Assembly: GCA_031383405.1 (NCBI GenBank) | Contig: JANMZO010000266.1 | Location: forward strand, 262 to 64,261 | From: Acidimicrobiia bacterium | GTDB taxonomy: Bacteria > Actinomycetota > Acidimicrobiia > Acidimicrobiales > JANYDT01 | Direction of reading: 5' to 3' | DNA: 64,000 nt | Part shown: in pieces, positions 1-64,000 of the stretch | Numbering within the stretch: position 1 is the stretch's first letter | Layout of the letters: each line of letters opens with the position of its first letter | Position numbers and translations under genes: made by a program | Notes under the pieces: model-generated | What the model saw: the letters and a program-made list of their open reading frames with translations, nothing else | Database searches by the model: none | What the model was told of the DNA's origin: nothing

Positions 1-48
1 TTCCCCGAAATCGAGATTCTCGAGATTGAACAATTGTGGCTCGATTGA
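1..48 (+). CDS. 3' end of a DUF503 (YlxP-like) protein, partial
   Basis: Frame 1 reads FPEIEILEIEQLWLD* to TGA at 46-48. This resembles the C-terminus of B. subtilis YlxP (..FPEIERTITRTEWF), and the position just upstream of rbfA fits the infB-ylxP-rbfA order. Confidence 0.4.
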   Translation, partial: FPEIEILEIEQLWLD

Positions 49-170
49 GGTACCCACCGCTGTGGGCACGGATTCGACGCCGAAGGGCATCAGCGCTGCC
101 AACAGGGTCGGATGACTCAATTGGCTCCCGGCCATCGCATTTCCGGCTGAGGGCGTGAAAGACTGAACAG

Positions 171-617
171 ATGTCACAACGCCGTTCATCCCACGCGGGA
201 AGCAACCGGAGCTTTCCACGAACGGCCCGGATCAACGAGGCGTTGCGCGAAGTCATCGCCGAGGAACTCGAAGTAATCGGCGACGAGCGGTTGGATCTCC
301 TCACGGTAACGGGAATCACCACGGACCCCGACCTCCGTCAGGCGAACGTCTGGTATTCAACGCTGGCCGGGCACGGTGACATGAACCAGGTGAAGGCTGC
401 TCTGGCCGATCACCGGGTTCGGTTGCAAGCTGCTGTAGGACGTCAGGTCCGGATGAAGCGCACACCGTTGCTGCAGTTCACGCCGGATCCAGCAATAGAG
501 CAGGGCCAGCGTATTGAAGACATACTCCGCTCGATGCCTCGACCGAACGCCGAAGCTGAAACGGCAACAGACGCACCAGACGCTGGGCCTCCCTCCAACC
601 CCACCGATGTCTCGTGA
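171..617 (+). CDS. rbfA: ribosome-binding factor A
   Basis: 148 aa. RINEALREVIAEEL..DLLTVTGITTDPDLRQANVWYS is a typical RbfA core. The stop overlaps the next start (GTGA). Confidence 0.9.
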   Translation: MSQRRSSHAGSNRSFPRTARINEALREVIAEELEVIGDERLDLLTVTGITTDPDLRQANVWYSTLAGHGDMNQVKAALADHRVRLQAAVGRQVRMKRTPLLQFTPDPAIEQGQRIEDILRSMPRPNAEAETATDAPDAGPPSNPTDVS

Positions 618-1609
618 CGGCCGGTCGACCAGGTCTGTCGGAGGAATTCAGTCGGGCGGCGAGCGCGATCGGTAGCGTCGATCGGCTTGCGTTGGCCTGC
701 CACGTGACCCCCGACGGCGACGCTCTCGGCTCGATGCTCGGCCTGTACCACCTCGCCCACGCGGCTGGCCTGCCTACTGTTGTGTCGTGGCCGGAGCCAC
801 ACGCAACGGCGCATCGCTACCGGCATCTGCCTGGGCGCACGGTGGCCGTCCCCGCGGCCGAGTTCCCATTGGAACCCTTATGCATGCTGACCTTTGATTG
901 CGGGTCGATTGGGCGACTCAAAGAGCTGGCGCATCCGGCGGCCTTTGCGCACGATTATGGGAATCTGATTGCGATCGACCATCACGCGACGAATGACTAC
1001 TTTGGCTCGATCAACCTCATTGATGTGAACGCGGCGGCAACGGCGGTCGTGGTGCGGGAACTCGCTCGCCAATTGGGTTGGGCGCTGACGCGCGAAGCGG
1101 CATGGTGCCTCTATGTCGGGTTGGTTGCTGACACCGGCCGCTTTCAGTATGCGTCAACGAACTCCTCGGTGTTTGCGCTTGCGGAGGAACTCGCGTCGTT
1201 TGATCTGCCGGTTTCGCAGATCAGCCGGGCGCTGTCGGAGGAAAATCGGTTTGCCTACCTAAAGTTGGCGGGGAGGGCGTTCGGGCGGGCCGAACTTGAC
1301 CCGACACGAAGCTTCGTCTCAACATATGTGACGCAAGACGATCTGCGGCGTTACGGGGTGTCGTACGAGGAAACTGAAGGTCTGATCGACTGGGTCAGAA
1401 CGACGGCGGAGGCCGAGGTTGCCTGTGTCTGCAAGGAGGCCCCCGATGGCGTGCGCGTGTCGTTGCGCAGTCTGTCGAAGGTTGATGTTGGTGCGATCGC
1501 AGTTTCCTTTGGTGGGGGAGGGCATCGTCTGGCCGCCGGGTTCACGACCGAAGCGAGCGTGTCCGATGTGGTCGAGAAGGTCCGCAGTCTGCTACCGGTT
1601 GTCGAATAG
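614..1609 (+). CDS. nrnA: DHH/DHHA1 family phosphoesterase (NrnA-like oligoribonuclease/pAp phosphatase)
   Basis: DHH motif (IAIDHHATN) and DHHA1 motif (FGGGGHRLAAGF). Conserved position between rbfA and truB. Confidence 0.85.
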   Translation: MTAGRPGLSEEFSRAASAIGSVDRLALACHVTPDGDALGSMLGLYHLAHAAGLPTVVSWPEPHATAHRYRHLPGRTVAVPAAEFPLEPLCMLTFDCGSIGRLKELAHPAAFAHDYGNLIAIDHHATNDYFGSINLIDVNAAATAVVVRELARQLGWALTREAAWCLYVGLVADTGRFQYASTNSSVFALAEELASFDLPVSQISRALSEENRFAYLKLAGRAFGRAELDPTRSFVSTYVTQDDLRRYGVSYEETEGLIDWVRTTAEAEVACVCKEAPDGVRVSLRSLSKVDVGAIAVSFGGGGHRLAAGFTTEASVSDVVEKVRSLLPVVE

Positions 1610-1619
1610 GGCTTCCAAC

Positions 1620-2540
1620 TTGGGACGTAAGACGAAGGATTCAGGGGTCGATGGTTTGCTCGTCGTCGACAAGCCCGCCGGCTGGACGAGTCACGATGTG
1701 GTGGCGAAGTGCCGGTGGGCGTTCAAGCAGAAGCGTGCAGGTCACTCGGGCACGCTCGACCCCGATGCCACGGGCCTGCTGCTGATTGGCTTCGGGCGCG
1801 TAACCAAGCTGCTGCCGTATCTCACGGCCCTGCCCAAGACGTACACCTGCGAGATCGTGCTGGGTCGCGAAACGTCGACGCTCGACGACTCCGGTGAAAC
1901 TACGTGCACCTATGACATGTCGACCGTGACGCTGGCCGACGTGGAACGGGCTGCCGCGAACTTCACCGGCGACATCATGCAGGTGCCGCCTATGGTGTCG
2001 GCCCTGCAAATCGACGGTGTCCGGCTCCATGAACTGGCCCGGCGAGGTATCGAAGTCGAACGCAAGCCCCGACCGGTGACGATATATGCACTTAGCATTT
2101 CGAGGGAGATTGAGCCCGGCGTCTTTGCGATGATGGTCACCTGCTCGTCAGGAACCTACGTCCGTACTATCGCAGCTGACATCGGCACCGCACTGGGCGG
2201 CGGAGCGCACCTTCGCAACCTTCGTCGGACCTCCATCGGTTCCTTCACGGCGGACGGGGCTGTCTCCATCGACGGATCACTCGGAACCCAAACCCTGTGT
2301 ACGGCCCACCACACGATGCACGATTACCCGTCGGCGGTCGTACCCGACGAACTGGTGCCGCTCATCCGAAATGGCCGGGTGCTGCCGTTCACGGCGGTGG
2401 AACCTTCAGCGCTTCGGCGCCAGCCCGGGACTCCCGAAGTCTGGTCTGTGGTCACCGAAGCCGGCGAGCTTCTTGCGATCTATGAGCGTTTCGGGTCGAC
2501 CGACGCCAAGCCAGCGGTGATCTTGCCTACGCGTGACTGA
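1620..2540 (+). CDS. truB: tRNA pseudouridine(55) synthase
   Basis: GLLVVDKPAGWTSHDVV...HSGTLDPDATGLLLIG core. The ORF track start at 1419 overlaps nrnA. I chose in-frame TTG 1620 just after the nrnA stop, but the start is uncertain. Confidence 0.88.
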   Translation: MGRKTKDSGVDGLLVVDKPAGWTSHDVVAKCRWAFKQKRAGHSGTLDPDATGLLLIGFGRVTKLLPYLTALPKTYTCEIVLGRETSTLDDSGETTCTYDMSTVTLADVERAAANFTGDIMQVPPMVSALQIDGVRLHELARRGIEVERKPRPVTIYALSISREIEPGVFAMMVTCSSGTYVRTIAADIGTALGGGAHLRNLRRTSIGSFTADGAVSIDGSLGTQTLCTAHHTMHDYPSAVVPDELVPLIRNGRVLPFTAVEPSALRRQPGTPEVWSVVTEAGELLAIYERFGSTDAKPAVILPTRD

Positions 2541-2566
2541 ACGGCCGGTGCCGGAAGTTCACGCTC

Positions 2567-2594
2567 TGACGGGAACGGTCTGACGGGAACGGTC
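2567..2594. repeat. perfect 14-bp tandem duplication (tgacgggaacggtc x2) in the truB-ribF spacer
   Basis: Read directly from the sequence. It is followed by short hairpins (gaacgg/ccgttc, cggtc/gaccg). Confidence 0.85.
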
Positions 2595-2647
2595 TCACCG
2601 CCCGTTCGGTCACTGGACCGTTGTCAGAGTCAGTAGCGTAGGGAACC

Positions 2648-3619
2648 GTGCAGATTTTTCGTGACCTCGACCAGGTACCCCCGATACCGGGTGGTTCGGT
2701 TATCACGATTGGTGCATACGACGGTGTGCATCTCGGTCATCGCGCCGTCATCGGTGAAGTTCGACGGCGCGCGGCGGCCGTCAGTGCCACGTCGGTTGTC
2801 GTCACCTTCGACCGGCACCCGGCCCAGGTTGTCCGACCGGATTCGGCGCCGAAACTGCTCACCGATCTCGAACAGCGTTTGGAGTTGCTGGAGTCAACCG
2901 GGGTCGACGCGACCCTGGTGGTGCCTTTCGATGCCGAACGGGCAACCGAGTCAGCAGAAGAGTTTGTGCAGGAGGTCCTGGTCGACTGCCTCGGTGCGCG
3001 GGCTGTCGTGGTTGGGGAGGACTTCCATTTTGGTAAAGCGCGTCGCGGAAACGTTGCCCTGTTACGCGAACTTGGCGGGTCCGGGGGATTTACCGTTTCC
3101 GGTATCGATCTGGTTGGTGCCGATGGTCTCCCGACCGATGGGTTGAAGGTCTCGAGCACGCAGATTCGTCAGCTGCTGGGGGAGGGTGACGTGGTCGCAG
3201 CGGCGTTCTTACTCGGTCGTCAGCATGAGGTGCGGGGGCCGGTGGTGCACGGCGACGCCCGGGGCCGCACCCTGGGGTTCCCGACCGCCAACGTGGCGGT
3301 TCCGCCGGAGATCTGCCTTCCGGCCGACGGCATTTACGCCGGATGGCTTGAACGGCCAGACGGCTCGGTGCTCCCGAGCGCGATCAACCTCGGTCGTCGT
3401 CCGACGTTCTATGCGGCTCAGCCCTATTCGCTCTTGGAGGCTTTTGTCATCGACTGGTCGGGAAACCTCTACGACGAAGACGTGAAGGTGCGCTTCGTGA
3501 AGCGGCTGCGCCCGGAGCTGAAGTTCGACAGTATCGACGCCCTGGTTGCGCAGATGAACAACGATGTCGATGAGGCGAGGGCGTTACTCGGAAGTCATGA
3601 GAGTTCACGACGTCTGTGA
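2648..3619 (+). CDS. ribF: bifunctional riboflavin kinase / FMN adenylyltransferase
   Basis: 323 aa. ITIGAYDGVHLGHRAVI (adenylyltransferase) and GFPTANV...INLGRRPTF (kinase) motifs. Confidence 0.92.
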   Translation: MQIFRDLDQVPPIPGGSVITIGAYDGVHLGHRAVIGEVRRRAAAVSATSVVVTFDRHPAQVVRPDSAPKLLTDLEQRLELLESTGVDATLVVPFDAERATESAEEFVQEVLVDCLGARAVVVGEDFHFGKARRGNVALLRELGGSGGFTVSGIDLVGADGLPTDGLKVSSTQIRQLLGEGDVVAAAFLLGRQHEVRGPVVHGDARGRTLGFPTANVAVPPEICLPADGIYAGWLERPDGSVLPSAINLGRRPTFYAAQPYSLLEAFVIDWSGNLYDEDVKVRFVKRLRPELKFDSIDALVAQMNNDVDEARALLGSHESSRRL

Positions 3620-3745
3620 CCGAAATGTTCGTGCTTTGTAGTGTACTTCATGCCTTTTCTTGTTTTCCCGCGTTTTTCTTGATACTGTGATTGATGTCAG
3701 TGCATTTCAGTGTATTTGACGCAATCCACTATCAACTGAATGTAT
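3620..3745 (+). promoter_or_regulatory. AT-rich (~38% GC by hand count) spacer, candidate promoter region for the WXG100-like gene
   Basis: Sharp compositional drop relative to the flanks. Contains the tandem decamers tcagtgcatt/tcagtgtatt and a TTGACG hexamer at 3715-3720. The -10 element is not confidently assigned. Confidence 0.4.
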
Positions 3746-3757
3746 AAGGAGAATGAA

Positions 3758-4042
3758 ATGAATGCGAGAGTACTTTCGACGGATTCGGCGAAGCAATCGA
3801 TCACACGTATGCAGCAGATCATCACCAACGGGCTGGCCGAGCAGATCAAGGCGCTCGACACCGAAGGCAAGAATCTGTCGGAGCCAGAAATCTGGGACGG
3901 CACGTTGGCCGGTCAGTTCCGGGGTGAGGTGTGGCCGGCAACGCACAGGGCGCTGCTCGATGCGCAGGCAGCGCTTGAGGAGCTTCGGAACAAAATCGGC
4001 GTGATCAACCTCAACATCATGACGGCGGGCGGCAACGCGTAA
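3758..4042 (+). CDS. WXG100 (ESAT-6-like) family small protein
   Basis: About 94 aa with two predicted helices and a central W-x-G (EIWDGT). AAGGAG lies at 3746-3751, 6 nt before ATG 3758 (the ORF track start 3740 is in the same frame). Confidence 0.6.
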   Translation: MNARVLSTDSAKQSITRMQQIITNGLAEQIKALDTEGKNLSEPEIWDGTLAGQFRGEVWPATHRALLDAQAALEELRNKIGVINLNIMTAGGNA

Positions 4043-4059
4043 CCGGGTGACGCAGCCGG

Positions 4060-4092
4060 GGCAGCGGCATAACGGTCACCTGTGCCGCTGCC
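4060..4092. terminator. stem-loop between convergent genes (ggcagcggca / tgccgctgcc, 13-nt loop)
   Basis: Perfect 10-bp GC-rich inverted repeat read directly. No clear T-tract. Confidence 0.55.
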
Positions 4093-4107
4093 GAGCCGTC
4101 GGACGCT

Positions 4108-4950
4108 TCAGCCTTTGACGGCTCCACTCGTGAGTCCGGCCACGAACCAGCGTTGGAGCAGTACGTACGCGACGACCATGGGCGCACTGGCAATAACAAC
4201 ACCCGCAAAGAGGGCAGGGTAGTCAGTCAGGTACTCGCCCCGCAGTTGAGCCAATGTACGCGGAAGGGTCCACTTCGACTCGTCGGTCACCATCAGCAGC
4301 GGGTAATACAGATCGTTCCAATGCATTACGAAGAGGAAGATGGCGACTGCGGCAACCGACGGCATCGACAGCGGTATGGCGATTGAGCGGTACAACCTCC
4401 ACGGGCTTGCTCCGTCGACGACGCCGGCTTCAAAGAGCTCCTTCGGCAGAGTCTTCATAAACCCGGTGAGAATGAACACCGAGACCGGCAGCGTGACGGC
4501 GATGTTGATCAAAACGAGGCCGTGCAGGGAGTTGTTGAGATGAAGCTGCTTGAAGAGCGCGTACTGCTGGATGCCGTTGACCTGTGCCGGTACGGCCATA
4601 CCCAGGGTGAAGAAGCCGAAAATGAGGTTGGAACGCCAGCCGCCCAACCGCGTTACGGCAAAGGCTGTGAACGACGCAAAGAGCAGTGTGAGAGTCACGG
4701 AAAACCCAACGACGACCATGGAGTTCCGCAGCGACCGAAAAATATGTTCGCTTATGACCTCTCGGTAGCCCTTGACGTTTGCGCCGGAGCCCGGGAGGCC
4801 GAGCGGGTTGCGGAAGATCTGCGACTGCGACTTGAACGAGCCGAACACGACGATCGTGATCGGGATGATGACGATCAGCGCGTATACAGCGAGCATCGCT
4901 CTCGGCCCGAGGCGGTTCAGGAACTTGGGTTTGTTATGGTTCTGGCTCAT
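4108..4950 (-). CDS. carbohydrate ABC transporter permease (CUT1, MalG/UgpE-like)
   Basis: Multi-TM protein with the EAA-type loop (ELFEAGVVDGASPWRLYRSIAIPL). I took the start at MSQNHNKPKF (ATG 4950), which overlaps the upstream stop. The 5' part of the 380-aa track ORF is rejected. Confidence 0.85.
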   Translation of the reverse strand: MSQNHNKPKFLNRLGPRAMLAVYALIVIIPITIVVFGSFKSQSQIFRNPLGLPGSGANVKGYREVISEHIFRSLRNSMVVVGFSVTLTLLFASFTAFAVTRLGGWRSNLIFGFFTLGMAVPAQVNGIQQYALFKQLHLNNSLHGLVLINIAVTLPVSVFILTGFMKTLPKELFEAGVVDGASPWRLYRSIAIPLSMPSVAAVAIFLFVMHWNDLYYPLLMVTDESKWTLPRTLAQLRGEYLTDYPALFAGVVIASAPMVVAYVLLQRWFVAGLTSGAVKG

Positions 4951-5864
4951 GCTGCGGTCGCGCTCACATCGGATTTGGTCAGTCGGAGAATTCGGCGCTG
5001 AGCGAAGGTGATCGCCGCGATCAGCGCCATGAAGAGCACAGACTCCGTGGCTGCCTCGCCGTACTGCTGGGCTTCGAAGGCGGTACGGTAGATGTGGTAG
5101 CCCAGTACCCGGGTGGAGTTCAACGGGCCGCCCTCGGTGATGATGTAGACGAGGTCGAAGACCCGGAACGACTGGAGGGTGGTGTAAGCGACGACGATGC
5201 CCGTGGCGGGTCCGAGTAGCGGCCACGTCACCGATCTGAATTTTTGCCACCGTGAAGCACCGTCGATCTCAGCGGCTTCGAGGTAGTCCTTGGGAATCTG
5301 CTGCAGGCCGGCGACGAATACCACCATCATCTGACCGGCATGAAACCAGACCTGTACGACGGCGAGAAAGAAAATCGCTGTTTGCGGACTGCCCAGTAGG
5401 GCCGGTCGGTACGCGATCCCGAGCTTGTCGAGGACGGTGGTGATGAGGCCGGAACTCGGGTCGTAGACGAACTGCCAGATGAAGGCGACCGCACTCGACG
5501 CGAGGATCGTCGGGAAGAACAACAACGCGCGCATCGCGATGGTGCTGCGGTTGTTGCGAAGAAGAAAGAGTGAATACACCAGCGCGATCGCGGTTTGGGC
5601 GAGCACCACGATGATCATGAACTTCAAGCTCACCCAGACGCTGTTATGGAACGTCGTGTCGTGAAACAGCTTCGTCTTGTAGTTCTCGATCCCGACATAG
5701 CCCGGCGACGTACCCGGGCCCTCCCAATTGAAGAACGAGTAGTACAGCGCCTGAACGGTCGGAAAGGCGAAGAACAGTCCGTAGAGAACAAGCGCCGGGA
5801 GGGCAAAAAAATAGAGCGGTCGCCGCGGTGACAAATGGCGGGATCTGGTGGTCGTGGCGGTCAT
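4947..5864 (-). CDS. carbohydrate ABC transporter permease (CUT1, MalF/UgpA-like)
   Basis: 305 aa, multi-TM, with the EAA loop (YLEAAEIDGASRWQKFRSVTWPLL). Confidence 0.85.
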   Translation of the reverse strand: MTATTTRSRHLSPRRPLYFFALPALVLYGLFFAFPTVQALYYSFFNWEGPGTSPGYVGIENYKTKLFHDTTFHNSVWVSLKFMIIVVLAQTAIALVYSLFLLRNNRSTIAMRALLFFPTILASSAVAFIWQFVYDPSSGLITTVLDKLGIAYRPALLGSPQTAIFFLAVVQVWFHAGQMMVVFVAGLQQIPKDYLEAAEIDGASRWQKFRSVTWPLLGPATGIVVAYTTLQSFRVFDLVYIITEGGPLNSTRVLGYHIYRTAFEAQQYGEAATESVLFMALIAAITFAQRRILRLTKSDVSATAA

Positions 5865-5892
5865 GCGAACCCTGTCGTGAGTGCAACCGTGA

Positions 5893-5995
5893 GATGGAAC
5901 TGCGATGTTGGAACTGCAATGCCGAACCGCTGGAACTGCTTGAACTGCAATGCCGAACGTGCCGACGTGCGATGCCGAACGTGCCGTTGGAAATG
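5893..5995. repeat. degenerate short repeats (ggaactgc / aatgccgaac units) in the SBP-permease intercistronic spacer
   Basis: ggaactgc occurs 3 times plus one gaactgc copy. gaactgcaatgccgaac occurs twice and (a/g)atgccgaac three times within ~100 bp. Read directly. Confidence 0.6.
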
Positions 5996-5998
5996 GAA

Positions 5999-6028
5999 CG
6001 AGGGGCGCTCCGGATGGAACGCCCCTCG
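5999..6028 (-). terminator. intercistronic stem-loop just 3' of the SBP gene (cgaggggcg / cgcccctcg)
   Basis: Perfect 9-bp GC stem with a 12-nt loop, 18 nt downstream of the SBP stop. This is the typical attenuator/mRNA-stabiliser position in SBP-first ABC operons. Confidence 0.55.
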
Positions 6029-6045
6029 CTCCAACAGGGTGGCCG

Positions 6046-7479
6046 TTACTTGCCGAGCTTCTGGTCGATGATCGCCTGGGCGTCGGTAGCCGCCTTCTTC
6101 GGATCCTTGCCTCCGGCGACGGCGAGGAACGCGTCTTCCACGGCGTTGCGGATGTCGAGGTTCAGGAACTGGAACCGGGGGGCAAGGAGCACCCTCTTGG
6201 TTGCCCATGAACCCGTGTCGAGGAGTTCCTTCTTGGTGTACTTCACGCCATTGACCGTCGAATGCTGCGAGGTGCCGTTGGCGTACTTTCCGGCGTTCTC
6301 GGGCTGGCTCAGCCAGTCAACGAACTTGATGGCGGCCGCCTGCTTCTTCGGGTCCTTCTGGCGGGCGTTGACTCCGACGATGAACGTCCCGTTGTAGATG
6401 CCTTCCCATTTCGGCTTCTGGCCGATCGGGGTGGTGATAGGAGCGTAGAGGTCGAAGTTGAGCTTCGGATTGAGCTTGAGGGCCGCTCCCATCGAGAACG
6501 TACCGGTTGCCAGCATGAGCGCCTTACCGTTGGCGAAGTCGGTAAGTGCACCGTTGTCGGTGACGGCGAGTGGGTTGTCGCCGAAGCAGTCTTCGGAGAT
6601 CTCCTTGAATGCCTGCAGGCTCTTTGTCATCCAGAAACTGGTGACTTTCTCTTGACCGGTGTCGATCAGCTCGAACGCGTTGTCGGTCGGCATGATGTTC
6701 ATCACGAGGCCGTTCATCGTCAACTGGGCGGCGTTTCCGCGGGCGCCGCCCGGCCAGGCGATCGGGGTGATGCCTTTGCTCTTGACGGTGAGGCAGAAAC
6801 GCTGAAGGTCATTGACCGACTGCGGAAGCGTAAGGCCGAGTTGCTTCAGAAGGTCGACGTTGACGAGCGGCATGTTGAACACGAGCTGGTAGGGCAGCCC
6901 GAGCTGCTTACCGTCGAACGATCCGGGAGGGATGAGGTCTTTGTTGTAGTTCTTCACGAACGGCTGGTTGCTCAGATCGAGCCACACGCTGCCGCCATTG
7001 GCCTTGGCCATGTTGAAGAACTGGGCGCCGCGGAAGGCGGTGAACACATCTGCGGGCTTGCCGTCGAGAATGTCCTGCAGGGCCTGTGACTGGTAGTCGC
7101 TGGAGGCCTTGATGGACTGCTCGACCTCGATGCCGGTCTTTGCGGTGAAGTCCTTGATGATGTCGGCGATCACGTCTTTGTCCTCGGCGCGCCAGTGGAA
7201 GAAGGTGATCTTGGTGCCCTTGAGATCATCGGCGGCGCCCCCGGTGTTGGATGCACCCGCTGCGGCCACCGGGGCGATGGTGGCGGCGGTGACTTCAACC
7301 TCGCGGTAGACGTACTTGCCGCCTTCCTTCTTGCAGATCAACGTGCCGACCGTTTTGTTCACCTGCTTCTTGGCGCACGCACCACCTGCTTTTGCCGTCG
7401 TAGCAGCGAACGCGACCGGTGCCGACAGTCCGGCGGTCATTACGCAAGCGGTTGCGGCCGCGAGCCAATGTCTCTTCAT
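6046..7479 (-). CDS. ABC transporter extracellular solute-binding protein (family 1, sugar type)
   Basis: 477 aa with an N-terminal signal peptide (..SAPVAFA/ATT) and an SBP_bac_1-like body. An extra ~50-aa N-terminal segment carries a Cys pair. Confidence 0.85.
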   Translation of the reverse strand: MKRHWLAAATACVMTAGLSAPVAFAATTAKAGGACAKKQVNKTVGTLICKKEGGKYVYREVEVTAATIAPVAAAGASNTGGAADDLKGTKITFFHWRAEDKDVIADIIKDFTAKTGIEVEQSIKASSDYQSQALQDILDGKPADVFTAFRGAQFFNMAKANGGSVWLDLSNQPFVKNYNKDLIPPGSFDGKQLGLPYQLVFNMPLVNVDLLKQLGLTLPQSVNDLQRFCLTVKSKGITPIAWPGGARGNAAQLTMNGLVMNIMPTDNAFELIDTGQEKVTSFWMTKSLQAFKEISEDCFGDNPLAVTDNGALTDFANGKALMLATGTFSMGAALKLNPKLNFDLYAPITTPIGQKPKWEGIYNGTFIVGVNARQKDPKKQAAAIKFVDWLSQPENAGKYANGTSQHSTVNGVKYTKKELLDTGSWATKRVLLAPRFQFLNLDIRNAVEDAFLAVAGGKDPKKAATDAQAIIDQKLGK

Positions 7480-7641
7480 GTTCTTCCCCCTGGGTGATAC
7501 GCCGGATGGCGCGAATCGAACTGCGTGGCTACGACGGGCGATGACTAGTTCAGTACCGCGTTGCTGCGAAGTGAGGCGTTATCTTTTCACATCGGGAGGA
7601 TGCGTGCATCCACGACCGGCGTCATGGCTTTGCCTGCGCAC

Positions 7642-8775
7642 CTAGCCGATTTCGAGTTCGCTGATCAGAACGGCGCGTCCTTCATCGATTGAGCGGTGGG
7701 CGGCGACGCCGACCGCCACCGACCACAGCCCCTCCTCCACGGTTACGGCCGGTGCGGTGCCGTTTCGGATCGACTTGAGGAACCCGAGATGTTCGAGGTA
7801 GCTGGCCCCGTGGTGATAGCCAACGTGACCCACGCGTTCATCGGTAGAGGCGTCGAGTTCGATGATGGTCGGCTCGCCGGGCCAACCGTCGGGTCGACCG
7901 GCACCGCGCCGTCCGATGGTCACGGTACCTTCGGTGACCTTCGACTCGACCTTTCCCCGGTCGCCGACCGCGACCAACTCCTGCTCGTTTTTCGAGGCTT
8001 CGGCGAACATGCACAGATCAAGTAGTCCGCGGGCTCCGTTCGCGTAGTCGACGATGACGAACGCGTTGTCGAGAATGTCGGGGACCTCGCCGGCCGGGTT
8101 GCCCGGATAGCGCTCATCAAGGTGGTTCACGTTCTGCCCGCCGCTGGCGTAGACCCGGACGGGCCGCGACCCCACGGCCAGGTTCATCAGATCGAAGAAG
8201 TGACAGCACTTTTCGACGAGGGTGCCTCCGGTGTTCATCGAGAAGCGGTTCCAGTCCCCGACTTTGATGAGGAACGGAAACCGGTGTTCGCGGATGGAGA
8301 TCATCTTGAGGGTGCCGATGTTCTCGGTCGTGAGCTCCCGCAGAAACTGCGCAACCGGCGGCATGTAGCGGTACTCGAGCCCCATCCAGACGATGCCGCC
8401 GTGGGTTTTGGTGTGGGCGACAATCCTCATGGCGTCTTCGATCGTCGTACACAGTGGCTTTTCGACCATGACGTGGAGGCCCGGGGCCAGGGTGAAAATC
8501 GCGTCAAGAACTGCCGCGTGGGTGAAATTGGGGGTGCAGACGACCACGGCGTCGATCAGCCCCGACGCCAACATCTCCCGGTAGTCATCGAACTCGACCG
8601 GCGCGGGTCGACCCGGGAGGGCCGCCCTGGCCGCTTCGCGCGACGGACCGTGCGGATCGGCTATCGCGGTCACGGCGGTATCTGGGATGGCCGCCAGGTT
8701 CCGGATGTGCTCGCAGCCCATGAGCCCGGTCCCGATGATGCCGTAGCGGACTGCCGTTCCTTCGTTCACGGACAC
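7642..8775 (-). CDS. Gfo/Idh/MocA family oxidoreductase
   Basis: N-terminal Rossmann motif (RYGIIGTGLMGCEH) and the EKP motif (MVEKPLC). Confidence 0.85.
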   Translation of the reverse strand: MSVNEGTAVRYGIIGTGLMGCEHIRNLAAIPDTAVTAIADPHGPSREAARAALPGRPAPVEFDDYREMLASGLIDAVVVCTPNFTHAAVLDAIFTLAPGLHVMVEKPLCTTIEDAMRIVAHTKTHGGIVWMGLEYRYMPPVAQFLRELTTENIGTLKMISIREHRFPFLIKVGDWNRFSMNTGGTLVEKCCHFFDLMNLAVGSRPVRVYASGGQNVNHLDERYPGNPAGEVPDILDNAFVIVDYANGARGLLDLCMFAEASKNEQELVAVGDRGKVESKVTEGTVTIGRRGAGRPDGWPGEPTIIELDASTDERVGHVGYHHGASYLEHLGFLKSIRNGTAPAVTVEEGLWSVAVGVAAHRSIDEGRAVLISELEIG

Positions 8776-8937
8776 ACGGTAATGCGCGTAAGCGTCATCG
8801 GGCCTTCAGGGAGCTGGAAAATCGCGAGCCGACGCAAGAGTTGCGTGGAATCCCTCGCTGGGCTCGTACACGTTGGAAACACAGGATTCACAGTGACGCA
8901 AAGCTCGGGCAACAGCCGGGCCATATCGTCCACCCCG

Positions 8938-9669
8938 ATGTATACCGACTTGGATACGGTTTCTCCCGCCCTCCCCGGCGTGGAGTTCATCGCGAGCTCC
9001 GGTCGGCTCGGCGACGACGCGTATTCCCTGCTGAAGACCCGGATCCTGCGTGGGGAATTCCCGCTCAACATGCGGCTCGTGGAAACCCGCCTGGCGAAGG
9101 AACTCGGCTTGTCGCGCACTCCGGTGCGTGAGGCTCTGGCCCGACTGGCCGCGGAGTCGTTGCTTGCGCCGCATCCCGATGGAGGTTTTCAGCCGAGAAT
9201 TCCCGACACTGTCGCCATCCGGGAGCTGTATGAGGTTCGGGCCGCGCTTGAAAACCAGGCGCTCCAACGCCCCGGCCGCAACGGTGCCGTCCATGACCCG
9301 ATGATCCTTGAACCGCTCCGCGATTACTGGCTGGGGCTTCTGAACGGCACGCCCCCCGAGCCAACCCCGGAGTTCGTCCTCCTCGACGAGTCCTTCCACG
9401 TCACGCTTGCGTTGTCGGCGGGAAACCGTGCGACGGTCGAGTTGCTGACGCGGGTCAACGAGCGAATCCGGATTATCCGGATGCAGGACTTCCTCGACGA
9501 AACCCGGATCCGCCTGACCATTGAGGAGCATCTGGCCATAGTCACCGATGTTCTGGAGGGAAACATTCTTGCGGCCGAGATGGCATTTGCCGCTCATCTC
9601 GCCGAGTCGATGGCCTTCGTGGCGGAACGGGCCCAGGCGGCAATCGCCCGGATGGTGATCGGAGCATGA
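8938..9669 (+). CDS. GntR family transcriptional regulator (FadR/FCD subfamily)
   Basis: wHTH ([25 protein letters not shown]) plus a helical FCD-like C-terminus. I chose ATG 8938 (alternative GTG 8893). The rest of the 515-aa track ORF is antisense to the oxidoreductase gene. Confidence 0.82.
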
Positions 9670-11297
9670 ACATGAACGGCTCAAACGGCGAACCACTGCT
9701 CAAGGCCCGGGGGATCTGTAAATCCTTCGGCTCCGTTGTAGCCAACGCCGACGTCGACCTCACCCTGTTCCACGGCGAGGTTCACGCGGTGCTCGGAGAG
9801 AATGGAGCGGGAAAGTCGACGCTCATGAAGGTGCTCTTCGGTCTCTATCCGGCGGATGGCGGAACGATCGAGGTGCAAGGTCGGCCGGTCGCGATGGACA
9901 GCCCGGCCGTGGCCCGTGAGAACGGTATCGGCATGGTGTTCCAGGATCTCCGCCTGGTGCCGGCACTGACCGTCGTGGAGAACATCGGACTCTCGCTGAT
10001 TGACCGTGGGCTGCGATTTGATCGGAAATCACTGTCGAAGCAGATCGAGGCGGCCGCCCAGCAGTTCGGCTTGGCGGCTGATCCGGGGGCCACCGTTCGG
10101 GAGCTTTCGATCGGGGAGCGTCAGCGGATCGAGATACTGCGCGTGCTGATGACCGGCGCCAAACTCGTGATCCTCGACGAACCGACCAGCGTGCTCGCTC
10201 CCCAGGAAGTTGATCAACTGTTCGCAGGTCTCCGGTTGTTGAAAGCACAGGGGTTGGCCGTAGTTGTCATCACCCACAAACTGGCCGAGTCGCGCTCGAT
10301 CTCAGATCGCGTCACGGTACTTAGGGGCGGACGGCTGATCGTCGACGGCCAGGAGCCTTCGACGATGACCAACGACGAGCTGATCGAGGCGATGGTCGGC
10401 CGTTCCGTGCCGGGCCTTCCAGCGACCCGGGTGCCGACGCCGAAGGACCGTCCGATGGCGCTGCTGCTTGAGCATGTTTCGGTCCACGACCGCCGTCGGG
10501 GAACCCTGCTCGACGACATCACGCTCCATGTCGCAGCAGGCGAGATGGTCGGCATAGCGGGTGTCGCCGGCAACGGTCAGCTTCCGCTATACGAAGTCGC
10601 GCTCGGGCTCAGCGTCCCGTCGGAAGGTTCGCTTTCGATCGGTGGAAAGGCAATTGCCAAGCCAACGCCCCAAGCGGTTCTGGAAGCGGGGGCGGTGGGG
10701 GTTCCCGAGGATCCGATCCGCGACGCGGTGGTACCCGGACTGTCGGTCCACGAGCACGTGGCGCTCGACGCCCGTCGCTCGTTTCGCAAGGGCCTGAGCA
10801 TCGACTGGGCGAAGGTCCGGAACCACTATGCGGAAGGCAACAGCGTCAGTGAGTTGCGGGGCGCCAACGGTCACCGACTGCTTGGATCACTCTCCGGCGG
10901 CAACATTCAACGGGTCATGTTAATACGCGCGCTTAGTGCCTCCGGGGCCACCCTGGTAGTGGCGGCATATCCAAGCCGCGGTCTCGACATCGCCACAACC
11001 CGTCGTACGCAGGAGCTGCTACTGGAGAAACGGGCCGGTGGGGCGGGGGTATTGCTTATCTCCGAGGATCTCGACGAGTTGTTCGAGCTGTGCGATCGGA
11101 TTGCCGTTCTGCACGGGGGGAAACTGGTCGGTGTGGTTGACCCGAAAGTGTCCAATCGCTACGAAGTCGGCCGTCTGATGCTCGATGCCCACGGCACGGG
11201 ACACGGAGTGTCGAAAAACACGGCGGATTCGAGCGAAGCAACCGCAGGTGGCATCTCGTTGTCCGGTGCTCCCGTTTCCATCGGCGGTTCCCGGTGA
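9666..11297 (+). CDS. ABC transporter ATP-binding protein, duplicated ATPase (CUT2/BMP-type)
   Basis: Walker A (GENGAGKST), signature motifs ([16 protein letters not shown]) and two NBDs in 543 aa. The start overlaps the GntR stop (ATGA). Confidence 0.9.
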
Positions 11298-12385
11298 CAT
11301 CCGCCGATACCCAAGTCGTCATCGGGCCGGCGCTTTCGCCCGTTGACGTAGTCCGTTCGCCCCGGGCGCGTGCCATAAGGGCCGGTGCGTCTCGGTATCT
11401 TGCCGCATTCGCTGGCGCTCTGGCGTTGTTCGCGATCTTGATGCTGATCAAGGGCGTGAACCCGATCGCGGCATACAAGGACATGGTCGTTTCGACGTTC
11501 GGTGATTCTTCGCAAATCGCCGGAATACTTGTGCGGGCCACCCCGATCATCCTCGCCGGACTCGCCGTCAGCGTTCCAGCGCGCGCCGGGCTGATCAACG
11601 TCGGTGGTGAAGGGCAACTGATCATCGGCGGGGTCGCCGCCATGGGCGTGTCGCTTCTTGTAGACGGTCGTCTTTCCGGGCCCCTGTCGCTTGCGCTGAT
11701 GGGTCTGGCTGCAGCCGTGGCGGGGGGGCTCTGGTCCGGTATCGCAGCCCTGCTGCGCCTCAAGATCGGGATCGCAGAGTCGGTCACGACGCTCCTCCTG
11801 AACTACATCGCGCTGGACGTCATGTACTTCCTGATCTATGACCGGTGGAAGGACCGGGCCGGCTCGGGCCAACCGGCGACCCGCCCTGTAGCCCGTGGGG
11901 AACACTTGCCACTGTGGTCCGATACACGGGTCCATCTCGGGTTGTTGCTGGCCGTGTCTTGCGCGTTGCTCATTTTCGTCCTGTTCCGCAAGACCGGTTG
12001 GGGGTTTCAGCTCCGGGTGGTCGGAGGCAACATGGAAGCGGCCCGAAGGTCGGGTCTAAAAGTAAGTGCACTTATCGTAAGTGCAATGTTCGTAGGTGGA
12101 GCGCTGGCCGGGCTGGGTGGCTTTGCGCAGCTTGCCGGAGCCGAGTTCAAACTGCGATCGGGCTTTCTGGCCGGATACGGCTACGTAGCGTTCCTCGGGT
12201 CGTGGCTGGCCCGGCACCGCCCGATCGGGGTCACCCTTTCGTGCATCCTGCTTTCCGCCATCGCCATCACCGGCGACAGCCTCCAGCTTGACTCCAAACT
12301 CCCCGCTGCGAGCGTGAACGTTCTCATGGCGCTGGTGCTGCTCGGTGTCTTCGGATTCGGCCGGAAGCGAAAGAGCGCATCATGA
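11294..12385 (+). CDS. ABC transporter permease (BPD_transp_2 type)
   Basis: 363 aa, polytopic. Start and stop are coupled to both neighbours. Confidence 0.85.
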
Positions 12386-13299
12386 ACATGCTCACCGAAG
12401 TCATGACCGGCGGTGTCCGTGGTGGCACCTCGATCCTCTACGCCGCCCTCGGGGAGTCGGTGTCTGAGCGGTCCGGGGTCGTGTACCTCGGAACGGAAGG
12501 CTCCATCCTGATGGGAGCACTGGCCGGGTACGCGGTCGCATCGGAAACCGGTCAGGTCTGGTTCGGCGTACTGGCCGGTGCCGCTGCGGGCGGAGCCTTG
12601 GCTGCCGTGCACGCCTACCTGGTGCTGAGCCGGGGAGCCAACCAACTGGCCACCGGCCTGGTGGTGCTCTTTCTCGGCCTCGGCCTCACCTCACTCTTCG
12701 GAGCCAACTACGTACAGGCGCTGGCTCCCTCGTTCCGGCCCGTGGCCATTCCAGGGCTGTCGTCGATCCCGTTCTTCGGCACGGTTCTGTTCAAGCAGGA
12801 TCCGCTCGTGTACCTCTCGTTCGCCCTCGTGCCGGCCATGTGGTGGTTCATCAGCCGGAGCCGTTGGGGTCTTCTGCTCCGTGCCGCCGGTGAGCGCTCC
12901 GAGGTCCTGACCGCCACCGGCCACCGGGTGCTTCCAATCCAGTACGCCGCGGTCGTGGTCTGCGGCATGTTCGCGGGCATCGGTGGCGTTCACCTTTCAA
13001 CCGCCTACACCAAGTCATGGTTCGAAAACATGGCCCAGGGGCGAGGTTTCGTGGCGGTTGCGGTCGTCATGTTTGCGGCCCGGCAGCCGTTCAAGGTGGC
13101 GGCCGGTTCGTATCTCTTCGGTGCTGCGCTCGCGCTTTCACCTGCGCTTCAGGCCCGCGGATACGGCATCAACCAGTTTGCTCTCGACGCGGTCCCGTAT
13201 CTGGTGACCCTCGGGGTGCTTATCGTGCTCGGAAAGCGCCGCACCGCCGACCTTCCCGAAGGCCTGTCCAAGGTTTTCGAAGCGACACCCACCACTTGA
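12382..13299 (+). CDS. ABC transporter permease (BPD_transp_2 type)
   Basis: 305 aa, polytopic, with an ATGA overlap to the upstream permease. Confidence 0.85.
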   Translation: MNMLTEVMTGGVRGGTSILYAALGESVSERSGVVYLGTEGSILMGALAGYAVASETGQVWFGVLAGAAAGGALAAVHAYLVLSRGANQLATGLVVLFLGLGLTSLFGANYVQALAPSFRPVAIPGLSSIPFFGTVLFKQDPLVYLSFALVPAMWWFISRSRWGLLLRAAGERSEVLTATGHRVLPIQYAAVVVCGMFAGIGGVHLSTAYTKSWFENMAQGRGFVAVAVVMFAARQPFKVAAGSYLFGAALALSPALQARGYGINQFALDAVPYLVTLGVLIVLGKRRTADLPEGLSKVFEATPTT

Positions 13300-13313
13300 C
13301 CTTCACAACCAAC

Positions 13314-13365
13314 AAGCCCCACAACCAAGCCCCACAACCAAGCCCCACAACCTAGCCCCACAACG
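13314..13365. repeat. 13-bp C/A-rich tandem repeat (aagccccacaacc, 4 copies, last one degenerate)
   Basis: Read directly. Fills much of the 135-bp spacer between the last permease and the SBP gene. A fifth degenerate copy may start near 13301. Confidence 0.85.
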
Positions 13366-13434
13366 AGCAATTCCCCTACCCGCAACACCTACATCAGCAC
13401 TACCTAAACCTAGCAATCCTTCTGGAGGACAAAC

Positions 13435-14712
13435 ATGCGATCACGACTTCTCATTCCTGCGGCGATAGCCGCACTCTCACTGCTGGCCGTCGGCTGTTCC
13501 AGCGACAAGGCCGCCGACACCACGGCTGCCACCGAGACGGCCGCTGCCGAGACCGCTGCTGCCGACACGGCTGCTGCCGACACGGCTGCTGCCACCGAGA
13601 CGGCCGCTGCCTCCGAGACGGCTGCTGCGGCGGCGGAAACGACCGTCGCGGCTGCTGCGACCGGGACCGGGCCCGGTGCCGGGTCGAAGAAGGTCGGGTT
13701 CATCTTCGTAGGCCCGAAGGATGACTACGGTTACAACCAGGCGGCATTCCAGGGCAGCGAAGCGGTGAAGGCGAAGTTCCCGGACCTCGAAGTCCTCACC
13801 GCCGAGAATGTTCCGGAAGACGACAACGCGACCCGCATCATGGAAAAGATGATCTCCGATGGAGCGAAGATCATCTTCGCCACGTCCTACGGTCACCTCG
13901 ACCCGGCGATGAAGGTCGCTGCCGCTCACCCGGATGTCGCCATTGTGCAGCAGGGTAACTTCATCAAAGACGCGGTTCCGGCCAACGCTGGAACATACTT
14001 CGGCACCGTCTACGAGCCCGTGTATCTCGCTGGTATCGCGGCCGGAAAGGCCACGAAGTCCAACAAGCTGGGCTATGTGTACGCCTTTCCGATTCCCCAG
14101 ACCATCGCCAATATCAACGCATTTCAGCTCGGCGCGGCTTCGGTCAATCCGGCCATTCAGACCCTGGTTGTTAACACGTCGAACTGGTGTGATCCGGCGA
14201 AGCAGGCCGAAGCGGCCAAGAGCCTCTTCGCTCAAGGCGTCGATGTCATAACTCAGCACCAGGACTGCACGGCCACGATCACGAAGGCGGCTGAAGAGGC
14301 CGGCAAGATGGTTGTGGGCTACCACGCCGATGCATCGTCGCTCGCCCCCAAGGGCTGGGTGGCCGGTTCCGAATGGAGCTGGGGTGACCTCTACATCGAT
14401 ATTGTCAACACGGCGCTTTCGGGCAAGTTCACCGGCTCGAAGTTCAACGGCAACTACCGGGTTGGCTACAAAGACGGCGGAAACCCCTTTGTACAGTCGA
14501 AGTTCGGAACAATGATCGACGATGCGACAAAAGCGAAGATCGAAGAGGCCAAGAAGCTCATTTCGAGCCCAGAAGGTTCCCCCTTCACCGGCCCCATCAT
14601 GGCTCAGGACGGTAGCGAGATGTTCCCGGCTGGCGTACCTGATTACGCGTCGGTCGAATCGAAGAACACCGTCTTTGTCAAAGGCGTTGTCGGCGAGATC
14701 CCGAAGGGCTGA
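13435..14712 (+). CDS. BMP family (Med/PnrA-like) ABC transporter substrate-binding lipoprotein
   Basis: Lipobox (LLAVGC), a long Ala/Thr/Glu linker, then a BMP-like body (KVGFIFVGPKDDYGYNQA..). Confidence 0.88.
   Translation: MRSRLLIPAAIAALSLLAVGCSSDKAADTTAATETAAAETAAADTAAADTAAATETAAASETAAAAAETTVAAAATGTGPGAGSKKVGFIFVGPKDDYGYNQAAFQGSEAVKAKFPDLEVLTAENVPEDDNATRIMEKMISDGAKIIFATSYGHLDPAMKVAAAHPDVAIVQQGNFIKDAVPANAGTYFGTVYEPVYLAGIAAGKATKSNKLGYVYAFPIPQTIANINAFQLGAASVNPAIQTLVVNTSNWCDPAKQAEAAKSLFAQGVDVITQHQDCTATITKAAEEAGKMVVGYHADASSLAPKGWVAGSEWSWGDLYIDIVNTALSGKFTGSKFNGNYRVGYKDGGNPFVQSKFGTMIDDATKAKIEEAKKLISSPEGSPFTGPIMAQDGSEMFPAGVPDYASVESKNTVFVKGVVGEIPKG
13511..13660 (+). repeat. in-frame low-complexity tandem repeat encoding the (A-A-A-[DE]-T) linker of the lipoprotein
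   Basis: The gctgctgccgacacg-type 15-bp periodicity encodes AADTTAATETAAAETAAADTAAADTAAATETAAASETAAAAAETT. Confidence 0.8.
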
Positions 14713-14732
14713 TCCCCACCGGTGTGGTTGAT

Positions 14733-14758
14733 CGGGCGGCCGGGTCACCGGCCGCCCG
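14733..14758 (+). terminator. stem-loop after the SBP gene (cgggcggccgg gtca ccggccgcccg)
   Basis: Perfect 11-bp GC stem with a 4-nt loop. A T-run (cccattttt) follows ~10 nt downstream. Confidence 0.65.
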
Positions 14759-14945
14759 TGCAGTTCCCATTTTTAGTACCGTCCCTTTTCTGAATCGCCC
14801 TGGTAGTGCCTCTTCGCGTAGGAGACTGCGACGCCGAGCGCTACGGCAATCCGATACCCGTGGGAGATGTTGAAGAATTCGACATCACACTCTCCTGCGC
14901 TTCAGTGCACTAGTTCGTGTAAAACCTTTGATGTGAGGAGTTGGC

Positions 14946-15626
14946 GTGACCGGACCTGTTCTGGCCGAACCATACAACTGGCCCTATGACGGTGTCATCG
15001 ACCCCAACCGGACCGCGCTGGTCTGTATCGACTGGCAGACCGACTTCTGCGGCGTCGGCGGGTACGTGGATTCTATGGGTTATGACCTGTCGCTCACCCG
15101 TGCGGGTCTGGCGCCGACGGCCGTGGTTCTGGCGGCCGTGCGTGCGGCCGGTTGGAAAGTCGTGCACACGCGGGAAGGCCACCGGCCCGACCTCTCCGAC
15201 TGCCCACCCAACAAACTCTGGCGATCGAAAGGTATCGGGGCCGGTATCGGCGACGCAGGTCCGTGCGGACGCATCCTGGTCCGGGGCGAACCCGGTTGGG
15301 AGATCGTTCCCGAAGTCGCGCCTATAGCTGGAGAGTTGATCATCGACAAACCGGGTAAAGGCGCGTTCTACGCGACGGACCTCGACCTCCTCCTCCGAAC
15401 CGCCGGCATCACCCATCTGGTCTTCACCGGAATAACCACAGATGTATGTGTACATACGACTATGCGTGACGCAAACGACCGGGGCTACGAGTGCCTCCTG
15501 CTGTCGGATTGCACCGGCGCCACAGATTTCGGCAACTATGAGGCGGCCCTGAAGATGGTCACGATGCAGAATGGTGTATTCGGAGCGGTTGCACCGTCTA
15601 AGGCACTGTTGGACGTACTGGGGTGA
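14946..15626 (+). CDS. isochorismatase-like cysteine hydrolase (RutB/BiuH/TrtA-type amidohydrolase), copy 1
   Basis: Candidate D-K-C triad contexts: [30 protein letters not shown] lies 6 nt before GTG 14946. Confidence 0.85.
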   Translation: MTGPVLAEPYNWPYDGVIDPNRTALVCIDWQTDFCGVGGYVDSMGYDLSLTRAGLAPTAVVLAAVRAAGWKVVHTREGHRPDLSDCPPNKLWRSKGIGAGIGDAGPCGRILVRGEPGWEIVPEVAPIAGELIIDKPGKGAFYATDLDLLLRTAGITHLVFTGITTDVCVHTTMRDANDRGYECLLLSDCTGATDFGNYEAALKMVTMQNGVFGAVAPSKALLDVLG

Positions 15627-15630
15627 GCGC

Positions 15631-17424
15631 ATGAGGAGCGAAATGCCGGCATCGACCGCTGGATCGGATGCTCTCAACCCTGCCGGCTGGTCCGTTGCCG
15701 ATCATCTTGACGCACGTCGACGTGGGATGTCGGCGTCCGAGGTGATGGAGGTGGTCCTTCGGCAATTGGAGACGCTCGATGACCCAGCGGTGCTCATCGG
15801 CGCGCCCCTGCGTCGGTCCGCCATGGAGGCGGCTCTGGAACTGGATGGGAAGGAGCCTGCGGATTACCCGTTACACGGTGTGCCGTTTCTGGTGAAAGAC
15901 AACATTGATGTGCGGGGTATCGAGACGACGTGCGGATGCCCGTCTTTCGCGTACGTGCCTGACGTTGATTCCGAGGTGGTGGCCCGCCTGCGAGGAGCGG
16001 GGGCGATCCCGGTCGGCAAGACGAACCTCGACCAGTTCGCAACCGGCCTGGTGGGGACCCGCTCGCCGTACGGGATCCCCCGCAATCCGCTCAACGCCGA
16101 CCTGGTCCCCGGGGGATCCAGCTCGGGCTCGGCCGTGGGGGTCGCCCGCGGACTGGTGCCGTTCTCACTCGGAACCGATACCGCAGGGTCCGGGCGTGTG
16201 CCGGCTGCGATGTGTGGCATCGTCGGTCTGAAGCCAACCGTGGGGCGTTTCCCTTCGCGGGGAATCGTGCCGGCGGTGCGTCGGATCGACTGCCCGACCG
16301 TGTTTGCCAGATCGATGGCCGACGCCCGCCTCGTGGGCCGGATCATGGCCGGGTATGACCCGATTGATCCGTACTCGAAGCGACCGGTTTCGTCGAAGTC
16401 GGCGGTACGCATCTTCGGGATTCCAAAGGACCTTTCGGCACTTGCGCAGATCATGGACCCGGATGCTCTGCGCGCCTATCAAAACGTGATCGAGGGCCTT
16501 TCGAAGGTCTGGACCGTCGTCGAGATCGACCTGGCCCCGTACCTGGAGGCCGGCCGCCTCCTGTACGGTGGGCCATTCGTGGCGGAACGAACTGCTGCGG
16601 TTGGTGATTTTCTCGCAGCTGACCCGCCCGGGCTTGATCCGACCGTTGCGTCCATCATCCGGGCCGGCACGACCTACACGGCGGTGGAGGCTTATGGCAA
16701 CGAGTACCGCGTGTCGGACCTCCGGCGTCGGGTCGACGCTGACTGGTCGACGATAGACGCCATCATCCTACCCACCACGCCCGGAGTGGCGACTTTGACT
16801 GACGTTGCAGACGACCCCGTCGGGGCGAACATGCGGCTCGGGACGTTCACAACGTTCGTCAATCTGCTGGACCTGGCGGGAGTGGCAATTCCGGTTGGTA
16901 CGCGCGCTGATGGTCTCCCTTTCGGGGTGCAACTCATCGGTCCGGCCTGGACGGATGAGGCACTCGCCGACGTGGCGCAAATCCTGTTGGGCGAACCCGA
17001 GACCTTGGAGGGAGCCCGAGACGGAGAGCAGTTGATCACGGTAGTTGGTGCGCACCTTCAGGGCATGCCGCTGAACCATCAACTGACCGGCCGGGGGGCC
17101 CGCCTCGTTGCCGAAACCGAGACGGCCGGGTCATATCGGCTGTACGCGTTAGCCGGCACCGTGCCACCAAAACCCGGGCTTCTCCGGGTGGCCGAGGGTG
17201 GCCGAAGCATCCTGGTCGAAGTCTGGGCGATGTCGGTCGCCGAGTTCGGGTCCTTTACCGCCGAGATTCCCCGACCGCTGGGCATAGGGTCGGTGGAGTT
17301 GGCCGATGGAACCGTGTGCAAGGGCTTTATCTGCGAGCCGGACGGGTTCCCCGGTGGCACCGACATCTCCGAGTTCGGTGGATGGCGTGCGTATCGCGCG
17401 GCACAGGTCGGAGGTGGCGCGTGA
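15631..17424 (+). CDS. allophanate hydrolase (AtzF/amidase-signature family with allophanate hydrolase C-terminal domain)
   Basis: Amidase signature ([20 protein letters not shown]) plus a C-terminal domain ([27 protein letters not shown]). About 597 aa from ATG 15631. Confidence 0.85.
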
Positions 17425-18080
17425 ACGTCGACGCCCGCCCGTTTCCGTTCATCGCCGATGTGACAAGCACAGCGCTGCTGATCATTGACATGCAACGGGA
17501 CTTTCTCGAACCCGGTGGATTCGGGGAACTGCTCGGAAACGATGTGTCTTTGCTGCGAACGACGATCGGGCCGAACCGTCGCGTCCTCGACGCGGCTCGC
17601 GAGCTAGGGATGCTGGTCATCCACACGCGGGAGGGGCACCGACCCGACCTCACCGACTGTCCACCGGCCAAGTTGACGCGCGGAGGCACGACGTTCATCG
17701 GCACCGATGGCCCGATGGGCCGAATTCTTGTGCGCGGTGAAGCCGGTCACGAGATCATCCCGGAACTGGCACCGCAGCCCGGCGAACCGGTCATCGACAA
17801 GCCCGGCAAAGGGGCGTTCTACGCTACCGACCTAGAGTTGATTCTGCGTGAACGTCGGATCCGGTCTCTCGTCGTGTGCGGTGTGACAACGGAAGTATGT
17901 GTACATACGACCGTGCGCGAAGCGAATGATCGCGGATTCGAGTGTCTGGTTCTCGAGGATTGCGTCGGCTCATATTTTCCGGAATTTCAGCGGGTGGCCC
18001 TGGCGATGTTCGAGGCCCAGGGGGCAATTTTCGCCTGGGTTGGATCGTCCGACAGCTTCCTCGGGGCGTTGCCGGCGTGA
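17421..18080 (+). CDS. isochorismatase-like cysteine hydrolase, copy 2 (paralogue of 14946-15626)
   Basis: Shares [45 protein letters not shown] and TTEVCVHTT with copy 1 (roughly half the residues are identical by eye). GTG 17421 overlaps the upstream stop (GTGA). Confidence 0.85.
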
Positions 18081-18271
18081 TCCCGCTCATGGATCGACCG
18101 GGTGTCCAACGAATCCATGACGGCGCAACGTGCCGGGACCATCGGATTTCCAGCCGCGTACCCCCTTTCAGTCCCGTTCGCGTCGTACGGGCCCGGTCTC
18201 GTGGTTCGCTTGTCCCGGGGTCCCGAGGCGACGAAACCCGCGGCGAGATCCGCCTCATCACCTCTACCGCC

Positions 18272-19060
18272 ATGTATGCGACGACTATGGGGCGAGCAGA
18301 CCCGCAACGATGTTCTGACGTCGTGTCGCTTCACCCGGTGAGCGTCCCCCGGTCGCCGTTGTCGCTCCACGTCGAAGCGTGGGATGCCTTTGTCGACGCC
18401 GGTTTCGTCGTCGGTGACCGTGTCCTGCTTCGGGACGGTTCGCTGACGGTGTCGGGCGCATCGGGAAATGTCGTGGTGTGTGACTTCGCTGACGCGCCCG
18501 AGTGGACGGGTTCAACCGGGGCTGTTTCGATCTCCTCCCGTGCGGTCGATGACGCTCTTGGCCAACTCGAGATGCTGAATCAGCTGTCGTTGCGCGCGGC
18601 CCGGGCCCGTCTGGCGGACCGGGTCGACGCGCTGGTTGCCGCTCTCTGTGAGGGGAGCGATCCGTCGGTAAGGGCGGCGGTCCGGGGGCTTGTCGGCTTC
18701 GGGCCGGGTTTGACACCGTCCGGTGATGATGTGCTGGCGGGATGCCTTGTCGCACTGCTTCGTTGGAACGCAACGGTGTCAGTGGGCGATCGCCTCAAGC
18801 GGACGATAACGGAGCGTCTGGCGAGCCCCAACGCCACGGGCTTCGTCGGACGCCAGCTCCTCGAACTCGCCCGACTCGGGTTCACCCATGAAGCGCTCGA
18901 CGACGTTCTTCTGGCCCTGCCGCTCGCAGGATCGGCGCTCGCGTCGCCGGCGGAACGGGTCTTGTCCGTCGGAGCGACGTCCGGTGCCGATTCGTTACTG
19001 GGTGTCGAGTGTGCGTTACGGGTGTTCGTCGCTCTGACGGAACGAGACGTCCCCAAATGA
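18272..19060 (+). CDS. DUF2877 family protein (E. coli YlbF/AllH-like)
   Basis: About 262 aa from ATG 18272. The GFGPGLTPSGDDVLAGCLVAL motif and the position next to fdrA/DUF1116 genes support the call. The start is uncertain. Confidence 0.6.
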   Translation: MYATTMGRADPQRCSDVVSLHPVSVPRSPLSLHVEAWDAFVDAGFVVGDRVLLRDGSLTVSGASGNVVVCDFADAPEWTGSTGAVSISSRAVDDALGQLEMLNQLSLRAARARLADRVDALVAALCEGSDPSVRAAVRGLVGFGPGLTPSGDDVLAGCLVALLRWNATVSVGDRLKRTITERLASPNATGFVGRQLLELARLGFTHEALDDVLLALPLAGSALASPAERVLSVGATSGADSLLGVECALRVFVALTERDVPK

Positions 19061-20682
19061 CACAGTCGGCCGCCACGCAACCTGATTCTCCGGTGGACGC
19101 GACGGATGGACCGGTGGCCCGATCGACGGTGGTCACCAACCGCTACCGCGACTCCGTCGCACTGATGCGGATGGCTGCCGCGGCGGCGGAAATCGGCGGG
19201 GTACAGTCGGTCGCCGTCGTAATGGCGACGGAGGCCAACCTGCTCGACGCGGCGACGAAGGGTTTCGCCGTCGACTCCGACTCGTTAGGTGTCACCCCAA
19301 CGGCCAACGACGTGTTCATCGGCGTCATTGGCGAGGACCGTGCTTGCGCACTGGCCCTTGCGGTCGTCAGCGAGGACCTGGCCGGCAGCCGGGCATCGAC
19401 ACCGGCGGCGGGAACCTCCGGCGGTTCGCAAACAGAGGCCGCCGCGTCCATCTCTTCGGCATTTCAGCGGGCCGGAGGTTCAGCTGAAGCTCACTCGTCG
19501 CTCGACGGGGGGCTGGTCTCGGTTGCGGTGATCTCGGTGCCGGCGGCCTTTGCGGCGTCCGAGGCGCGTAAGGCGTTGGCTCTCGGTATGCACGTGATGC
19601 TGTTCAGCGACAACGTCGGCCTCGACGATGAGTGCGACCTGAAGCAACTGGCCGCGCAGCGGGGCCTGCTGCTCATGGGCCCCGACTGCGGCACAGCAAT
19701 GATCAACGGTGTGCCTCTCGGCTTTGCGAATGTGGTGCGGCGAGGGTCGGTAACGGTAATCGGCGCGTCTGGTACAGGCATGCAGGAGGTCATGGCCCAC
19801 CTCCATCGCCTGGGGTCAGGTGTCCGGCAGGCGATCGGTTGCGGCGGCCGGGACCTTCATCTGCGGGTTGGCGGTTCCACGATGATTCAGGCACTGCGTC
19901 TTGCTCAGGCTGACGGGGACGTCGAGGCGGTGGTTCTTGTTTCCAAGCCACCCGATCCTGCGGTCCTGAGGGCCGTAGCGGAAGCCGCCCGGCCCCTGAT
20001 CGCACGCGGCGTACCGGTTATCCTGTCGGCGACGGGTCTGCATAGCGGTGATCTGGCCGAAACCGGCCTCCACGTGGCTGACAGCCTTGACGACGCGGCC
20101 CGGATAGCGTCTCGCCTGGCATCTGCGGCTCCGGGTGGTTCGCTCGCAACGACGACCACGAGCGTGCCGCTCACGACCGCAGGTGCTCCGTTCGTGCTAC
20201 CCGGACGGGGTGAGACCAGTGTCGTGGGTGCGTTTTCGGGAGGAACCCTCAAGACCGAGTTCACCCACCTTCTTCGCGACCTTCCCGCGAACGTAAGCGT
20301 GCATGCGGTCGACTTCGGCGACGACGAATACACGAAGGGCCGACCCCATCCAATGATCGACCCGGGCGTTCGGGACCGTGAGGTCATCCGGGCAATGAGT
20401 GATCCGGCGGTGGCCGTGGTCCACTTCGATGTGGTCCTCGGCTTTGGCGCGGCATCTGATCCGATCGGTGGACTTCTCTCTCAGCTGGCCGTGATGCCTG
20501 CGAGCCGGTCGACGCTGCTATGCGCGCATGTTTTGGGAACGGAGTTGGATCCCCAGGGCCGTGACGGGATTGTCCGCCGCCTGACCGACGCAGGGGTGAA
20601 CGTCTTCGACACGAACGCGCAGGCTGCGAACTTCATCCGGTCGGCCGTCACGGGTCCCGAACGGGAAGGGCATGGGTCATGA
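19057..20682 (+). CDS. fdrA: FdrA family protein (succinyl-CoA synthetase alpha-like; E. coli FdrA/AllF-like)
   Basis: RDSVALMR, MLFSDNV, LLLMGPDCGTAMINGVPLGFANV, VIGASGTGMQE, GRPHPMIDP and VLGFGAASDP blocks match E. coli FdrA as I recall it. ATGA overlap with the upstream gene. Confidence 0.85.
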   Translation: MTQSAATQPDSPVDATDGPVARSTVVTNRYRDSVALMRMAAAAAEIGGVQSVAVVMATEANLLDAATKGFAVDSDSLGVTPTANDVFIGVIGEDRACALALAVVSEDLAGSRASTPAAGTSGGSQTEAAASISSAFQRAGGSAEAHSSLDGGLVSVAVISVPAAFAASEARKALALGMHVMLFSDNVGLDDECDLKQLAAQRGLLLMGPDCGTAMINGVPLGFANVVRRGSVTVIGASGTGMQEVMAHLHRLGSGVRQAIGCGGRDLHLRVGGSTMIQALRLAQADGDVEAVVLVSKPPDPAVLRAVAEAARPLIARGVPVILSATGLHSGDLAETGLHVADSLDDAARIASRLASAAPGGSLATTTTSVPLTTAGAPFVLPGRGETSVVGAFSGGTLKTEFTHLLRDLPANVSVHAVDFGDDEYTKGRPHPMIDPGVRDREVIRAMSDPAVAVVHFDVVLGFGAASDPIGGLLSQLAVMPASRSTLLCAHVLGTELDPQGRDGIVRRLTDAGVNVFDTNAQAANFIRSAVTGPEREGHGS

Positions 20683-22103
20683 TGGCCCCGGACGTACCTG
20701 TCGTGCGCGTGTTCAACGTCGGCGTCGAGGAGTTCTGTCGGGGCCCGGAGTCGGTGGGCGCCGAGGTTCATCAGATCGACTGGCGTCCCCCGGTCGATGG
20801 CGACCCGGAGACATCGGAAGTGTGCTCGCATCTACTGGCCGATCCACGGGTCGATGAAGCCAACCGCGAGGCGACTTCCCGATTCCTGGCCGTCGATCCG
20901 GTGGCGATCGATGTACAGAAGGCAGCTCAAGCGATCGCCGGCCTGGGCACCGGGCGGCCCACTCTGTTGCACGCGGGTCCGCCGATCGTGTGGGAGTCCA
21001 TGTGCGGACCGATGAGGGGTGCGCTCATAGGTGCGGTCCTGTTCGAGGGATGGGCATCCTCGGTCGACTCGGCTGTCGAGCTTCTCGGGAACGGTGGAGT
21101 CGTCCTCGAACCGTGCCATCATCACGGCGCGGTCGGCCCGATGTCGGGTGTGATCAGTCCTTCGATGCCGGTGTGGGTAATCGAGGATCCCGCCTCGGGT
21201 CGTCGGTCGTTCAGCAATCTCAACGAGGGCCTGGGCAAGGTGCTGCGATTCGGAGCGTTCGAACCGGCGGTGCTCGAACGGTTGCGGTGGATGGGCTCGG
21301 AACTGGCGTCGGTCCTCAGCGCCGCGATCCGTTCTCTCGGAGGCATCGCGCTTCGACCCGTGATGGCCCAGGCTCTCCACATGGGTGACGAGGTCCACAA
21401 CCGCAACTCGGCCGCAACCGGGCAATTCCTCAAACGCCTGGCCGCTCCGATCGCGCAGACCGACTTCCCAGGCGAAGCGATTGCCCGGGTGCTCCAATTC
21501 ATCGGGGGTAACGACCACTTCTTCCTCAACCTCTCGATGGCGGTCTGCAAGCTGCAACTCGATGCCGCCTCGGGCGTGGCGCACTCGACGATCGTCACGG
21601 CTATGGCCCGCAACGGCGTGAACTTCGGCATCCGGGTGAGCGGGACGGGCGACACCTGGTTCGAGGCGCCAGCGTCGATGATCAACGGTCTGTACTTCGC
21701 CGGCTTCGGACCCGACGACGCGAATCCCGACCTTGGTGACAGCGCGATCACCGAGACGGCGGGGCTCGGAGGGTTCGCGATGGCGGCCGCGCCGGCGATT
21801 GTCGGGTTCGTAGGCGGCACCGCGGCCGACGCGTTGGCCTACACGGTCCGCATGCGCGAGATCTGCGTGGCGGAAAACCCGGTTTTCACGATCCCGTCGC
21901 TCGGCTTCCGAAACACCGGTCTTGGAATCGACGTACGGCTTGTCATCGACACGGCGATCCTCCCGGTGATCAACACCGGCATCGCCCACCGCGAGGCCGG
22001 AATCGGTCAGATCGGCGCGGGCATCACGACCGCTCCCTTCGCCTGCTTTGCCGGAGCAGCGAAAGCGCTGGCCCGGGTGTCTCAGCCCGCTCCGGTTACT
22101 TAG
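20679..22103 (+). CDS. DUF1116 family protein (E. coli YlbE/AllG-like)
   Basis: LLHAGPP..W..MCGPMRGA..GA.LFEGWA, NLNEGLGKVLRFGA, GDSAITET.GLGGFAMAAAP and INTGIAHREAGIGQIGAG blocks match YlbE as I recall it. ATGA overlap with fdrA. Confidence 0.85.
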   Translation: MMAPDVPVVRVFNVGVEEFCRGPESVGAEVHQIDWRPPVDGDPETSEVCSHLLADPRVDEANREATSRFLAVDPVAIDVQKAAQAIAGLGTGRPTLLHAGPPIVWESMCGPMRGALIGAVLFEGWASSVDSAVELLGNGGVVLEPCHHHGAVGPMSGVISPSMPVWVIEDPASGRRSFSNLNEGLGKVLRFGAFEPAVLERLRWMGSELASVLSAAIRSLGGIALRPVMAQALHMGDEVHNRNSAATGQFLKRLAAPIAQTDFPGEAIARVLQFIGGNDHFFLNLSMAVCKLQLDAASGVAHSTIVTAMARNGVNFGIRVSGTGDTWFEAPASMINGLYFAGFGPDDANPDLGDSAITETAGLGGFAMAAAPAIVGFVGGTAADALAYTVRMREICVAENPVFTIPSLGFRNTGLGIDVRLVIDTAILPVINTGIAHREAGIGQIGAGITTAPFACFAGAAKALARVSQPAPVT

Positions 22104-22174
22104 CCCGATCTGCGTGCCCGTTCGAGAAACGACGACGTAAACGGGCGAGGGGGCTGCGAGGTACCCTGACGTTC

Positions 22175-23077
22175 ATGCAGAAACGTGCCTTGGGGAAAAC
22201 CGGGATCGACGTCGGCGAGATCGCCTTCGGATGTTGGCGTTTTGGTGGTGTCGATGTCGCCACCGCGCAGGAGCGGATCGAAACGGCTCTCGAAACTGGA
22301 ATGACGCTGGTCGACACAGCCGATGTCTACGGCCTCGACAACAACTGCCCCTGGGGCGGGGCCGAAGCGCTGCTGGGCGACGTGTTTGCTGCTGCACCGG
22401 CGTTGCGGGATCAGATCGTGTTGGCCACGAAAGGCGGCATCCACCTCGGTCCGGACCACCAGGGCCGCGAAGGTCTCGGGGTGCCCTACGAGACTTCGCC
22501 CGACTGGATCACCCACGCTTGCGAGGAGTCGCTGCGTCGTCTGAAGGTGGATGTGATCGATCTTTACCAGATCCACCGGCCCGACTTCCTCGAGCATCCG
22601 GCGTCGACTGCGAGAGCGTTGAGCGGCCTCGTCGCTTCCGGAAAGGTGAAGCACGTCGGGGTGAGCAATTACACGGCGTCGCAGGTGTCGGCGTTGCGGG
22701 CCCATCTCGATGTGCCGCTCCAGACGGTCCAGCCTGAGTTTTCCGTGAGCCGACTCGACTCGATTGACGATGGTGTGCTCGACCAGGCCATGGAACTGGG
22801 CCTCACGCCGCTTGCCTGGAGCCCGCTCGGTGGCGGCAGTGTCTTGTCGGCGGCCGGCGCGCTCGGGGCGCAACTGGATTTGTTGGCAAGCGCGCATAGC
22901 ACATCCCGAACCGGCGTTGCGTTGGCGTTCGTGCTCGCCCACCCGGCCCGAATCATCCCGATCATCGGAACGGGCAGACCCGACCGCATCCGGGAAGCGG
23001 CCGAAGCGGCCGACATCACGCTCACGAAGGCAGAGTGCTATTCGCTCATCGCCGCATCTGGAAGGAAGCTCCCCTGA
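22175..23077 (+). CDS. aldo/keto reductase
   Basis: LGKTGIDVGEIAFGCWRFG, DTADVYG, LYQIHRPD and VGVSNY motifs. Confidence 0.85.
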   Translation: MQKRALGKTGIDVGEIAFGCWRFGGVDVATAQERIETALETGMTLVDTADVYGLDNNCPWGGAEALLGDVFAAAPALRDQIVLATKGGIHLGPDHQGREGLGVPYETSPDWITHACEESLRRLKVDVIDLYQIHRPDFLEHPASTARALSGLVASGKVKHVGVSNYTASQVSALRAHLDVPLQTVQPEFSVSRLDSIDDGVLDQAMELGLTPLAWSPLGGGSVLSAAGALGAQLDLLASAHSTSRTGVALAFVLAHPARIIPIIGTGRPDRIREAAEAADITLTKAECYSLIAASGRKLP

Positions 23078-24141
23078 TGGAAATCGCCTGGTTCTCCGCG
23101 CTTTGTGACGACGACTACGAGTTCCTAGGTGTCCCCGACGCGTCGTTGCGTAGTTCGTGGGAGCACTGCTCCGACATTGTGAAACGGGCCGAAGCGAACG
23201 GCTTCGACAACGTTCTGCTCCCTTCAGGTTACGAGCTCGGCATTGACTCCACGGCGTTTGCGGCCGGTATTGCGACGCAGACATCTCGTATCAATCTTCT
23301 TCTCGCCGTCCGATGTGCCGAGATGTGGCCGCCACAGTTGGCGCGTCAGATCGGTTCGATCGACCGCATGGCGAAAGGTCGCCTGCTCGTCAACATCATC
23401 TCAAGTGATCTTCCCGGCTCGGTTGTCGCAAGTGGCCCCCGATATCGCCGCAGCACCGAGGTCATGCAGATCGTACGCTCGTTGCTGAACGGCGAAGCGG
23501 TCGACTTCGAGGGTGAGTTCTATCAGCTCAAGGTGTCAGTACCAAGCGCGCATACGGTTTCTGGAACATGTCCGCCGTTCTACTTCGGGGGTCTGTCCGA
23601 CGATGCTCGTGAGTGCGCAGCGGCCGCGGCCGACGTGTACCTCATGTGGCCCGACACGATTTCCGCCGTCACATCGATCATGGATGACATGAAGGGGCGG
23701 GCCGCGGAAAAGAACCGCACCCTGCGCTTCGGTTACCGGGTGCACGTGATCGTGCGGGAGACCGAGTCAAAGGCGCGCGACGCGGCCGACCGTCTGCTGT
23801 CCAAGCTCGATGCCCAGGTGGGCGACGCAATCCGGGCCAAGTCGCTCGACTCCCAGTCGGCTGGCGTCCGGCGCCAGGCCGAGCTGCGGGAGTCGGCCGC
23901 CGCAGGTGACGGCTACGTGGAAGAGAACCTCTGGACCGGCATCGGCCGGGCCAGGTCGGGTTGCGGCGCGGCGATCGTGGGCGACCCCGACCAGGTTCTG
24001 GCTAAGCTCAGGATGTACGAATCCCTGGGCATCGAAGCGGTCATCCTGAGCGGCTACCCGCACGCCGACGAGTGCGACCTTTTCGCCCGATACGTGCTTC
24101 CGCGTCTCGATCACGCTCCGATCCATCTTGCTGCCGGGTGA
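23077..24141 (+). CDS. LLM-class FMNH2-dependent monooxygenase, SsuD (alkanesulfonate monooxygenase)-like
   Basis: Blocks parallel to E. coli SsuD: FYFGGLSDDA, FGYRVHVIVRETESKA, NLWTGIGRARSGCGAAIVGD, VILSGYPH. ATG 23077 overlaps the AKR stop (TGATG). Confidence 0.82.
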   Translation: MEIAWFSALCDDDYEFLGVPDASLRSSWEHCSDIVKRAEANGFDNVLLPSGYELGIDSTAFAAGIATQTSRINLLLAVRCAEMWPPQLARQIGSIDRMAKGRLLVNIISSDLPGSVVASGPRYRRSTEVMQIVRSLLNGEAVDFEGEFYQLKVSVPSAHTVSGTCPPFYFGGLSDDARECAAAAADVYLMWPDTISAVTSIMDDMKGRAAEKNRTLRFGYRVHVIVRETESKARDAADRLLSKLDAQVGDAIRAKSLDSQSAGVRRQAELRESAAAGDGYVEENLWTGIGRARSGCGAAIVGDPDQVLAKLRMYESLGIEAVILSGYPHADECDLFARYVLPRLDHAPIHLAAG

Positions 24142-24158
24142 GCCCGACGGAGTGAGAC

Positions 24159-24689
24159 CTATATCGCCGCGAAGGCGTCGGTGACCCACTTCCAGTGCAT
24201 ACGGCCGTGGCCGGCATTGGCCGCAAGCACGCCACCTACGGTGCCATCGGCCCACGGCGCGCCCGGAAGCGTCTCGTTGAGTTGTGCCTCCGTCAGCTCG
24301 GAAAGAAGAGTCAGCGTCACCGCCCGCGACGCCTGACCGAGGGCGACAACATCGTCAAACGACTTTCCCATGTGCTTGTGCTGCCATTCGTCGGTCATGG
24401 CGTGCACTGAGGCCATTATTTCGGGCATCGTGCGTGGGTTGCCCGCATCGTCGTTACGCAGCCCAACCGGGTTGGCGTGACCGGCGACATGGCGTCGGAC
24501 CATCGCCGCGAAGTTGTGCTCGATCAACGACAGGTGGGCCAGATGGTCGAGTGCCGTCCACATGTTCGACGGATCGTGTTCGCTCGGTGTCAGCCCGGTT
24601 TGCAGCTGTTCCTCGGTCAGCCCCCGGTACTCGTTGAGCAACCAGACCCGGCCCTCATGAAGTTCAATCTCAATGTCAGTTCGTCGCAT
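24159..24689 (-). CDS. DinB family (DinB_2-like) protein
   Basis: 176 aa helical bundle with His-rich motifs (LDHLAHLSLIEHNF, AGHGRMHW). Confidence 0.65.
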   Translation of the reverse strand: MRRTDIEIELHEGRVWLLNEYRGLTEEQLQTGLTPSEHDPSNMWTALDHLAHLSLIEHNFAAMVRRHVAGHANPVGLRNDDAGNPRTMPEIMASVHAMTDEWQHKHMGKSFDDVVALGQASRAVTLTLLSELTEAQLNETLPGAPWADGTVGGVLAANAGHGRMHWKWVTDAFAAI

Positions 24690-24754
24690 TGGTCCGGTCT
24701 ACTCGGCCCGTGCGTTGATGTCCATCCGGCCCTTCTGCTTCTATGCACGGTTTA

Positions 24755-24794
24755 TGTCCACGCTTTGACATGCATCCAGTGCAAAGCGTGGACA
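24755..24794. promoter_or_regulatory. perfect 13-bp inverted repeat (tgtccacgctttg N14 caaagcgtggaca)
   Basis: Read directly. Lies between the stop of the serine hydrolase gene and the start of the DinB gene (both minus strand). Could be an operator or a terminator, and has no T-tract. Confidence 0.6.
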
Positions 24795-24812
24795 CAAACG
24801 CCCTCGTTTCGA

Positions 24813-25931
24813 TCATTCAGTGCTAACCGCGGCGAGGCTTCCTATGGCGCTGCCGCGGCGCGGTTCACGAACGACGTTGAGGTCGACGCCGTTCGTGCAG
24901 TATCCGAGGGAGAGGCCGGTGGCCGGATCGGCCCAGGCCAGTTGGCCGGCGGCGCCGTTGTGACCGAACGCTCCGGGCGAGACGGTGCGACCCATGCCAC
25001 GGAGATGTGACTTGCCGTCGCTCCCGGCCAACACCAGGCCGAGGCTGCGGTTTGCCGGAACACCGGTGAGGCGGTCGGGGAGCGTGTTGCGCACCACACT
25101 CGTGACGTTGGCGCGCACGGCCGGGTCCCAGATCGTACCGTCGTCGTGGAGAAGCCGCTGATAATAGAGGGCGAGATCACATGCGCGCATACAACCTCCG
25201 CCGCCCGGCACGCCGACGGTACGGGCCTTCGGATCATTGAAGCCGAGTAGCGCGGCAGGCGTTACTTCGGTAACGGGGAGCGAGTCGACACCGAACGCCG
25301 AACGGATCTCCTCCGTCGTCGCCGCGTCGCCGACAGTAACCAGTTCGGCAATGTTCGTCTGCTGGTCGAGCGGAATCGCAAGGAGGCGGGGAAGTCCGGC
25401 CGGGGTGGTGACGCGGTCCTGCACGACGTTGCGGAAATCGAGCCCGGTCACGCGCTCGATGATCTCGGCAAGTACCCAGTGCGCGCTGGTTGCGTGGTAT
25501 TCGAACGAGGTTCCCGGCTCCCAGTTCAGCCGCCACTGGGCGAAGCGGGCCGTACGACCCGCCGACGTTGCTCCGACCGGTATCGGCATTGGCGCGTGGG
25601 GGAAGCCCGACGTGTGAAGCATGACCTGCTCGACGGTGATTTTGTCCTTTCCGTTCGTGCCGAACTCTGGGACGTAGTGGATAACCGGAAGGCTGACGTC
25701 GATCAGCCCGTCACCGATCAGCGCCCATACCGCACCGGCGACGAACGCCTTGGTGCACGAGAACACCGAATAGCGCGTCTCGAGGTTCGCGTCGCCGAAC
25801 GCCTCGAACGCGACCAACTCGCCGTTGAACGCGAGTGCAACCTGGGCGGACGGAAGAAGACCTTCGTCGACTTCCTTTCGGGCTCGGGCGATGAGTGCGG
25901 CAACGGCAGCGGAATCAATCGATGTGCTCAT
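24813..25931 (-). CDS. serine hydrolase (beta-lactamase / esterase class C-like family)
   Basis: S-x-x-K motif (FSCTKAF). 372 aa, family-typical length. Confidence 0.78.
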   Translation of the reverse strand: MSTSIDSAAVAALIARARKEVDEGLLPSAQVALAFNGELVAFEAFGDANLETRYSVFSCTKAFVAGAVWALIGDGLIDVSLPVIHYVPEFGTNGKDKITVEQVMLHTSGFPHAPMPIPVGATSAGRTARFAQWRLNWEPGTSFEYHATSAHWVLAEIIERVTGLDFRNVVQDRVTTPAGLPRLLAIPLDQQTNIAELVTVGDAATTEEIRSAFGVDSLPVTEVTPAALLGFNDPKARTVGVPGGGGCMRACDLALYYQRLLHDDGTIWDPAVRANVTSVVRNTLPDRLTGVPANRSLGLVLAGSDGKSHLRGMGRTVSPGAFGHNGAAGQLAWADPATGLSLGYCTNGVDLNVVREPRRGSAIGSLAAVSTE

Positions 25932-26180
25932 TGCGCCACCATATGCCCTGCACGAGTCCAGATTCCCAATCGCAGGGTCGCGGTCCGATCGGGTGGGATT
26001 TCTTCGGCCCAGCCCAGGAAGTCCCGCCCAGTCACCCGGAGACCCTTCGGGATCGGAACTCCACCGGGGCTGCTAACCTTGCAGGGTTCCCTTGGACAGC
26101 TTCGGGGGTTTCTGCGCGTAAGGCGCCGTAGCCGAGGCTTGCCAAACGGTGTCACCTAGATAAAGAGAGACTGTACTTCC

Positions 26181-26438
26181 ATGCCTGATAAGGCCAAAAC
26201 CATTACTGAACACCGTCTGCACGAGACCGATACCGGTTCTCCTGAAGTGCAGATAGCCATCCTCACGGAGCGCATCAACCACCTAAACGACCACTTGAAG
26301 ATGCACAAAGGCGATCATCACACCCGCCGCGGCCTTCTACAGATGGTCGGGCGCCGTCGTCGACTCCTCGACTACGTGCGCAACACCGACGTCGAACGCT
26401 ACCGCGGCCTTTTGGCCAAGCACGGCCTGCGTCGATAA
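26181..26438 (+). CDS. rpsO: 30S ribosomal protein S15
   Basis: 85 aa. [47 protein letters not shown] is canonical S15. Confidence 0.95.
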
Positions 26439-26449
26439 CCAGGGTTTGA

Positions 26450-26477
26450 CCGAAGCGGCCTCCTTGGGCCGCTTCGG
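26450..26477 (+). terminator. rpsO 3' stem-loop (ccgaagcggcc tccttg ggccgcttcgg)
   Basis: Perfect 11-bp stem 12 nt after the rpsO stop, with a weak U-tract. Probably a partial terminator or processing hairpin. Confidence 0.55.
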
Positions 26478-26868
26478 TGCATTCTGGGCCCGTTCTTCGG
26501 GTGTGGAATGTAACGTTCGGCACTGCAAACCAGCAGGTAACGCCGGATTGCGGCCCGGTTTGGGCCGGGTCCACCGCTAGTGCGGCGGATCGAACCAGAC
26601 TACGAACGTCGCTCAACGCGACGAAGCAGACCCAGTACACCGGGGCCTTCCACGGGCGGTCAGCTGCCAGTTGTGGACCACTCGCCAGATCAGCTGCCCA
26701 GAGCGGTTGATGAGGCGGGTGCTCGACAACTGGGAACTGACCAGGGCGGGCTCCAACTGCACGAACCTCCCAGACCGGATCGATTTCGGTTCCGGTCGGG
26801 TCCGAAACGTTCGGCGTGCAGCAAACCATCTGCGTCTCACGAAGAGACGCAGCAGAAGGAGTATCCCC
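26478..26868 (+). promoter_or_regulatory. long structured pnp 5' leader
   Basis: About 390 nt with no credible ORF. Has several GC hairpins, including tgcgtctc acgaa gagacgca (26831-26851) immediately 5' of GAAGGAG and ATG 26869. The analogy to the E. coli RNase III/PNPase autoregulated leader is inference. Confidence 0.4.
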
Positions 26869-29394
26869 ATGGCAGAAGCCAAAACCGTTTCGGCGCCGAT
26901 CAGCGGCACGAACAAAACCATGACGTTCTCGACCGGCAAACTTGCTCAGCAGAGCCAGGGCGCCGTAGTCGCCACCTTGGGCGGCACGTCCGTCCTCACC
27001 ACCGCCAACGCTGCCAAAGGCGTCCGCGAGGGTATCGATTTCTTCCCGCTCACGATCGACGTCGAGGAGCGGGCTTATGCAGCCGGCAAGATCCCCGGTT
27101 CGTTCTTCCGTCGTGAAGGCCGTCCGACCGACGCCGCGATTCTTACCTGCCGCCTCACCGACCGCCCGCTGCGCCCGGCCTTTCCTGACGGCTTCCGCAA
27201 CGAGACCCAGGTTGTGATCACCGTCATCGGTGCCGACCAGATCAACCCCCACGACGTTCTCTCGATCAACTCGGCCTCGGCCGCGCTGATGATCTCGGGT
27301 ATTCCGTTTGAAGGTCCGATCGGTGCTGTTCGCATCGCATACTCGACGGAGGGTGAATGGATCCCGCATCCGACCTTCGAAGAAGGCGCCGCCAGCACGT
27401 TCGAGTTGGTCGTCGCCGGCCGCCTCGTTGAGGAGGGCGAGTACAAGGGCGACGTCGCCATCATGATGGTCGAGGCCGGTGGCACCGAAACCGCTTGGGC
27501 TTCCTACGAAGGGGGCGCCCCGAAGGTCACTGAGGATGTGGTGGCCGATGGCCTCATGGCGGCGAAGACCTGGATCAAAGAATCGATCGCCCTCCAGAAA
27601 GAACTTGTCAGCGTCGCCGGGTCGCGTCCGACCATGAGCTACACGCCCGTTCTCGACTATGGCGACGACGTGATGAAGGCAGTTGAGAAGGTCGGGAAGA
27701 AGATCCTCGATCCGGTCACCCAGATCATCATCAAGGCCGAACGCAACGCCGCCACCGACGCCGCGACCATCGAAATCCTGGCCAAGCTCTCAGGCGATTT
27801 CGCCGGCAGGGAGAAGGAAATCAAGGAAGCCGTTCGTTCGCTGACGAAGAAGATGGTCCGCAACCGCGTCGTGAAGACCGGTATCCGCATGGATGGCCGG
27901 GGTCCGAGAGACCTGCGTCCGGTCAGCGCGGAAGTCGGCCTCATCCCGACCGCTCACGGCACCGGCCTGTTCCAGCGCGGCGAAACGCAGGTGCTGAATG
28001 TATGCACACTTGCCATGCCGAAGATGAACCAAATGCTCGACACGCTCGAGCCGGTCACGAAGAAGTACTTCATGCACCACTACAACATGCCACCCTCGGC
28101 CAACGGTGAAACAGGTCGCGTCGGTTCGCCGAAGCGGCGGGAAATCGGCCACGGCAAGTTGGCCGAACGTGCACTTCTCCCCGTGGTTCCGAGTCAGGAA
28201 GAGTTCAGTTACGCGCTGCGTCTCGTTTCGGAAGTCTTGGCGTCCAACGGTTCGACCTCGATGGGTTCGGTCTGCTCGGCATCGCTGTCGCTCATGGATG
28301 CCGGTGTGCCGATAAAGGCCGCTGTCGCGGGTATTGCGATGGGCCTGATCTTCGACGACGGTAAGTACACAACGCTTACCGACATTCTCGGTTCCGAAGA
28401 CGCCTTCGGCGACATGGACTTCAAGGTGGCCGGTACGTCGGAATTCGTGACCGCTCTGCAGCTCGACACCAAGATCGACGGCATCCCGACCGATGTTCTC
28501 GCCGCTGCGCTCCAGCAGGCCAAAGAAGCCCGGCTCGCGATCCTCGCGGTCATGAACGCGGCGATCTCGGCTCCCCGTAGCGAGGTCAACGAGACCGCAC
28601 CGAAGATCGTGTCGTTCGAGATCCCCATGGACAAGATCGGCGAGGTGATCGGCCCGAAGGGCAAGGTCATCAACGCCATGCAGCAAGAGACCGGCGCCGA
28701 CATCACCATCGACGACGATGGCCGCGTCGGCATCGTGTCGATCGGTTCGGTGAACGGCGCTGCCGTCACCGAAGCCCGTCGTCGTATCGAGTTGATCCTC
28801 GATCCGCCCAAGGCTGAAGTTGGTGCCATCTACATGGGCAGGGTTGTTTCCACGACCAAGTTCGGCGCATTCATCAATATCCTCCCCGGCCGCGATGGTC
28901 TGTTGCACATCTCGAAGATCGGCAAGGGCCAGCGGGTCAACAACGTCGAAGACGTCGTAAACCTGGGCGATGCCGTCGAGGTTCGCGTCGACGACATCGA
29001 CGCTCAGGGCAAGGTTTCGCTCAGTTGGGCCGATCAGCCGGCAAGCGAGCCGGGTTCGGGCCGCGAGGACCGCGCGCCACGCGAGGATCGTGGAGATCGT
29101 GGAGATCGTGGAGACCGTGGTGGTCGCGACGGTCGCGACGGTGGCCGTGGTGGTCGCGACAGTGGGCGCGATGGTGGCCGTCCCGAACGTGCCCCCCGGG
29201 CTGACCGGGTCGAGGCTTCGGCCGGTGGCGCTCCCGTTGTGAGCTTCGAGGAGTCGTTTGATGCGGAGATCGCCGCTGAGTTCGGTGACCTCGGTCCGGC
29301 ACCGGCCGAAGGTGACGCCGGTGCTTCCCGAAGCGGAGGCGACCGGGGCGACAGTGGCCCGCGCCGCAACCGCAGCCGCGGTCCCCGCCGCTAA
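26869..29394 (+). CDS. pnp: polyribonucleotide nucleotidyltransferase (PNPase) with an RG-rich C-terminal extension
   Basis: Two RNase PH domains, KH (IGEVIGPKGKVINAMQ) and S1 (GRVVSTTKFGAFINILPGRDGLLHIS). I chose ATG 26869 (MAEAKTV...). About 841 aa. Confidence 0.93.
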   Translation: MAEAKTVSAPISGTNKTMTFSTGKLAQQSQGAVVATLGGTSVLTTANAAKGVREGIDFFPLTIDVEERAYAAGKIPGSFFRREGRPTDAAILTCRLTDRPLRPAFPDGFRNETQVVITVIGADQINPHDVLSINSASAALMISGIPFEGPIGAVRIAYSTEGEWIPHPTFEEGAASTFELVVAGRLVEEGEYKGDVAIMMVEAGGTETAWASYEGGAPKVTEDVVADGLMAAKTWIKESIALQKELVSVAGSRPTMSYTPVLDYGDDVMKAVEKVGKKILDPVTQIIIKAERNAATDAATIEILAKLSGDFAGREKEIKEAVRSLTKKMVRNRVVKTGIRMDGRGPRDLRPVSAEVGLIPTAHGTGLFQRGETQVLNVCTLAMPKMNQMLDTLEPVTKKYFMHHYNMPPSANGETGRVGSPKRREIGHGKLAERALLPVVPSQEEFSYALRLVSEVLASNGSTSMGSVCSASLSLMDAGVPIKAAVAGIAMGLIFDDGKYTTLTDILGSEDAFGDMDFKVAGTSEFVTALQLDTKIDGIPTDVLAAALQQAKEARLAILAVMNAAISAPRSEVNETAPKIVSFEIPMDKIGEVIGPKGKVINAMQQETGADITIDDDGRVGIVSIGSVNGAAVTEARRRIELILDPPKAEVGAIYMGRVVSTTKFGAFINILPGRDGLLHISKIGKGQRVNNVEDVVNLGDAVEVRVDDIDAQGKVSLSWADQPASEPGSGREDRAPREDRGDRGDRGDRGGRDGRDGGRGGRDSGRDGGRPERAPRADRVEASAGGAPVVSFEESFDAEIAAEFGDLGPAPAEGDAGASRSGGDRGDSGPRRNRSRGPRR
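29086..29160 (+). repeat. 9-bp periodic in-frame repeat (gatcgtgga x3, then ggtcgcgac-type units) encoding DRG/GRD repeats
   Basis: Read directly. Encodes DRGDRGDRGDRGGRDGRDGGRGGRD in the PNPase tail. Confidence 0.85.
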
Positions 29395-29412
29395 CGGCCA
29401 GCAGACTCTGAC

Positions 29413-29445
29413 GGAAGGCCGGGCCCGAATGCGGCCCGGCCTTCC
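29413..29445 (+). terminator. pnp terminator-like stem-loop (ggaaggccgggc / gcccggccttcc)
   Basis: Perfect 12-bp stem 19 nt after the pnp stop. Confidence 0.6.
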
Positions 29446-29618
29446 TCGCGTTCCGGCATGGAACTCGGACGATCCAGCACCCGACTCGCCGGTAGCCGCT
29501 CCCGACCGGCCGTCGTGGGTCTCCCAACTACGTGATCTGTGTGGGTGGATGCGGATGTTTCTGCATGAGTTGGGGACGTTACTAAAGGGGGTGTCCCGGA
29601 GCCACGAAGACGAAGCAA

Positions 29619-30554
29619 TTAGAACTGACCGAAGAAGGCGGCGACCTCCCGACTCTCGCCGGGGCGGCGGGTCCAGACGTTGGCAAGGCGCCACCCGTCC
29701 CATTTGTGGGCGTTGTTGAGGTACTCGATGGTCTTCATCGGGACCGCGCAACGGTCGTAGGTCGTCGTGACCCGTGCGTCGGTCCGTACGATCAGGCCCG
29801 CCTCAGAGGATGGGCAGCCGTTCACATTGCGCCAGACCCTGACGGTATCGCGAAAGCCGATCCAGTCGAACTCGGGATCGCCGGGTGCGATGCCGCCCTG
29901 GTAACGGACCCGCTGGTCCTTCGCTCCATGCATCAGCAGTATCGGCACGGGACCCGTGGGTTTGAGCGAGTTCTGCGTCGTGCCGATCGTGCCCGATCCA
30001 ACCGCGATCGCCCGCACCAAGGATGGGTTCTCGGTCGCAAACCGCTGCGCCATGAACGCACCGTTGGAGAAGCCGACCATGAACACCCGGTCCCTGGGAA
30101 CGTTGTACTCAGCGACGAGTCTTTCAATAAGCGTTCGCAGGAATCCGACGTCGTCGGCGTTCTGCTTCCAGCCGCTGCCGCAGCAGAACTGGGCGTTCCA
30201 GCCGGGTGGCAACCCTTGCCTGGTTGGCGACACAGCGTCGGGGTACACGACGACGACTTCTGCTGGGAAGGCGTTGTGTAGGGCGGTGTAATACGCCAGT
30301 TGGCGCCCGTCGCCCCCGAACCCGTGCAGGGCGACGACGAGGCTCTTCGGCTTAGTCGTGGCACCGTGCCGCCCGCTGACAAGGTAGTTGCGTTTCGAAC
30401 CCTGAAACTCAAATGATGACTTGCGACCGAGGAGAACGGAGCGGTCGCGGCCGGTGAAGACGACGAACACGGTCAAGCCAAGAAGCAGGAGCACCGCAGC
30501 CAAAACTCCACTAAGAACGACCACGAACCTCTTCCATCTCTTTTTCAACGCCAA
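29619..30554 (-). CDS. PHB depolymerase family esterase (LpqC-like alpha/beta hydrolase), membrane-anchored or secreted
   Basis: N-terminal TM segment, HGFGGDG, the nucleophile elbow GFSNGAFMAQRF, and a CCGSGW motif typical of COG3509-type esterases. Confidence 0.72.
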   Translation of the reverse strand: MALKKRWKRFVVVLSGVLAAVLLLLGLTVFVVFTGRDRSVLLGRKSSFEFQGSKRNYLVSGRHGATTKPKSLVVALHGFGGDGRQLAYYTALHNAFPAEVVVVYPDAVSPTRQGLPPGWNAQFCCGSGWKQNADDVGFLRTLIERLVAEYNVPRDRVFMVGFSNGAFMAQRFATENPSLVRAIAVGSGTIGTTQNSLKPTGPVPILLMHGAKDQRVRYQGGIAPGDPEFDWIGFRDTVRVWRNVNGCPSSEAGLIVRTDARVTTTYDRCAVPMKTIEYLNNAHKWDGWRLANVWTRRPGESREVAAFFGQF

Positions 30555-30629
30555 GCACCCGAGAGTAGTGGGTCCTCTCGGCCTATCGCCTCACCACCCC
30601 GGCAAGGCTGCACTAACGTCGTACCCCTC

Positions 30630-31916
30630 ATGGCTCGCTTCGAAGAACACGTCCGCTCTACCCAACTCGAATCGGGCGTTACGGTGGTCACCGAACATAT
30701 GCCTAGCTCGCTCTCCGTTACGACGGGGGTCTGGGTCAACGTGGGAAGTCGCGACGAGCTTCCAGCGCAGGCCGGGTGCTCACACTTCCTGGAGCATCTT
30801 CTGTTCAAGGGAACCGATTCCCGCAACGCACTTGACATCGCGCAGGCCATCGACGCGGTCGGAGGGGAAATGAACGCGTACACGACGAAGGAGTACACGG
30901 CCTTCTACACCCGCACCGTGGCCGACGACGCGGCGCTCAGCCTCGACATCCTCTGCGACATTGTGAGTCGCCCGGCGCTTCGGTCGGAGGAAGTCGATTC
31001 CGAACGGCAGGTCATCCTCGAAGAGATCGCTATGCGCGCGGATGATCCGGGTGACCTTGTGCACGACGTCATTCACGAGTCGATCTTTCCCGGCCACGGG
31101 CTCGGGAGAGACACCGCTGGCACCGTTGAGACCGTTGCAGCCACGACCCGCGGGCACATCGAAGACTTCCTTGATACTACGTACACCTATGATTCGATCG
31201 TCGTCGCGGTAGCTGGAGCCGTCGATCACGAGTCGACCGTGCAACAGGTGCGTGAGCAGCTCCGTCGCGCGCCCGCCGGTGAGTCGGCCCAACGTGAACG
31301 ACCGCTGGCGCCCAGGATTGCGTGCACGGTCGTTGAGGACGACACCGAGCAGACCCACATGGTGATTGCCTTCCCGGGCATGACCCGTGATGACCCCGAT
31401 CGCTTTGCGATGAGTGTGCTGGATCACGTGTTGGGCGGTGGGATGTCGAGCCGGCTGTTCCACGAGATCCGTGAGAAGCGCGGCTTGGCGTATTCCGTCT
31501 ACTCGTACCGTGCGTCGTATGCCGACGCCGGATTCGTCGGCATCTACGCGGGTACCGCCCCGAAGCGCACGATCGAGGTCCTCGACCTCATTGCGAGTGA
31601 ACTGGATCGGCTCCGACTGCACAGCCTCACCGATGAAGAACTCCGTCGGGCAAAAGGGTCGGTTCGGGGTGCGACGGCACTCAGCTTGGAGGACTCGGGC
31701 GCGCGCATGACCCGGATCGGTCGCGGCCAGCTTCTGATGGGTGAGATCACCCCGGTCGAGGAACTGCTGGCCAGAACGGAATCGGTGAGCGCCGCCGATA
31801 TCCAACGCGTGATCGAGCGGTTCCTCTCGGGACCGGCATGTATCGCTGCCGTGGGGCCGCTCGCAATGGCTGATATCGCCGATCATCCGCTACTTTCGAA
31901 CCCGAGCCGCAACTGA
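30630..31916 (+). CDS. M16 family zinc metallopeptidase (pitrilysin-like)
   Basis: HxxEH motif (HFLEHLLFKGT). Conserved position downstream of pnp in Actinomycetota. Confidence 0.88.
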   Translation: MARFEEHVRSTQLESGVTVVTEHMPSSLSVTTGVWVNVGSRDELPAQAGCSHFLEHLLFKGTDSRNALDIAQAIDAVGGEMNAYTTKEYTAFYTRTVADDAALSLDILCDIVSRPALRSEEVDSERQVILEEIAMRADDPGDLVHDVIHESIFPGHGLGRDTAGTVETVAATTRGHIEDFLDTTYTYDSIVVAVAGAVDHESTVQQVREQLRRAPAGESAQRERPLAPRIACTVVEDDTEQTHMVIAFPGMTRDDPDRFAMSVLDHVLGGGMSSRLFHEIREKRGLAYSVYSYRASYADAGFVGIYAGTAPKRTIEVLDLIASELDRLRLHSLTDEELRRAKGSVRGATALSLEDSGARMTRIGRGQLLMGEITPVEELLARTESVSAADIQRVIERFLSGPACIAAVGPLAMADIADHPLLSNPSRN

Positions 31917-31961
31917 CCTTGCCGAAACTCATAGGATCAAAGGACCAAAGGACCTTCAAAC

Positions 31962-32744
31962 ATGCGTGTTGTAGTTTTTGGAGCAGCGGGCCGAATGGGC
32001 GCCGAAGTGTGCCGCACGGTGCACGCCGACCCCGACCTCGAACTTGTTGCCGCCGTTGATCCGTTCCATGCCGGAAAGGACCTTCGGGCCGTCACCGGCG
32101 GAGTGCACATCGCAGGAATGCAGATTGCCGCGACCGGCGATGAGATCCTGCGCACGAACCCCGACGTGTGCGTCGACTTCACCCATCTCGACGCCGCAGT
32201 CCCGAACATTTTGTGGTGCGCCGAGAACGGGGTCCACTGCGTTGTCGGAACGACCGGTTTCACAGAGGCGCACATCGCTTCATTCAGGGAAGCGTTCACG
32301 AAGAGCAATTGCCTGATTGCCGCGAACTTTGCGATCGGTGCCATCTTGATGATGCGCTTTGCTGAGCAGGCTGCTCCGTACTTCGAGACCGCCGAGGTCA
32401 TTGAGTTCCATCATGACCAGAAGATCGACGCCCCGTCAGGCACCGCCATGGCCACCGTGGCACGGATGGCGGCCGCGAAGAATGCGTGGGCCGAGGATCC
32501 GACCAGGAAGGAGGTCCTTGCGGGTAGCCGTGGGGGTCGGGGGGCTGGTGACATCCGGATCCACGCGGTGCGGATGCGCGGCATGGTCGCAAGCCAGGAG
32601 GTAATCCTTGGCACCACCGGTCAGACACTGGTGATCCGTCACGACACCACAGACCGTACGAGCTTCATGCCCGGCGTGTTGATCGGCGTGAAGAAGATCG
32701 CTCATCACCCGGGCGTGACGTTCGGGCTCGACAGCTTCCTCTAG
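31962..32744 (+). CDS. dapB: 4-hydroxy-tetrahydrodipicolinate reductase
   Basis: MRVVVFGAAGRMG Rossmann motif and the E(F)HHxxKxDAPSGTA motif (EFHHDQKIDAPSGTA). Confidence 0.92.
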   Translation: MRVVVFGAAGRMGAEVCRTVHADPDLELVAAVDPFHAGKDLRAVTGGVHIAGMQIAATGDEILRTNPDVCVDFTHLDAAVPNILWCAENGVHCVVGTTGFTEAHIASFREAFTKSNCLIAANFAIGAILMMRFAEQAAPYFETAEVIEFHHDQKIDAPSGTAMATVARMAAAKNAWAEDPTRKEVLAGSRGGRGAGDIRIHAVRMRGMVASQEVILGTTGQTLVIRHDTTDRTSFMPGVLIGVKKIAHHPGVTFGLDSFL

Positions 32745-32776
32745 ATCTCTTGGGGGCGCAGCCCCCGAAGATCTAG
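32741..32776. terminator. imperfect palindromic stem-loop between convergent genes (ctagatct..gggggc gca gccccc..agatctag)
   Basis: Read directly. Overlaps the dapB stop codon. Confidence 0.5.
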
Positions 32777-32808
32777 CAGGGTTATGAAAACCAACGCCGA
32801 AGCCTCTC

Positions 32809-33480
32809 CTACTTCTTGAAGAAGCCCTTCACCGCGCCCGCCCGCTTGGACCCGATTCGCAACACGATGATTACGGTGGTGGTGACTGTGAGGACCAACA
32901 GCCACTTCGAGTATTTCGCGTTGAAGCTCAGGAATGAGTTGATCGGTCCTTCGACCTGTTTGGAGAACAGTCGCAATGACGCAACCACGGCAACTGTGCC
33001 GATCACGTCGAGGGTGAAGAAGCGCTTCGGGTTGAGGCGGGCCGCCCCGGCCAGGACGCAGATGATAGGTCCGGCGAAGAACAGGGCCATGACCGTGCCG
33101 GCCTTAACGAAGAAGTTACGGGTCGAGTCCATCGCCGGCTTGCCGAGAGCGTCTTCAAAAAAAGCGATCGCCCGATCGCCGTAGATCCAGCCCAGCAGGA
33201 AGTAGATCGGGTCGGAGGCGAGAAGGCGGATCACGCCGATGCCCATGAACGGCAGCAGGTCAACCTTCGGCGAAGCGATAACCATGTACCGGTATCTGGG
33301 TGACAGGGCCATCAGCGTGAGCGGATGGTTCTTGAGCAATTCCGGAGCCGCTCCGCCGGTGGCGAAGCCGAGGATCCACAGGCCGGCGACACAGGCGATG
33401 AGAGCGCCCCCGAGCCACTTGGGGTGGCCGGACGAGTCGGGGGATTCCAGGGTCTCTGACTCCACGTTCTCGTTGTCCAT
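32809..33480 (-). CDS. hypothetical integral membrane protein (possibly DedA/VTT-like)
   Basis: 223 aa with about 5 hydrophobic segments. The family assignment is weak. Confidence 0.5.
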   Translation of the reverse strand: MDNENVESETLESPDSSGHPKWLGGALIACVAGLWILGFATGGAAPELLKNHPLTLMALSPRYRYMVIASPKVDLLPFMGIGVIRLLASDPIYFLLGWIYGDRAIAFFEDALGKPAMDSTRNFFVKAGTVMALFFAGPIICVLAGAARLNPKRFFTLDVIGTVAVVASLRLFSKQVEGPINSFLSFNAKYSKWLLVLTVTTTVIIVLRIGSKRAGAVKGFFKK

Positions 33481-33614
33481 GATCCATCGACGCTACTTGG
33501 TCCCGATTGCGAGGCGCGTCACGTCGGTTGGGTCACTGGTGCACTGAAGCGGAAGTGCGTTGAATGTCGAGGGGGAAGAAATCCCGGTTTACGGCCGTGG
33601 CCCGCGTGTGACGT

Positions 33615-34622
33615 TCAGGCGGCAGGCGCGACTGCGGAGCTCAACGCGGTCTCGATTGCCGTTTCCTGTCGGCTGGTCAGCCGACGCCACAACGCCACGT
33701 AGCTGTGGTGCACGAGTCCGTCGGGAAAATATCCGGCCGCTTCGAGCTCGTCGTGGAAACGGGGAAGGTTGCGCCACGTGACGCCCGCGTCGAGGTGGTG
33801 GGCGATGTGCCATCCGGTGTGGAAGGGGACCATCCAGAACCTGGCCATCAGGCCCTGCTTGCAGTGGTGGGTGACGAGGCGCTCGTCGGAACTGGCGGTC
33901 ATGCCCCCGTGCTCGGCGATTGCCCGCAACCGGTTGATCACCCGCCACACCGTCATCCACGGAGCGAACCACAGAACCGGCCAAGCCCACCAACCGACGG
34001 TGAACGAGAGAACAACGATCAAGACAATCTGCACACTTAGGATCTTGACAACCGACATGCGGGCGATTGGACTCCTGAGGCCTCGGAGTAAGCCGCGGAA
34101 TATCTTGAGACCTGACTGTCCGCTGGCATCGCGACGCATTTTGCGGATGAATGAAGCCTTGGTTATCGGGTAACCCGCGTAGAGGGATTTGTCGGGCTCA
34201 TCGGGTCCGAGCGCATTGCGATGGTGCGCCATGTGCGATCGCCGGTACGCTCCCTGGGAGACGAATGCGGGCGCGTTGACGAGCCACACCCCGGCGAGGT
34301 CATTGAGTTTCTGGCTCGAGAAGAGGAGACGGTGGGCCGACTCATGCCCGAGGATGCCGAAGAGTCCGTGACCGCGGCCCATGAGGACGAAAACCGGAAT
34401 CCAAAGCGGCCACCATCGGGTCTGCGACACGACCCACTGCGTGCCGAGAATGAGACCGAGCGTCTGCGACCACACGGAGACGATGGTCAGAACGTTGCGG
34501 ACGTTTGCTATGCGGCGCAGGTCGGCCCTCATCGGCATGTGTGCCATCCCTCTCGCGTTCAACCGTTCCGTCGGAAGAACCTCGGGCAGGAGTCGGGCAT
34601 CGGGCAGCATGGTGATGGCCAT
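33615..34622 (-). CDS. membrane fatty acid desaturase family protein
   Basis: Three His boxes (HESAHR, HMAHHR, HIAHHLD). Start ambiguous (34658, 34622 or 34607), and I chose MAITML at 34622. Confidence 0.78.
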   Translation of the reverse strand: MAITMLPDARLLPEVLPTERLNARGMAHMPMRADLRRIANVRNVLTIVSVWSQTLGLILGTQWVVSQTRWWPLWIPVFVLMGRGHGLFGILGHESAHRLLFSSQKLNDLAGVWLVNAPAFVSQGAYRRSHMAHHRNALGPDEPDKSLYAGYPITKASFIRKMRRDASGQSGLKIFRGLLRGLRSPIARMSVVKILSVQIVLIVVLSFTVGWWAWPVLWFAPWMTVWRVINRLRAIAEHGGMTASSDERLVTHHCKQGLMARFWMVPFHTGWHIAHHLDAGVTWRNLPRFHDELEAAGYFPDGLVHHSYVALWRRLTSRQETAIETALSSAVAPAA

Positions 34623-34667
34623 GCGGATTATATTACATTGTGTAGTCAAATGAAGCAAGTTAGTAAC

Positions 34668-34698
34668 AACGAACCCAACGAACCCAACGAACCCAACG
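34668..34698. repeat. 9-bp tandem repeat (aacgaaccc, ~3.4 copies)
   Basis: Read directly. It is either 5' UTR/promoter DNA or encodes NEPNEPNEPN if the PaaX-like gene starts at ATG 34650. Confidence 0.85.
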
Positions 34699-34700
34699 CT

Positions 34701-35474
34701 GTGGCGACCCTGCGTCCGCTAAGCGCGAGGTCGGTTATTGCCAGTACCTTGCTCGGCACGCGCCCGCCGTCACTTCCGGGTCGGCAGTTGGTCCGGTCGT
34801 GCGAGATCCTCGGGATAGCCGGAGGAACAGCCCGGGTGGCGATGACGCGAATGGTCGCCACGGGTGAGTTGGCGGTGGAGGATGGTCGTTACACGTTGAT
34901 CGGACCGCTGCGGGAACGCCAGCGTCGGCAGGACGAGAGTCTGCAAGGTGCTTCGGATCCCGAAGCCGGCTCACACGGTGCCCCATGGTCATTGTTCGTG
35001 ATCGATGGGGGCGGGCCCCGGTCGGCAGGCGAGCGTTCGATGCTCCGGACCACGCTTCTCCGATATCGCTACGGCGAAGTACGTGAAGGCGTGTGGTCCC
35101 GTCCGGCGAACCTTTCGACGCTAGATCACGCGCGAGCGGCCATCGCAACCCACGCCGCACATTGGCTGGCCGCCCCGGACGATGCACCCTCGCTGGTCGG
35201 CGCCCTGTGGGATCTGGGGTCCTGGTCGAATGAGGCGCAGCGCCTCCGCGACGCGATGAATCGGGGCAAGCGGGACCTCAACCGTTCCCGGAGCGACACC
35301 CTGCCGGAGAACTTCGCTCTCGACGCAGCGGTTATCCGTCACCTTCAGGCCGACCCCCTGCTCCCGTCGGCGCTGTTACCCGCCGACTGGCCCGGACGGG
35401 ACCTGCGGCTCGAGCGCGAGACGTTCGATGCAGCGTTCAACCGCGTGTGGCGCGCCGCCCTGCGGTTCGCATGA
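34701..35474 (+). CDS. PaaX family transcriptional regulator
   Basis: LRPLSARSVIASTLLG...ARVAMTRMVATGEL wHTH typical of the PaaX N-terminus. I prefer GTG 34701 (alternative ATG 34650). Confidence 0.72.
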   Translation: MATLRPLSARSVIASTLLGTRPPSLPGRQLVRSCEILGIAGGTARVAMTRMVATGELAVEDGRYTLIGPLRERQRRQDESLQGASDPEAGSHGAPWSLFVIDGGGPRSAGERSMLRTTLLRYRYGEVREGVWSRPANLSTLDHARAAIATHAAHWLAAPDDAPSLVGALWDLGSWSNEAQRLRDAMNRGKRDLNRSRSDTLPENFALDAAVIRHLQADPLLPSALLPADWPGRDLRLERETFDAAFNRVWRAALRFA

Positions 35475-35854
35475 TTCATCGTCCCGCTGTTTGATGGCGG
35501 TGGGCCCGGCCTCCACTTCGTTTCGGCACCCACCGCTGTCGGCCGTTCATTCGGGCTCAGAGCTGCACTTACTCGCTACGCTCGCTCTTTCCGCTTTCGC
35601 CGACGGCCAGCTTCCAACGTCGTTTCGCTAGGGCCCCGGTCAAGTATGCGGCTCGCGTGATTTTATGGTCCACGGTCAAGCATCGCGAGCGCCCGATCTG
35701 ACTGCGCCGCCGGCGGGCCCCGGCGCCGGAGCGCTCCTGTGCGTGGGCTCTCCGACTCACCGCTGTGCGTCTGCGTGATGTGGCTGTCATCGTTCTCTCA
35801 GTTCATTGACGTTACGCTTCGGGCGTCCCTTCTCTGCGTAGAGCCCCGTTCGCC

Positions 35855-36709
35855 ATGAAATCCCGTTCCACGACCTTCGCTGCGTTCACGACCTTCCTGT
35901 TGATGTTCGCGTTCGGCTTCGCGGGGGCGTTCGCCGTGGTTCAGCATAGGAACAAGTCGTCCGACCCGGTGGTGGATAGGACCGATGGCGTCGTCGACTC
36001 GACCGTGTCCGACTCCACGATTCCGCTCGGTCTTGATTCCACGATCGCCGATTCGTCCCTTGCCGATACAACCCAGCCGCCGCCGGAATCGACGCCTCCG
36101 ACTCAGCCGAAGCCAACCGTCCCGCCCGCACGGTCCACTCCACCGCTCTCGACTGCGGGTGCGGTTCTCTCAGCGCCTGGTGCCCCCGAGCCGCGCCAGT
36201 TGAACGCCAACGACGTCTGCAGCAGCCTGGCCCGCACCGGCTCGGCCGACCTCTGCGACACCTTCACGATCGGTAATGCACAGTTTGCCTGGGTCTTCGA
36301 AGGGGGAGGGGAAGGGGTCGACCTGCTCGCCGCCGATGCTGACCTTCCGGATGTGTACACCGTCCAACTGCGGGCGAACAGCCTCCCGGCCCAGCCCCCC
36401 CGGATCGTCGATGTCACAGGCGACGGCCAAGCGGAGATGGTCCTCGGGTGGCGTGGTGAAGACGGACTGCTCCAGGTCGACATCGTCGAGGCCAGAGGTC
36501 GATCCCTCGTCGTCACCTTGCACCTGGAGTTGGTCGACGGACGGGTCTCAGCCGGTGGAGGTTCTCTCGATGTGTGGAACGGCATTCCGCAGAGCGGCGA
36601 CGATCCCACGAGCCCGAGCAGCTTCGATCGCTGGACCTACGAGAAGCGTGGCGGACGCTGGGTTGCCAGCGCCGAACGCGACGACAACCCGCCGAGTGGC
36701 CAGCTCTAG
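35855..36709 (+). CDS. hypothetical membrane-anchored protein with Pro/Thr-rich linker and FG-GAP/VCBS-like DVTGDGQAE motif
   Basis: N-terminal TM segment (FAAFTTFLLMFAFGFAGAFAVV) and a PT-rich spacer. No family recognised. Confidence 0.5.
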   Translation: MKSRSTTFAAFTTFLLMFAFGFAGAFAVVQHRNKSSDPVVDRTDGVVDSTVSDSTIPLGLDSTIADSSLADTTQPPPESTPPTQPKPTVPPARSTPPLSTAGAVLSAPGAPEPRQLNANDVCSSLARTGSADLCDTFTIGNAQFAWVFEGGGEGVDLLAADADLPDVYTVQLRANSLPAQPPRIVDVTGDGQAEMVLGWRGEDGLLQVDIVEARGRSLVVTLHLELVDGRVSAGGGSLDVWNGIPQSGDDPTSPSSFDRWTYEKRGGRWVASAERDDNPPSGQL

Positions 36710-36715
36710 CCCGGT

Positions 36716-36864
36716 GTGATCGTTCACGGTGTCGGCGCCTCGGTGGCCAGGTCCGTCTAGCAGCGGTGTCAGCCTTCGACGTGATCGTTCACCATGCGGG
36801 CGCCTCGGTGGGCCGGGTTCCGCCTAGCAGCGGTGACAGCCCTCGACGTGATCGTTCACCATGC
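36716..36864. repeat. ~65-67-bp unit in 2.3 tandem copies, where the unit contains the last ~14 codons and stop of tag
   Basis: Copies at 36716-36780, 36781-36847 and 36848-36864 (partial). gtgatcgttcac.. and ctagcagcggtg(t/a)cagcc(t/c)tcgac recur with a few mismatches. Confidence 0.88.
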
Positions 36865-37402
36865 CGGAGGACTGCATGAACGCATACATCGTCGTGGGGC
36901 CCACAAATCGAAATCCGCGCTTCCTCAGCTCTTTCGACATCGCCTTTGATTCGGCGGTTTCGGCATCGATCGGGTCCTCGGGGGTGAGGCCGGCCCGGCG
37001 GTCTGGCGGTGCGAACGACCAGACCAGTTCGTCGAGTGACTCGCCCCGCTCGATCATCGCTGCGGCGACCCGGGCGTTCGAGATCGCGGCGGCTATCTTG
37101 GCCCCGTTGCGAATCACACCCGGGTTGGCCATCAATCGGGCGATGTCATGGTCGCCGAACCCGGCGACCGTCTCGATGTCGAAATTGGCGAAGGCCGCCC
37201 GGAACGTCTCGCGTTTGCGCAGAATGGTGATCCAGGACAGGCCGGCCTGCATTCCTTCAAGCGTGATCTTTTCGAACACCCTGTTCTCCCCATGGAGCGT
37301 GACGCCCCATTCGGTGTCGTGATAGCGCTGGTACAGGTCGTCGTCGGCGCACCAGGAGCAGCGAACGACTCCGTCGGATCCCTGGTGGAGTCGTTGGTTC
37401 AT
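36824..37402 (-). CDS. tag: DNA-3-methyladenine glycosylase I
   Basis: CSWC..YHDTEWG, EGMQAGLSWITIL, and a C-terminal His/Cys Zn motif (NDHVEGCHRC). I chose MNQRLH at 37402. Confidence 0.88.
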   Translation of the reverse strand: MNQRLHQGSDGVVRCSWCADDDLYQRYHDTEWGVTLHGENRVFEKITLEGMQAGLSWITILRKRETFRAAFANFDIETVAGFGDHDIARLMANPGVIRNGAKIAAAISNARVAAAMIERGESLDELVWSFAPPDRRAGLTPEDPIDAETAESKAMSKELRKRGFRFVGPTTMYAFMQSSGMVNDHVEGCHRC

Positions 37403-37534
37403 CGCAAGATCCTCGCGCGCCCGGACGACCGACACTTTTTCATGCGACGCATCGGGGCGCTGAACACTAGAGTTCACGGTCGATACAGCGATGCCAGTCA
37501 TGGTGGGCGCATAGCCGCACGAAAGAGATCAGTT

Positions 37535-38422
37535 ATGGCCAGATTTGGTGAAGTTCTAACGGCAATGGTCACTCCCTTTGATGTGAACGGGGCCCTCGAC
37601 CTCGACGCCGCTCAGGTTCTGGCCAAGTGGCTGGTCGATCGGGGCAACGACGGCCTGGTTGTTGCCGGTACCACCGGAGAATCCCCGACCCTCACCGACC
37701 AGGAGCAGTTGGATCTCATCAAGGCTGTTTGTGAAGCGGTGACCGTTCCGGTGATCGCTGGCGCCGGATCGAACGACACGCCCCACGCCATCCATCTCAC
37801 CAAGGCCATGGCCGGGCTTGGCGCCGCGGGTGTTCTGACGGTTACTCCGTACTACAACCGTCCGTCACAGGTCGGTATCGCCAACCACTTCCGGGCCGTG
37901 GCTGCGTCGACCGAGCTTCCCGTGATCCTGTACGACATCCCGGTCCGGACCGGCCGAAAGATCGAGAACGCGACACTCTGGAATCTCGCGCGTGAAGTGT
38001 CGAACATCATCGCCGTGAAAGACGCGGCGAACGATGTTGCGTCAAGTGCCACCCTGATGGCCCATGCTCCCGCCGGGTTCGAATTGATCAGCGGCAACGA
38101 CAACCAGACCCTACCGCTGATGGCGATCGGGTGTACGGCCGTAATTGGCGTGGCCACCCACTGGTCGGGAATGGAGCACAAGGAGATGATCACGTCGTTC
38201 AAGAAAGGCGACGTCGACCATGCCCGTCGCGTCAACGCCCGGTTACTTGAGTCCTACGTGTTCGAAGGCAGCGATACGACTCCCAACCCGCAACCGTCGA
38301 AAGCCATGATGCGCACGCTCGGGCTGAAAGTCGGGTACTGCCGACCTCCGATGGATGGCGAGCCGAGCACGCTCGAAGACACCGCCCGTTCGGTATGGAG
38401 CAACCTACAGGCAAGCGCATGA
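37535..38422 (+). CDS. dapA: 4-hydroxy-tetrahydrodipicolinate synthase
   Basis: TAMVTPF..., GTTGESPTL, and YNRPSQ..HF motifs. ATG 37535. The track ORF N-terminus is antisense to tag. Confidence 0.92.
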   Translation: MARFGEVLTAMVTPFDVNGALDLDAAQVLAKWLVDRGNDGLVVAGTTGESPTLTDQEQLDLIKAVCEAVTVPVIAGAGSNDTPHAIHLTKAMAGLGAAGVLTVTPYYNRPSQVGIANHFRAVAASTELPVILYDIPVRTGRKIENATLWNLAREVSNIIAVKDAANDVASSATLMAHAPAGFELISGNDNQTLPLMAIGCTAVIGVATHWSGMEHKEMITSFKKGDVDHARRVNARLLESYVFEGSDTTPNPQPSKAMMRTLGLKVGYCRPPMDGEPSTLEDTARSVWSNLQASA

Positions 38423-40173
38423 CGCCGAGCGCCCGCAAAGGCGCGACGAAACCGGCCGGGGTGAAACCGGTTGCCCCCCTGGGTACTGCGGGTCGTACAA
38501 CCTCCGACTCTGCTGCTTCGCCGGTCCGCGTGATCTTCCTCGGCGGCCTCGGTGAGATCGGGCGAAACTGTACGGTCGTAGAAGTCGAAGGTCGCCTGAT
38601 GCTGATCGACGTCGGTCTCATGTTCCCCGAAGACGACATGCCCGGCATCGACCTGGTGTTGCCCGACTTCACCTTTCTGCGGGAGAACGCCGACCGGATC
38701 GAAGGGGCAATCCTCACCCACGGCCACGAGGACCATGTGGGCGGATTGTCGTATCTCCTGCGCGATGTTTCGTTTCCCCTGTTCGCCACGCAACTCACCT
38801 TGAACCTGGCCCGCGGCCGAATTGAAGAAGCGGGTCTCACCGGTCGCACGAGTTTCAATCCCGTCGCCGACGGCGAGCGGCGCAAAATCGGGCCATTCGA
38901 CGTCGAATTTATCCCCGTCGCCCACTCGGTGCCTGATTCCCTGGGAGTTGCGTTCCACACGCCGCAGGGCGTCATCTACCACACCGGTGATTTCAAGCTC
39001 GACCTGACGCCGATCGACGGCCGTATTACCGATCTTGCCCGTATCGGTGCTATCGGAAAGGATCCGGGAATTCGACTTCTGCTCTCAGACTCCACCAACG
39101 CCGAATCCGACGGGCATACCGAGTCGGAAAAAGTCATCGGCAAGAACCTGTCCAACATCATCCGCGACAACTCGGGGAAGCGTTTGATCGTCGGCTGTTT
39201 CGCCTCGCATATCCACCGGGTCCAGCAGGTAATTGAGGCCGGTGTGGCTTCGGGCCGAAAGGTCACGACGTTGGGTCGATCGATGCGTCGCAACATTCAG
39301 ATCGCGCGTGAAATGGGTAAGCTCACCGTCCGCGACGAGGACCTCTTCGACATCGAGAAGCTCGGGGATCACGATCCGAGCAGGGTGCTGATTCTTTCAA
39401 CCGGTTCGCAGGGCGAACCGATGTCGGCCCTGTCCCTGATGGCGGCGGGAGAGAACCGGTTCGTGAAGATCGGTCCCAACGACACCGTTCTGCTGTCCTC
39501 CCATGCGATTCCCGGCAACGAAACCAGTGTCGGTCGGGTAATCGACGGTCTGACCCGCCTCGGGGCCGACGTGATCCATTCGGGTCTCGCCAAGATTCAC
39601 GTATCCGGCCACGCCAAGCGCGAGGAGTTGAAAACGCTGCTCTCCGTCGCCAAACCGAAATATTTCATTCCGATCCACGGAGAATACCGTCATCTCACGC
39701 ATCACACGCGACTGGCCATGGACATGGGCGTTTCGCCGTCAAACATCTTGCTGTGTGAAGATGGCGACAGCGTGGTGCTGACCGAGGCGGGTATCGACTT
39801 CGGTGACACCGTCCCTGCGGGCTTCCTTTACGTCGACGGCATCGTCGGCGACGTCGGGCAGGGAGTCCTGCGTGACCGCAAGGTGCTCTCCAACGAAGGT
39901 GTGGTGGTGGTGATCGTGACCGTCGATGAACAGGGTGGTGAGATCGTCACCGGCCCCGAAATCATTACCCGCGGGTGGGTCTACGCCCCGGAGGCGGAAA
40001 CGCTCCTCGGCGAAGCGACAGAAGTTATCCGCAAGAAGTTGCTCGACGCGATGGGTGACGGCGGTACCGACATCGAGTCGATGAAACGCACTGTTCGTCA
40101 GGCCACCGGCAAATTCGTAAGTGAACGAACGAAGCGTCGGCCGATGATCGTTCCGGTCATTATCGAGGTCTGA
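38419..40173 (+). CDS. rnj: ribonuclease J
   Basis: Metallo-beta-lactamase/beta-CASP protein with HGHEDHVGG. ATGA overlap with dapA. The dapA-rnj pairing is conserved in Actinomycetota. Confidence 0.92.
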   Translation: MTPSARKGATKPAGVKPVAPLGTAGRTTSDSAASPVRVIFLGGLGEIGRNCTVVEVEGRLMLIDVGLMFPEDDMPGIDLVLPDFTFLRENADRIEGAILTHGHEDHVGGLSYLLRDVSFPLFATQLTLNLARGRIEEAGLTGRTSFNPVADGERRKIGPFDVEFIPVAHSVPDSLGVAFHTPQGVIYHTGDFKLDLTPIDGRITDLARIGAIGKDPGIRLLLSDSTNAESDGHTESEKVIGKNLSNIIRDNSGKRLIVGCFASHIHRVQQVIEAGVASGRKVTTLGRSMRRNIQIAREMGKLTVRDEDLFDIEKLGDHDPSRVLILSTGSQGEPMSALSLMAAGENRFVKIGPNDTVLLSSHAIPGNETSVGRVIDGLTRLGADVIHSGLAKIHVSGHAKREELKTLLSVAKPKYFIPIHGEYRHLTHHTRLAMDMGVSPSNILLCEDGDSVVLTEAGIDFGDTVPAGFLYVDGIVGDVGQGVLRDRKVLSNEGVVVVIVTVDEQGGEIVTGPEIITRGWVYAPEAETLLGEATEVIRKKLLDAMGDGGTDIESMKRTVRQATGKFVSERTKRRPMIVPVIIEV

Positions 40174-40189
40174 AGCCTCGCGGCCGTGC

Positions 40190-40813
40190 TCAGGCCGCTG
40201 TCGCGTTCCTCGGAAACAGGAGTGGCCTCACGTGGGCCGTGCCGCCCCGGTACTGGCTGGCCATCGGGAGAAAGCGTTCGGCTACCTCGGCGTGGGTGAC
40301 CTTACCGCTCCGGACGGCTCGGCGAAGGAGATCCTCGGCCCGACCCGGTCGCGCGTCGATCATGAGCAGGTCCACGGTGGTACGGACGGGCGTGGTGACC
40401 ACAGCCCCGCTGTCGAGCGTCATGACGTCTTCGGCGCGGAGGTCCGATCGACGCGTCACGATGGCCAGGGGATTGGGGTGACGGTCACCGCGTGACGCGA
40501 TGACCTGGGGAAGACCACGTCGTTCAAAGCCGGGGAAGCCGTGCAACGCGGCGGCGGTGACATGGGAGAGCGCCGACGGGTAGCGACGATCCGCGCTGGC
40601 CAACCAGGCGCCGATACACATGCGCTCCCATGTGGGCTCCGTGAAGGGAAGGACGTACACACTCCGGCAGAGAGGAATAAAGCGGGCGAGGTTCACGCGC
40701 CGATCTATCTGTCGCTCCGTATATCCGAGCCCGATCAACTGCCAACGGGCGATCACCCCGTGTTGTGTTGACATGAGACTAGCGAATAACTCATCAATAA
40801 TCATGAAATACAT
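40190..40813 (-). CDS. AbiEi_4-like (type IV TA antitoxin-type N-terminal wHTH) domain protein, no partner
   Basis: HGVIARWQLIGLGYTERQIDRRVNLARFIPLCRSVYVL resembles the AbiEi/DUF559-associated N-terminal domain common in actinobacteria. Alternative start at 40774 (MSTQHG). Confidence 0.5.
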   Translation of the reverse strand: MYFMIIDELFASLMSTQHGVIARWQLIGLGYTERQIDRRVNLARFIPLCRSVYVLPFTEPTWERMCIGAWLASADRRYPSALSHVTAAALHGFPGFERRGLPQVIASRGDRHPNPLAIVTRRSDLRAEDVMTLDSGAVVTTPVRTTVDLLMIDARPGRAEDLLRRAVRSGKVTHAEVAERFLPMASQYRGGTAHVRPLLFPRNATAA

Positions 40814-40901
40814 TCAAATATATGGAAACCCACGCGTCAAGCGGTCGTTGCATTCGGGTGCAGCTTGCGAATGATGTCGTCCTGCTACGGTTGTTTGCAC
40901 T

Positions 40902-43781
40902 GTGCCTTCCTCCCAGCGGCCTTCCCCTCGCTCGGGCGGTACGAGGGCTTCGGCATCTCGTGCACGCTCAGCTTCTGCCAAGCGGGCTCCGTCGCGAGCG
41001 CGCGCGACCCGTCCCTCGGTTGTGTCCGGTGTCCGGAGGTTTTTCGCTCGACACCTCGGCAGCCAATCCGACGACGTGTGGGGTCTGGTCCTGGTGGTCA
41101 TCGGGCTTCTCGCCGGACTCGGCATGGGACTCAACCTCACGGGTCCGTTCGGGCGACTCGTGCGAGACGCCACCGGAGCGTCCCTCGGCACGGCGAAGTT
41201 CCTGGTTCCGGTTGCGCTTGTCGCGATTGGATGGAGCATGATCCGGGGTCGGGTGTACAAAGAACCGATTCCGGTTGGAATCGGCTCCGCCTTTTTGATC
41301 GTAGCGGCGACCGGATTGTTTCACCTCCGCAACGGATCACTCCCGTGGGGTACCCCGGTTGTTCGTCTCCGCTCCGGTGGCGGGTTGCTGGGGCTGGTCG
41401 TGGCCGAGCCCCTGCAGAAGGTCATCGCCACGTGGGGTTCAGTCCTCGTCCTCGGCGTATTGGCAGTGATAGGCCTACTTATCTTTGCCCGGCTCGGAAT
41501 CCGCGAAGCGGTCGACCGCACGGCGACGCGTGTGGCGCCCGTGGGGGGTGCAGCGGGTCGTGGCCTCCGCTCCTTGTTCTCATTGGGCGATGAGGAGGAG
41601 GAGATCGATGAGATGGCCGACGCGCCGCTGAATGAAAGCTCTCGATCGAAGCGCATCAATCGGCCGGCCCGGTTCTCGAAGGCGCTCGTCGCGGCAGGCG
41701 CCGTCGCGCAAGCACCGGGTCGCCGGCCGACGGCGCCGCCGCTGCGGACCGAGCGGCGGTCGTTCCACTACGCCCTCCCGGAGTACGACGATATCGAACC
41801 TTATCCCGACGGTTCGGCCACCGGCACCTACGACCGAGGGTTCGGAGACCACGACCGCGACGGTGCAGAACTCATCAACCTGGTCGCCGACGCCAAGCCC
41901 AAGAAGAAGCGGGCCCGAAAAGGAAAGGTCGTCGACGGCGACGCGAAAGGTTGGCTCGGCGACGACCGGCGTCTCGACACGGTCGACCTCGCCGCCGCAG
42001 ACGCCGCCGCGGCCGCAGCAGCGGCAGTCCGCGGTCGCGTGAAGATAACCTTCCCGCCTGAACCGGTATGGACCGAGGAACAGCCCACGGCGGAGTCGGT
42101 TCCTTTGCCGGGTCTGGACCCCCGGAAACCCGCCATTGTCTGGAAGCTGCCGCCCCGCTCGATTCTGAAGAAGGGCAAGGCGGTGGAGATTGACAGGCGC
42201 GCGGTTGAATCGCTTGGTCGCATCCTCGAAGAAGCGCTCGCCGCTCACGGCGTGGAAACCCGCCTGGTCGGTATGACCGTCGGGCCGACCGTTACGCGCT
42301 TTGAACTGGAGCTCGCCCCCGGTGTGAAGGTCGCGAAGGTTACGGTTCTGCAAAAAGACATCGCATATGCGATGGCCACCGCCGATGTCCGGATCCTGGC
42401 ACCGATCCCCGGCAAGTCGGCCATCGGTGTCGAGGTACCGAACCGGCAGCGCCAACTTGTGGCGGTCGGCGACGTGCTCAACACCCCGGATGCAAAGGCA
42501 TTCCCCGGGCCGCTGAGTGTGGCGATCGGTCGCGACATCGACGGCAAGCCGGTAATGGTCGACCTGGCGAAGATGCCCCATGTTCTGGTGGCCGGTACGA
42601 CGGGTTCCGGCAAGTCGAGCTGCATCAACTCGTTGCTCACCTCGATCCTCATGCGGTCTACGCCGGAGGAGGTTCGCATGATTCTGATCGACCCGAAGAT
42701 GGTCGAACTCAGTCAGTACAACGGGCTTCCGCATCTCCTCACGCAGGTCGTCACCAATCCGAAGAAGGCGGCCAGCGCACTGCAGTGGGCCGTCGACGAG
42801 ATGGAGCGCCGCTACGAGCTGTTGGCCAAGCTTGGCTTCCGCGATGTGACCGGATACAACGCGGCATGCGAACGTGGTGACCTGCTCGATCCCTACGCGA
42901 ACGACCCGGCCGGTGGCATTGGACTTCCGCCCGCACCGTTCTACGAGAAGATGAGTTTCATTCTCATCGTCGTCGACGAGCTCGCCGATCTCATGATGGT
43001 CGCGGCCCGCGACGTCGAAGAGTCCATATGTCGCATAGCTCAGAAGGCCCGCGCCGTCGGCATCCATCTGGTGATTGCGACCCAGCGACCGAGCGTGAAC
43101 GTGATCACCGGGTTGATTAAAGCCAACGTCCCCTCACGCTTCGCCTTTGCCGTAAGCTCACTTACTGATTCGCGGGTCATCATCGACCAACCCGGTGCCG
43201 AAAAGCTGATCGGGCAGGGCGACATGCTGATGCTCACCGTGTCATCCAACGTGCCTCACCGCGTACAGGGCAACTTCGTCAGCGAAGAGGAAATTCGCGC
43301 CGTGGTGTCGTTCTGGCGCAAACAGAACGAGAACGTAATCCAGTCCCTGCCCGGGGTGAAAGAAGCCGCCGAACCCGGCACCCGCGAAGCGTCGAGCGGG
43401 TTTGTCGACTTCTCCTCCGACGGCGGAGTAGAGCGAATTGAATCCGCCACCCCGAAGATGATCGGCGGTACGCAGGGGGCCTTTGTCTACGGCGGGGTCG
43501 AAGAGCTCTCGGGCAGGTCGGGTGGCAGCAGCCTGTTCGGCGATGATGACGATGGCGACTCCGACGACATGCTCGACGCGGCGATGGAACTCGTCGTGCG
43601 CTCACAACTGGGATCCACCTCAATGTTGCAGCGCAAGCTCCGGGTCGGCTTTTCCCGTGCCGGTCGCATCATGGACCTGCTCGAGAACAAGGGCATCGTC
43701 GGACCGTCGACGGGATCCAAGGCCCGTGAAGTTCTCATGACGGTCGAAGAACTGGAAGCGCTGATCAAGCGTCGCGGCTGA
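40902..43781 (+). CDS. ftsK: DNA translocase FtsK/SpoIIIE
   Basis: N-terminal TM segments, long linker, a single motor domain (Walker A GTTGSGKS) and a gamma wHTH (SMLQRKLRVGFSRAGRIMDLLE). Confidence 0.9.
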   Translation: MPSSQRPSPRSGGTRASASRARSASAKRAPSRARATRPSVVSGVRRFFARHLGSQSDDVWGLVLVVIGLLAGLGMGLNLTGPFGRLVRDATGASLGTAKFLVPVALVAIGWSMIRGRVYKEPIPVGIGSAFLIVAATGLFHLRNGSLPWGTPVVRLRSGGGLLGLVVAEPLQKVIATWGSVLVLGVLAVIGLLIFARLGIREAVDRTATRVAPVGGAAGRGLRSLFSLGDEEEEIDEMADAPLNESSRSKRINRPARFSKALVAAGAVAQAPGRRPTAPPLRTERRSFHYALPEYDDIEPYPDGSATGTYDRGFGDHDRDGAELINLVADAKPKKKRARKGKVVDGDAKGWLGDDRRLDTVDLAAADAAAAAAAAVRGRVKITFPPEPVWTEEQPTAESVPLPGLDPRKPAIVWKLPPRSILKKGKAVEIDRRAVESLGRILEEALAAHGVETRLVGMTVGPTVTRFELELAPGVKVAKVTVLQKDIAYAMATADVRILAPIPGKSAIGVEVPNRQRQLVAVGDVLNTPDAKAFPGPLSVAIGRDIDGKPVMVDLAKMPHVLVAGTTGSGKSSCINSLLTSILMRSTPEEVRMILIDPKMVELSQYNGLPHLLTQVVTNPKKAASALQWAVDEMERRYELLAKLGFRDVTGYNAACERGDLLDPYANDPAGGIGLPPAPFYEKMSFILIVVDELADLMMVAARDVEESICRIAQKARAVGIHLVIATQRPSVNVITGLIKANVPSRFAFAVSSLTDSRVIIDQPGAEKLIGQGDMLMLTVSSNVPHRVQGNFVSEEEIRAVVSFWRKQNENVIQSLPGVKEAAEPGTREASSGFVDFSSDGGVERIESATPKMIGGTQGAFVYGGVEELSGRSGGSSLFGDDDDGDSDDMLDAAMELVVRSQLGSTSMLQRKLRVGFSRAGRIMDLLENKGIVGPSTGSKAREVLMTVEELEALIKRRG

Positions 43782-43915
43782 GCGGGCACTGCCCGAACCG
43801 ACCTGGACCCGGCGACACCTGTCGCCCAACTGACCGGGCGCCCCTCCCCAACTCGACATCTGCTGCGTGGCCCTGGTCGGGGATTTGCCGGGTTGGGGAC
43901 GGCTGGGGACCATGG

Positions 43916-45469
43916 TCAAATTTCAGCTGCGCCGGCCAATTCGCTTTTCACAACCTTTCCGAGGGCGTTGCGCGGGAGCGCGTCGAGGAAACGGATGGAG
44001 CGTGGTTGTTTGAAGCGGGCCAGATGAGCCGCGGCATGATCGAGGATGCTCTGCTCCAATTCGGCGGTCGCCCCGGAACCTTGAGCCGCCACGACGTACG
44101 CAACCACCGTCTCTCCCCATTGTGGATCGGGCATACCGGCTACCGCGCATTCGGACACTGACGGGTGCAGCCGCAATGCCTCTTCGACTTCTCGGGGGTA
44201 CACGTTGAAGCCGCCCGTGATGATCAGGTCCTTGGAACGACCGACGATCCTCAGGTACCCGTCAGGGTCGAACTGACCGATGTCACCGGTGAGAAACCAT
44301 CCGTCGTCGTCGAAGGCCGCCTCGGTTGCTTTCGGGTTCTCCCAGTATGTGCGCATAATATTTGGGCCGCGCAGTAAAATCTCTCCGGGCTCACTGACGG
44401 ATGCATCGGGGTCTCCGGCGAGTCGTACTTCCACGCCGGGAAGCGCCAGGCCGACGGACCCGGCCCGACGGTCACCGTCGTAGGGGTTCGAAACGTTCAT
44501 GATCGTCTCGGTCATGCCGTAACGCTCAACAATCGTCTGGTGGCCGTTCGTACCAAGCGCTCTGAACACGTCGGGGGCGAGGGGTGCCGAACCCGAGACG
44601 CACAATCGGAGGGTGCTCAACTCACCGACCCGGGCCGACTCGGCGAAACGAATCCACATCGTCGGTACGCCGAACAGCAGAGTCGCCCGTTCAGATCGCA
44701 CGACGTCGAGTATTGCGTCGACATCGAAACGGGGGACGATCACCGCGCTGGCACCGGCCAACAAGGTGCCGTGGATGCCGACGCCGAGCCCGTGCATGTG
44801 GAACAGCGGGAGGGCCAGAACCAACCGATCCCCGGAGGTCCAACGCCACGCGATCCGAAGTGCTTCCGCGCTGGCGAGGATGTTGCCGTGGCTCAAGACC
44901 ACTCCCTTGGGCTTGCCGGTCGTGCCGGAGGTGAACATCAGCATCGCTGGTTCGTCGGTGTCGGCCTGATCGAGCGAATGGTCACCGAGCCTCGGAGCCG
45001 TGTTCGCCTCGTCGACCAACGCTCCGGGTGTGGCCGAGTTGGTGAGCGGAAGCCTGCTCTGGTCATCGAGTACGGCGAATCCCGGGCGCGCCTGCTCGGC
45101 CACCGCGCTGACCTCTGATGCGGTGTACGCCGTGTTGACCGGCACGACGATTGCCCCGAGACGCAGCGCAGCAATATGGGCCAGGACCAGTTCGACCGAG
45201 GGCGGCGAACTCATGAGAACGCGGTCGCCCTTGCGGATGCCGCTGTGGGCGAACGTTCCGGCGATGCGGGCGGTCAGATTGAGCAAGTCCGAGCCCGTGA
45301 ACCACGAGCCACCGGGCGACAGTAGGGTCGGTGCATCCGGCCGGGCCCGCCAGTTGGCGGCCCATGCCCGGGGAAGCGAGCCGGCGGCGACGAGTTCCTC
45401 GGGTCGGCCGGTGAAGCCATGCCGGCTCCAGGCCTCGGTGTCACGTAGTGGACCTACACGCTGCGTCAT
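43916..45469 (-). CDS. AMP-dependent synthetase/ligase (acyl-CoA synthetase family)
   Basis: AMP-binding motif ([13 protein letters not shown]), plus TGD and the adenylate-forming C-terminal Lys motif (NALGKVVK). Confidence 0.85.
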
Positions 45470-45637
45470 GACGCGATCGTACTTAGCTCAGGGAGGCGCG
45501 AGCCTGCCTCAGGGGTTGGGGATGCAAGCTCGGCGTTGAAGGAAGCAATTCACGGTGAAGTTCAGCTTGTCTTGCACTTGTCCTATCGGCCGGTAGGCTG
45601 GGCTTATCCGGTCCCCCGCCCTCGAAGGAGTCCCCAC

Positions 45638-46858
45638 GTGGCCAAAAGAATCAAAGTCGCAAACCCCGTCGTTGAGATGGACGGCGACGAAATGACCCGC
45701 ATCATCTGGCAGTTCATCAAAGACAAATTGATTCTTCCGTATCTCGACATTGATCTGAAGTACTACGACCTCGGAATCGAGGAGCGTGATCGCACCGACG
45801 ACCAGATCACCATTGATTCGGCCAACGCCACGAAGAAGTACGGCGTAGCCGTGAAGTGCGCCACGATCACCCCCGACGAGGCCCGCGTCGAGGAATACGG
45901 ACTGAAGAAGATGTGGAAGTCGCCGAACGGCACGATCCGCAACATCCTCGGAGGCGTAATCTTCCGCGAGCCGATCGTCATCTCGAACATCCCGCGGTTG
46001 GTGCCGGGCTGGACCAAGCCGATCGTGATCGGTCGCCACGCGCACGGCGACCAGTACAAGGCGACCGACTACAAGGTCCCCGGCGAAGGAACGGTCACGA
46101 TGACCTACGTACCGAAAGACGGAGGTGCGCCGGTCGAGATGAAGATCGCGGATTTCGGCGCCGACGGCGGTGTTGTGATGGGCATGTACAACTTCAACGA
46201 CTCGATCCGCGACTTCGCCCGAGCGTCGCTCAGGTACGGCCTCGACCGCAACATGCCGGTCTACCTGTCTACGAAGAACACGATCCTGAAGGCTTACGAC
46301 GGTCAGTTCAAGGATCTCTTCGAGGAGATCTACCAGGCTGAGTTCAAGGCGCAGATGGATGCGGCCGGGCTCACCTACGAGCACCGCCTGATCGACGACA
46401 TGGTCGCTTGCGCGATGAAGTGGGAGGGCGGGTATGTGTGGGCCTGCAAGAACTACGACGGCGACGTGCAGTCTGACACCGTGGCCCAGGGTTACGGCTC
46501 GCTCGGCCTGATGACCAGCGTACTTATGACTCCCGACGGTAAGACCGTTGAGGCCGAGGCGGCCCACGGCACGGTGACGCGTCACTACCGTGAACACCAG
46601 AAGGGCAACAAGACATCGACGAATCCCATCGCCTCGATCTACGCCTGGACCCAGGGCCTCAGCTACCGCGGCAAGATGGACAACACTCCCGAGGTCAGCG
46701 CGTTCGCCCATGCGCTCGAAACGGTATGTGTGGCTACGGTCGAGTCGGGCAGGATGACCAAGGACCTCTCGTTGCTGATCAGCAAAGACGCGCCTTGGTT
46801 GTCGACCGAAGACTTCCTCGACGCCCTCGACGAAAACCTTCAGGCCAAACTCGCCTGA
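45638..46858 (+). CDS. icd: NADP-dependent isocitrate dehydrogenase (eukaryote-like type II homodimeric)
   Basis: [22 protein letters not shown] and NYDGDVQSD blocks. GAAGGAG precedes GTG 45638. About 406 aa. Confidence 0.92.
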
Positions 46859-46878
46859 CTCGAACGGGAAGGCGCTGG

Positions 46879-46923
46879 TTTGGGGATGGTTGGTGCGCCA
46901 CAGACGCAAAAACCATCCCCAAA
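46879..46923. terminator. bidirectional stem-loop between icd and rsgA (tttggggatggtt / aaccatccccaaa)
   Basis: Perfect 13-bp stem with a 19-nt loop and A/T runs on both sides. Confidence 0.65.
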
Positions 46924-46936
46924 GCGAAGCGCGAGA

Positions 46937-47965
46937 CTAGCGGCGGCGCCCTCGGTTGATCGCCCGGGTCCGTTCCACCTGGCGTTGCGCCAAATCGGTC
47001 TGTTCGGTGATCAACTTCTTCCACCCGGCCACCCGCGCGCCATCGAGCGTGCCGGCGGCAACGGCCGCGTTTACCTCGCATCCGGGTTCGAGGTTGTGCT
47101 GACAATCAGCAAAGCGGCAGTTGAGAGCGACGGTCTCAAGATCGCTGAACGCTTCCGCGGTGCCGGCTTCCGCGTCCCAAAGCTGCAACTCGCGAAGTCC
47201 CGGTGTGTCGATGAACAAGGTTCCGTCGACGAGCACGAGAAGTTGGCGGTGCTTGGTCGTGTGACGGCCGCGGCCGTCGTTGCGCACATCGCCGGTGGCC
47301 ATGACTTCGGCTCCGGCGAGTCGGTTCACGAGCGTCGACTTGCCGACACCGGAGGACCCGACAATCGCGAGCGTCTTTCCGTGACCCATATGCGCACGTA
47401 TTAATTCGAGGCCTACGTCGGTAACCGACGACACGGGCACCACTTCGCTTCCGATGCCTATCGCCCGGACCTCAGCGGCGAGCGTTTCGCGAAGCTCCGG
47501 AGTAACCATGTCGGCTTTCGTGAGCGCGACAACGACTTGCGCGCCGCTTTCAAAAGCCATGGCAAGGAACCGTTCCAGGCGGCGAACATTGAAGTCGGAG
47601 CCGAAGGCCATGGCAATGATGAGCACGTCGACGTTGGCCGCCAGTGGTTGCGCCTCGGTGGTGTCGCCGGCCACTTTGCGAGCGACCAGCGTGCGCCGCG
47701 GGACAAGCCCCTGGATCGATCCGACCTCCGGCGTGCTCCCGGGTTTCACGATGACCCAATCACCGACGGTCGGCATATCCAGTGCCCGGGAGATGTGTTT
47801 GAACCGTCCGGTCAACGAACAGGTCGCAACTGCAGAATCGGTCACGACCTCAATATGACCGCGGGCGTTGGACACGACGCGGCCGACGATTGAACCGACG
47901 GGTACCTCAGGTTGTCCCATTGTGCCGAGCCCGAGGTCGGTCAGCGATGGGCGCTCCGCACTCAA
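46937..47965 (-). CDS. rsgA: ribosome small-subunit-dependent GTPase A
   Basis: Circularly permuted GTPase (LTKADM, GSSGVGKSTLVN) with a C-terminal Zn motif (CRFADCQHNLEPGC). Confidence 0.9.
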   Translation of the reverse strand: MSAERPSLTDLGLGTMGQPEVPVGSIVGRVVSNARGHIEVVTDSAVATCSLTGRFKHISRALDMPTVGDWVIVKPGSTPEVGSIQGLVPRRTLVARKVAGDTTEAQPLAANVDVLIIAMAFGSDFNVRRLERFLAMAFESGAQVVVALTKADMVTPELRETLAAEVRAIGIGSEVVPVSSVTDVGLELIRAHMGHGKTLAIVGSSGVGKSTLVNRLAGAEVMATGDVRNDGRGRHTTKHRQLLVLVDGTLFIDTPGLRELQLWDAEAGTAEAFSDLETVALNCRFADCQHNLEPGCEVNAAVAAGTLDGARVAGWKKLITEQTDLAQRQVERTRAINRGRRR

Positions 47966-48867
47966 TGCGCGACTGACCTCAAAGGGTTGGGTTTTGCCGA
48001 CGACCGTCGGCCTGACCCGGCCGTCTTGCGGTTGCGGGCTTCATTCCAACTCGCGGGCTTGGGGAACATGGAACGGAAGAGGAGGGGAGCCTTGAACGGG
48101 CGCCAGTCGTCGATGGGCTGCATCAGCCGGTCCGACACTGCGTATAGCACCGCGGGGTTGACGCCGAGGCCCGAATGACTTCCGCGGACTTCGATGTTCT
48201 CGTGGTTTTCGCGGACCATGTCGATGCAGGTGTGCCAGCGCACCACGCCGTCGGTCCGGGAGTAGATCGCCGTCGAAGGAACCGTCAATGGTGGTTTGTC
48301 GGCCTCTTCGGAGGCGAGCCGGAGCACTTCGTCACTCCAGGTTGGGGACAGGCGGTCGACGAGGCCTGAGATCGATGACCGGTCGATCATGGTCAGACGG
48401 AACGGGCTTCCGAGTGTGATGACCTGACGGACCGCTTCGGGGTTGTTCCGCGCCAACTCCCGGGCGTAGATGCCACCCAGGCTCCACCCGACGATGCTCA
48501 CGGGTTTGTTGTGCCGGTCATGGAGTTGCGCCAGACGTTCGTGAATACCGTCGAAGATTCGGTCGGTTGGGCCGATGTTGAGCCCGAGGTTCCATCCGTG
48601 GGCCCAGTACCCCTGCGAGCGGATGGTCATTCGCAGCGGGACCGTCGATAGGTCACCCGCGGTGAAGCCGGGCAGAACGAGGACGGGGTGGTTGTCGCCC
48701 CGGCCGAGGAGGCGCAGAATCGGTGACGAAGCGGCAAACGCGCCTGCTTCGAAGATTGCTCGGCTCTCGGCCAGTCTCAGGAGGCAGTGGGGCGCGCCCG
48801 TGAAACGGTGTTCCGTCTGGTCCGTTTCGTCGTCCGTGCCGGTGGCATCTTGGGTTTTTTGCTGCAC
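47962..48867 (-). CDS. alpha/beta hydrolase
   Basis: Nucleophile elbow GWSLGG. The stop overlaps the rsgA start by 4 nt. Confidence 0.7.
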   Translation of the reverse strand: MQQKTQDATGTDDETDQTEHRFTGAPHCLLRLAESRAIFEAGAFAASSPILRLLGRGDNHPVLVLPGFTAGDLSTVPLRMTIRSQGYWAHGWNLGLNIGPTDRIFDGIHERLAQLHDRHNKPVSIVGWSLGGIYARELARNNPEAVRQVITLGSPFRLTMIDRSSISGLVDRLSPTWSDEVLRLASEEADKPPLTVPSTAIYSRTDGVVRWHTCIDMVRENHENIEVRGSHSGLGVNPAVLYAVSDRLMQPIDDWRPFKAPLLFRSMFPKPASWNEARNRKTAGSGRRSSAKPNPLRSVAH

Positions 48868-49045
48868 ACCACAACCGTATAGCTCAACCCGGTCGAACGG
48901 TAATCACAATGGTCCGTTCGCACCGCTCAATGGGTCTTTGGCACCGCTTGGCCGGCCAGTGCCGGACTGCGAAAAGACCGGCCGGGACAAGCCCGATCAG
49001 CCTCGGGATTGGTGTGGACGCCACCGGCTGGGTAACCATCGTGGA

Positions 49046-50215
49046 GTGGACGATGCAAAGCGACGGAAGGCGGGGCGGCGACTGAACGTGGTTGTTGCGG
49101 CGACGTTTCTGGCGAACGGCATGATCCTCGGTGCGGTCCCGCAGTTTCTTCGGTCGGATCTCGGGGCAAACCGTTTTCAAACGGGTCTAGGAACGACGGG
49201 GTTCTTTGTTGCGGCGTTGTTGATCCGTCCGTTCAGCGGTCCAATGATCGACCGTTGGGGAAGGCGTCCGTTCATTCGCTGGACCCTTCTGGGTATGGCC
49301 GTCACGACGCTCGGATACTTCTCCGTCGGAAGCATCGCGGGCGTGACCGTGCTGCGGCTGGTCCAGGGAGCAATGGGTTCACTTTTCTACATCGCCACCC
49401 TGACCGCCACAACCGAGTTGGCCCCGCCTGACAGGCGAGCGGCAGCGGTAGCGCGACTATCGGTGATGGTCTACCTCGGGTTTATCATCGGCCCGCTGAT
49501 TGCCGACCTCCTGATCCACGGGCCGGGTTTCACGTGGGCCTGGGCAACGATCGTCGGTCTCTACCTCTTGGCGTTCGGGCTGGGGGCAACGCTCAGCGAA
49601 TCGCGGGTGACGAAGGGCGAGGACGACCTGAAAGAGGCGAACAGGTTCTTCCATCGAGCGTCCGTAGTTCCCGGAGTTGCGTTGTTCTCGACCGCAGTTT
49701 GCTTTTCCACCGTGACTGCGTTCACGCCCGACTACGCGGACAACATCGGACTCTCGCGGCCCGGGTGGCTCCTTGCCTCATATTCCGCTTCAGTGCTGTT
49801 GGTACGGGTGCTGAGCGGCTCGACGATCGACCGGGCCAGCCCCTACCGCGTCGCCATCCCGGGCTTCGTCGTCGGAGCAGCGGGGCTGGCAGTACTCGCT
49901 ATCTCGACGTCGGTTCCGATGTCATTCGCAGGCATGGCGATGGCCGGACTCGGAAGCGGCTCCACTTTCCCGGCGTTGATCGCCATGGTGGTTCGGGGCG
50001 TCCCCGACGTCGAACGGGCCGTGGGGCTGGCATCGTTGCTGATGTTCAACGACTTCGGCCAGGGCCTTTCCGGGCCCGCTGTCGGCAAGATCTCGGACGC
50101 TCTCGGGTGGCGGTGGGTGTTCGGTGTGCCTTCGATTCTCGCAGCCGTGTCGGTGCTTGTGCTGGTGTGGGCACGGCAACGATCGCGGACGATTCCCGTG
50201 CCGGTCACCGCCTGA
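49046..50215 (+). CDS. MFS transporter
   Basis: About 12 hydrophobic segments and an MFS loop motif (PFSGPMIDRWGRRP). I chose GTG 49046. The upstream part of the track ORF is antisense to the hydrolase. Confidence 0.72.
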   Translation: MDDAKRRKAGRRLNVVVAATFLANGMILGAVPQFLRSDLGANRFQTGLGTTGFFVAALLIRPFSGPMIDRWGRRPFIRWTLLGMAVTTLGYFSVGSIAGVTVLRLVQGAMGSLFYIATLTATTELAPPDRRAAAVARLSVMVYLGFIIGPLIADLLIHGPGFTWAWATIVGLYLLAFGLGATLSESRVTKGEDDLKEANRFFHRASVVPGVALFSTAVCFSTVTAFTPDYADNIGLSRPGWLLASYSASVLLVRVLSGSTIDRASPYRVAIPGFVVGAAGLAVLAISTSVPMSFAGMAMAGLGSGSTFPALIAMVVRGVPDVERAVGLASLLMFNDFGQGLSGPAVGKISDALGWRWVFGVPSILAAVSVLVLVWARQRSRTIPVPVTA

Positions 50216-50253
50216 GAGTGGTGGCCGGTCCAGAGCCGAAACCATGCCTGCCT

Positions 50254-51606
50254 TCAATTGCGGATGAGGACGAGTCCGACCCAGTTACCGCGTTGCGATA
50301 CCTCCGAAAGCGTGAGGCCGAGGCGCATATAGGCATTGACCACCGAAGCGCGCTGTTCGTCTACGAGACCGGCGAGGATCAGACGGCCGCCCGGTGTCAC
50401 CCGCTGGGTGATCTCATTGGCGAACGCGATGAGCACCGGAGCCAGGATGTTAGCGACGACGATGTCGAAGGTGCCCTCAACGGCCCCGACCGGATCGGTT
50501 GAGGCGACGATCATGCCTGCCACGCCGTTGCGCTCGGCGTTGATCCGGGTGTTGTCGACGGCCGCTGCCTCAACGTCGACTCCAACGACCGGCGAAGCGC
50601 CGAGGAGGGCAGCGGCCACGCTGAGCACACCGCTGCCGCAACCGATGTCGAGCACCGACTGCCCCGGTGTCAACCAGTTCTCCAGCGCAGCCAGCGACAG
50701 CTCCGTCGTTGCATGAGAACCGGTGCCGAAGGAGCGGCCCGGGTCGATCACGAGCGGAATCAGGTCGGTCTCGGCCGATGCGAACGGCGCCAGCTCCTCT
50801 TCCGTCCACCAGCCAGGGAGCAGCATGAACCGCCCGAGCCGGGTGGGTTCAAAGTGTTCCCGCCAAGCGTCGAGCCAGTCGTCGCCGAGGAGTACCTCGA
50901 AGCGGGGACTCCACGCACTGTCGAGCCCGGCTTCGGCTTCGGCTGCCGCTTCGTCGGACGGGAATCCGGCTCGCAGTCCGATCGCATTCAAGGGTAGTGC
51001 GGTGGAACCGGTGCGGCGTCGCGTGGTCAGTGCCCCGATCTCAAGCTCTTCGATGCCGACGGTCCCGCGGTCGAAGAGCTCACTGCTGACCCACTCAATG
51101 TCGTCAGGGGAAATGGCGAGTTCGACAACCGGGAACCGGGCGGCATCGGCACCCGGAAGTTTTGCGGTGACCCGGAACGTTTCGTAGGTAACGGGTGTGC
51201 CCTCGGTAATCTTCCAACTCGGATCATTCGTATGTGCGCGTATCTCATGCGTGAACTGCGACCAGAAATCCTCGTGGGCTTCGCGCCAGTGAGTGACCGA
51301 CAGGAATGATTCACCTTCGGAGTCGACCTGCTCCCATGTGACCTCGCTTATCGGCAGTGTTCGGCAATCGAGCGATTCGATGAGTGCGAGACCGGCGCCG
51401 TTGGTGCCGCGCATGACGAACGTCGTTCCCGGTGCCGGAGCGTCGCCCGGGTACATCTCGTTGAGAACGACGAGTGAAAACGTGCCGCTCTTGCGGCCTG
51501 CGAGGGCGAGCCCGTTGAGTCGCTCCCGGAGGGGCCCCGGGTTGGCGAACTCCCAGTTCGGGAGCGCGTCTGGGTCTTCGACGTTCGGCGCGGAGTCGGT
51601 GGTCAA
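50254..51606 (-). CDS. prmA: ASCH domain fused to ribosomal protein L11 methyltransferase (PrmA)
   Basis: The N-terminal ~150 aa is ASCH-like (WEF..LALAGRKSGTFS..DSEGESFLSVTHWREAHEDFW). The C-terminal ~290 aa is full PrmA (IDPGRSFGTGSHATT, VLDIGCGSGVLSVAA). Confidence 0.8.
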   Translation of the reverse strand: MTTDSAPNVEDPDALPNWEFANPGPLRERLNGLALAGRKSGTFSLVVLNEMYPGDAPAPGTTFVMRGTNGAGLALIESLDCRTLPISEVTWEQVDSEGESFLSVTHWREAHEDFWSQFTHEIRAHTNDPSWKITEGTPVTYETFRVTAKLPGADAARFPVVELAISPDDIEWVSSELFDRGTVGIEELEIGALTTRRRTGSTALPLNAIGLRAGFPSDEAAAEAEAGLDSAWSPRFEVLLGDDWLDAWREHFEPTRLGRFMLLPGWWTEEELAPFASAETDLIPLVIDPGRSFGTGSHATTELSLAALENWLTPGQSVLDIGCGSGVLSVAAALLGASPVVGVDVEAAAVDNTRINAERNGVAGMIVASTDPVGAVEGTFDIVVANILAPVLIAFANEITQRVTPGGRLILAGLVDEQRASVVNAYMRLGLTLSEVSQRGNWVGLVLIRN

Positions 51607-51637
51607 GGGGCCAGCCTAATTGTGGAGTGCCCGAGGA

Positions 51638-53149
51638 TCAGTCGGCCACGTTCCTTCCGACGTAGGCGACGAGTTGTTCGATCGGCGATCCGGGACGGGC
51701 GAGGGCGACGGCCTCGGCGAACATTCCCGGCCCGCGGCGCGAAGGCACATAGTCCTCGGCGAAAACCCGGGCCCGTTCCACGATCGTCTGGTCGGGTTCG
51801 ATGACGCGGCCGAGCGCCTGACCGAGATCCCAGGCGTGCACCAGATCATCGGCCATGAACATCTCGGCGAGATACGAACCCCGGCATGACCCCCACGGCA
51901 TGGTGAGCTCGCGTTCGAGGACACTCGCGTCATCGTGGAACACCGCGGCCATTTCGTCGATCGCGTTGCGATGGGCCCGGACGGGGTCGTCGGCGAGATA
52001 GTCGCCGTAGAACTCGGGGCCGATCTTGCGACCGGTCAGACCGTACGTGACCATATGAATGCCGCCGACGATGTGGTTGACGAGCGACCGGACGTTCCAC
52101 TCGTCGCAGGGCGTGGATCTGCTCCATTCGTCGGGCTGTATCGAAGCGATCTGGCTATGAACGTGTTCGCTGATGGCCAACAGGTCAACGAGCGGCTGTA
52201 CGGACTTCGCTGAAAGACTCGGAAGATTCCTGGCGGCCGCTTCGTCGGGGGTGAAGTAGACGAGACCCGCACCCCAGTTGTGGGCGATAGTGCCGGGAGG
52301 GACGTCATGGGCGTCGGCCACGCCCGTGCCGCACAAAAACCCGAGCTCGGTCGAGGTCAGCACACCCCACTCGGCGAACGCTTCATCTGGCGTCGGATCG
52401 GGCCGGGGACTTGATGTCGAGCCGGGTCGGGCCGCTTCGAGCGCGTCGACGTACGCGGAGTACGGCATCCAACCCGGGACGGTGACCTCGCCGCCCGGCC
52501 CCCGCACGATGAGCGTCGGAAAGGCGTAACGGTCGTGACCCTCGGAATGCTTCAAGTTCCCTATGCCCACATAGTGTCCTTCGAGGGAGCGGACATATTC
52601 GTTGGGCCGACGGGTCTCGTCCCAGTCGGCTTTGTACCCCGCTGCGACATCGGGATCATCGAGGTCGCTTGCGAAGCGGTCCCGGTCCAACCCGGGGACT
52701 CCGAGTGTCGCCGCGGCGAAGTCTTCGGCGCTGTGCGGCGTAACGCCGAAGATGAACGTTGACTCGCGCAGTCGTCGCAGCACGCGGGCGGCAACTTCCG
52801 GTCCCTGCCGCAGGGCGGCCTTGACGGCGCGTCCGGCCGGGTCGGTCGAACGGGCCATGCGGTGCATCGGGACCGGATAGGGCTGGCCGGTGAAGCGGTT
52901 GGTCTGGCGCCAATAGGCCTGCATCGGCTTGGCCGCCAGAACCGGATCCCAGTCATGTCGGCCTCTCATGGCGTCGCCGACCAGACCACCCATGACGGTC
53001 CGCCAGTCGATGCGGTGCCCGTGACGCCAACGCAGGAGTCGGAGCTTCGGTTCCGAACCCCAGGCCCAGGAACAGATCGGGTCGGTGTATTCGATGACGG
53101 AGAGATCGGGCACGGTCGCGAACGTAACCGGGTTCCGCCGTTGCTGCAC
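51638..53149 (-). CDS. DsbA-like thioredoxin-fold domain fused to a TIGR03086/MDMPI_N (DinB-like) domain
   Basis: N-terminus: SVIEYTDPICSWAWG (DsbA-family CxxW-type position). C-terminus: W..STPCDEWNVRSLVNHIVGG (mycothiol maleylpyruvate isomerase N-terminal-like). Start uncertain (53236, 53149 or 53113). Confidence 0.68.
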   Translation of the reverse strand: MQQRRNPVTFATVPDLSVIEYTDPICSWAWGSEPKLRLLRWRHGHRIDWRTVMGGLVGDAMRGRHDWDPVLAAKPMQAYWRQTNRFTGQPYPVPMHRMARSTDPAGRAVKAALRQGPEVAARVLRRLRESTFIFGVTPHSAEDFAAATLGVPGLDRDRFASDLDDPDVAAGYKADWDETRRPNEYVRSLEGHYVGIGNLKHSEGHDRYAFPTLIVRGPGGEVTVPGWMPYSAYVDALEAARPGSTSSPRPDPTPDEAFAEWGVLTSTELGFLCGTGVADAHDVPPGTIAHNWGAGLVYFTPDEAAARNLPSLSAKSVQPLVDLLAISEHVHSQIASIQPDEWSRSTPCDEWNVRSLVNHIVGGIHMVTYGLTGRKIGPEFYGDYLADDPVRAHRNAIDEMAAVFHDDASVLERELTMPWGSCRGSYLAEMFMADDLVHAWDLGQALGRVIEPDQTIVERARVFAEDYVPSRRGPGMFAEAVALARPGSPIEQLVAYVGRNVAD

Positions 53150-53210
53150 GTCTGCCGTTGCTGCACAGTGTGACGCGGCTGCACGTCTGCCGTTGCTGCA
53201 CAGTGTGACG
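53143..53210. repeat. perfect 33-bp direct repeat at 35-bp period (gctgcacgtctgccgttgctgcacagtgtgacg x2)
   Basis: Read directly. Lies in the 5' region of the DsbA-fusion gene, in the promoter region it shares divergently with the acyltransferase gene. Confidence 0.88.
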
Positions 53211-53287
53211 TTCCTCGGACTGAACGTCAGGCCCAAACCTCGAACGTTGTCGCAAAAGCAGGCGGTTCGTAGCAGAATGCTTCTCCA

Positions 53288-54298
53288 GTGCCACCTACCT
53301 ACGTTCGCCGTCTCATCACGTACCCGGCTTTCCTGCTTGTCGCCTGTCTGCTTGTCGTCGGCCTACCGCTCTGGCTGTTCATCGCCGTCGTCATCGACTT
53401 CGTCATCGGCGTCAAGCGGTTGCGGTCGGTGCGGGTGCTGCTGTTTCTTGTTTTCATGACCTGGTTCGAACTGGCCTCGCTGGCCAAGACCCTGACCATC
53501 TGGTTCACGCACTTCGGTCGGGTGAGAGGCGACGGTGCCCAGGAGAAGCTCCAGCGCCTCGTCGGCTTCTACGTGCACGGCATCTACGTCGCGACCTGCA
53601 GGATCTTGGGTCTGCGGATGGAGGTTACCGGTATGGAAGTCTTCGATGGTCGACCCGGTCTGATCTGCTTCGGGCACCATACGAGCATTCTCGATTCGGT
53701 TATTCCGGTGCAGATTCTGGCCCACCGCATGAAATATGACATCCGCTTCGTCGTCAAGAAGTCGCTGTCGTGGGCCCCCGTGTTCGACACGGCCGGGCAC
53801 TGGCTGCCGGTCCACTTCGTCGATCGCACCGGTCGAAACAGCACCGAGGAAACCGCTGCCATCTCCGATCTGGCCGGCAACATAATTCCGGGCTCAGCCG
53901 CAGCGATGTATCCCGAGGGAACGTTCTACACGCCGAAACGACTCGAACGGGCGATTGGTCGACTGGAGACCCAAGCCCCTGAACTCGTCGAGCGGGCCAG
54001 GGCGCTTCGACACGTGCTCCCCCCGCGAACGGGTGGAGCCCTGGCGATGCTCGAGCGAGATCCCGACGCCGATGTCGTGTTGATCGTGCACTCGGGCTTC
54101 GAGCCTTTCGTCAACCTGGCGAAGATATTCGCCAACCTGCCGTTTCGTCGGACGGTTTACGTTCACATGTGGCGCGTTCCACGAGTCGAAATTCCCGTGG
54201 ATCCGAAAGCCGCATATGTTTGGTTGTTCGATCGGTTCGAGGAAATGGACTCCTGGGTCGCCGAGAAATTGGCACTTCCGATTACCAGCAGAAAGTGA
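53288..54298 (+). CDS. lysophospholipid (1-acyl-sn-glycerol-3-phosphate-type) acyltransferase family protein
   Basis: N-terminal TM segments, an HX4D motif (HTSILD) and a downstream EGT motif (YPEGTF). Confidence 0.72.
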   Translation: MPPTYVRRLITYPAFLLVACLLVVGLPLWLFIAVVIDFVIGVKRLRSVRVLLFLVFMTWFELASLAKTLTIWFTHFGRVRGDGAQEKLQRLVGFYVHGIYVATCRILGLRMEVTGMEVFDGRPGLICFGHHTSILDSVIPVQILAHRMKYDIRFVVKKSLSWAPVFDTAGHWLPVHFVDRTGRNSTEETAAISDLAGNIIPGSAAAMYPEGTFYTPKRLERAIGRLETQAPELVERARALRHVLPPRTGGALAMLERDPDADVVLIVHSGFEPFVNLAKIFANLPFRRTVYVHMWRVPRVEIPVDPKAAYVWLFDRFEEMDSWVAEKLALPITSRK

Positions 54299-54307
54299 GC
54301 ACATCAG

Positions 54308-55087
54308 ATGCAGTGGAGCGTTCTCGGGGCAGTGGCGGCAGCAATATGTGTACTTATGTTTCTGACGTGGCTCCTCAGCGTGAAGCTTAAGGATGCGAGC
54401 ATCGTCGACATCATCTGGGGTTTCGGTTTCGTGGTCGTCGCGTGGGTGTCGCGGGCCGTCGCCGACGGCAACTCAGAGCGCCAGAACCTGCTTGTCGTCT
54501 GCGCCACTCTTTGGGGTGTCCGGTTGGCCGGCTATCTCTACTGGCGCAACCACGGCAAGGGTGAGGATTTCCGCTACCGGGCCATGCGTAAGAAGTTCGG
54601 TGAGCGTTTTCCGGTCGTTTCGCTCTACTCGGTGTTCGGCTTGCAGGGTGTGTTGATGTTCGTGGTGTCGATGCCGCTGCAGCTCGGGCAGATGCCGACC
54701 CGTGCCCTCGGAGCCACCGCCATCATCGGGACGTTGTTCTGGATTGTCGGACTCGCGTTCGAGACCATCGGCGATTCTCAGTTGGCCCGGTTCAAGGCGG
54801 GTCCCGACAATGCCGGAAAGGTGATGGACAAAGGTCTATGGGCGTGGACGCGCCACCCGAACTACTTCGGCGACTGTTGTGTCTGGACCGGTCTGACATT
54901 GATTGCCATGGATGGCGGTGGCGTAGCCCTGGCAAGCATCATCGGCGGTGTCGCGATGACCGTTCTTCTCGTTCGGGTGTCGGGGGTTCCAATGCTGGAG
55001 AAAACCATCGGTCGCCGCCGCCCCGGCTACGCCGAATACATCGCCCGCACAAGCTCCTTCATCCCGCGCCCCCCGAAGAAGGTTTGA
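54308..55087 (+). CDS. DUF1295 (steroid 5-alpha-reductase-like) membrane protein
   Basis: GLWAWTRHPNYFGDCCVWTGL and RYRAMRKKFG motifs. Polytopic. Confidence 0.78.
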   Translation: MQWSVLGAVAAAICVLMFLTWLLSVKLKDASIVDIIWGFGFVVVAWVSRAVADGNSERQNLLVVCATLWGVRLAGYLYWRNHGKGEDFRYRAMRKKFGERFPVVSLYSVFGLQGVLMFVVSMPLQLGQMPTRALGATAIIGTLFWIVGLAFETIGDSQLARFKAGPDNAGKVMDKGLWAWTRHPNYFGDCCVWTGLTLIAMDGGGVALASIIGGVAMTVLLVRVSGVPMLEKTIGRRRPGYAEYIARTSSFIPRPPKKV

Positions 55088-55164
55088 GCCGGCGCAGGAA
55101 CCCTGACGACCCGGCATCGATTCGGTGATCTCCCACCGACGCCACGCCAACGGGGGGCCTTAGC

Positions 55165-55749
55165 TCACTGCACCGCGACAGCTGAGAGTGCCTGGTTCAG
55201 CAAATCTGAGATTCCCAGCTCCGTCGCCCATCGGGCAAGATATGTCGGGTCGAGTCGATGACTCTGCACCCGCAAAACCGAGACTGCATCATCAAACTGT
55301 CGTGACTCGGCGGTTCCGCCCCACTCGAGTTTTGCCAACACGATGTCTTCGGGTGAGGGGACGAAGATCTTCTGTCCGAGCAGTTCGATCTCCCGTCGCC
55401 GGGAGAACTCCACACGGCTGAACGGTCGGTCCAGGACCCACATGATGTCGGCCTTCCACCCCGTGGATCCGGAGATCACGTTGAACTGCCGGCGGTCGCC
55501 ACGGGTTGGTTCGAAAGCAGCTTCCCTGGACACGTACAGTCCGGACGACTCACACCTGTCAACGAATCTTCGGATCGTCGTATCGGGTGGCTCAACGGCG
55601 TTCACCACAACGTCGAGATCGCGTGTTGTCCGAGGGTCTCCGTAGAACGTGCTGACGAACGAACCGGTGAGCATGAACTCGATTCCGCAACCCTGGAGGT
55701 GATCCGCGACAACCCCTAGAAAAGACTCCGGGCCGGTCAGGGTGTTCAT
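55165..55749 (-). CDS. Pol-beta superfamily nucleotidyltransferase-like protein
   Basis: TGSFVSTFYGDPRTTRDLDVVV fits the G-S...D-x-D minimal NTase signature. 194 aa. Confidence 0.55.
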   Translation of the reverse strand: MNTLTGPESFLGVVADHLQGCGIEFMLTGSFVSTFYGDPRTTRDLDVVVNAVEPPDTTIRRFVDRCESSGLYVSREAAFEPTRGDRRQFNVISGSTGWKADIMWVLDRPFSRVEFSRRREIELLGQKIFVPSPEDIVLAKLEWGGTAESRQFDDAVSVLRVQSHRLDPTYLARWATELGISDLLNQALSAVAVQ

Positions 55750-56000
55750 GGCGCAAGAAGCGGAACGCCCGGGTTCGCAGCGCAGAAGAGTTCATCGCCC
55801 AGGACCAGCCGAACGAACGCCATCTGCACCTCGTCGCTGGAATATTCGGGATGCCTCACCGAGATTCCCCTGCGGCTGATCTCGTGGGCCGATTGCGTCA
55901 TCTCAACCGCCATGCGTACGCGCTCCGCTCCGGTCAACCGTTGGAGAAATTCAAGTCTGAATCTTTCCGCATCCGGTGATGTATCTGACCTAATGGACAT
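55746..56000 (-). CDS. small hypothetical protein translationally coupled to the NTase gene
   Basis: 84 aa from ATG 56000 (MSIRSDTSPDAERF...). The stop overlaps the NTase start. The longer 140-aa track ORF has an implausible R/T/S-rich N-terminus and collides with the divergent gene. Confidence 0.4.
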   Translation of the reverse strand: MSIRSDTSPDAERFRLEFLQRLTGAERVRMAVEMTQSAHEISRRGISVRHPEYSSDEVQMAFVRLVLGDELFCAANPGVPLLAP

Positions 56001-56091
56001 AAGGAGGACACTACCGTCAGTGAGACAAGTCGTGGACGTTCGCACGCCGGTTGGCCGGATTTGTCGACGGATTTGTAAATATGATGAGGCC

Positions 56092-56565
56092 ATGAGCGCA
56101 CCGGTCTTTGTCATCCTGCTCGTACTGGCCCTCGCGGCAGTCAACGGGATCATTTGGATACCGGTCATCCTGTGGGTCAGAAAGAAGCGTGCCGCAGCTC
56201 TCGGAAAACTGGCTCGGGAGACGAGCGATTCCGGTGAGCGGACCGTGCGTGGGCCTGAAAGGGCGCTCTACCGGGGCGGCACGGGGAACTACTCGAGCGT
56301 CAGTGGAAACGGAATCATTCTGCTCACTGACCGACGCCTCGTGTTCGTAAAGGTGACCGGCGGTCGGGTGGAGGTGGATCTGTCGCTGCTCAGTTCGGTG
56401 CGGGAAGCGAGGGTGTTTCTGGGAAGCGCGCGGGGCGGAAGGACACACGTCGTGATCACGACCTCGGTTGGTTCCGAGATTGGGTTCATCGTCGGCGACC
56501 CGCAGGCGTGGATCGGCGTGCTGAATGCCTCCCGACCTGTTGCCGGATCGGTTGTTGAAAATTAG
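56092..56565 (+). CDS. hypothetical membrane-anchored protein with bacterial PH/GRAM-like domain
   Basis: TM segment (VFVILLVLALAAVNGIIWIPVILWV), then GIILLTDRRLVFVKV..., reminiscent of bPH domains. Weak call. Confidence 0.45.
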   Translation: MSAPVFVILLVLALAAVNGIIWIPVILWVRKKRAAALGKLARETSDSGERTVRGPERALYRGGTGNYSSVSGNGIILLTDRRLVFVKVTGGRVEVDLSLLSSVREARVFLGSARGGRTHVVITTSVGSEIGFIVGDPQAWIGVLNASRPVAGSVVEN

Positions 56566-56635
56566 ACCCGGGCCGTGAGATCGCTCACGGTCAACGCGTG
56601 TCGCCCCCGGCCGAACGGCTGGCAGACTGTGGGGC

Positions 56636-58273
56636 ATGCCTGAGTTTTCCTATCACGAGCTTCTTCCGCTGAAGAAGGACGACACGAAGTACCGGCTGAT
56701 CACGACCGAGGGCGTGTCAACGTTCGAAGCGATCGGCAAGACGTTCCTGAAGGTCGAGCCTTCAGCGATCCGCGCCCTTGCTGCTGCGGCGATCCACGAC
56801 ATCTCCCACTTGCTGCGCTCCAGCCACCTGCAGCAACTGGCCAACATTTTGGATGACGACGAGGCGAGCGCCAACGACAAGTTCGTCGCCCTCGATCTCC
56901 TGAAGAACGCCGCGATCGCGTCGGCCGGGATCCTCCCGGGTTGTCAAGACACCGGTACGGCGATAGTCAAGGGCAAGAAGGGCCAGTACGTGATGACCGG
57001 CTCCGACGACAAGGAGGCGATTGCGGGAGGCGTGTTCGACACGTTCGTCAACACCAACCTGCGTTATTCGCAGATGGCTCCCGTCAACTTCTGGGACGAG
57101 GTCAATACCGGCGACAACCTTCCGGCCGAAATCGAGATCGAATCGGTCGGCGGCGACGAGTACAACTTCCTTTTCATGACGAAGGGCGGGGGCTCAGCCA
57201 ACAAGAGCCTGCTGTTCCAGGAGACGAAGGCACTGTTGAATCCGGCCTCCTTCGCTGCATGGATGGACGAGAAGATCCGAACGCTCGGTACCGCGGCCTG
57301 CCCGCCGTACCATTTGGGAGTGGTGGTCGGCGGGACGTCGGCTGAGTACGCCTTGAAGGTGGCCAAGCTAGCGAGCGCCCGATACCTCGACACACTGCCC
57401 ACCGAAGGCAATGCATACGGCGCGGGCTACCGCGATCTGGCAATGGAAGCTGAAGTACTGAAAATCGCACAGAACACCGGCATCGGGGCCCAGTTCGGTG
57501 GCAAGTATTTCTGTCACGACGTGCGGGTGATCCGTCTGCCGCGTCACGGTGCATCATGTCCGGTGGCCCTGGCCGTTTCGTGCTCAGCCGACCGCCAGGC
57601 CAAGGGCAAGATCACGGCCGACGGCGTGTTCCTTGAGCAGTTGGAGACCGACCCGGCCCAGTTCCTGCCTGACATTACCCACGAGGAACTCCCGGGCGAG
57701 GTCGTGAAGATCGACCTCAACATGCCGATGGCCGACATCCGGGCGGAACTGTCGAAGCATCCGGTCAAGACCCGTCTTTCGCTGACGGGCACCATAGTGG
57801 TCGGGCGCGACATCGCGCATGCCAAGCTCAAAGAGCGCCTCGATGCCGGCCTCGGTCTGCCGCAGTATCTGAAAGATATGTGCATTTACTATGCCGGTCC
57901 GGCCAAGACGCCAAAAGGTTATGCCTCGGGTTCGTTTGGGCCCACTACGGCAGGTCGCATGGACTCCTATGTGGATGCTTTCCAGGAAGCTGGTGGCTCC
58001 CTGGTAATGCTCGCAAAGGGCAACCGCTCCAAAGCCGTGACCGACGCCTGCGCCAAACACGGTGGCTTCTATCTCGGCTCGATCGGCGGCCCGGCCGCCC
58101 GCCTGGCCAAGGACTGCATCACCAAGGTCGAGGTGCTCGAATATCCGGAACTGGGAATGGAAGCCGTGTGGAAGATCGACGTCGTCGACTTTCCGGCTTT
58201 CATCGTGGTCGACGACAAGGGCAACGACTTCTTCCAGTCGGTCTCCCGGCCGGTTTCTATCGGAAAGAAATAA
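56636..58273 (+). CDS. fumA: class I (Fe-S dependent) fumarate hydratase
   Basis: 545 aa. [23 protein letters not shown] and GPTTAGRMD blocks are typical of fused alpha/beta class I fumarase. Confidence 0.92.
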
Positions 58274-58281
58274 GTACACCT

Positions 58282-58650
58282 ATGGATCGAAAAGCCTTCA
58301 CTACATTTGGAGCCGGTCGGACCGGAGCCGAGTGCATCGACTCAACCGCTCAGCCCCTGCCTGGCGGAATCACCCGGATCGTCGAAGTCACTGCGCCCGA
58401 TGGTGTCAATCCGTCGAAACTCGGAACATATATCCAACGCTTTGCCCTCGACGGCTCACTTCCCGACGACGCATCCGAATCCGAACGGGAACTCATCAGC
58501 ACCGCTGCCTTGCACTTCGTCGACCCGTCGGTTGCCTTGGCCATCTCGATGGCCGGCACCGGTCCGGGGGAGAAGATGCGTGATCGTCTCGGGGCGACGA
58601 TCGAATCAGGGCGTCGCCCCTACCTGGTGTTCGGGATGACCGCTTTGTGA
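58282..58650 (+). CDS. hypothetical protein
   Basis: 122 aa from ATG 58282. Chosen among three overlapping frames on third-position GC bias (judged by eye). No family recognised. Confidence 0.35.
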   Translation: MDRKAFTTFGAGRTGAECIDSTAQPLPGGITRIVEVTAPDGVNPSKLGTYIQRFALDGSLPDDASESERELISTAALHFVDPSVALAISMAGTGPGEKMRDRLGATIESGRRPYLVFGMTAL

Positions 58651-58764
58651 GCGAAGGCGTGTAACGGAGAGTTCCGCGGCTCCGCTGCGGTCGATTCGGG
58701 GGTGCTGACCACGAAAGTCCCGTCGGGAAAAGGACGTTTTACCCCAGCGAAGCGGGGTCCGTTC

Positions 58765-58792
58765 GTGCAGGCTCAATGTGGTGCAGGCTCAA
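58765..58792. repeat. 12-bp direct repeat at 16-bp period (gtgcaggctcaa x2) just upstream of the usp RBS
   Basis: Read directly. Candidate regulator binding site (inference). Confidence 0.7.
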
Positions 58793-58809
58793 CGTCAGGA
58801 AAGGGAGCC

Positions 58810-59244
58810 ATGGGCACGATTATCGTGGGGTTCGACAGGTCGGAACAGAGCCTTGAAGCGCTCCGATGGGCGGCTCACGAAGCCTCGCTCCGGAAAGCGA
58901 ATCTCCGGGTTGTAACCGCATGGGAGGTGCCGTTCGATTACGACAGCACCGACCGCTCGGTCCGCCCCTATGACCGGGTGCGCCAAGACACGGTGTTGGC
59001 GGTAGCCGGCGCGATAGAGCGGGCCGTTACGGATTCTACGGTGCGAGAATCCTTAGACGTGGTGATCGAGCACGGATCCCCGACTCCGATTCTTCTGACC
59101 CAGTCGGTGGATGCGGAAATGGTCGTTGTCGGGGCCCGCGGCACAGGCGGCTTTCGCGGGTTGATCCTCGGTTCCACCACGGACAAGCTGATCCGGCATG
59201 CCAAATGCCCGGTTGTTGTTGTTCGCTCACCCGACCCCGAATAG
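58810..59244 (+). CDS. universal stress protein (UspA family)
   Basis: ATP-binding motif (GARGTGGFRGLILGSTT). AAGGGAG lies 3 nt before ATG 58810. Confidence 0.85.
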   Translation: MGTIIVGFDRSEQSLEALRWAAHEASLRKANLRVVTAWEVPFDYDSTDRSVRPYDRVRQDTVLAVAGAIERAVTDSTVRESLDVVIEHGSPTPILLTQSVDAEMVVVGARGTGGFRGLILGSTTDKLIRHAKCPVVVVRSPDPE

Positions 59245-59254
59245 GAGGCGTACC

Positions 59255-59575
59255 ATGCTCAGCGTACAAGGCGTGGCCTTCCCGGCCACCTCAAGGAGAA
59301 GCTTACGACAGGCCCAGTCCAGAAAGAAGCAGCCGGTGAACAAGTCCTGGCACAAGTGCCACCGCATGCCTCGCACTGCGAAGCTCGACGAGAGAATCGC
59401 CTGGCACATCGCGCATAAGCAGCACTGCGGTTGTCGCGAGATTCCGGCGACGATCCGCCGAAAGATGATCGAGCAGAACATCGTGGAGCATCCCGTCGGG
59501 TTCAACGTCGGTCGCGACAAAGAATTCCACCCCGATACCGATCACCTCGCCGGCCACCAGCGGCTGCCCGACTGA
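59255..59575 (+). CDS. small conserved-looking His/Cys protein (hypothetical)
   Basis: AGGAGG lies 6 nt before ATG 59255. The motif HKCHRMPRTAKLDERIAWHIAHKQHCGCREIP suggests metal binding. Confidence 0.5.
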   Translation: MLSVQGVAFPATSRRSLRQAQSRKKQPVNKSWHKCHRMPRTAKLDERIAWHIAHKQHCGCREIPATIRRKMIEQNIVEHPVGFNVGRDKEFHPDTDHLAGHQRLPD

Positions 59576-59636
59576 CCGGCTGGTCGACCGGATCCGACGG
59601 GTCTCTGCCGGTGAGACCTGTCTGACTATGGGATCT

Positions 59637-59712
59637 GGTCCGTACGGTCAACGCAGGTCCCTGCGGTTACGCAGGCCCGCACGATCGATCAGGTCCGTAC
59701 GATCAACGCAGG
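59637..59712. repeat. degenerate ~18-19-bp tandem units repeating the 3' end of the tandem-USP gene
   Basis: ggtccgtacggtcaacgcagg (59637-59657) versus ggtccgtacgatcaacgcagg (59692-59712, the last codons plus stop of the gene), with two more degenerate units between them. Confidence 0.78.
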
Positions 59713-60645
59713 GATCTCCGCATGGTGAATGACCCGAAGCGTCGTGCCTGCGACCATGGCTCCCGAACGTCGGAAACCATTCGACGCCATGGCAAGAATA
59801 CGTCCGCTTCCGCGGTTGGCATACTCGGCAATGGCACCGACGCGGTGTGACCGTCGGGCGTTAAGAACCTCGAACGTTACCCTGCAGGGTTGATCGGCCA
59901 TCAGACTCTCAGCCACATGTTCGAGGTATGCGACGTCGAGGGCGTCGGGCGTGGCAGCATCGCCGGCATAGCTCGTGAGGAAGTCGATTCGGTGGTTTGT
60001 CGAGTCCTGCGGATCGATCACCTGGATCAACTCGACCGTTGCGTCGAAGAATTGCGCCCATTCAACTGCGACCCTGAGCGAGGACTCCGCAGCTTTTGAC
60101 CCATCGAGCGGCACGATGATGGAGGCGATCGGACCCTGCCACATCGGGTTCGTGCGCGGGCCGACCACAACAAACGGGCGTGCGGCAAAGCGGAGAACAT
60201 CAGTCGTTACCGAACCGGGGAGTCCAATGATGCTCGTGCCGCCGGCCAGTACGACAAGTGCGTCAGGCCGGTTGACAAGGTCGAGAATGAAGGCAGACGG
60301 GTCACCTCCTTCGGCAATGTTGGTCAGGACCGGAATACCTTTCAGCCGGAGCGCGAGGAGGTGTACCAGACGGGCCCGCTCGGCCAGGTGCTTGGAGTCG
60401 AACAACATTGACGCAACCTCGATGTCGCAGCCCAGGTGCTGGGCCAGGTCCCTCGCTATCGGTACGCTCCTTTCGTTGGGTGTGTGTCCGTTGATCGGTA
60501 CGACTACGTGTCTGAACAACGTGGGCGTAGGCGTCGAGTGGTCGGTGGTCGCACCCGCTACAGGCTCGTGGCTCAATTGATCATGAGCTAGCGAAACCGC
60601 AGTTGTCGGCGTTTGTAGTCGTGTTTGCTGTCGTGGTGATTTCAT
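59689..60645 (-). CDS. tandem-domain universal stress protein
   Basis: 318 aa with two Usp-like halves (VVVPINGH.., IIVPLDGS..). Confidence 0.78.
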   Translation of the reverse strand: MKSPRQQTRLQTPTTAVSLAHDQLSHEPVAGATTDHSTPTPTLFRHVVVPINGHTPNERSVPIARDLAQHLGCDIEVASMLFDSKHLAERARLVHLLALRLKGIPVLTNIAEGGDPSAFILDLVNRPDALVVLAGGTSIIGLPGSVTTDVLRFAARPFVVVGPRTNPMWQGPIASIIVPLDGSKAAESSLRVAVEWAQFFDATVELIQVIDPQDSTNHRIDFLTSYAGDAATPDALDVAYLEHVAESLMADQPCRVTFEVLNARRSHRVGAIAEYANRGSGRILAMASNGFRRSGAMVAGTTLRVIHHAEIPALIVRT

Positions 60646-61808
60646 ACACTCACTCCGGTTCGGGAGTCGAAGAAATGCAGGTGGGTCATGTCAACCGCGA
60701 TGTCAATGGTGTCGCCGTCATTAACGCTCGTGCGGGGATCGAAGGTTCCGACAAAGTCGGCTCCGAGTGGTGTGCCCGTCGCGATGTCAGAGCGCCCCTC
60801 GGCGAGTACGGGTTTTGCATCTACCCCGAAATGCACCATCGTTTGCGATCCGAGTTCCTCGACGATGTCGATCTTCGCCTTTAGGGTGCAACTCGGGTCA
60901 GCCGTTATTAGGCGGGCATCTTCCAGGTGCTCCGGCCGAATCCCCACCGTTATCGCCAAACCGTCGGCCGTCAGTTCGCGAAGGCCGGGATGACGGTCAT
61001 ACGTATCGGTGTCGAGACGCAGACGTTGACTACCCAGGTGAACCCACAAACCGTCGCCATTGTTTCTGATTGTTGCCTGCACGAGGTTCATGGCGGGTGA
61101 TCCGACGAACGCGGCAACGAAAGCGTTGACCGGTTCGTTGTACACCTCCTTTGGCGTGCCGACCTGGAGAACCTCTCCGTCGCGCATCACGGCGACGCGA
61201 TCGCCCATCGTCATTGCTTCAACCTGGTCGTGCGTGACGTAGATCATTGTGGCGCCGAGTCGTCGCTGCAGGAGCCCGATCTCAGATCGCATATGCACGC
61301 GAAGCTTCGCGTCGAGATTTGACAGGGGCTCGTCCATGAGAAACACCTTCGGTTCCCGGACCAGGGCCCGCCCCATCGCGACGCGTTGACGCTGACCGCC
61401 GGACAGCTGTTTCGGCTTGCGGTCGAGGACCTCGGTCAGCCCCAGAAGTTCGGTGGCTGAGGCGACGCGGCGTTCGATTTCCTCTTCCGGGAGTCTGTGC
61501 AGGCGAAGGCCGAACTCGATGTTCTCACGTACGCTCAGATGCGGGTAGAGCGCGTAGCTCTGGAAGACCATGGCGATATCGCGCTCGCGGGGAGGAACCT
61601 CATTGACCACCACGCCGTCTATGAGCACGTCTCCGGCCGTCGGCGCATCGAGCCCGGCGAGGATTCGCAGGAGTGTCGACTTCCCGCATCCCGAGGGTCC
61701 GACGAGCACCATGAGCTCGCCGTCGGGGATCGTCAACGAGAAGTCCTTCACCGCAACGAATCCATTGTCGAATGTCTTCGCGACATGGCGAAACTCAACG
61801 GTGGCCAT
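60642..61808 (-). CDS. sugar ABC transporter ATP-binding protein (MalK/UgpC/MsiK-like)
   Basis: Walker A (GPSGCGKST), signature (LSGGQRQRVAMGRAL) and Walker B (FLMDEPLSNLD), plus a TOBE-like C-terminus. I chose ATG 61808 (MATVEF). Confidence 0.88.
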   Translation of the reverse strand: MATVEFRHVAKTFDNGFVAVKDFSLTIPDGELMVLVGPSGCGKSTLLRILAGLDAPTAGDVLIDGVVVNEVPPRERDIAMVFQSYALYPHLSVRENIEFGLRLHRLPEEEIERRVASATELLGLTEVLDRKPKQLSGGQRQRVAMGRALVREPKVFLMDEPLSNLDAKLRVHMRSEIGLLQRRLGATMIYVTHDQVEAMTMGDRVAVMRDGEVLQVGTPKEVYNEPVNAFVAAFVGSPAMNLVQATIRNNGDGLWVHLGSQRLRLDTDTYDRHPGLRELTADGLAITVGIRPEHLEDARLITADPSCTLKAKIDIVEELGSQTMVHFGVDAKPVLAEGRSDIATGTPLGADFVGTFDPRTSVNDGDTIDIAVDMTHLHFFDSRTGVSV

Positions 61809-62108
61809 ACTCATCCCCCCGAATGGGACACGGTTCGCTTCGCTGGAAACACACGTGTTGCATGAGACAGTTGTCGCGCTCACAATAGTGCTTAGCTACG
61901 CTCGAAGGCCCCCTTCCTGTGCGACCTAGGTCCCGAGGAGAGTAACGGCCCTCCCACACAAAGACGGTGCGGCCGACCTGGCGAGGAGGGGGTCGGCGGG
62001 ACCATGGTCCAGCGCGTCGCCGACGTGCGACCCTTCAGCCTTCGCGTCCCGTTCGGGCAAGATCAGGATGACAAACCATGTGCTGCGAGTGCTGCGAGAG
62101 AGGCTGCG

Positions 62109-62891
62109 ATGAACGCGAAGAAGCCGCTACGACGGGTCGAGATCCATCGGACAATCATCAGCGAGACCGTTTCCCTTTCCGTGGTCGGTCGAGAGGATGC
62201 ACTGGCAGACGACTCACTTGGAACAGGGGTCAGGAACGCAGATTTGGCCGACGTGGTTCGTACAACTCTCGGTCCGCTGATGAAGCACCTCGACCTTCCG
62301 AGAATCCACGTCATGGCCGAGGGCCGTCGAGTGCTCCTGCACGGCGACGTCGCCCGTGAGACCGACGCCTTGGCGATCGAGAGAGCGGTTGAGCAGCTTC
62401 CCGACGTTGAGGTCGTCGAATCGCATCTCCATGTGGGCCTCGTTCCGGGCGACACTCGCCCTTCCGAGGGAAGCCATGCGCCGTCGGCAATGATGACGGC
62501 ATTGCTGCAGGCGGCGGACTCGGTCGGAATTCACGGAGCGCCGGGCCGGTCCGCCGCCTGGGGCGCGCTCAGTGCAATCCTGGAGCAGGTGCCGTCACCG
62601 GAACGCCAACATGTGTTCAGTCACCTGCCGGCCGATGTCTGCGCGTTTGTGAGACCCCGGCGACATTTCGGCGACGAGCAACTGCACTGGCAGACCGAAC
62701 TTCAGCTCGATGCTGCGACGGCCCTGCGCGGTGGCATTTCGCTTGAGGAGTCGGCAAAGCTCGTACCGCTCGTCATCCGGGTACTGAAGAAGTTCGTTCC
62801 CGAAGAAGCTCAGGACATACAGGCCACCCTTCACACGCAATTGAAACAACTGTGGGGCGCTACGGAGCCGGACGGCACCGACCCGTCCTGA
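62109..62891 (+). CDS. BON domain + DUF2267-like protein
   Basis: BON-like segment (IHVMAEGRRVLLHGDVARETDALAIERAVEQLPDVEVVESHL), then two helical DUF2267-like halves (..HLPADVCAFV.., ..TLHTQLKQLW). Confidence 0.55.
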   Translation: MNAKKPLRRVEIHRTIISETVSLSVVGREDALADDSLGTGVRNADLADVVRTTLGPLMKHLDLPRIHVMAEGRRVLLHGDVARETDALAIERAVEQLPDVEVVESHLHVGLVPGDTRPSEGSHAPSAMMTALLQAADSVGIHGAPGRSAAWGALSAILEQVPSPERQHVFSHLPADVCAFVRPRRHFGDEQLHWQTELQLDAATALRGGISLEESAKLVPLVIRVLKKFVPEEAQDIQATLHTQLKQLWGATEPDGTDPS

Positions 62892-62979
62892 GGTAGTTCG
62901 CCATGGGGTCGCCGGGTCTTTTGACCCTGGAAGCTCAAGTGTCCGGGCGTCAAGGTTGAACTGAAAGCGAGGCAACGTC

Positions 62980-64000
62980 ATGGCGAACCAGAAGTCGGGT
63001 CGGTCGAAGCCGAATCTGGCTAATCGAATCGTGATTCTCGGTGGTGGCACCGGTGGAACGCTTACGGCCAACCGCCTCCGGCACCACTACTGGCGACCGG
63101 AAACCAAGATCACCGTCGTTGACCAGAACAACACCCATGTCTACCAACCGGGGCTGTTGTTCGTGCCCTTCGGACTCGCCCACGATGATGAGATCGTCCG
63201 TTCCCGCCAGCGGCAGCTGAAAAAGGGGATCGAGTTTGTCGAGCAGGGTATCGACTGGGTGGATCTCGACCGGAATACCGTGGTTCTCGCCGATGGCTCG
63301 GAACTCCCGTACGACGTGCTCGTCGTGGCGACCGGCGCGACGCTGACCTTGAGCGAAACCGAGGGTCTGAGCGGTGAAGGCTGGAACAAGAAGGTGTTCA
63401 CGTTCTACGACCTGCCCGGAGCCGTCGCGCTCGCACGGGCGTTGGAGCGGTTCGAACGTGGCCGCCTTGTCGTGAATGTCGTCGACATGCCGATCAAATG
63501 TCCGGTGGCCCCACTCGAGTTCTGCTTCCTGGCCGATTCCTATTTCATCGAGCGCGGCATCCGCGACAGGGTCGAGTTGATATACGCGACCCCACTCGAC
63601 GCGGCCTTCACCAAGCCCGTCGCAGCTGGAAAGCTGAAAGGGCTCTTGGCCGAGAAGAACATCGAACTGATCACCGAGTTCAACACGGGTGAAGTCGATG
63701 GGGCATCCGGAAAACTGATTGCATACGACGGTCGTGAGGTGCCCTTCGACCTGGCGGTGGTCGTTCCCCTCCATAGCGGAGCCGACTATGTGGGTCGATC
63801 CCCCGGCCTCGGTGACGACCTCAACTTCGTGCCGACCGACCCGGCCACGCTCCAATCGAAAGCGCGACCCAACGTGTTCGCCATCGGCGACGCGACGAAC
63901 GTTCCGGCGTCGAAAGCCGGCTCGGTAACCCACTTCGAGGGTGAGGTGCTGGTGCAGAACATCATCGCCTTCTTCGAAGGTGAGGATCTCGACACGAGTT
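62980..64000 (+). CDS. FAD-dependent pyridine nucleotide-disulfide oxidoreductase, sulfide:quinone oxidoreductase (SQR)-like, 3' partial
   Basis: I translated this frame by hand. From ATG 62980 it stays open to the window end (340 codons). It shows IVILGGGTGGTLTANRL Rossmann, MPIKCPVAPLEF and FAIGDATNVPASKAGS motifs. It is absent from the ORF track because no stop is reached. Confidence 0.8.
   Translation, partial: MANQKSGRSKPNLANRIVILGGGTGGTLTANRLRHHYWRPETKITVVDQNNTHVYQPGLLFVPFGLAHDDEIVRSRQRQLKKGIEFVEQGIDWVDLDRNTVVLADGSELPYDVLVVATGATLTLSETEGLSGEGWNKKVFTFYDLPGAVALARALERFERGRLVVNVVDMPIKCPVAPLEFCFLADSYFIERGIRDRVELIYATPLDAAFTKPVAAGKLKGLLAEKNIELITEFNTGEVDGASGKLIAYDGREVPFDLAVVVPLHSGADYVGRSPGLGDDLNFVPTDPATLQSKARPNVFAIGDATNVPASKAGSVTHFEGEVLVQNIIAFFEGEDLDTS

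Follow-up and report, generated by a model that had tools for sequence, protein, structure and literature searches.

Triuret and biuret are urea-like compounds that derive from fertiliser and from oxidised uric acid. The published route for triuret degradation runs through TrtA, BiuH and AtzF: trtA-biuH-atzF operons support growth on triuret, and the catalytic, binding and TrtA-discriminating residues were defined by mutagenesis (PMC7948467). The intermediate carboxybiuret decays with a half-life of about 20 min and has two known enzymatic fates, by a decarboxylase and by a deaminase. Allophanate hydrolase has two catalytic domains, of which AH_C is the second (PMC5770610). The only characterised AllFGH member, from E. 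coli, acts on oxalurate/oxamate (PMC11326118). In 2025, comammox Nitrospira MAGs were reported to carry gntR, bmpA-nupABC, biuH, atzF, trtA and allFGH(K) together, without trtB (PMC12625717).

A preliminary description of the locus considered here knew of no published pathway with its gene set. TrtA-BiuH-AtzF had in fact been published, and the gene set cannot be called undescribed because its collocation has been reported, in silico, in comammox Nitrospira. Most of the cassette is known already; the AllH-AllF-AllG genes (AllHFG) are its little-studied part.

Gene content and boundaries of the cassette

Within the window, by which we mean the whole 64-kb stretch of DNA that was analysed, the 13 kb from GntR to AllG (8938-22103) are very probably a chromosomal cassette that lets triuret and biuret serve as nitrogen source. 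It holds a regulator, a BMP-type ABC importer, BiuH, AtzF, TrtA and AllH-AllF-AllG, densely packed on the plus strand. Genes were assigned with Pfam and NCBIfam profiles, with starts refined from the sequence. All genes named in the preliminary description were recovered in place, tightly packed on one strand; the AllFGH-like genes among them run H-F-G rather than F-G-H. The host is related to uncultured Acidimicrobiales MAGs.

The first cassette gene (8938-9669, ATG at 8938) encodes a GntR-family regulator with an FCD ligand-binding domain (Pfam GntR 49.6 bits, FCD 51.7 bits). GntR homologues lie no more than 6 kb from TrtA in 13 of the 37 TrtA loci from metagenomes whose flanks reach 6 kb or more. 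The regulator stop is overlapped by the start of a NupA-like ATPase with two ABC domains (9666-11297; Pfam ABC_tran 154 bits, two stretches), 88-93% identical to its counterparts in the relatives L001 and L017. Overlapping junctions lead on to two BPD_transp_2 permeases (PF02653; 11294-12385, 93.8 bits, and 12382-13299, 98.3 bits), followed by a BMP/PnrA-type substrate-binding lipoprotein with an Ala/Thr-rich repeat linker (13435-14712; Pfam Bmp 137.6 bits). This lipoprotein is presumed to be the triuret/biuret-binding component. Both gntR and bmpA-nupABC belong to the published comammox synteny (PMC12625717), and a BMP-type transporter also adjoins TrtA in L009, L040, L051, L077, L086, L092, L101 and L102.

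A G+C-rich hairpin with an 11-bp G+C stem (14733-14758, plus strand) lies 21 nt past the lipoprotein stop. It had been described as terminator-like, and as a hairpin it stands: the 78-nt stretch containing it folds at -37.4 kcal/mol (z = -4.9; none of 200 shuffles reached this stability), and the stem is retained with differing bases in L017 and L001, in an alignment read by eye with pairs uncounted. The hairpin is without a U-tract and is for that reason missed by the consensus terminator scan. Placed between the transporter and the catabolic genes, it is possibly a terminator, an attenuator or an mRNA-stabilising element.

Upstream of the cassette, divergent from the GntR gene, lies a MocA-type oxidoreductase gene (7642-8775, minus strand). 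Downstream, 71 nt after AllG, an aldo/keto reductase (AKR) gene (22175-23077, plus strand; Pfam Aldo_ket_red 176.7 bits) shares a TGATG overlap with the gene for an SsuD-like LLM-class flavin monooxygenase (23077-24141, plus strand; Pfam Bac_luciferase 158 bits), and a convergent DinB_2 gene follows (24159-24689, minus strand). The LLM protein scores below the SsuD cut-off (TIGR03565, 255 versus 518 bits) and reaches 45 bits against the RutA model (cut-off 498); its best 120 listed homologues are 70-99% identical, and the named ones include alphaproteobacterial Polymorphobacter and Sphingomonas.

Although the preliminary description treated everything up to 24141 as one unit, AKR and LLM lie outside the ureide system and form a conserved pair of a separate unit with MocA. 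In L106 the AKR orthologue (65% identity) directly adjoins orthologues of MocA (58%) and of the SBP (78%); in Polymorphobacter L105, AKR-LLM is likewise directly beside MocA. No ureide genes are near in either genome. The contiguity of MocA and AKR-LLM there identifies the cassette as an insertion between them. The closest relative, L017, has the same AllG/AKR-LLM arrangement as the window; in L001, the nearest species-level relative, the pair is displaced 8.8 kb from AllG, with unrelated genes between. None of the other AllG or TrtA loci examined holds AKR or LLM, so that these two genes are not co-conserved with the ureide genes.

Hydrolases and substrates

The biuret amidohydrolase BiuH (14946-15626) exceeds its equivalog cut-off (NCBIfam NF050097, 412 versus 370 bits), finds its best PDB match in RhdBiuH of Rhodococcus sp. 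Mel (6xjm, 387 bits), and holds the consensus residues Y35, Y41, D160, T187 and V205 along with the catalytic triad. After a 4-nt gap follows the allophanate hydrolase AtzF (15631-17424), with an amidase N-domain and an AH_C C-domain (Pfam Amidase 309.5 bits, AH_C 169.3 bits), which passes both equivalogs (TIGR02713, 690.7 versus 511 bits; NF006043, 731.6 versus 487 bits). Its stop overlaps, as GTGA, the GTG start of a TrtA-type triuret hydrolase, an isochorismatase-like cysteine hydrolase (17421-18080). The best PDB match of this protein is Herbaspirillum TrtA (6xix, 273 bits; RhdBiuH, 252), and it falls below the BiuH equivalog cut-off (277 versus 370 bits). It has the triad D24/K129/C162, the binding residues E72/K132/Q202 and the TrtA-specific F35, N41, A134, E160, Y187 and I205. 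RutB was rejected as an identity for either hydrolase (about 114 bits, cut-off 378). No trtB was found in the cassette.

These assignments support the proposal that the locus acts on H2N-CO-NH-CO-X compounds. Among the substrates put forward, triuret and biuret are the best supported, by the BiuH and AtzF equivalogs and the TrtA residues. Allantoin, parabanate and oxalurate had also been listed; no gene points to them at the locus or in the 64-kb window. Pfam was run on 34 window ORFs, a set that leaves aside some short ORFs and several of those between 53 and 64 kb, and none of the 34 matched an allantoinase, allantoate amidohydrolase, AllD-type ureidoglycolate dehydrogenase or urease family.

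AllH-AllF-AllG in the window and in other genomes

The AllH-like (DUF2877) gene starts at 18272 or, alternatively, at 18089 and ends at 19060; its start is uncertain, as L017 and L001 have TTG in the place of ATG 18272, and the gap to TrtA is accordingly 191 or 8 nt. AllH scores 63.5 bits against Pfam PF11392 (threshold 25); in the C-terminal half only, it shares 41% identity with Burkholderiaceae AllH and 34% with E. coli YlbF. ATGA overlaps join it to the gene for the AllF/FdrA-like, succinyl-CoA-synthetase-alpha-like subunit (19057-20682; CoA_binding, Ligase_CoA) and join that gene to AllG (DUF1116; 20679-22103), the last of the cassette. AllF reaches 356 bits against NCBIfam FdrA (NF004760), under the cut-off of 433, and is 36% identical to E. 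coli FdrA; its orthologues carry HMA_AllF_N. AllG scores 312 bits against Pfam AllG and shares 51% identity with E. coli YlbE across 411 residues. With tblastn, no carbamate kinase was detected, either in the cassette or elsewhere in the 64-kb window.

In all sampled lineages whose AllG is at least 56% identical to that of the window, an isochorismatase-family gene lies in the same cluster (11/11 lineages: Acidimicrobiales L001/L017, L101, L102, L103, Nonomuraea L104, L107, L108, Mycolicibacterium L018, Burkholderiaceae L019 and Avibacterium L002-4). This hydrolase is TrtA-type wherever typed, L107 and L108 being assigned by Pfam family only. The usual order is TrtA-AllH-AllF-AllG-carbamate kinase-AH_C, and the annotated neighbourhoods of the 11 lineages hold no oxalurate-forming or allantoin-pathway genes. 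All trees in this analysis are neighbour-joining trees; the TrtA-linked AllG clade stands apart from the E. coli/Sutterella OXTCase clade in 200/200 bootstraps, with the exact split recovered in 81.5%.

Starting from TrtA instead, we took the 80 metagenome loci most similar to the window TrtA; many of these contigs are short, and linked genes only were counted, in the 37 loci with at least 6 kb of flank. AllF/G/H or carbamate kinase genes are near TrtA in 15 of the 37 and BiuH/AtzF in 13; both occur in only 2 and neither in 11. TrtA loci with the AllHFG module thus mostly lack BiuH/AtzF, and vice versa, as would be expected if the two were alternative downstream routes. TrtA sequences from the two contexts do not differ in their active-site residues and intermingle in the tree, in which the characterised Herbaspirillum TrtA branches outside all of these TrtA-like proteins.

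Most modules without AtzF come with an AH_C domain, either free-standing or fused to the kinase (L018, L019, L103, L104, Avibacterium, L035, L045, L056, L067, L073 and L100; not L107, L108, L060 or L099). Free AH_C was not seen in the window, L001, L017, L101 or L102, where AtzF supplies this domain; AtzF and free AH_C occur together in L025, L083 and L103.

Proposed pathway and alternatives

Looking across the entire analysis, we regard a triuret/biuret cassette with a coupled AllHFG as the best overall explanation, and a reasonably probable one. The GntR/FCD regulator would control the cassette and the BMP-type ABC system would bring in the substrate. TrtA is predicted to convert triuret to carboxybiuret and NH3; with no trtB present, carboxybiuret would decarboxylate spontaneously to biuret, which BiuH would cleave to allophanate and NH3, and AtzF would complete the route to 2 NH3 and 2 CO2. 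From the regulator to AtzF, these predictions draw on family membership and the published biochemistry of homologues.

AllH-AllF-AllG would be a carbamoyltransferase of the TrtA-linked clade, in which phosphate cleaves an acyl-urea made downstream of TrtA, and not an oxalurate enzyme that happens to be encoded next to the pathway. That it phosphorolyses a TrtA-derived acyl-urea to carbamoyl phosphate is a prediction from sequence with about even chances. The most likely reaction would be carboxybiuret + Pi to carbamoyl phosphate + allophanate, possibly also allophanate + Pi to carbamoyl phosphate + carbamate; alternatively, biuret + Pi would give carbamoyl phosphate + urea. By analogy, carboxybiuret and allophanate may be seen as resembling oxalurate, as carboxylate-terminated N-carbamoyl compounds. 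In most relatives carbamate kinase would then make ATP from carbamoyl phosphate; in the window, carbamoyl phosphate would go into the synthesis of arginine or pyrimidines, or to an unlinked kinase. The combination of hydrolytic and phosphorolytic branches, as first suggested for this locus, fits the comparative evidence.

AllHFG belongs to a little-studied branch that may split triuret/biuret-type compounds with phosphate. If so, relatives with carbamate kinase could gain ATP, and carbamoyl transfer to phosphate would be a third, previously undescribed fate of carboxybiuret. The proposed scheme leaves the AH_C of amidase-less modules unexplained.

Alternatively, two independent pathways may be collocated, with TrtA-BiuH-AtzF serving triuret and biuret, and AllHFG acting as an oxamate transcarbamoylase on imported oxalurate, as was proposed for the same synteny in comammox and AOA MAGs (PMC12625717). 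Both substrates are urate oxidation products, so one locus would gather enzymes for related compounds. Arguing for this, AllG, AllH and the AllF-like domains match families defined on the E. coli enzyme, and the extent of AllG identity to YlbE makes an unchanged specificity possible, which also counts against coupling. Moreover, the window has a full hydrolytic triuret route and no carbamate kinase, and therefore does not need a phosphorolytic branch. Counter to this, the AllG clade is in an operon with TrtA in 11/11 lineages and is separate from the E. coli/Sutterella clade; the operon is often a minimal TrtA-AllHFG-carbamate kinase-AH_C unit with one regulator and one transporter; genes for forming oxalurate (AllD) or handling oxamate are absent nearby; the module and BiuH/AtzF seldom occur together beside TrtA; and the associated AH_C points to allophanate-type chemistry. 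We consider two independent pathways rather unlikely, but worth keeping in view.

It is improbable that AllHFG is anabolic or detoxifying, or acts on an unrelated substrate, with its linkage to TrtA reflecting shared regulation rather than consecutive steps. Examples would be an FdrA-type acyl-CoA-synthetase-like enzyme, or one condensing carbamoyl phosphate with an amide. In favour of such a role, NCBIfam still labels the FdrA model an acyl-CoA synthetase, and the window AllF falls below that cut-off; the assay of E. coli OXTCase ran in the synthetic direction, and its Km for oxamate is very high (36.9 mM). Against this, the gene that normally follows in the module encodes a catabolic carbamate kinase, which speaks for the production of carbamoyl phosphate, and the module alternates with the catabolic BiuH/AtzF pair.

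Finally, a single pathway over 8938-24141, in which an oxidised purine fragment is oxygenated or reduced, hydrolysed and phosphorolysed by analogy with RutA/RutB, is very improbable and largely refuted by synteny (the MocA/AKR-LLM unit without ureide genes in L106 and L105, the displaced pair in L001, its absence from other AllG and TrtA loci) as well as by the RutA and RutB scores, even though the single strand, the 71-nt AllG-AKR gap without stable structure and the AKR/LLM overlap make read-through transcription plausible and L017 shares the arrangement.

Comparison with known systems

The Rut pyrimidine pathway (RutA, an LLM protein, with RutB, an isochorismatase-like hydrolase) resembles the window in a superficial pairing only: none of the window proteins comes near the RutA or RutB cut-off, and the LLM gene comes from the MocA/AKR-LLM unit. 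Cyanuric acid pathways (AtzEG/AtzH in Pseudomonas sp. ADP, or TrtB) have the carboxybiuret intermediate and the end through allophanate and AtzF in common with the scheme proposed here, but the window locus has no AtzD, AtzE/G or AtzH/TrtB homologue.

In the TrtA-(TrtB)-BiuH-AtzF pathway of Herbaspirillum sp. BH-1 and Rhizobium leguminosarum (Tassoulas, Elias and Wackett, J Biol Chem 2021; PMC7948467), the three enzymes are likewise clustered, and the TrtA-like protein of the window retains every catalytic and specificity residue of the TrtA that was crystallised. The window differs in lacking trtB (an AtzH-like carboxybiuret decarboxylase), in its order biuH-atzF-trtA, in its Acidimicrobiales-like actinobacterial host, and in the addition of AllH-AllF-AllG directly after trtA.

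Essentially the window's gene set is found in clusters of comammox Nitrospira_D/Palsa-1315 and AOA MAGs (mSystems 2025; PMC12625717), which share gntR, bmpA-nupABC, biuH, atzF, a putative trtA and allFGH, again with no trtB. The window is without allK (carbamate kinase) and comes from a different phylum; the published clusters, described in silico only, were read as two collocated pathways (triuret/biuret and oxalurate), not as one coupled pathway.

With E. coli AllFGH + AllK (Kim and Kim, AEM 2024; PMC11326118) the window has in common the three-subunit architecture of DUF1116, DUF2877 and FdrA-like proteins, at identities of 51% for AllG, 36% for AllF and 34% for the C-terminal half of AllH. 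Unlike E. coli, where the order is F-G-H-K, the window has H-F-G without allK, and neither allECD nor any other allantoin gene lies nearby; its AllG is extended at the N-terminus by about 55 residues, and the window-type AllG clade is, in the lineages sampled, always TrtA-linked.

Gene content of the cassette

A six-frame ORF listing and profile searches bore out every gene that the preliminary description had placed in the locus, with its coordinates, except that the AllFGH-like genes, present as described, run in the order H-F-G rather than F-G-H. We refined the starts from the window sequence and from comparison with close relatives. On the plus strand, the GntR/FCD regulator starts at ATG 8938 (sequence and relatives), BiuH occupies 14946-15626 and AtzF runs from ATG 15631 to 17424. 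The TrtA-type hydrolase follows on the same strand (GTG 17421, to 18080), its start overlapping the AtzF stop as GTGA and lying 7 nt 3' of a GGAGG. Also on the plus strand, the AllH-like gene starts at ATG 18272, a position that is TTG in L017 (an ENA metagenome contig) and L001 (an Acidimicrobiales MAG), or at the alternative ATG 18089; AllF (ATG 19057) and AllG (ATG 20679) each start in an ATGA overlap. Next on this strand are the AKR gene (refined start 22175) and the LLM gene (ATG 23077, TGATG overlap; to 24141). The upstream neighbour of the cassette is a MocA-type oxidoreductase gene on the minus strand (7642-8775). The closest relatives by AllG are L017 (92%), whose arrangement is the same as the window's, and L001 (80%); a look-up for a sequence exactly equal to the window AllG gave no record.

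The TrtA triad (D24/K129/C162), its binding residues (E72, K132, Q202) and six differences from the BiuH consensus (F35, N41, A134, E160, Y187, I205) have been defined previously (PMC7948467). In that numbering, the second isochorismatase-like gene (17421-18080) has the triad and all three binding residues. It agrees with TrtA at 15/15 checked positions (the 12 defined plus F29, V157 and T158), contains the SYFPEF motif, and shares an identical residue string, DFFNEKKAVTECYQI, with 6xix TrtA. Among PDB entries it scores highest with 6xix (Herbaspirillum TrtA, 273 bits), by a small margin over 6xjm RhdBiuH (252 bits). At 277 bits it does not reach the BiuH equivalog cut-off (370 bits), and it clusters with TrtA, apart from BiuH, in a neighbour-joining (NJ) tree. 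These features identify it, at the level of sequence, as a TrtA-type hydrolase. The first isochorismatase-like gene (14946-15626) exceeds the NCBIfam NF050097 equivalog cut-off (412.3 vs 370 bits), has the BiuH-consensus residues Y35, Y41, D160, T187 and V205, and is predicted to be a biuret hydrolase. Its nearest solved structure is 6xjm, the generalist RhdBiuH of Rhodococcus sp. Mel, for which activity can be measured with biuret and with triuret alike. AtzF exceeds the TIGR02713 allophanate hydrolase cut-off (690.7 vs 511) and matches both Pfam Amidase and AH_C. TrtA-BiuH-AtzF operons with a role in triuret growth have already been published (PMC7948467), and the core of the cassette is an experimentally known pathway. 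All three AllHFG subunits were found in the window (Pfam AllG, 312 bits; AllH, 63.5 bits; AllF as CoA_binding plus Ligase_CoA), with AllF below the FdrA NCBIfam cut-off (356 vs 433).

Insertion of the cassette and its chromosomal setting

The unit had been drawn as far as 24141, with the AKR and LLM genes included; elsewhere, this pair belongs to a MocA unit. Homologues of the LLM that are at least 70% identical are very widespread among the matches listed, and we examined two of their genomic contexts. On L106, a 2.2-Mb contig, orthologues of the sugar-ABC permease (64%), SBP (78%), MocA (58%), AKR (65%) and LLM (77%) are contiguous, with MocA and AKR as divergent immediate neighbours. MocA and AKR-LLM are likewise contiguous in L105 (Polymorphobacter), and there are no ureide genes at either of these loci. 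In the window, what lies between MocA (7642-8775, minus) and AKR (22175) is precisely the GntR-to-AllG stretch. Because the two genes are contiguous in L106 and L105 and split here, gene order argues that the ureide genes are a cassette of ~13.4 kb that was inserted between MocA and AKR, in their intergenic region, and that AKR-LLM is part of an older unit, not of the ureide system. The regions 8740-8960 and 22080-22200 share no word of at least 8 bases on either strand; the insertion thus lacks flanking repeats and bears no signature of a mobile element. The AllG-AKR spacer is not significantly structured (z = +0.7). In L001, the nearest genome at species level, AllG and the downstream AKR-LLM pair are 8.8 kb apart, and the intervening DNA (L001:11431-20216) encodes DUF222, a GNAT acetyltransferase, an ECF sigma factor with DUF6596 and an MFS transporter.

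That stretch of L001 also holds several ORFs without a family match, and the region seems insertion-prone. The MocA/AKR-LLM trio (window 7642-8775 and 22175-24141; L106:3832-7062; L105:3981-7053) is kept both on an actinobacterial-type contig and in the alphaproteobacterium Polymorphobacter, the LLM being 72-77% identical; the window and L106 have a sugar-type ABC transporter next to the trio. Equivalog scores and synteny rule out both an Ssu-like and a Rut-like reading of the LLM: labelled "alkanesulfonate monooxygenase" in the sources, it scores 255.4 vs the TIGR03565 SsuD cut-off of 518.2 and 44.9 vs 498 for RutA, the two hydrolases score 114.6 and 113.2 vs 378 for RutB, and no ssuE or ssuABC was identified beside the LLM, whose neighbours are AKR and a convergent DinB_2 gene.

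The wider window is core chromosome, with nrnA and truB, then rpsO, pnp, dapB, dapA, RNase J and FtsK. Between truB (1419-2540) and rpsO-pnp (pnp, 26671-29394), the segment 2540-26400 looks like accessory DNA in a core neighbourhood; it contains a sugar ABC system, MocA, the ureide cassette, AKR-LLM, DinB_2 and a beta-lactamase-family gene. No carbamate kinase (CK) was found across the window by tblastn, and searches of the window for a free AH_C and a urea transporter matched only the AH_C domain inside AtzF. Urease and allantoin-pathway families were absent from the 34 window ORFs scanned with Pfam, a set that covers the ORFs at 53-64 kb, and the short ORFs, incompletely.

The hairpin described at 14733-14758 was upheld (-37.4 kcal/mol; z = -4.9 vs shuffled sequence), and two relatives preserve the stem with different bases, as read from the alignment rather than by counting pairs. 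Conservation across the window, L017 and L001 covers the hairpin, the subsequent GTGCAGTTC and the RBS region; the BMP-biuH spacer is ~100 nt longer in the window (about 14812-14912) than in these two relatives. Rfam at gathering thresholds recognised no RNA family anywhere in the window, and an E-value scan of 13250-15000 gave only chance miRNA/sRNA matches, located in the repeat-rich linker of the lipoprotein; biuH is therefore not preceded by any known riboswitch. These weak, spurious matches are due to the repeat itself, an Ala/Thr/Glu-rich linker behind the lipobox of the BMP lipoprotein (13509-13628; 15-nt period, 6.7 copies). The spacer that separates the second permease gene from the gene for the BMP binding protein contains the 13-nt unit CAAGCCCCACAAC four times in tandem, the copies being perfect or nearly so (13313-13364; TRF score 97). 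A consensus promoter/terminator scan returned fewer sites than shuffled sequence and is uninformative.

Linkage of AllHFG to TrtA across lineages

By genome scan, protein search and neighbourhood look-ups, we assembled lineages with an AllG at least 56% identical to that of the window. The 11 lineages are Acidimicrobiales (L001/L017); L101, L102, L103, L107 and L108; Nonomuraea (L104); Mycolicibacterium (L018); a Burkholderiaceae MAG (L019); and Avibacterium (L002-4). An isochorismatase-family gene lies in the same cluster as AllG in every one (11/11). Wherever typed, this hydrolase is TrtA-type and immediately upstream of AllH/AllF; those of L107 and L108 were assigned by Pfam family only. 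The recurrent operon is TrtA-AllH-AllF-AllG-CK-AH_C plus a permease. Its kinase is a genuine carbamate kinase, and in Mycolicibacterium sp. Dal123E01 a CK-AH_C fusion directly follows AllG (L018:11410-12774).

A second sample, built from TrtA, came from a metagenome scan: it gave the 80 loci most similar to the window TrtA, and counts were made on the 37 of them whose flank measures 6 kb or more. AllF/G/H or CK lies within 6 kb of TrtA in 15 of the 37, and BiuH or AtzF lies near it in 13; both kinds of neighbour are present in two loci and neither in 11. TrtA proteins of the two contexts have the same active-site residues and are interleaved in an NJ tree. Most modules without AtzF are accompanied by a free AH_C (exceptions: L107, L108, L060 and L099). 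None was seen in the window, L001, L017, L101 or L102, where AtzF supplies AH_C, and three loci (L025, L083, L103) carry both AtzF and a free AH_C.

The commonest TrtA neighbour is a protein of ~500-560 aa with 10-13 predicted membrane spans and the N-terminal motif GDWNAFFG..TN.LVN (L079:967-2565, L003:5037-6518, L103:13566-15248 and about 50 further loci). Of the 37 metagenome loci whose flank reaches 6 kb or more, 27 have it beside TrtA, and it occurs in AllHFG and BiuH/AtzF contexts alike. Matched by neither Pfam nor NCBIfam, it is a candidate permease for triuret/biuret; it is absent from the window, which has the BMP-type ABC system in its place. The bird pathogen Avibacterium paragallinarum NCTC11296 (L003:496-14755) has two AllF-AllG pairs, of different AllG clades, with one AllH, one CK, a TrtA-type hydrolase, a free AH_C and an NCS1 permease. 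Its locus further includes a multi-span membrane protein of the GDWNAFFG motif type, two LysR genes and an ankyrin-repeat protein, and lacks BiuH and an amidase. Two AllG paralogues also lie around TrtA in each of the loci L051 and L077.

Proposed mechanism and implications

The import, TrtA, BiuH and AtzF steps rest on homology and published biochemistry. The BMP-type ABC system would import the substrate, TrtA would convert triuret to carboxybiuret and NH3, BiuH would convert biuret to allophanate, and AtzF would break allophanate down to NH3 and CO2. Carboxybiuret itself turns into biuret, its half-life being about 20 min. We infer that, downstream of TrtA, AllHFG of this clade may take a carbamoyl group off an acyl-urea in a phosphate-dependent reaction. 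The reaction we favour is carboxybiuret + Pi -> carbamoyl phosphate + allophanate, because each enzyme of the hybrid locus would then have a distinct job, with allophanate feeding AtzF, because the absence of trtB in the window and in the comammox cluster would be explained, and because carboxybiuret is, by analogy with oxalurate, a carboxylate-terminated N-carbamoyl compound. In a second round, allophanate + Pi would give carbamoyl phosphate + carbamate, and module-only operons would be self-sufficient; two rounds would free all four nitrogens and gain two ATP via CK. Alternatively, biuret + Pi would give carbamoyl phosphate + urea. A urea-transporter-family gene adjoins one module.

We propose, tentatively and as a possibility somewhat short of probable, that TrtA-linked AllHFG is a carboxybiuret/allophanate (or biuret):phosphate carbamoyltransferase that forms, with CK and free AH_C, a widespread phosphorolytic, ATP-yielding triuret pathway. 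The window would then be a hybrid form that keeps both routes. Counting against the scheme, it does not account for the role of a free AH_C without an amidase domain. The AH_C reaction is said, after Fan et al. 2013, to be N-carboxycarbamate decarboxylation. In allophanate hydrolase, the N domain and the C domain catalyse successive steps (PMC5770610). Overall, the preliminary interpretation stands in its chemistry class, in triuret and biuret as the probable substrates, and in its hydrolytic and phosphorolytic branches, which fit the comparative evidence and of which the second remains conjectural; its unit limits and its claim of novelty do not stand.

If the proposal is correct, each triuret would in principle yield 2 ATP, with four nitrogens released without urease or amidase, carboxybiuret would have a third enzymatic fate, and the pathway would be an alternative to BiuH/AtzF. 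Triuret catabolism could conserve energy via carbamoyl phosphate, and the recently discovered AllFGH transcarbamoylase family would gain a second, widespread specificity. Triuret and biuret are fertiliser impurities, triuret also arises from urate oxidation, and microbial recovery of their nitrogen bears on soil nitrogen cycling. For annotation, allFGH beside trtA should not automatically be read as oxalurate degradation, and the downstream AKR and LLM genes should not be counted in the pathway. The comparative pattern is more useful than the locus itself, as it turns a vague two-pathway collocation into a specific, directly testable hypothesis.

Comparison with known systems

The main rival explanation, a plausible one, is that AllHFG is an ordinary oxalurate enzyme, only collocated with triuret genes. 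This agrees with how the comammox cluster was read by its authors, as two collocated pathways, triuret/biuret and oxalurate (PMC12625717), and with likeness to the E. coli enzyme (AllG 51% identical to YlbE; AllF 36% to FdrA; AllH 34%, in the C-terminal half). Against it, TrtA-linked AllG sequences form a clade (exact split in 81.5% of 200 NJ bootstraps), and the window AllG lies outside the clade of E. coli and Sutterella, separated in 200/200 NJ bootstraps. The E. coli-type linkage to allECD/allK is also missing: the window is without carbamate kinase by tblastn and without allantoin families among its 34 ORFs, and the annotated neighbourhoods of clade members, most of which do have CK, contain no allantoin-pathway or oxalurate-forming genes.

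To our knowledge, no biochemical work joins the two halves of the cluster, the triuret/biuret genes and allFGH. A literature search for proposals of phosphorolytic triuret/biuret cleavage found only the 2025 collocation paper. The earlier statement that no described pathway has this gene set is out of date because essentially the same set is reported there (PMC12625717): in comammox Nitrospira MAGs, atzF, biuH, a putative trtA and bmpA-nupABC adjoin allFGH and allK, the synteny figure shows a gntR regulator, and trtB is absent. In AOA, biuH often adjoins allFGHK (PMC12625717). Compared by gene set, the window contains all components of the comammox-type cluster except allK, with trtB again absent, and the comparison locus L102 has the window gene order plus carbamate kinase. 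The window locus is a further instance, in an Acidimicrobiales-like organism, of a cluster type described in silico.

Follow-up and report, generated by a model that had tools for sequence, protein, structure and literature searches.

Operons that combine trtA, biuH and atzF, together with the reaction sequence they encode, were published in 2020/21, with an emphasis on plant-associated bacteria (Tassoulas, Elias & Wackett, J Biol Chem 2021; PMC7948467). Triuret and biuret occur as contaminants of urea fertiliser, applied on a scale of hundreds of millions of pounds annually, and also arise by uric acid oxidation (PMC7948467). TrtA hydrolyses triuret, yielding carboxybiuret, and discriminates about 10^4-fold against biuret; in Herbaspirillum sp. 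BH-1 and Rhizobium leguminosarum bv. viciae 3841 the three enzyme families are encoded in one operon (PMC7948467). Clusters in comammox Nitrospira and AOA contain trtA-biuH-atzF, bmpA-nupABC, gntR and allFGHK, the Bmp-type transporter adjoining trtA-biuH-atzF; allFGHK was taken as a separate oxalurate pathway, without biochemical tests (mSystems 2025; PMC12625717). In E. coli, the oxamic transcarbamylase AllFGH (FdrA/YlbE/YlbF), accompanied by the carbamate kinase AllK, converts oxalurate and Pi to carbamoyl phosphate and oxamate (Kim & Kim, AEM 2024; PMC11326118).

The window analysed here is a 64-kb stretch of DNA from the metagenome-assembled genome (MAG) of an Acidimicrobiia-like actinobacterium. 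It carries a 12-gene cluster in the order GntR regulator, Bmp-type ABC transporter, biuH-atzF-trtA and allH-allF-allG, in which three closely spaced + strand genes (ORF1-ORF2-ORF3) occupy 14946-18080. The features are as follows.

8938..9669, + strand: GntR/FCD-family transcriptional regulator, first gene of the cluster (Pfam GntR + FCD)
9666..11297, + strand: ABC transporter ATPase with two ABC domains (Pfam ABC_tran, two stretches)
11294..12385, + strand: ABC transporter permease 1, BPD_transp_2 (Pfam PF02653)
12382..13299, + strand: ABC transporter permease 2, BPD_transp_2 (Pfam PF02653)
13435..14712, + strand: Bmp/PnrA-family substrate-binding lipoprotein (Pfam Bmp, 137.6 bits; N-terminal sequence)
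14733..14758, + strand: perfect 11-bp G+C-rich hairpin followed by a U-rich stretch (inverted repeat, 100% complementary)
14946..15626, + strand: predicted biuH, biuret amidohydrolase, ORF1 (GTG start, 226 aa; BiuH equivalog, clade, residues)
15631..17424, + strand: predicted atzF-type allophanate hydrolase, ORF2, amidase and AH_C domains (ATG start, 597 aa)
17421..18080, + strand: predicted trtA, triuret hydrolase, ORF3 (GTG start, 219 aa; structure match, residues, clade)
18089..19060, + strand: allH-like gene, DUF2877/AllH domain (Pfam AllH, 63.5 bits; 34% identity to the E. coli AllH C-terminus)
19057..20682, + strand: allF/fdrA-like gene, succinyl-CoA-synthetase-alpha-like subunit (Pfam CoA_binding + Ligase_CoA)
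20679..22103, + strand: allG-like gene, DUF1116 (Pfam AllG, 312 bits; 4-nt overlap with allF)

Compared with the Herbaspirillum/Rhizobium operon, the window follows the same logic of an allophanate hydrolase without urea carboxylase, but the host is an Acidimicrobiia-like actinobacterium and not a plant-associated proteobacterium, the order is biuH-atzF-trtA, trtB (carboxybiuret decarboxylase) is missing, and allH-allF-allG is joined at the 3′ end. The gene set is essentially that of the comammox/AOA clusters, which also have a putative trtA and lack trtB (PMC12625717), although the carbamate kinase gene allK is missing from the window and the phylum is different. ORF1, ORF2 and ORF3 most probably represent biuH, atzF and trtA of the hydrolytic pathway already described for nitrogen from polyurets, a reading to which we give a probability of roughly 0.85 on the strength of the sequence comparisons below. 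As that pathway has already been described, the core finding is ordinary and conceptually not new.

In the proposed route, a Bmp-type ABC importer probably brings in triuret and biuret, its presumed ligands. Triuret, the presumed TrtA substrate, would then be deamidated to carboxybiuret. Since trtB is missing here, the decarboxylation of carboxybiuret to biuret and CO2 is taken to proceed spontaneously (half-life reported as ~20 min). BiuH would deamidate biuret to allophanate, and AtzF would convert allophanate to 2 NH3 and 2 CO2, the substrates of both enzymes again being predicted. With allophanate supplied by TrtA and BiuH, the allophanate hydrolase would need no urea carboxylase. The sequence-only reading of this DNA had arrived at the same logic, from triuret through (carboxy)biuret and allophanate to NH3 and CO2, and the clean separation of the two outer paralogues into a TrtA and a BiuH bears it out. 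This canonical pathway leaves allH-allF-allG without a role.

The tight packing described in that reading was confirmed by the sequence at both junctions. ORF1 stops with TGA at 15624-15626, and gcgc separates it from the ATG of ORF2 at 15631, giving a 4-nt gap; at 17421-17424, GTGA overlaps the ORF2 stop with the ORF3 start. The junctions from biuH through allG range from -4 to +8 nt. The outer ORFs, which had been taken for roughly half-identical isochorismatase-like paralogues, both match Pfam Isochorismatase (141 and 157 bits for ORF1 and ORF3) and share 54% identity over 213 residues (E = 7e-76), and the two identical blocks noticed earlier, [24 protein letters not shown] and TT[DE]VCVHTT, were found in both as described. 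Both proteins also retain the catalytic triad D/K/C and, in Herbaspirillum TrtA numbering, the ligand contacts E72, K132 and Q202. Furthermore, the middle ORF, read earlier as AtzF-type with a C-terminal domain, indeed contains Pfam Amidase and AH_C (allophanate hydrolase C-terminal) domains. ORF2 scored 690.9 bits on the allophanate hydrolase equivalog TIGR02713 (cut-off 511) and aligned over its full length to Granulibacter allophanate hydrolase 4GYR (534 bits), with conservation of KDNIDV, GGSSSGS and GTDTAGS, the amidase-signature Lys, cis-Ser and Ser motifs. By these matches, ORF2 is assigned as a full-length allophanate hydrolase (AtzF).

ORF1 scored 412.3 bits on the NCBIfam BiuH equivalog NF050097, above its curated cut-off of 370 bits, and shares 78% and 68% identity with the characterised BiuHs of Rhodococcus sp. 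Mel and R. leguminosarum, respectively. Among solved structures, it matched two BiuHs with 387 and 348 bits and TrtA with 217 bits. Its triad is D29, K135 and C168, and its BiuH-type residues are Y40, Y46, D166, T193 and V211. ORF1 is thus classed as a biuret hydrolase (BiuH). The Rhodococcus sp. Mel enzyme, its nearest characterised relative, acts slowly and as a generalist, and has some activity on triuret (PMC7948467), so the division of labour between ORF1 and ORF3 may be looser than assumed.

The best solved-structure match of ORF3 was the crystallised Herbaspirillum TrtA 6XIX (272 bits, 61% identity), followed by the two BiuH structures (251 and 223 bits) and RutB (110 bits), and on NF050097 it scored 278 bits, under the 370 cut-off. 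Because the whole-sequence margin of TrtA over BiuH is modest (272 vs 251 bits), the assignment of ORF3 rests on specificity residues and clade placement. The triad D23/K127/C160 corresponds to Asp24-Lys129-Cys162 in Herbaspirillum numbering, and the triuret contacts E71, K130 and Q200 correspond to E72, K132 and Q202′. In addition, V155-T156 matches in sequence the V157-T158 pair, which forms a cis-peptide in TrtA. In the second shell, TrtA and BiuH are distinguished by F35/N41/E160/Y187/I205 (A134) versus Y/Y/D/T/V (S) (PMC7948467), and ORF3 carries F34, N40, E158, Y185, I203 and A132. At the five separating positions ORF3 is TrtA-type in 5/5 and ORF1 BiuH-type in 5/5; the sixth, A134, is non-discriminating here, being Ala in ORF1, in ORF3 and in the characterised BiuH of Rhodococcus sp. 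Mel. At the first four separating positions, F/N/E/Y is found in 85/85 TrtA-like sequences from other genomes and Y/Y/D/T in 24/24 BiuH-like sequences. Moreover, in a bootstrapped neighbour-joining tree of 115 sequences including BiuH, TrtA and RutB, ORF1 fell within the BiuH clade with 6AZO and 6XJM (100% bootstrap), and ORF3 lay outside it, alongside Herbaspirillum TrtA. The RutB rooting of this tree is unstable, and bootstrap support for a clade of the TrtA-like sequences is only 12%. Taken with the residues, this placement identifies ORF3 as a predicted triuret hydrolase (TrtA).

The earlier reading had also found the outer proteins RutB-like enough that they might act on different, undescribed ureido compounds, and this part did not hold. 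RutB of the pyrimidine Rut pathway shares with them the isochorismatase-like cysteine hydrolase fold and the D-K-C triad, and the weak matches of both proteins to it (~114 bits, 32-34% identity to E. coli RutB) are explained by this shared fold and nothing more. Against the cut-off of 378 bits of the RutB model TIGR03614, the outer ORFs scored 114.6 and 114.1, and the RutB residue differs from both at 11/15 active-site positions compared. Neither rutA nor rutC-G was found within the 64-kb window, and ORF1 passes the BiuH cut-off. A RutB identity was therefore rejected, and because the substrate residues of the first and second shells all match TrtA or BiuH, nothing points to undescribed ureido substrates; that the outer genes encode RutB-like or other uncharacterised ureido-amidohydrolases is extremely improbable. 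A place at the tail of s-triazine (cyanuric acid) catabolism, with carboxybiuret coming from the ring-opening AtzD/TrzD instead of triuret, is also very unlikely. BiuH and AtzF do also serve the cyanuric acid route via biuret, and the BiuH of Rhodococcus sp. Mel, the closest characterised relative of ORF1, is encoded beside AtzD (PMC7948467). However, no AtzD/TrzD-like ORF occurs in the 64 kb or in the conserved layout of relatives, and a TrtA with the full triuret-binding signature points to triuret as the entry compound. The ORFs of at least 150 aa in the 64 kb, the longest being FtsK (969 aa) and PNPase (938 aa), were scanned or accounted for, and no urea carboxylase, urease or cyanuric acid hydrolase was found among them, in agreement with the earlier remark that urea carboxylase is absent. 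A urea amidolyase, or a urea carboxylase plus allophanate hydrolase system, was rejected as there is no biotin-dependent urea carboxylase ORF in the 64 kb.

The earlier reading ended at 18080 and missed both the continuation into allH-allF-allG and the upstream ABC transporter and regulator. The allH-like gene starts 8 nt past the trtA stop and is joined to the allF-like gene by an ATGA overlap. AllG-like shares 51% identity with E. coli AllG/YlbE across 411 residues, AllF-like is 36% identical to E. coli AllF, with GPDCGT, IGASGTG and GRPHPMIDP common to both, and AllH-like is 34% identical in its C-terminal domain. The AllFGH family set is thus complete, with FdrA, DUF1116 (AllG) and DUF2877 (AllH) encoded together, and by homology allH-allF-allG are counterparts of the E. 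coli oxamate carbamoyltransferase genes. The encoded enzyme likely shares the chemistry of E. coli AllFGH, with phosphate as acceptor of the carbamoyl group of an N-acyl urea. In contrast to E. coli, the order is H-F-G and not F-G-H-K, allK is missing and allB/C/D/E are not nearby, the genes stand in a polyuret operon and not in an allantoin regulon, and AllF-like falls under the cut-off of the NCBIfam FdrA subfamily (357 vs 433 bits). An ORF scan and tblastn found no carbamate kinase in the 64-kb window.

Relatives with a TrtA 79-89% identical to ORF3 repeat the layout of regulator, transporter, biuH, atzF, trtA, allH, allF and allG, and trtA is followed by allH-allF-allG in 6/6 loci fetched for five close ORF3 homologues. 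A survey of 80 species-representative genomes from several phyla, with flanks fetched up to 10 kb, found AllF or AllG near trtA in 24/80; allF/allG lay on the same strand and downstream of trtA at 21/30 loci. trtB-like genes occurred in 0/24 trtA loci with allF/allG and in 19/56 others (Fisher p = 4e-4), or in 0/17 versus 17/37 when only loci with full flanks were counted. biuH was present in 2/24 versus 18/56 (p = 0.026), that is, absent from 22/24 of the allF/allG-bearing loci, 14/24 of which add a carbamate kinase; near trtA, biuH and trtB were positively associated (odds ratio 4). This avoidance of trtB by allF/allG, and their rarity with biuH, near trtA in the 80 genomes appears to be a new pattern. 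Homologues of allC, allD and allE were found neither in the window nor at any of 86 related loci.

The co-occurrence pattern hints that the AllHFG-like enzyme may cleave the TrtA product with phosphate. Our preferred guess is that it splits the ureido bond of either carboxybiuret or allophanate by phosphorolysis, giving carbamoyl phosphate; this would make it a polyuret carbamoyltransferase and not an oxalurate enzyme. In such a coupled hydrolytic and phosphorolytic route, carboxybiuret + Pi would give carbamoyl phosphate + allophanate, and possibly allophanate + Pi would give carbamoyl phosphate + carbamate. The TrtB/BiuH branch would be replaced and ATP gained via carbamate kinase; most carriers pair AllHFG with a carbamate kinase and a stand-alone AH_C protein, and the window would be a rare hybrid with two branches. 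The linkage of trtA to allHFG and the near exclusion of trtB and biuH speak for this route, as do the missing local source of oxalurate (allD, allC and allE absent near the loci) and, on chemical grounds, the fact that carboxybiuret and allophanate are N-carbamoyl carboxylates as oxalurate is. Comammox contigs with allFGHK and without trtB were also noted independently (PMC12625717). The case is purely comparative, however, and the co-occurrence is confounded by phylogeny: the TrtAs linked to allFG are most alike among themselves, although their strict monophyly has 14% bootstrap. In addition, the window has no carbamate kinase, the scheme gives the stand-alone AH_C proteins of AtzF-less loci no explanation, and an AllG ~50% identical to that of E. 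coli is compatible with unchanged oxalurate specificity. We hold the coupled route only tentatively, well below even odds. Two separate pathways lying side by side, trtA-biuH-atzF for triuret and biuret and AllHFG as a true oxamate carbamoyltransferase for imported oxalurate, itself a product of purine oxidation, co-regulated solely since both salvage purine-derived ureide nitrogen, is the comammox reading (PMC12625717). All three subunits fit it in their AllH and AllG Pfam matches and FdrA domain architecture, AllG being 51% identical to the characterised subunit, and Bmp-type transporters are usually tied to purine nucleosides (PMC12625717). Yet oxalurate-making (allD) or oxamate-disposing genes lie near in 0/86 loci, the H-F-G order without allK is unlike E. 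coli, and neither translational coupling to trtA nor the trtB/biuH exclusion would be expected of unrelated pathways; such a pairing is possible but doubtful.

An Acidimicrobiia-like actinobacterium that carries a full trtA-biuH-atzF operon and a dedicated transporter widens the known host range, and close TrtA relatives in the scan came from Chloroflexota, Verrucomicrobiota, Planctomycetota and many Proteobacteria. The assignment is also of use in annotation, as such TrtAs are named 'cysteine hydrolase' by NCBI and often 'biuret amidohydrolase' by JGI. Possibly weightier are the recurrent joining of trtA with AllFGH-like carbamoyltransferase genes and the mutual exclusion of these genes with trtB and biuH. 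Were AllHFG to act on either carboxybiuret or allophanate, polyuret breakdown would deliver ATP by substrate-level phosphorylation through a second, energy-conserving branch of triuret catabolism, and the recently named 'oxamate carbamoyltransferase' family would gain a second physiological substrate.

In the upstream half of the cluster, the regulator probably starts at ATG 8938 (243 aa), as judged from a start-codon survey and from homologue lengths of 238-246 aa, and its stop overlaps the start of the next gene by 4 nt. The ATPase gene has the same position in the relatives' loci L001 and L003-L005, and permease 1 overlaps each flanking gene by 4 nt. The Bmp lipoprotein, with a lipobox LAVGC followed by an Ala/Thr/Glu-rich linker from a 15-nt tandem repeat (13522-13628), is probably the uptake receptor for triuret and biuret, its presumed ligands. 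The hairpin lies 21 nt past the stop of the binding-protein gene, between the transporter genes and biuH; an Rfam search of it matched no family. The 233-nt spacer from the binding protein to biuH folds with z = -4.6, and the hairpin is possibly a terminator, an attenuator or an mRNA stabiliser.

The three core ORFs lie on the forward strand as follows.

14946-15626, + strand: ORF1, predicted biuH (biuret hydrolase, BiuH); GTG start, 226 aa
15631-17424, + strand: ORF2, predicted atzF (allophanate hydrolase, AtzF); ATG start, 597 aa
17421-18080, + strand: ORF3, predicted trtA (triuret hydrolase, TrtA); GTG start, 219 aa

Sequence inspection placed a 4-nt gap (TGA-gcgc-ATG) between ORF1 and ORF2 and a GTGA overlap at 17421-17424 between ORF2 and ORF3, in agreement with the tight packing described in a sequence-only reading of this DNA. 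ORF1 and ORF3 both matched Pfam Isochorismatase and were 54% identical (114/213, E = 7e-76), with the sequence blocks quoted in that reading common to both, confirming them as the diverged isochorismatase-like paralogues it had proposed. The middle ORF, which had been credited with a C-terminal domain, was found to carry Pfam Amidase and AH_C domains. The three-ORF arrangement was confirmed to be far beyond chance.

ORF1 scored 412.3 bits on the NCBIfam BiuH equivalog NF050097 (cut-off 370). Its best solved structure was BiuH of Rhodococcus sp. Mel (6XJM; 387 bits, 78% identity), and it scored 348 bits against Rhizobium leguminosarum BiuH (6AZO; 68% identity), 217 bits against the TrtA structure and 102 bits against RutB. 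ORF3 reached 278 bits on NF050097, under the 370 cut-off, and its best solved structures were those of the Herbaspirillum sp. BH-1 triuret hydrolase (6XIX/6XJ4/6XJE; 272 bits, 61% identity), compared with 251 and 223 bits for the two BiuH structures and 110 for RutB. ORF2 scored 690.9 bits on the equivalog TIGR02713 (cut-off 511), aligned end to end, C-terminal domain included, with Granulibacter bethesdensis 4GYR (534 bits), and keeps the amidase-signature motifs KDNIDV, GGSSSGS and GTDTAGS. By homology, ORF1 is assigned as BiuH, ORF2 as allophanate hydrolase and ORF3 as TrtA.

Specificity residues were compared using a MAFFT alignment of 115 sequences. The TrtA triad is D24/K129/C162, the ligand contacts are E72, K132 and Q202', and second-shell F35, N41, A134, E160, Y187 and I205 of TrtA correspond to Y, Y, S, D, T and V in BiuH (PMC7948467). 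ORF3 was TrtA-type at every compared position (D23, F28, F34, N40, E71, K127, K130, A132, V155-T156, E158, C160, Y185, Q200 and I203), and ORF1 was BiuH-type (Y40, Y46, D166, T193 and V211), with an alanine at the TrtA 134 position that is also present in Rhodococcus sp. Mel BiuH. The F/N/E/Y set occurred in 85/85 TrtA-like sequences of other genomes and Y/Y/D/T in 24/24 BiuH-like sequences. In a neighbour-joining tree with characterised enzymes, ORF1 fell inside the BiuH clade (100% bootstrap support) with both characterised BiuHs, and ORF3 grouped beside the characterised TrtA; the RutB-rooting of TrtA against BiuH was unstable (12%). Model scores, identity and active-site residues spoke against a RutB-like identity for either protein, and it was rejected. 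The suggestion that the outer proteins resemble RutB no less than BiuH, and hence might act on undescribed substrates, was not upheld: on the RutB equivalog, with its cut-off of 378, ORF1 and ORF3 reached only 114.6 and 114.1 bits.

Tassoulas, Elias and Wackett found TrtA as a ~50%-identical paralogue co-occurring with biuH, and operons with TrtA, BiuH and AtzF in Herbaspirillum sp. BH-1 and R. leguminosarum 3841 are reported to free all four triuret nitrogens (PMC7948467). TrtA converts triuret to carboxybiuret, which yields biuret spontaneously (half-life ~20 min) or through the carboxybiuret decarboxylase TrtB; BiuH then forms allophanate, and AtzF releases NH3 and CO2 (PMC7948467). The triuret-to-allophanate logic proposed from sequence matches this published route, which accounts for the presence of an allophanate hydrolase where urea carboxylase is missing. 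The 64-kb window encodes no urea carboxylase, whose absence had been pointed out, and no urease, cyanuric acid hydrolase or carbamate kinase. The feature was confirmed as real and its earlier outline as correct, with substrates predicted by homology. Both the pathway and this type of operon were described in 2020/21, and the window adds a new example from a host lineage that is new for them.

The operon extends on both sides beyond the three genes first reported.

8938-9669, + strand: GntR/FCD regulator
9666-11297, + strand: ABC ATPase
11294-13299, + strand: two permeases
13435-14712, + strand: Bmp/PnrA-family binding lipoprotein
18089-19060, + strand: AllH-domain gene, starting 8 nt past trtA
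19057-20682, + strand: FdrA/AllF-like gene, ATGA overlap
20679-22103, + strand: AllG/DUF1116 gene, 4-nt overlap

The allH-allF-allG genes (18089-22103; AllHFG) are translationally coupled to the trtA 3' end, and their products are 51% (AllG), 36% (AllF) and 34% (AllH, over the C-terminal domain) identical to the subunits of E. coli AllFGH, an oxamic transcarbamylase (PMC11326118). The window differs from E. coli in its H-F-G order and in having no carbamate kinase. The extended form was described once more in 2025. In comammox Nitrospira, trtA-biuH-atzF, bmpA-nupABC, gntR and allFGH(K) are co-located, and contigs with allFGH(K) are without trtB (PMC12625717). The remaining value of the find would lie in the role of the AllHFG-like genes, and also in improving how TrtA-type 'cysteine hydrolases' are annotated.

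Loci carrying 79-89% identical ORF3 homologues share one layout (regulator, transporter, biuH, atzF, trtA, allH, allF, allG). Leucobacter viscericola has a 73% identical TrtA whose gene precedes allH-allF-allG and the genes for a stand-alone AH_C protein, an NCS1 permease and carbamate kinase; biuH and an amidase-type atzF are both missing there. The comparison was then broadened to one genome per GTDB species, and the best 80 loci (64-82% identity, many phyla) of at least 598 relatives were analysed, with neighbours classified by BLAST against the window's proteins; small AtzH-like (PF11533) neighbours of trtA were scored as trtB-like, a criterion that fits the trtB/atzH/hpxZ tree in the supplement of PMC12625717. 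Among these best 80 of at least 598, allF or allG was near trtA in 24, biuH in 20, both together in 2 and a trtB-like gene in 19. In the same best 80, a set biased toward ORF3 relatives and with kinship ignored in all statistics, trtB-like genes occurred in 0/24 allF/allG loci versus 19/56 others (Fisher p = 4e-4) and biuH in 2/24 versus 18/56 (p = 0.026), while biuH and trtB-like genes were positively associated (odds ratio ~4, p = 0.016). The pattern was similar in the 54 of these loci whose flanks reached 5 kb or more on each side (trtB-like, 0/17 versus 17/37, p = 4e-4; biuH, 1/17 versus 15/37, p = 0.011; biuH with trtB-like, odds ratio 4.8, p = 0.022). Of the 24 allF/allG-linked loci among the best 80 of at least 598, 14 had carbamate kinase and 20 had AtzF or a stand-alone AH_C protein. 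The allF/allG genes shared the strand of trtA and lay downstream of it in 21/30 loci.

The exclusion of trtB-like genes and biuH, the translational coupling to trtA and the likeness of the substrates suggest that an AllHFG-like enzyme might cleave the TrtA product with phosphate to carbamoyl phosphate, replacing the TrtB/BiuH branch; carboxybiuret, allophanate and oxalurate are all N-carbamoyl carboxylates, a chemical likeness that we infer. We hold this reading tentatively, at a probability of about 0.3, since AllG shares ~50% identity with its E. coli counterpart, carbamate kinase is missing from the window and the stand-alone AH_C proteins are not accounted for. No published proposal of a mechanistic link between the triuret pathway and AllHFG was found in the literature searched. 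A comparably tentative alternative is that two adjacent purine-salvage pathways simply lie side by side, and in comammox allFGHK has been read as a neighbouring oxalurate pathway (PMC12625717). Homologues of E. coli AllC, AllD, AllE, GlxK and YbbY were absent from the window and from every examined locus, so nothing nearby would make oxalurate. Other or unknown AllHFG roles take the remaining weight.

The allFG-linked TrtAs cluster in a BLOSUM62 neighbour-joining tree; their strict monophyly had 14% bootstrap and was not present in a Kimura-distance tree, and a robust subclade is therefore not claimed. Stand-alone AH_C-only proteins were seen at 14578-14976 of L002, fetched for a close ORF3 homologue, and in 12 other loci (e.g. 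species representatives L008, L016, L026 and L027), with trtA-allHFG-carbamate kinase modules without amidase-type AtzF. Five loci from actinobacterial MAGs, Solirubrobacteraceae among them (L014, L019, L028, L071 and L078), have next to trtA a divergent AllG-like (DUF1116) gene (~40% identity to the window's AllG) that lacks an AllF partner and is usually transcribed divergently from trtA. A ~520-aa membrane protein was encoded near trtA in 60 of the best 80 of at least 598 loci (e.g. L012:10727-12283), directly downstream wherever its position was checked. It had no match in Pfam, NCBIfam or PDB and probably represents a so far undescribed family of triuret/ureide permeases; the window has a Bmp-type ABC transporter instead. 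Immediately behind its lipobox (LAVGC), the Bmp-family lipoprotein has a low-complexity linker rich in Ala, Thr and Glu, which is encoded by a 15-nt tandem repeat (13509-13628, ~6.7 copies).

The binding-protein gene and biuH are separated by a 233-nt spacer (14713-14945), unusually long compared with 77-116 nt in related loci, which folds at z = -4.6 and contains a terminator-like hairpin only.

14733-14758, + strand: perfect 11-bp GC hairpin, then a U-rich run

No riboswitch or known RNA was found in the spacer or the rest of the window (Rfam, gathering threshold), and sigma-70 promoters and intrinsic terminators in 8700-24300 showed no excess over shuffled sequence.

Downstream of allG, the same strand encodes an aldo-keto reductase and a luciferase-like monooxygenase (22175-24141); they were rejected as members because relatives carry other genes there, and probably lie outside the cluster. 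Just upstream of the cluster, on the opposite strand (~4100-8775), are a sugar-type ABC transporter and a GFO/IDH/MocA oxidoreductase. The remaining window is housekeeping (truB, pnp, M16 peptidase, dapB, dapA, RNase J, ftsK and others), and this backbone, which includes a DHH phosphoesterase, surrounds the catabolic cluster at 1-8800 and 26500-43800. Among named relatives, Acidimicrobiia/Acidimicrobiales MAGs are the closest. Two long antisense ORFs, of 255 aa (14910-15677, - strand) and 423 aa (13477-14748, - strand), are most likely high-G+C artefacts rather than genes, because they lie opposite biuH and the Bmp binding-protein gene, which themselves have family matches.
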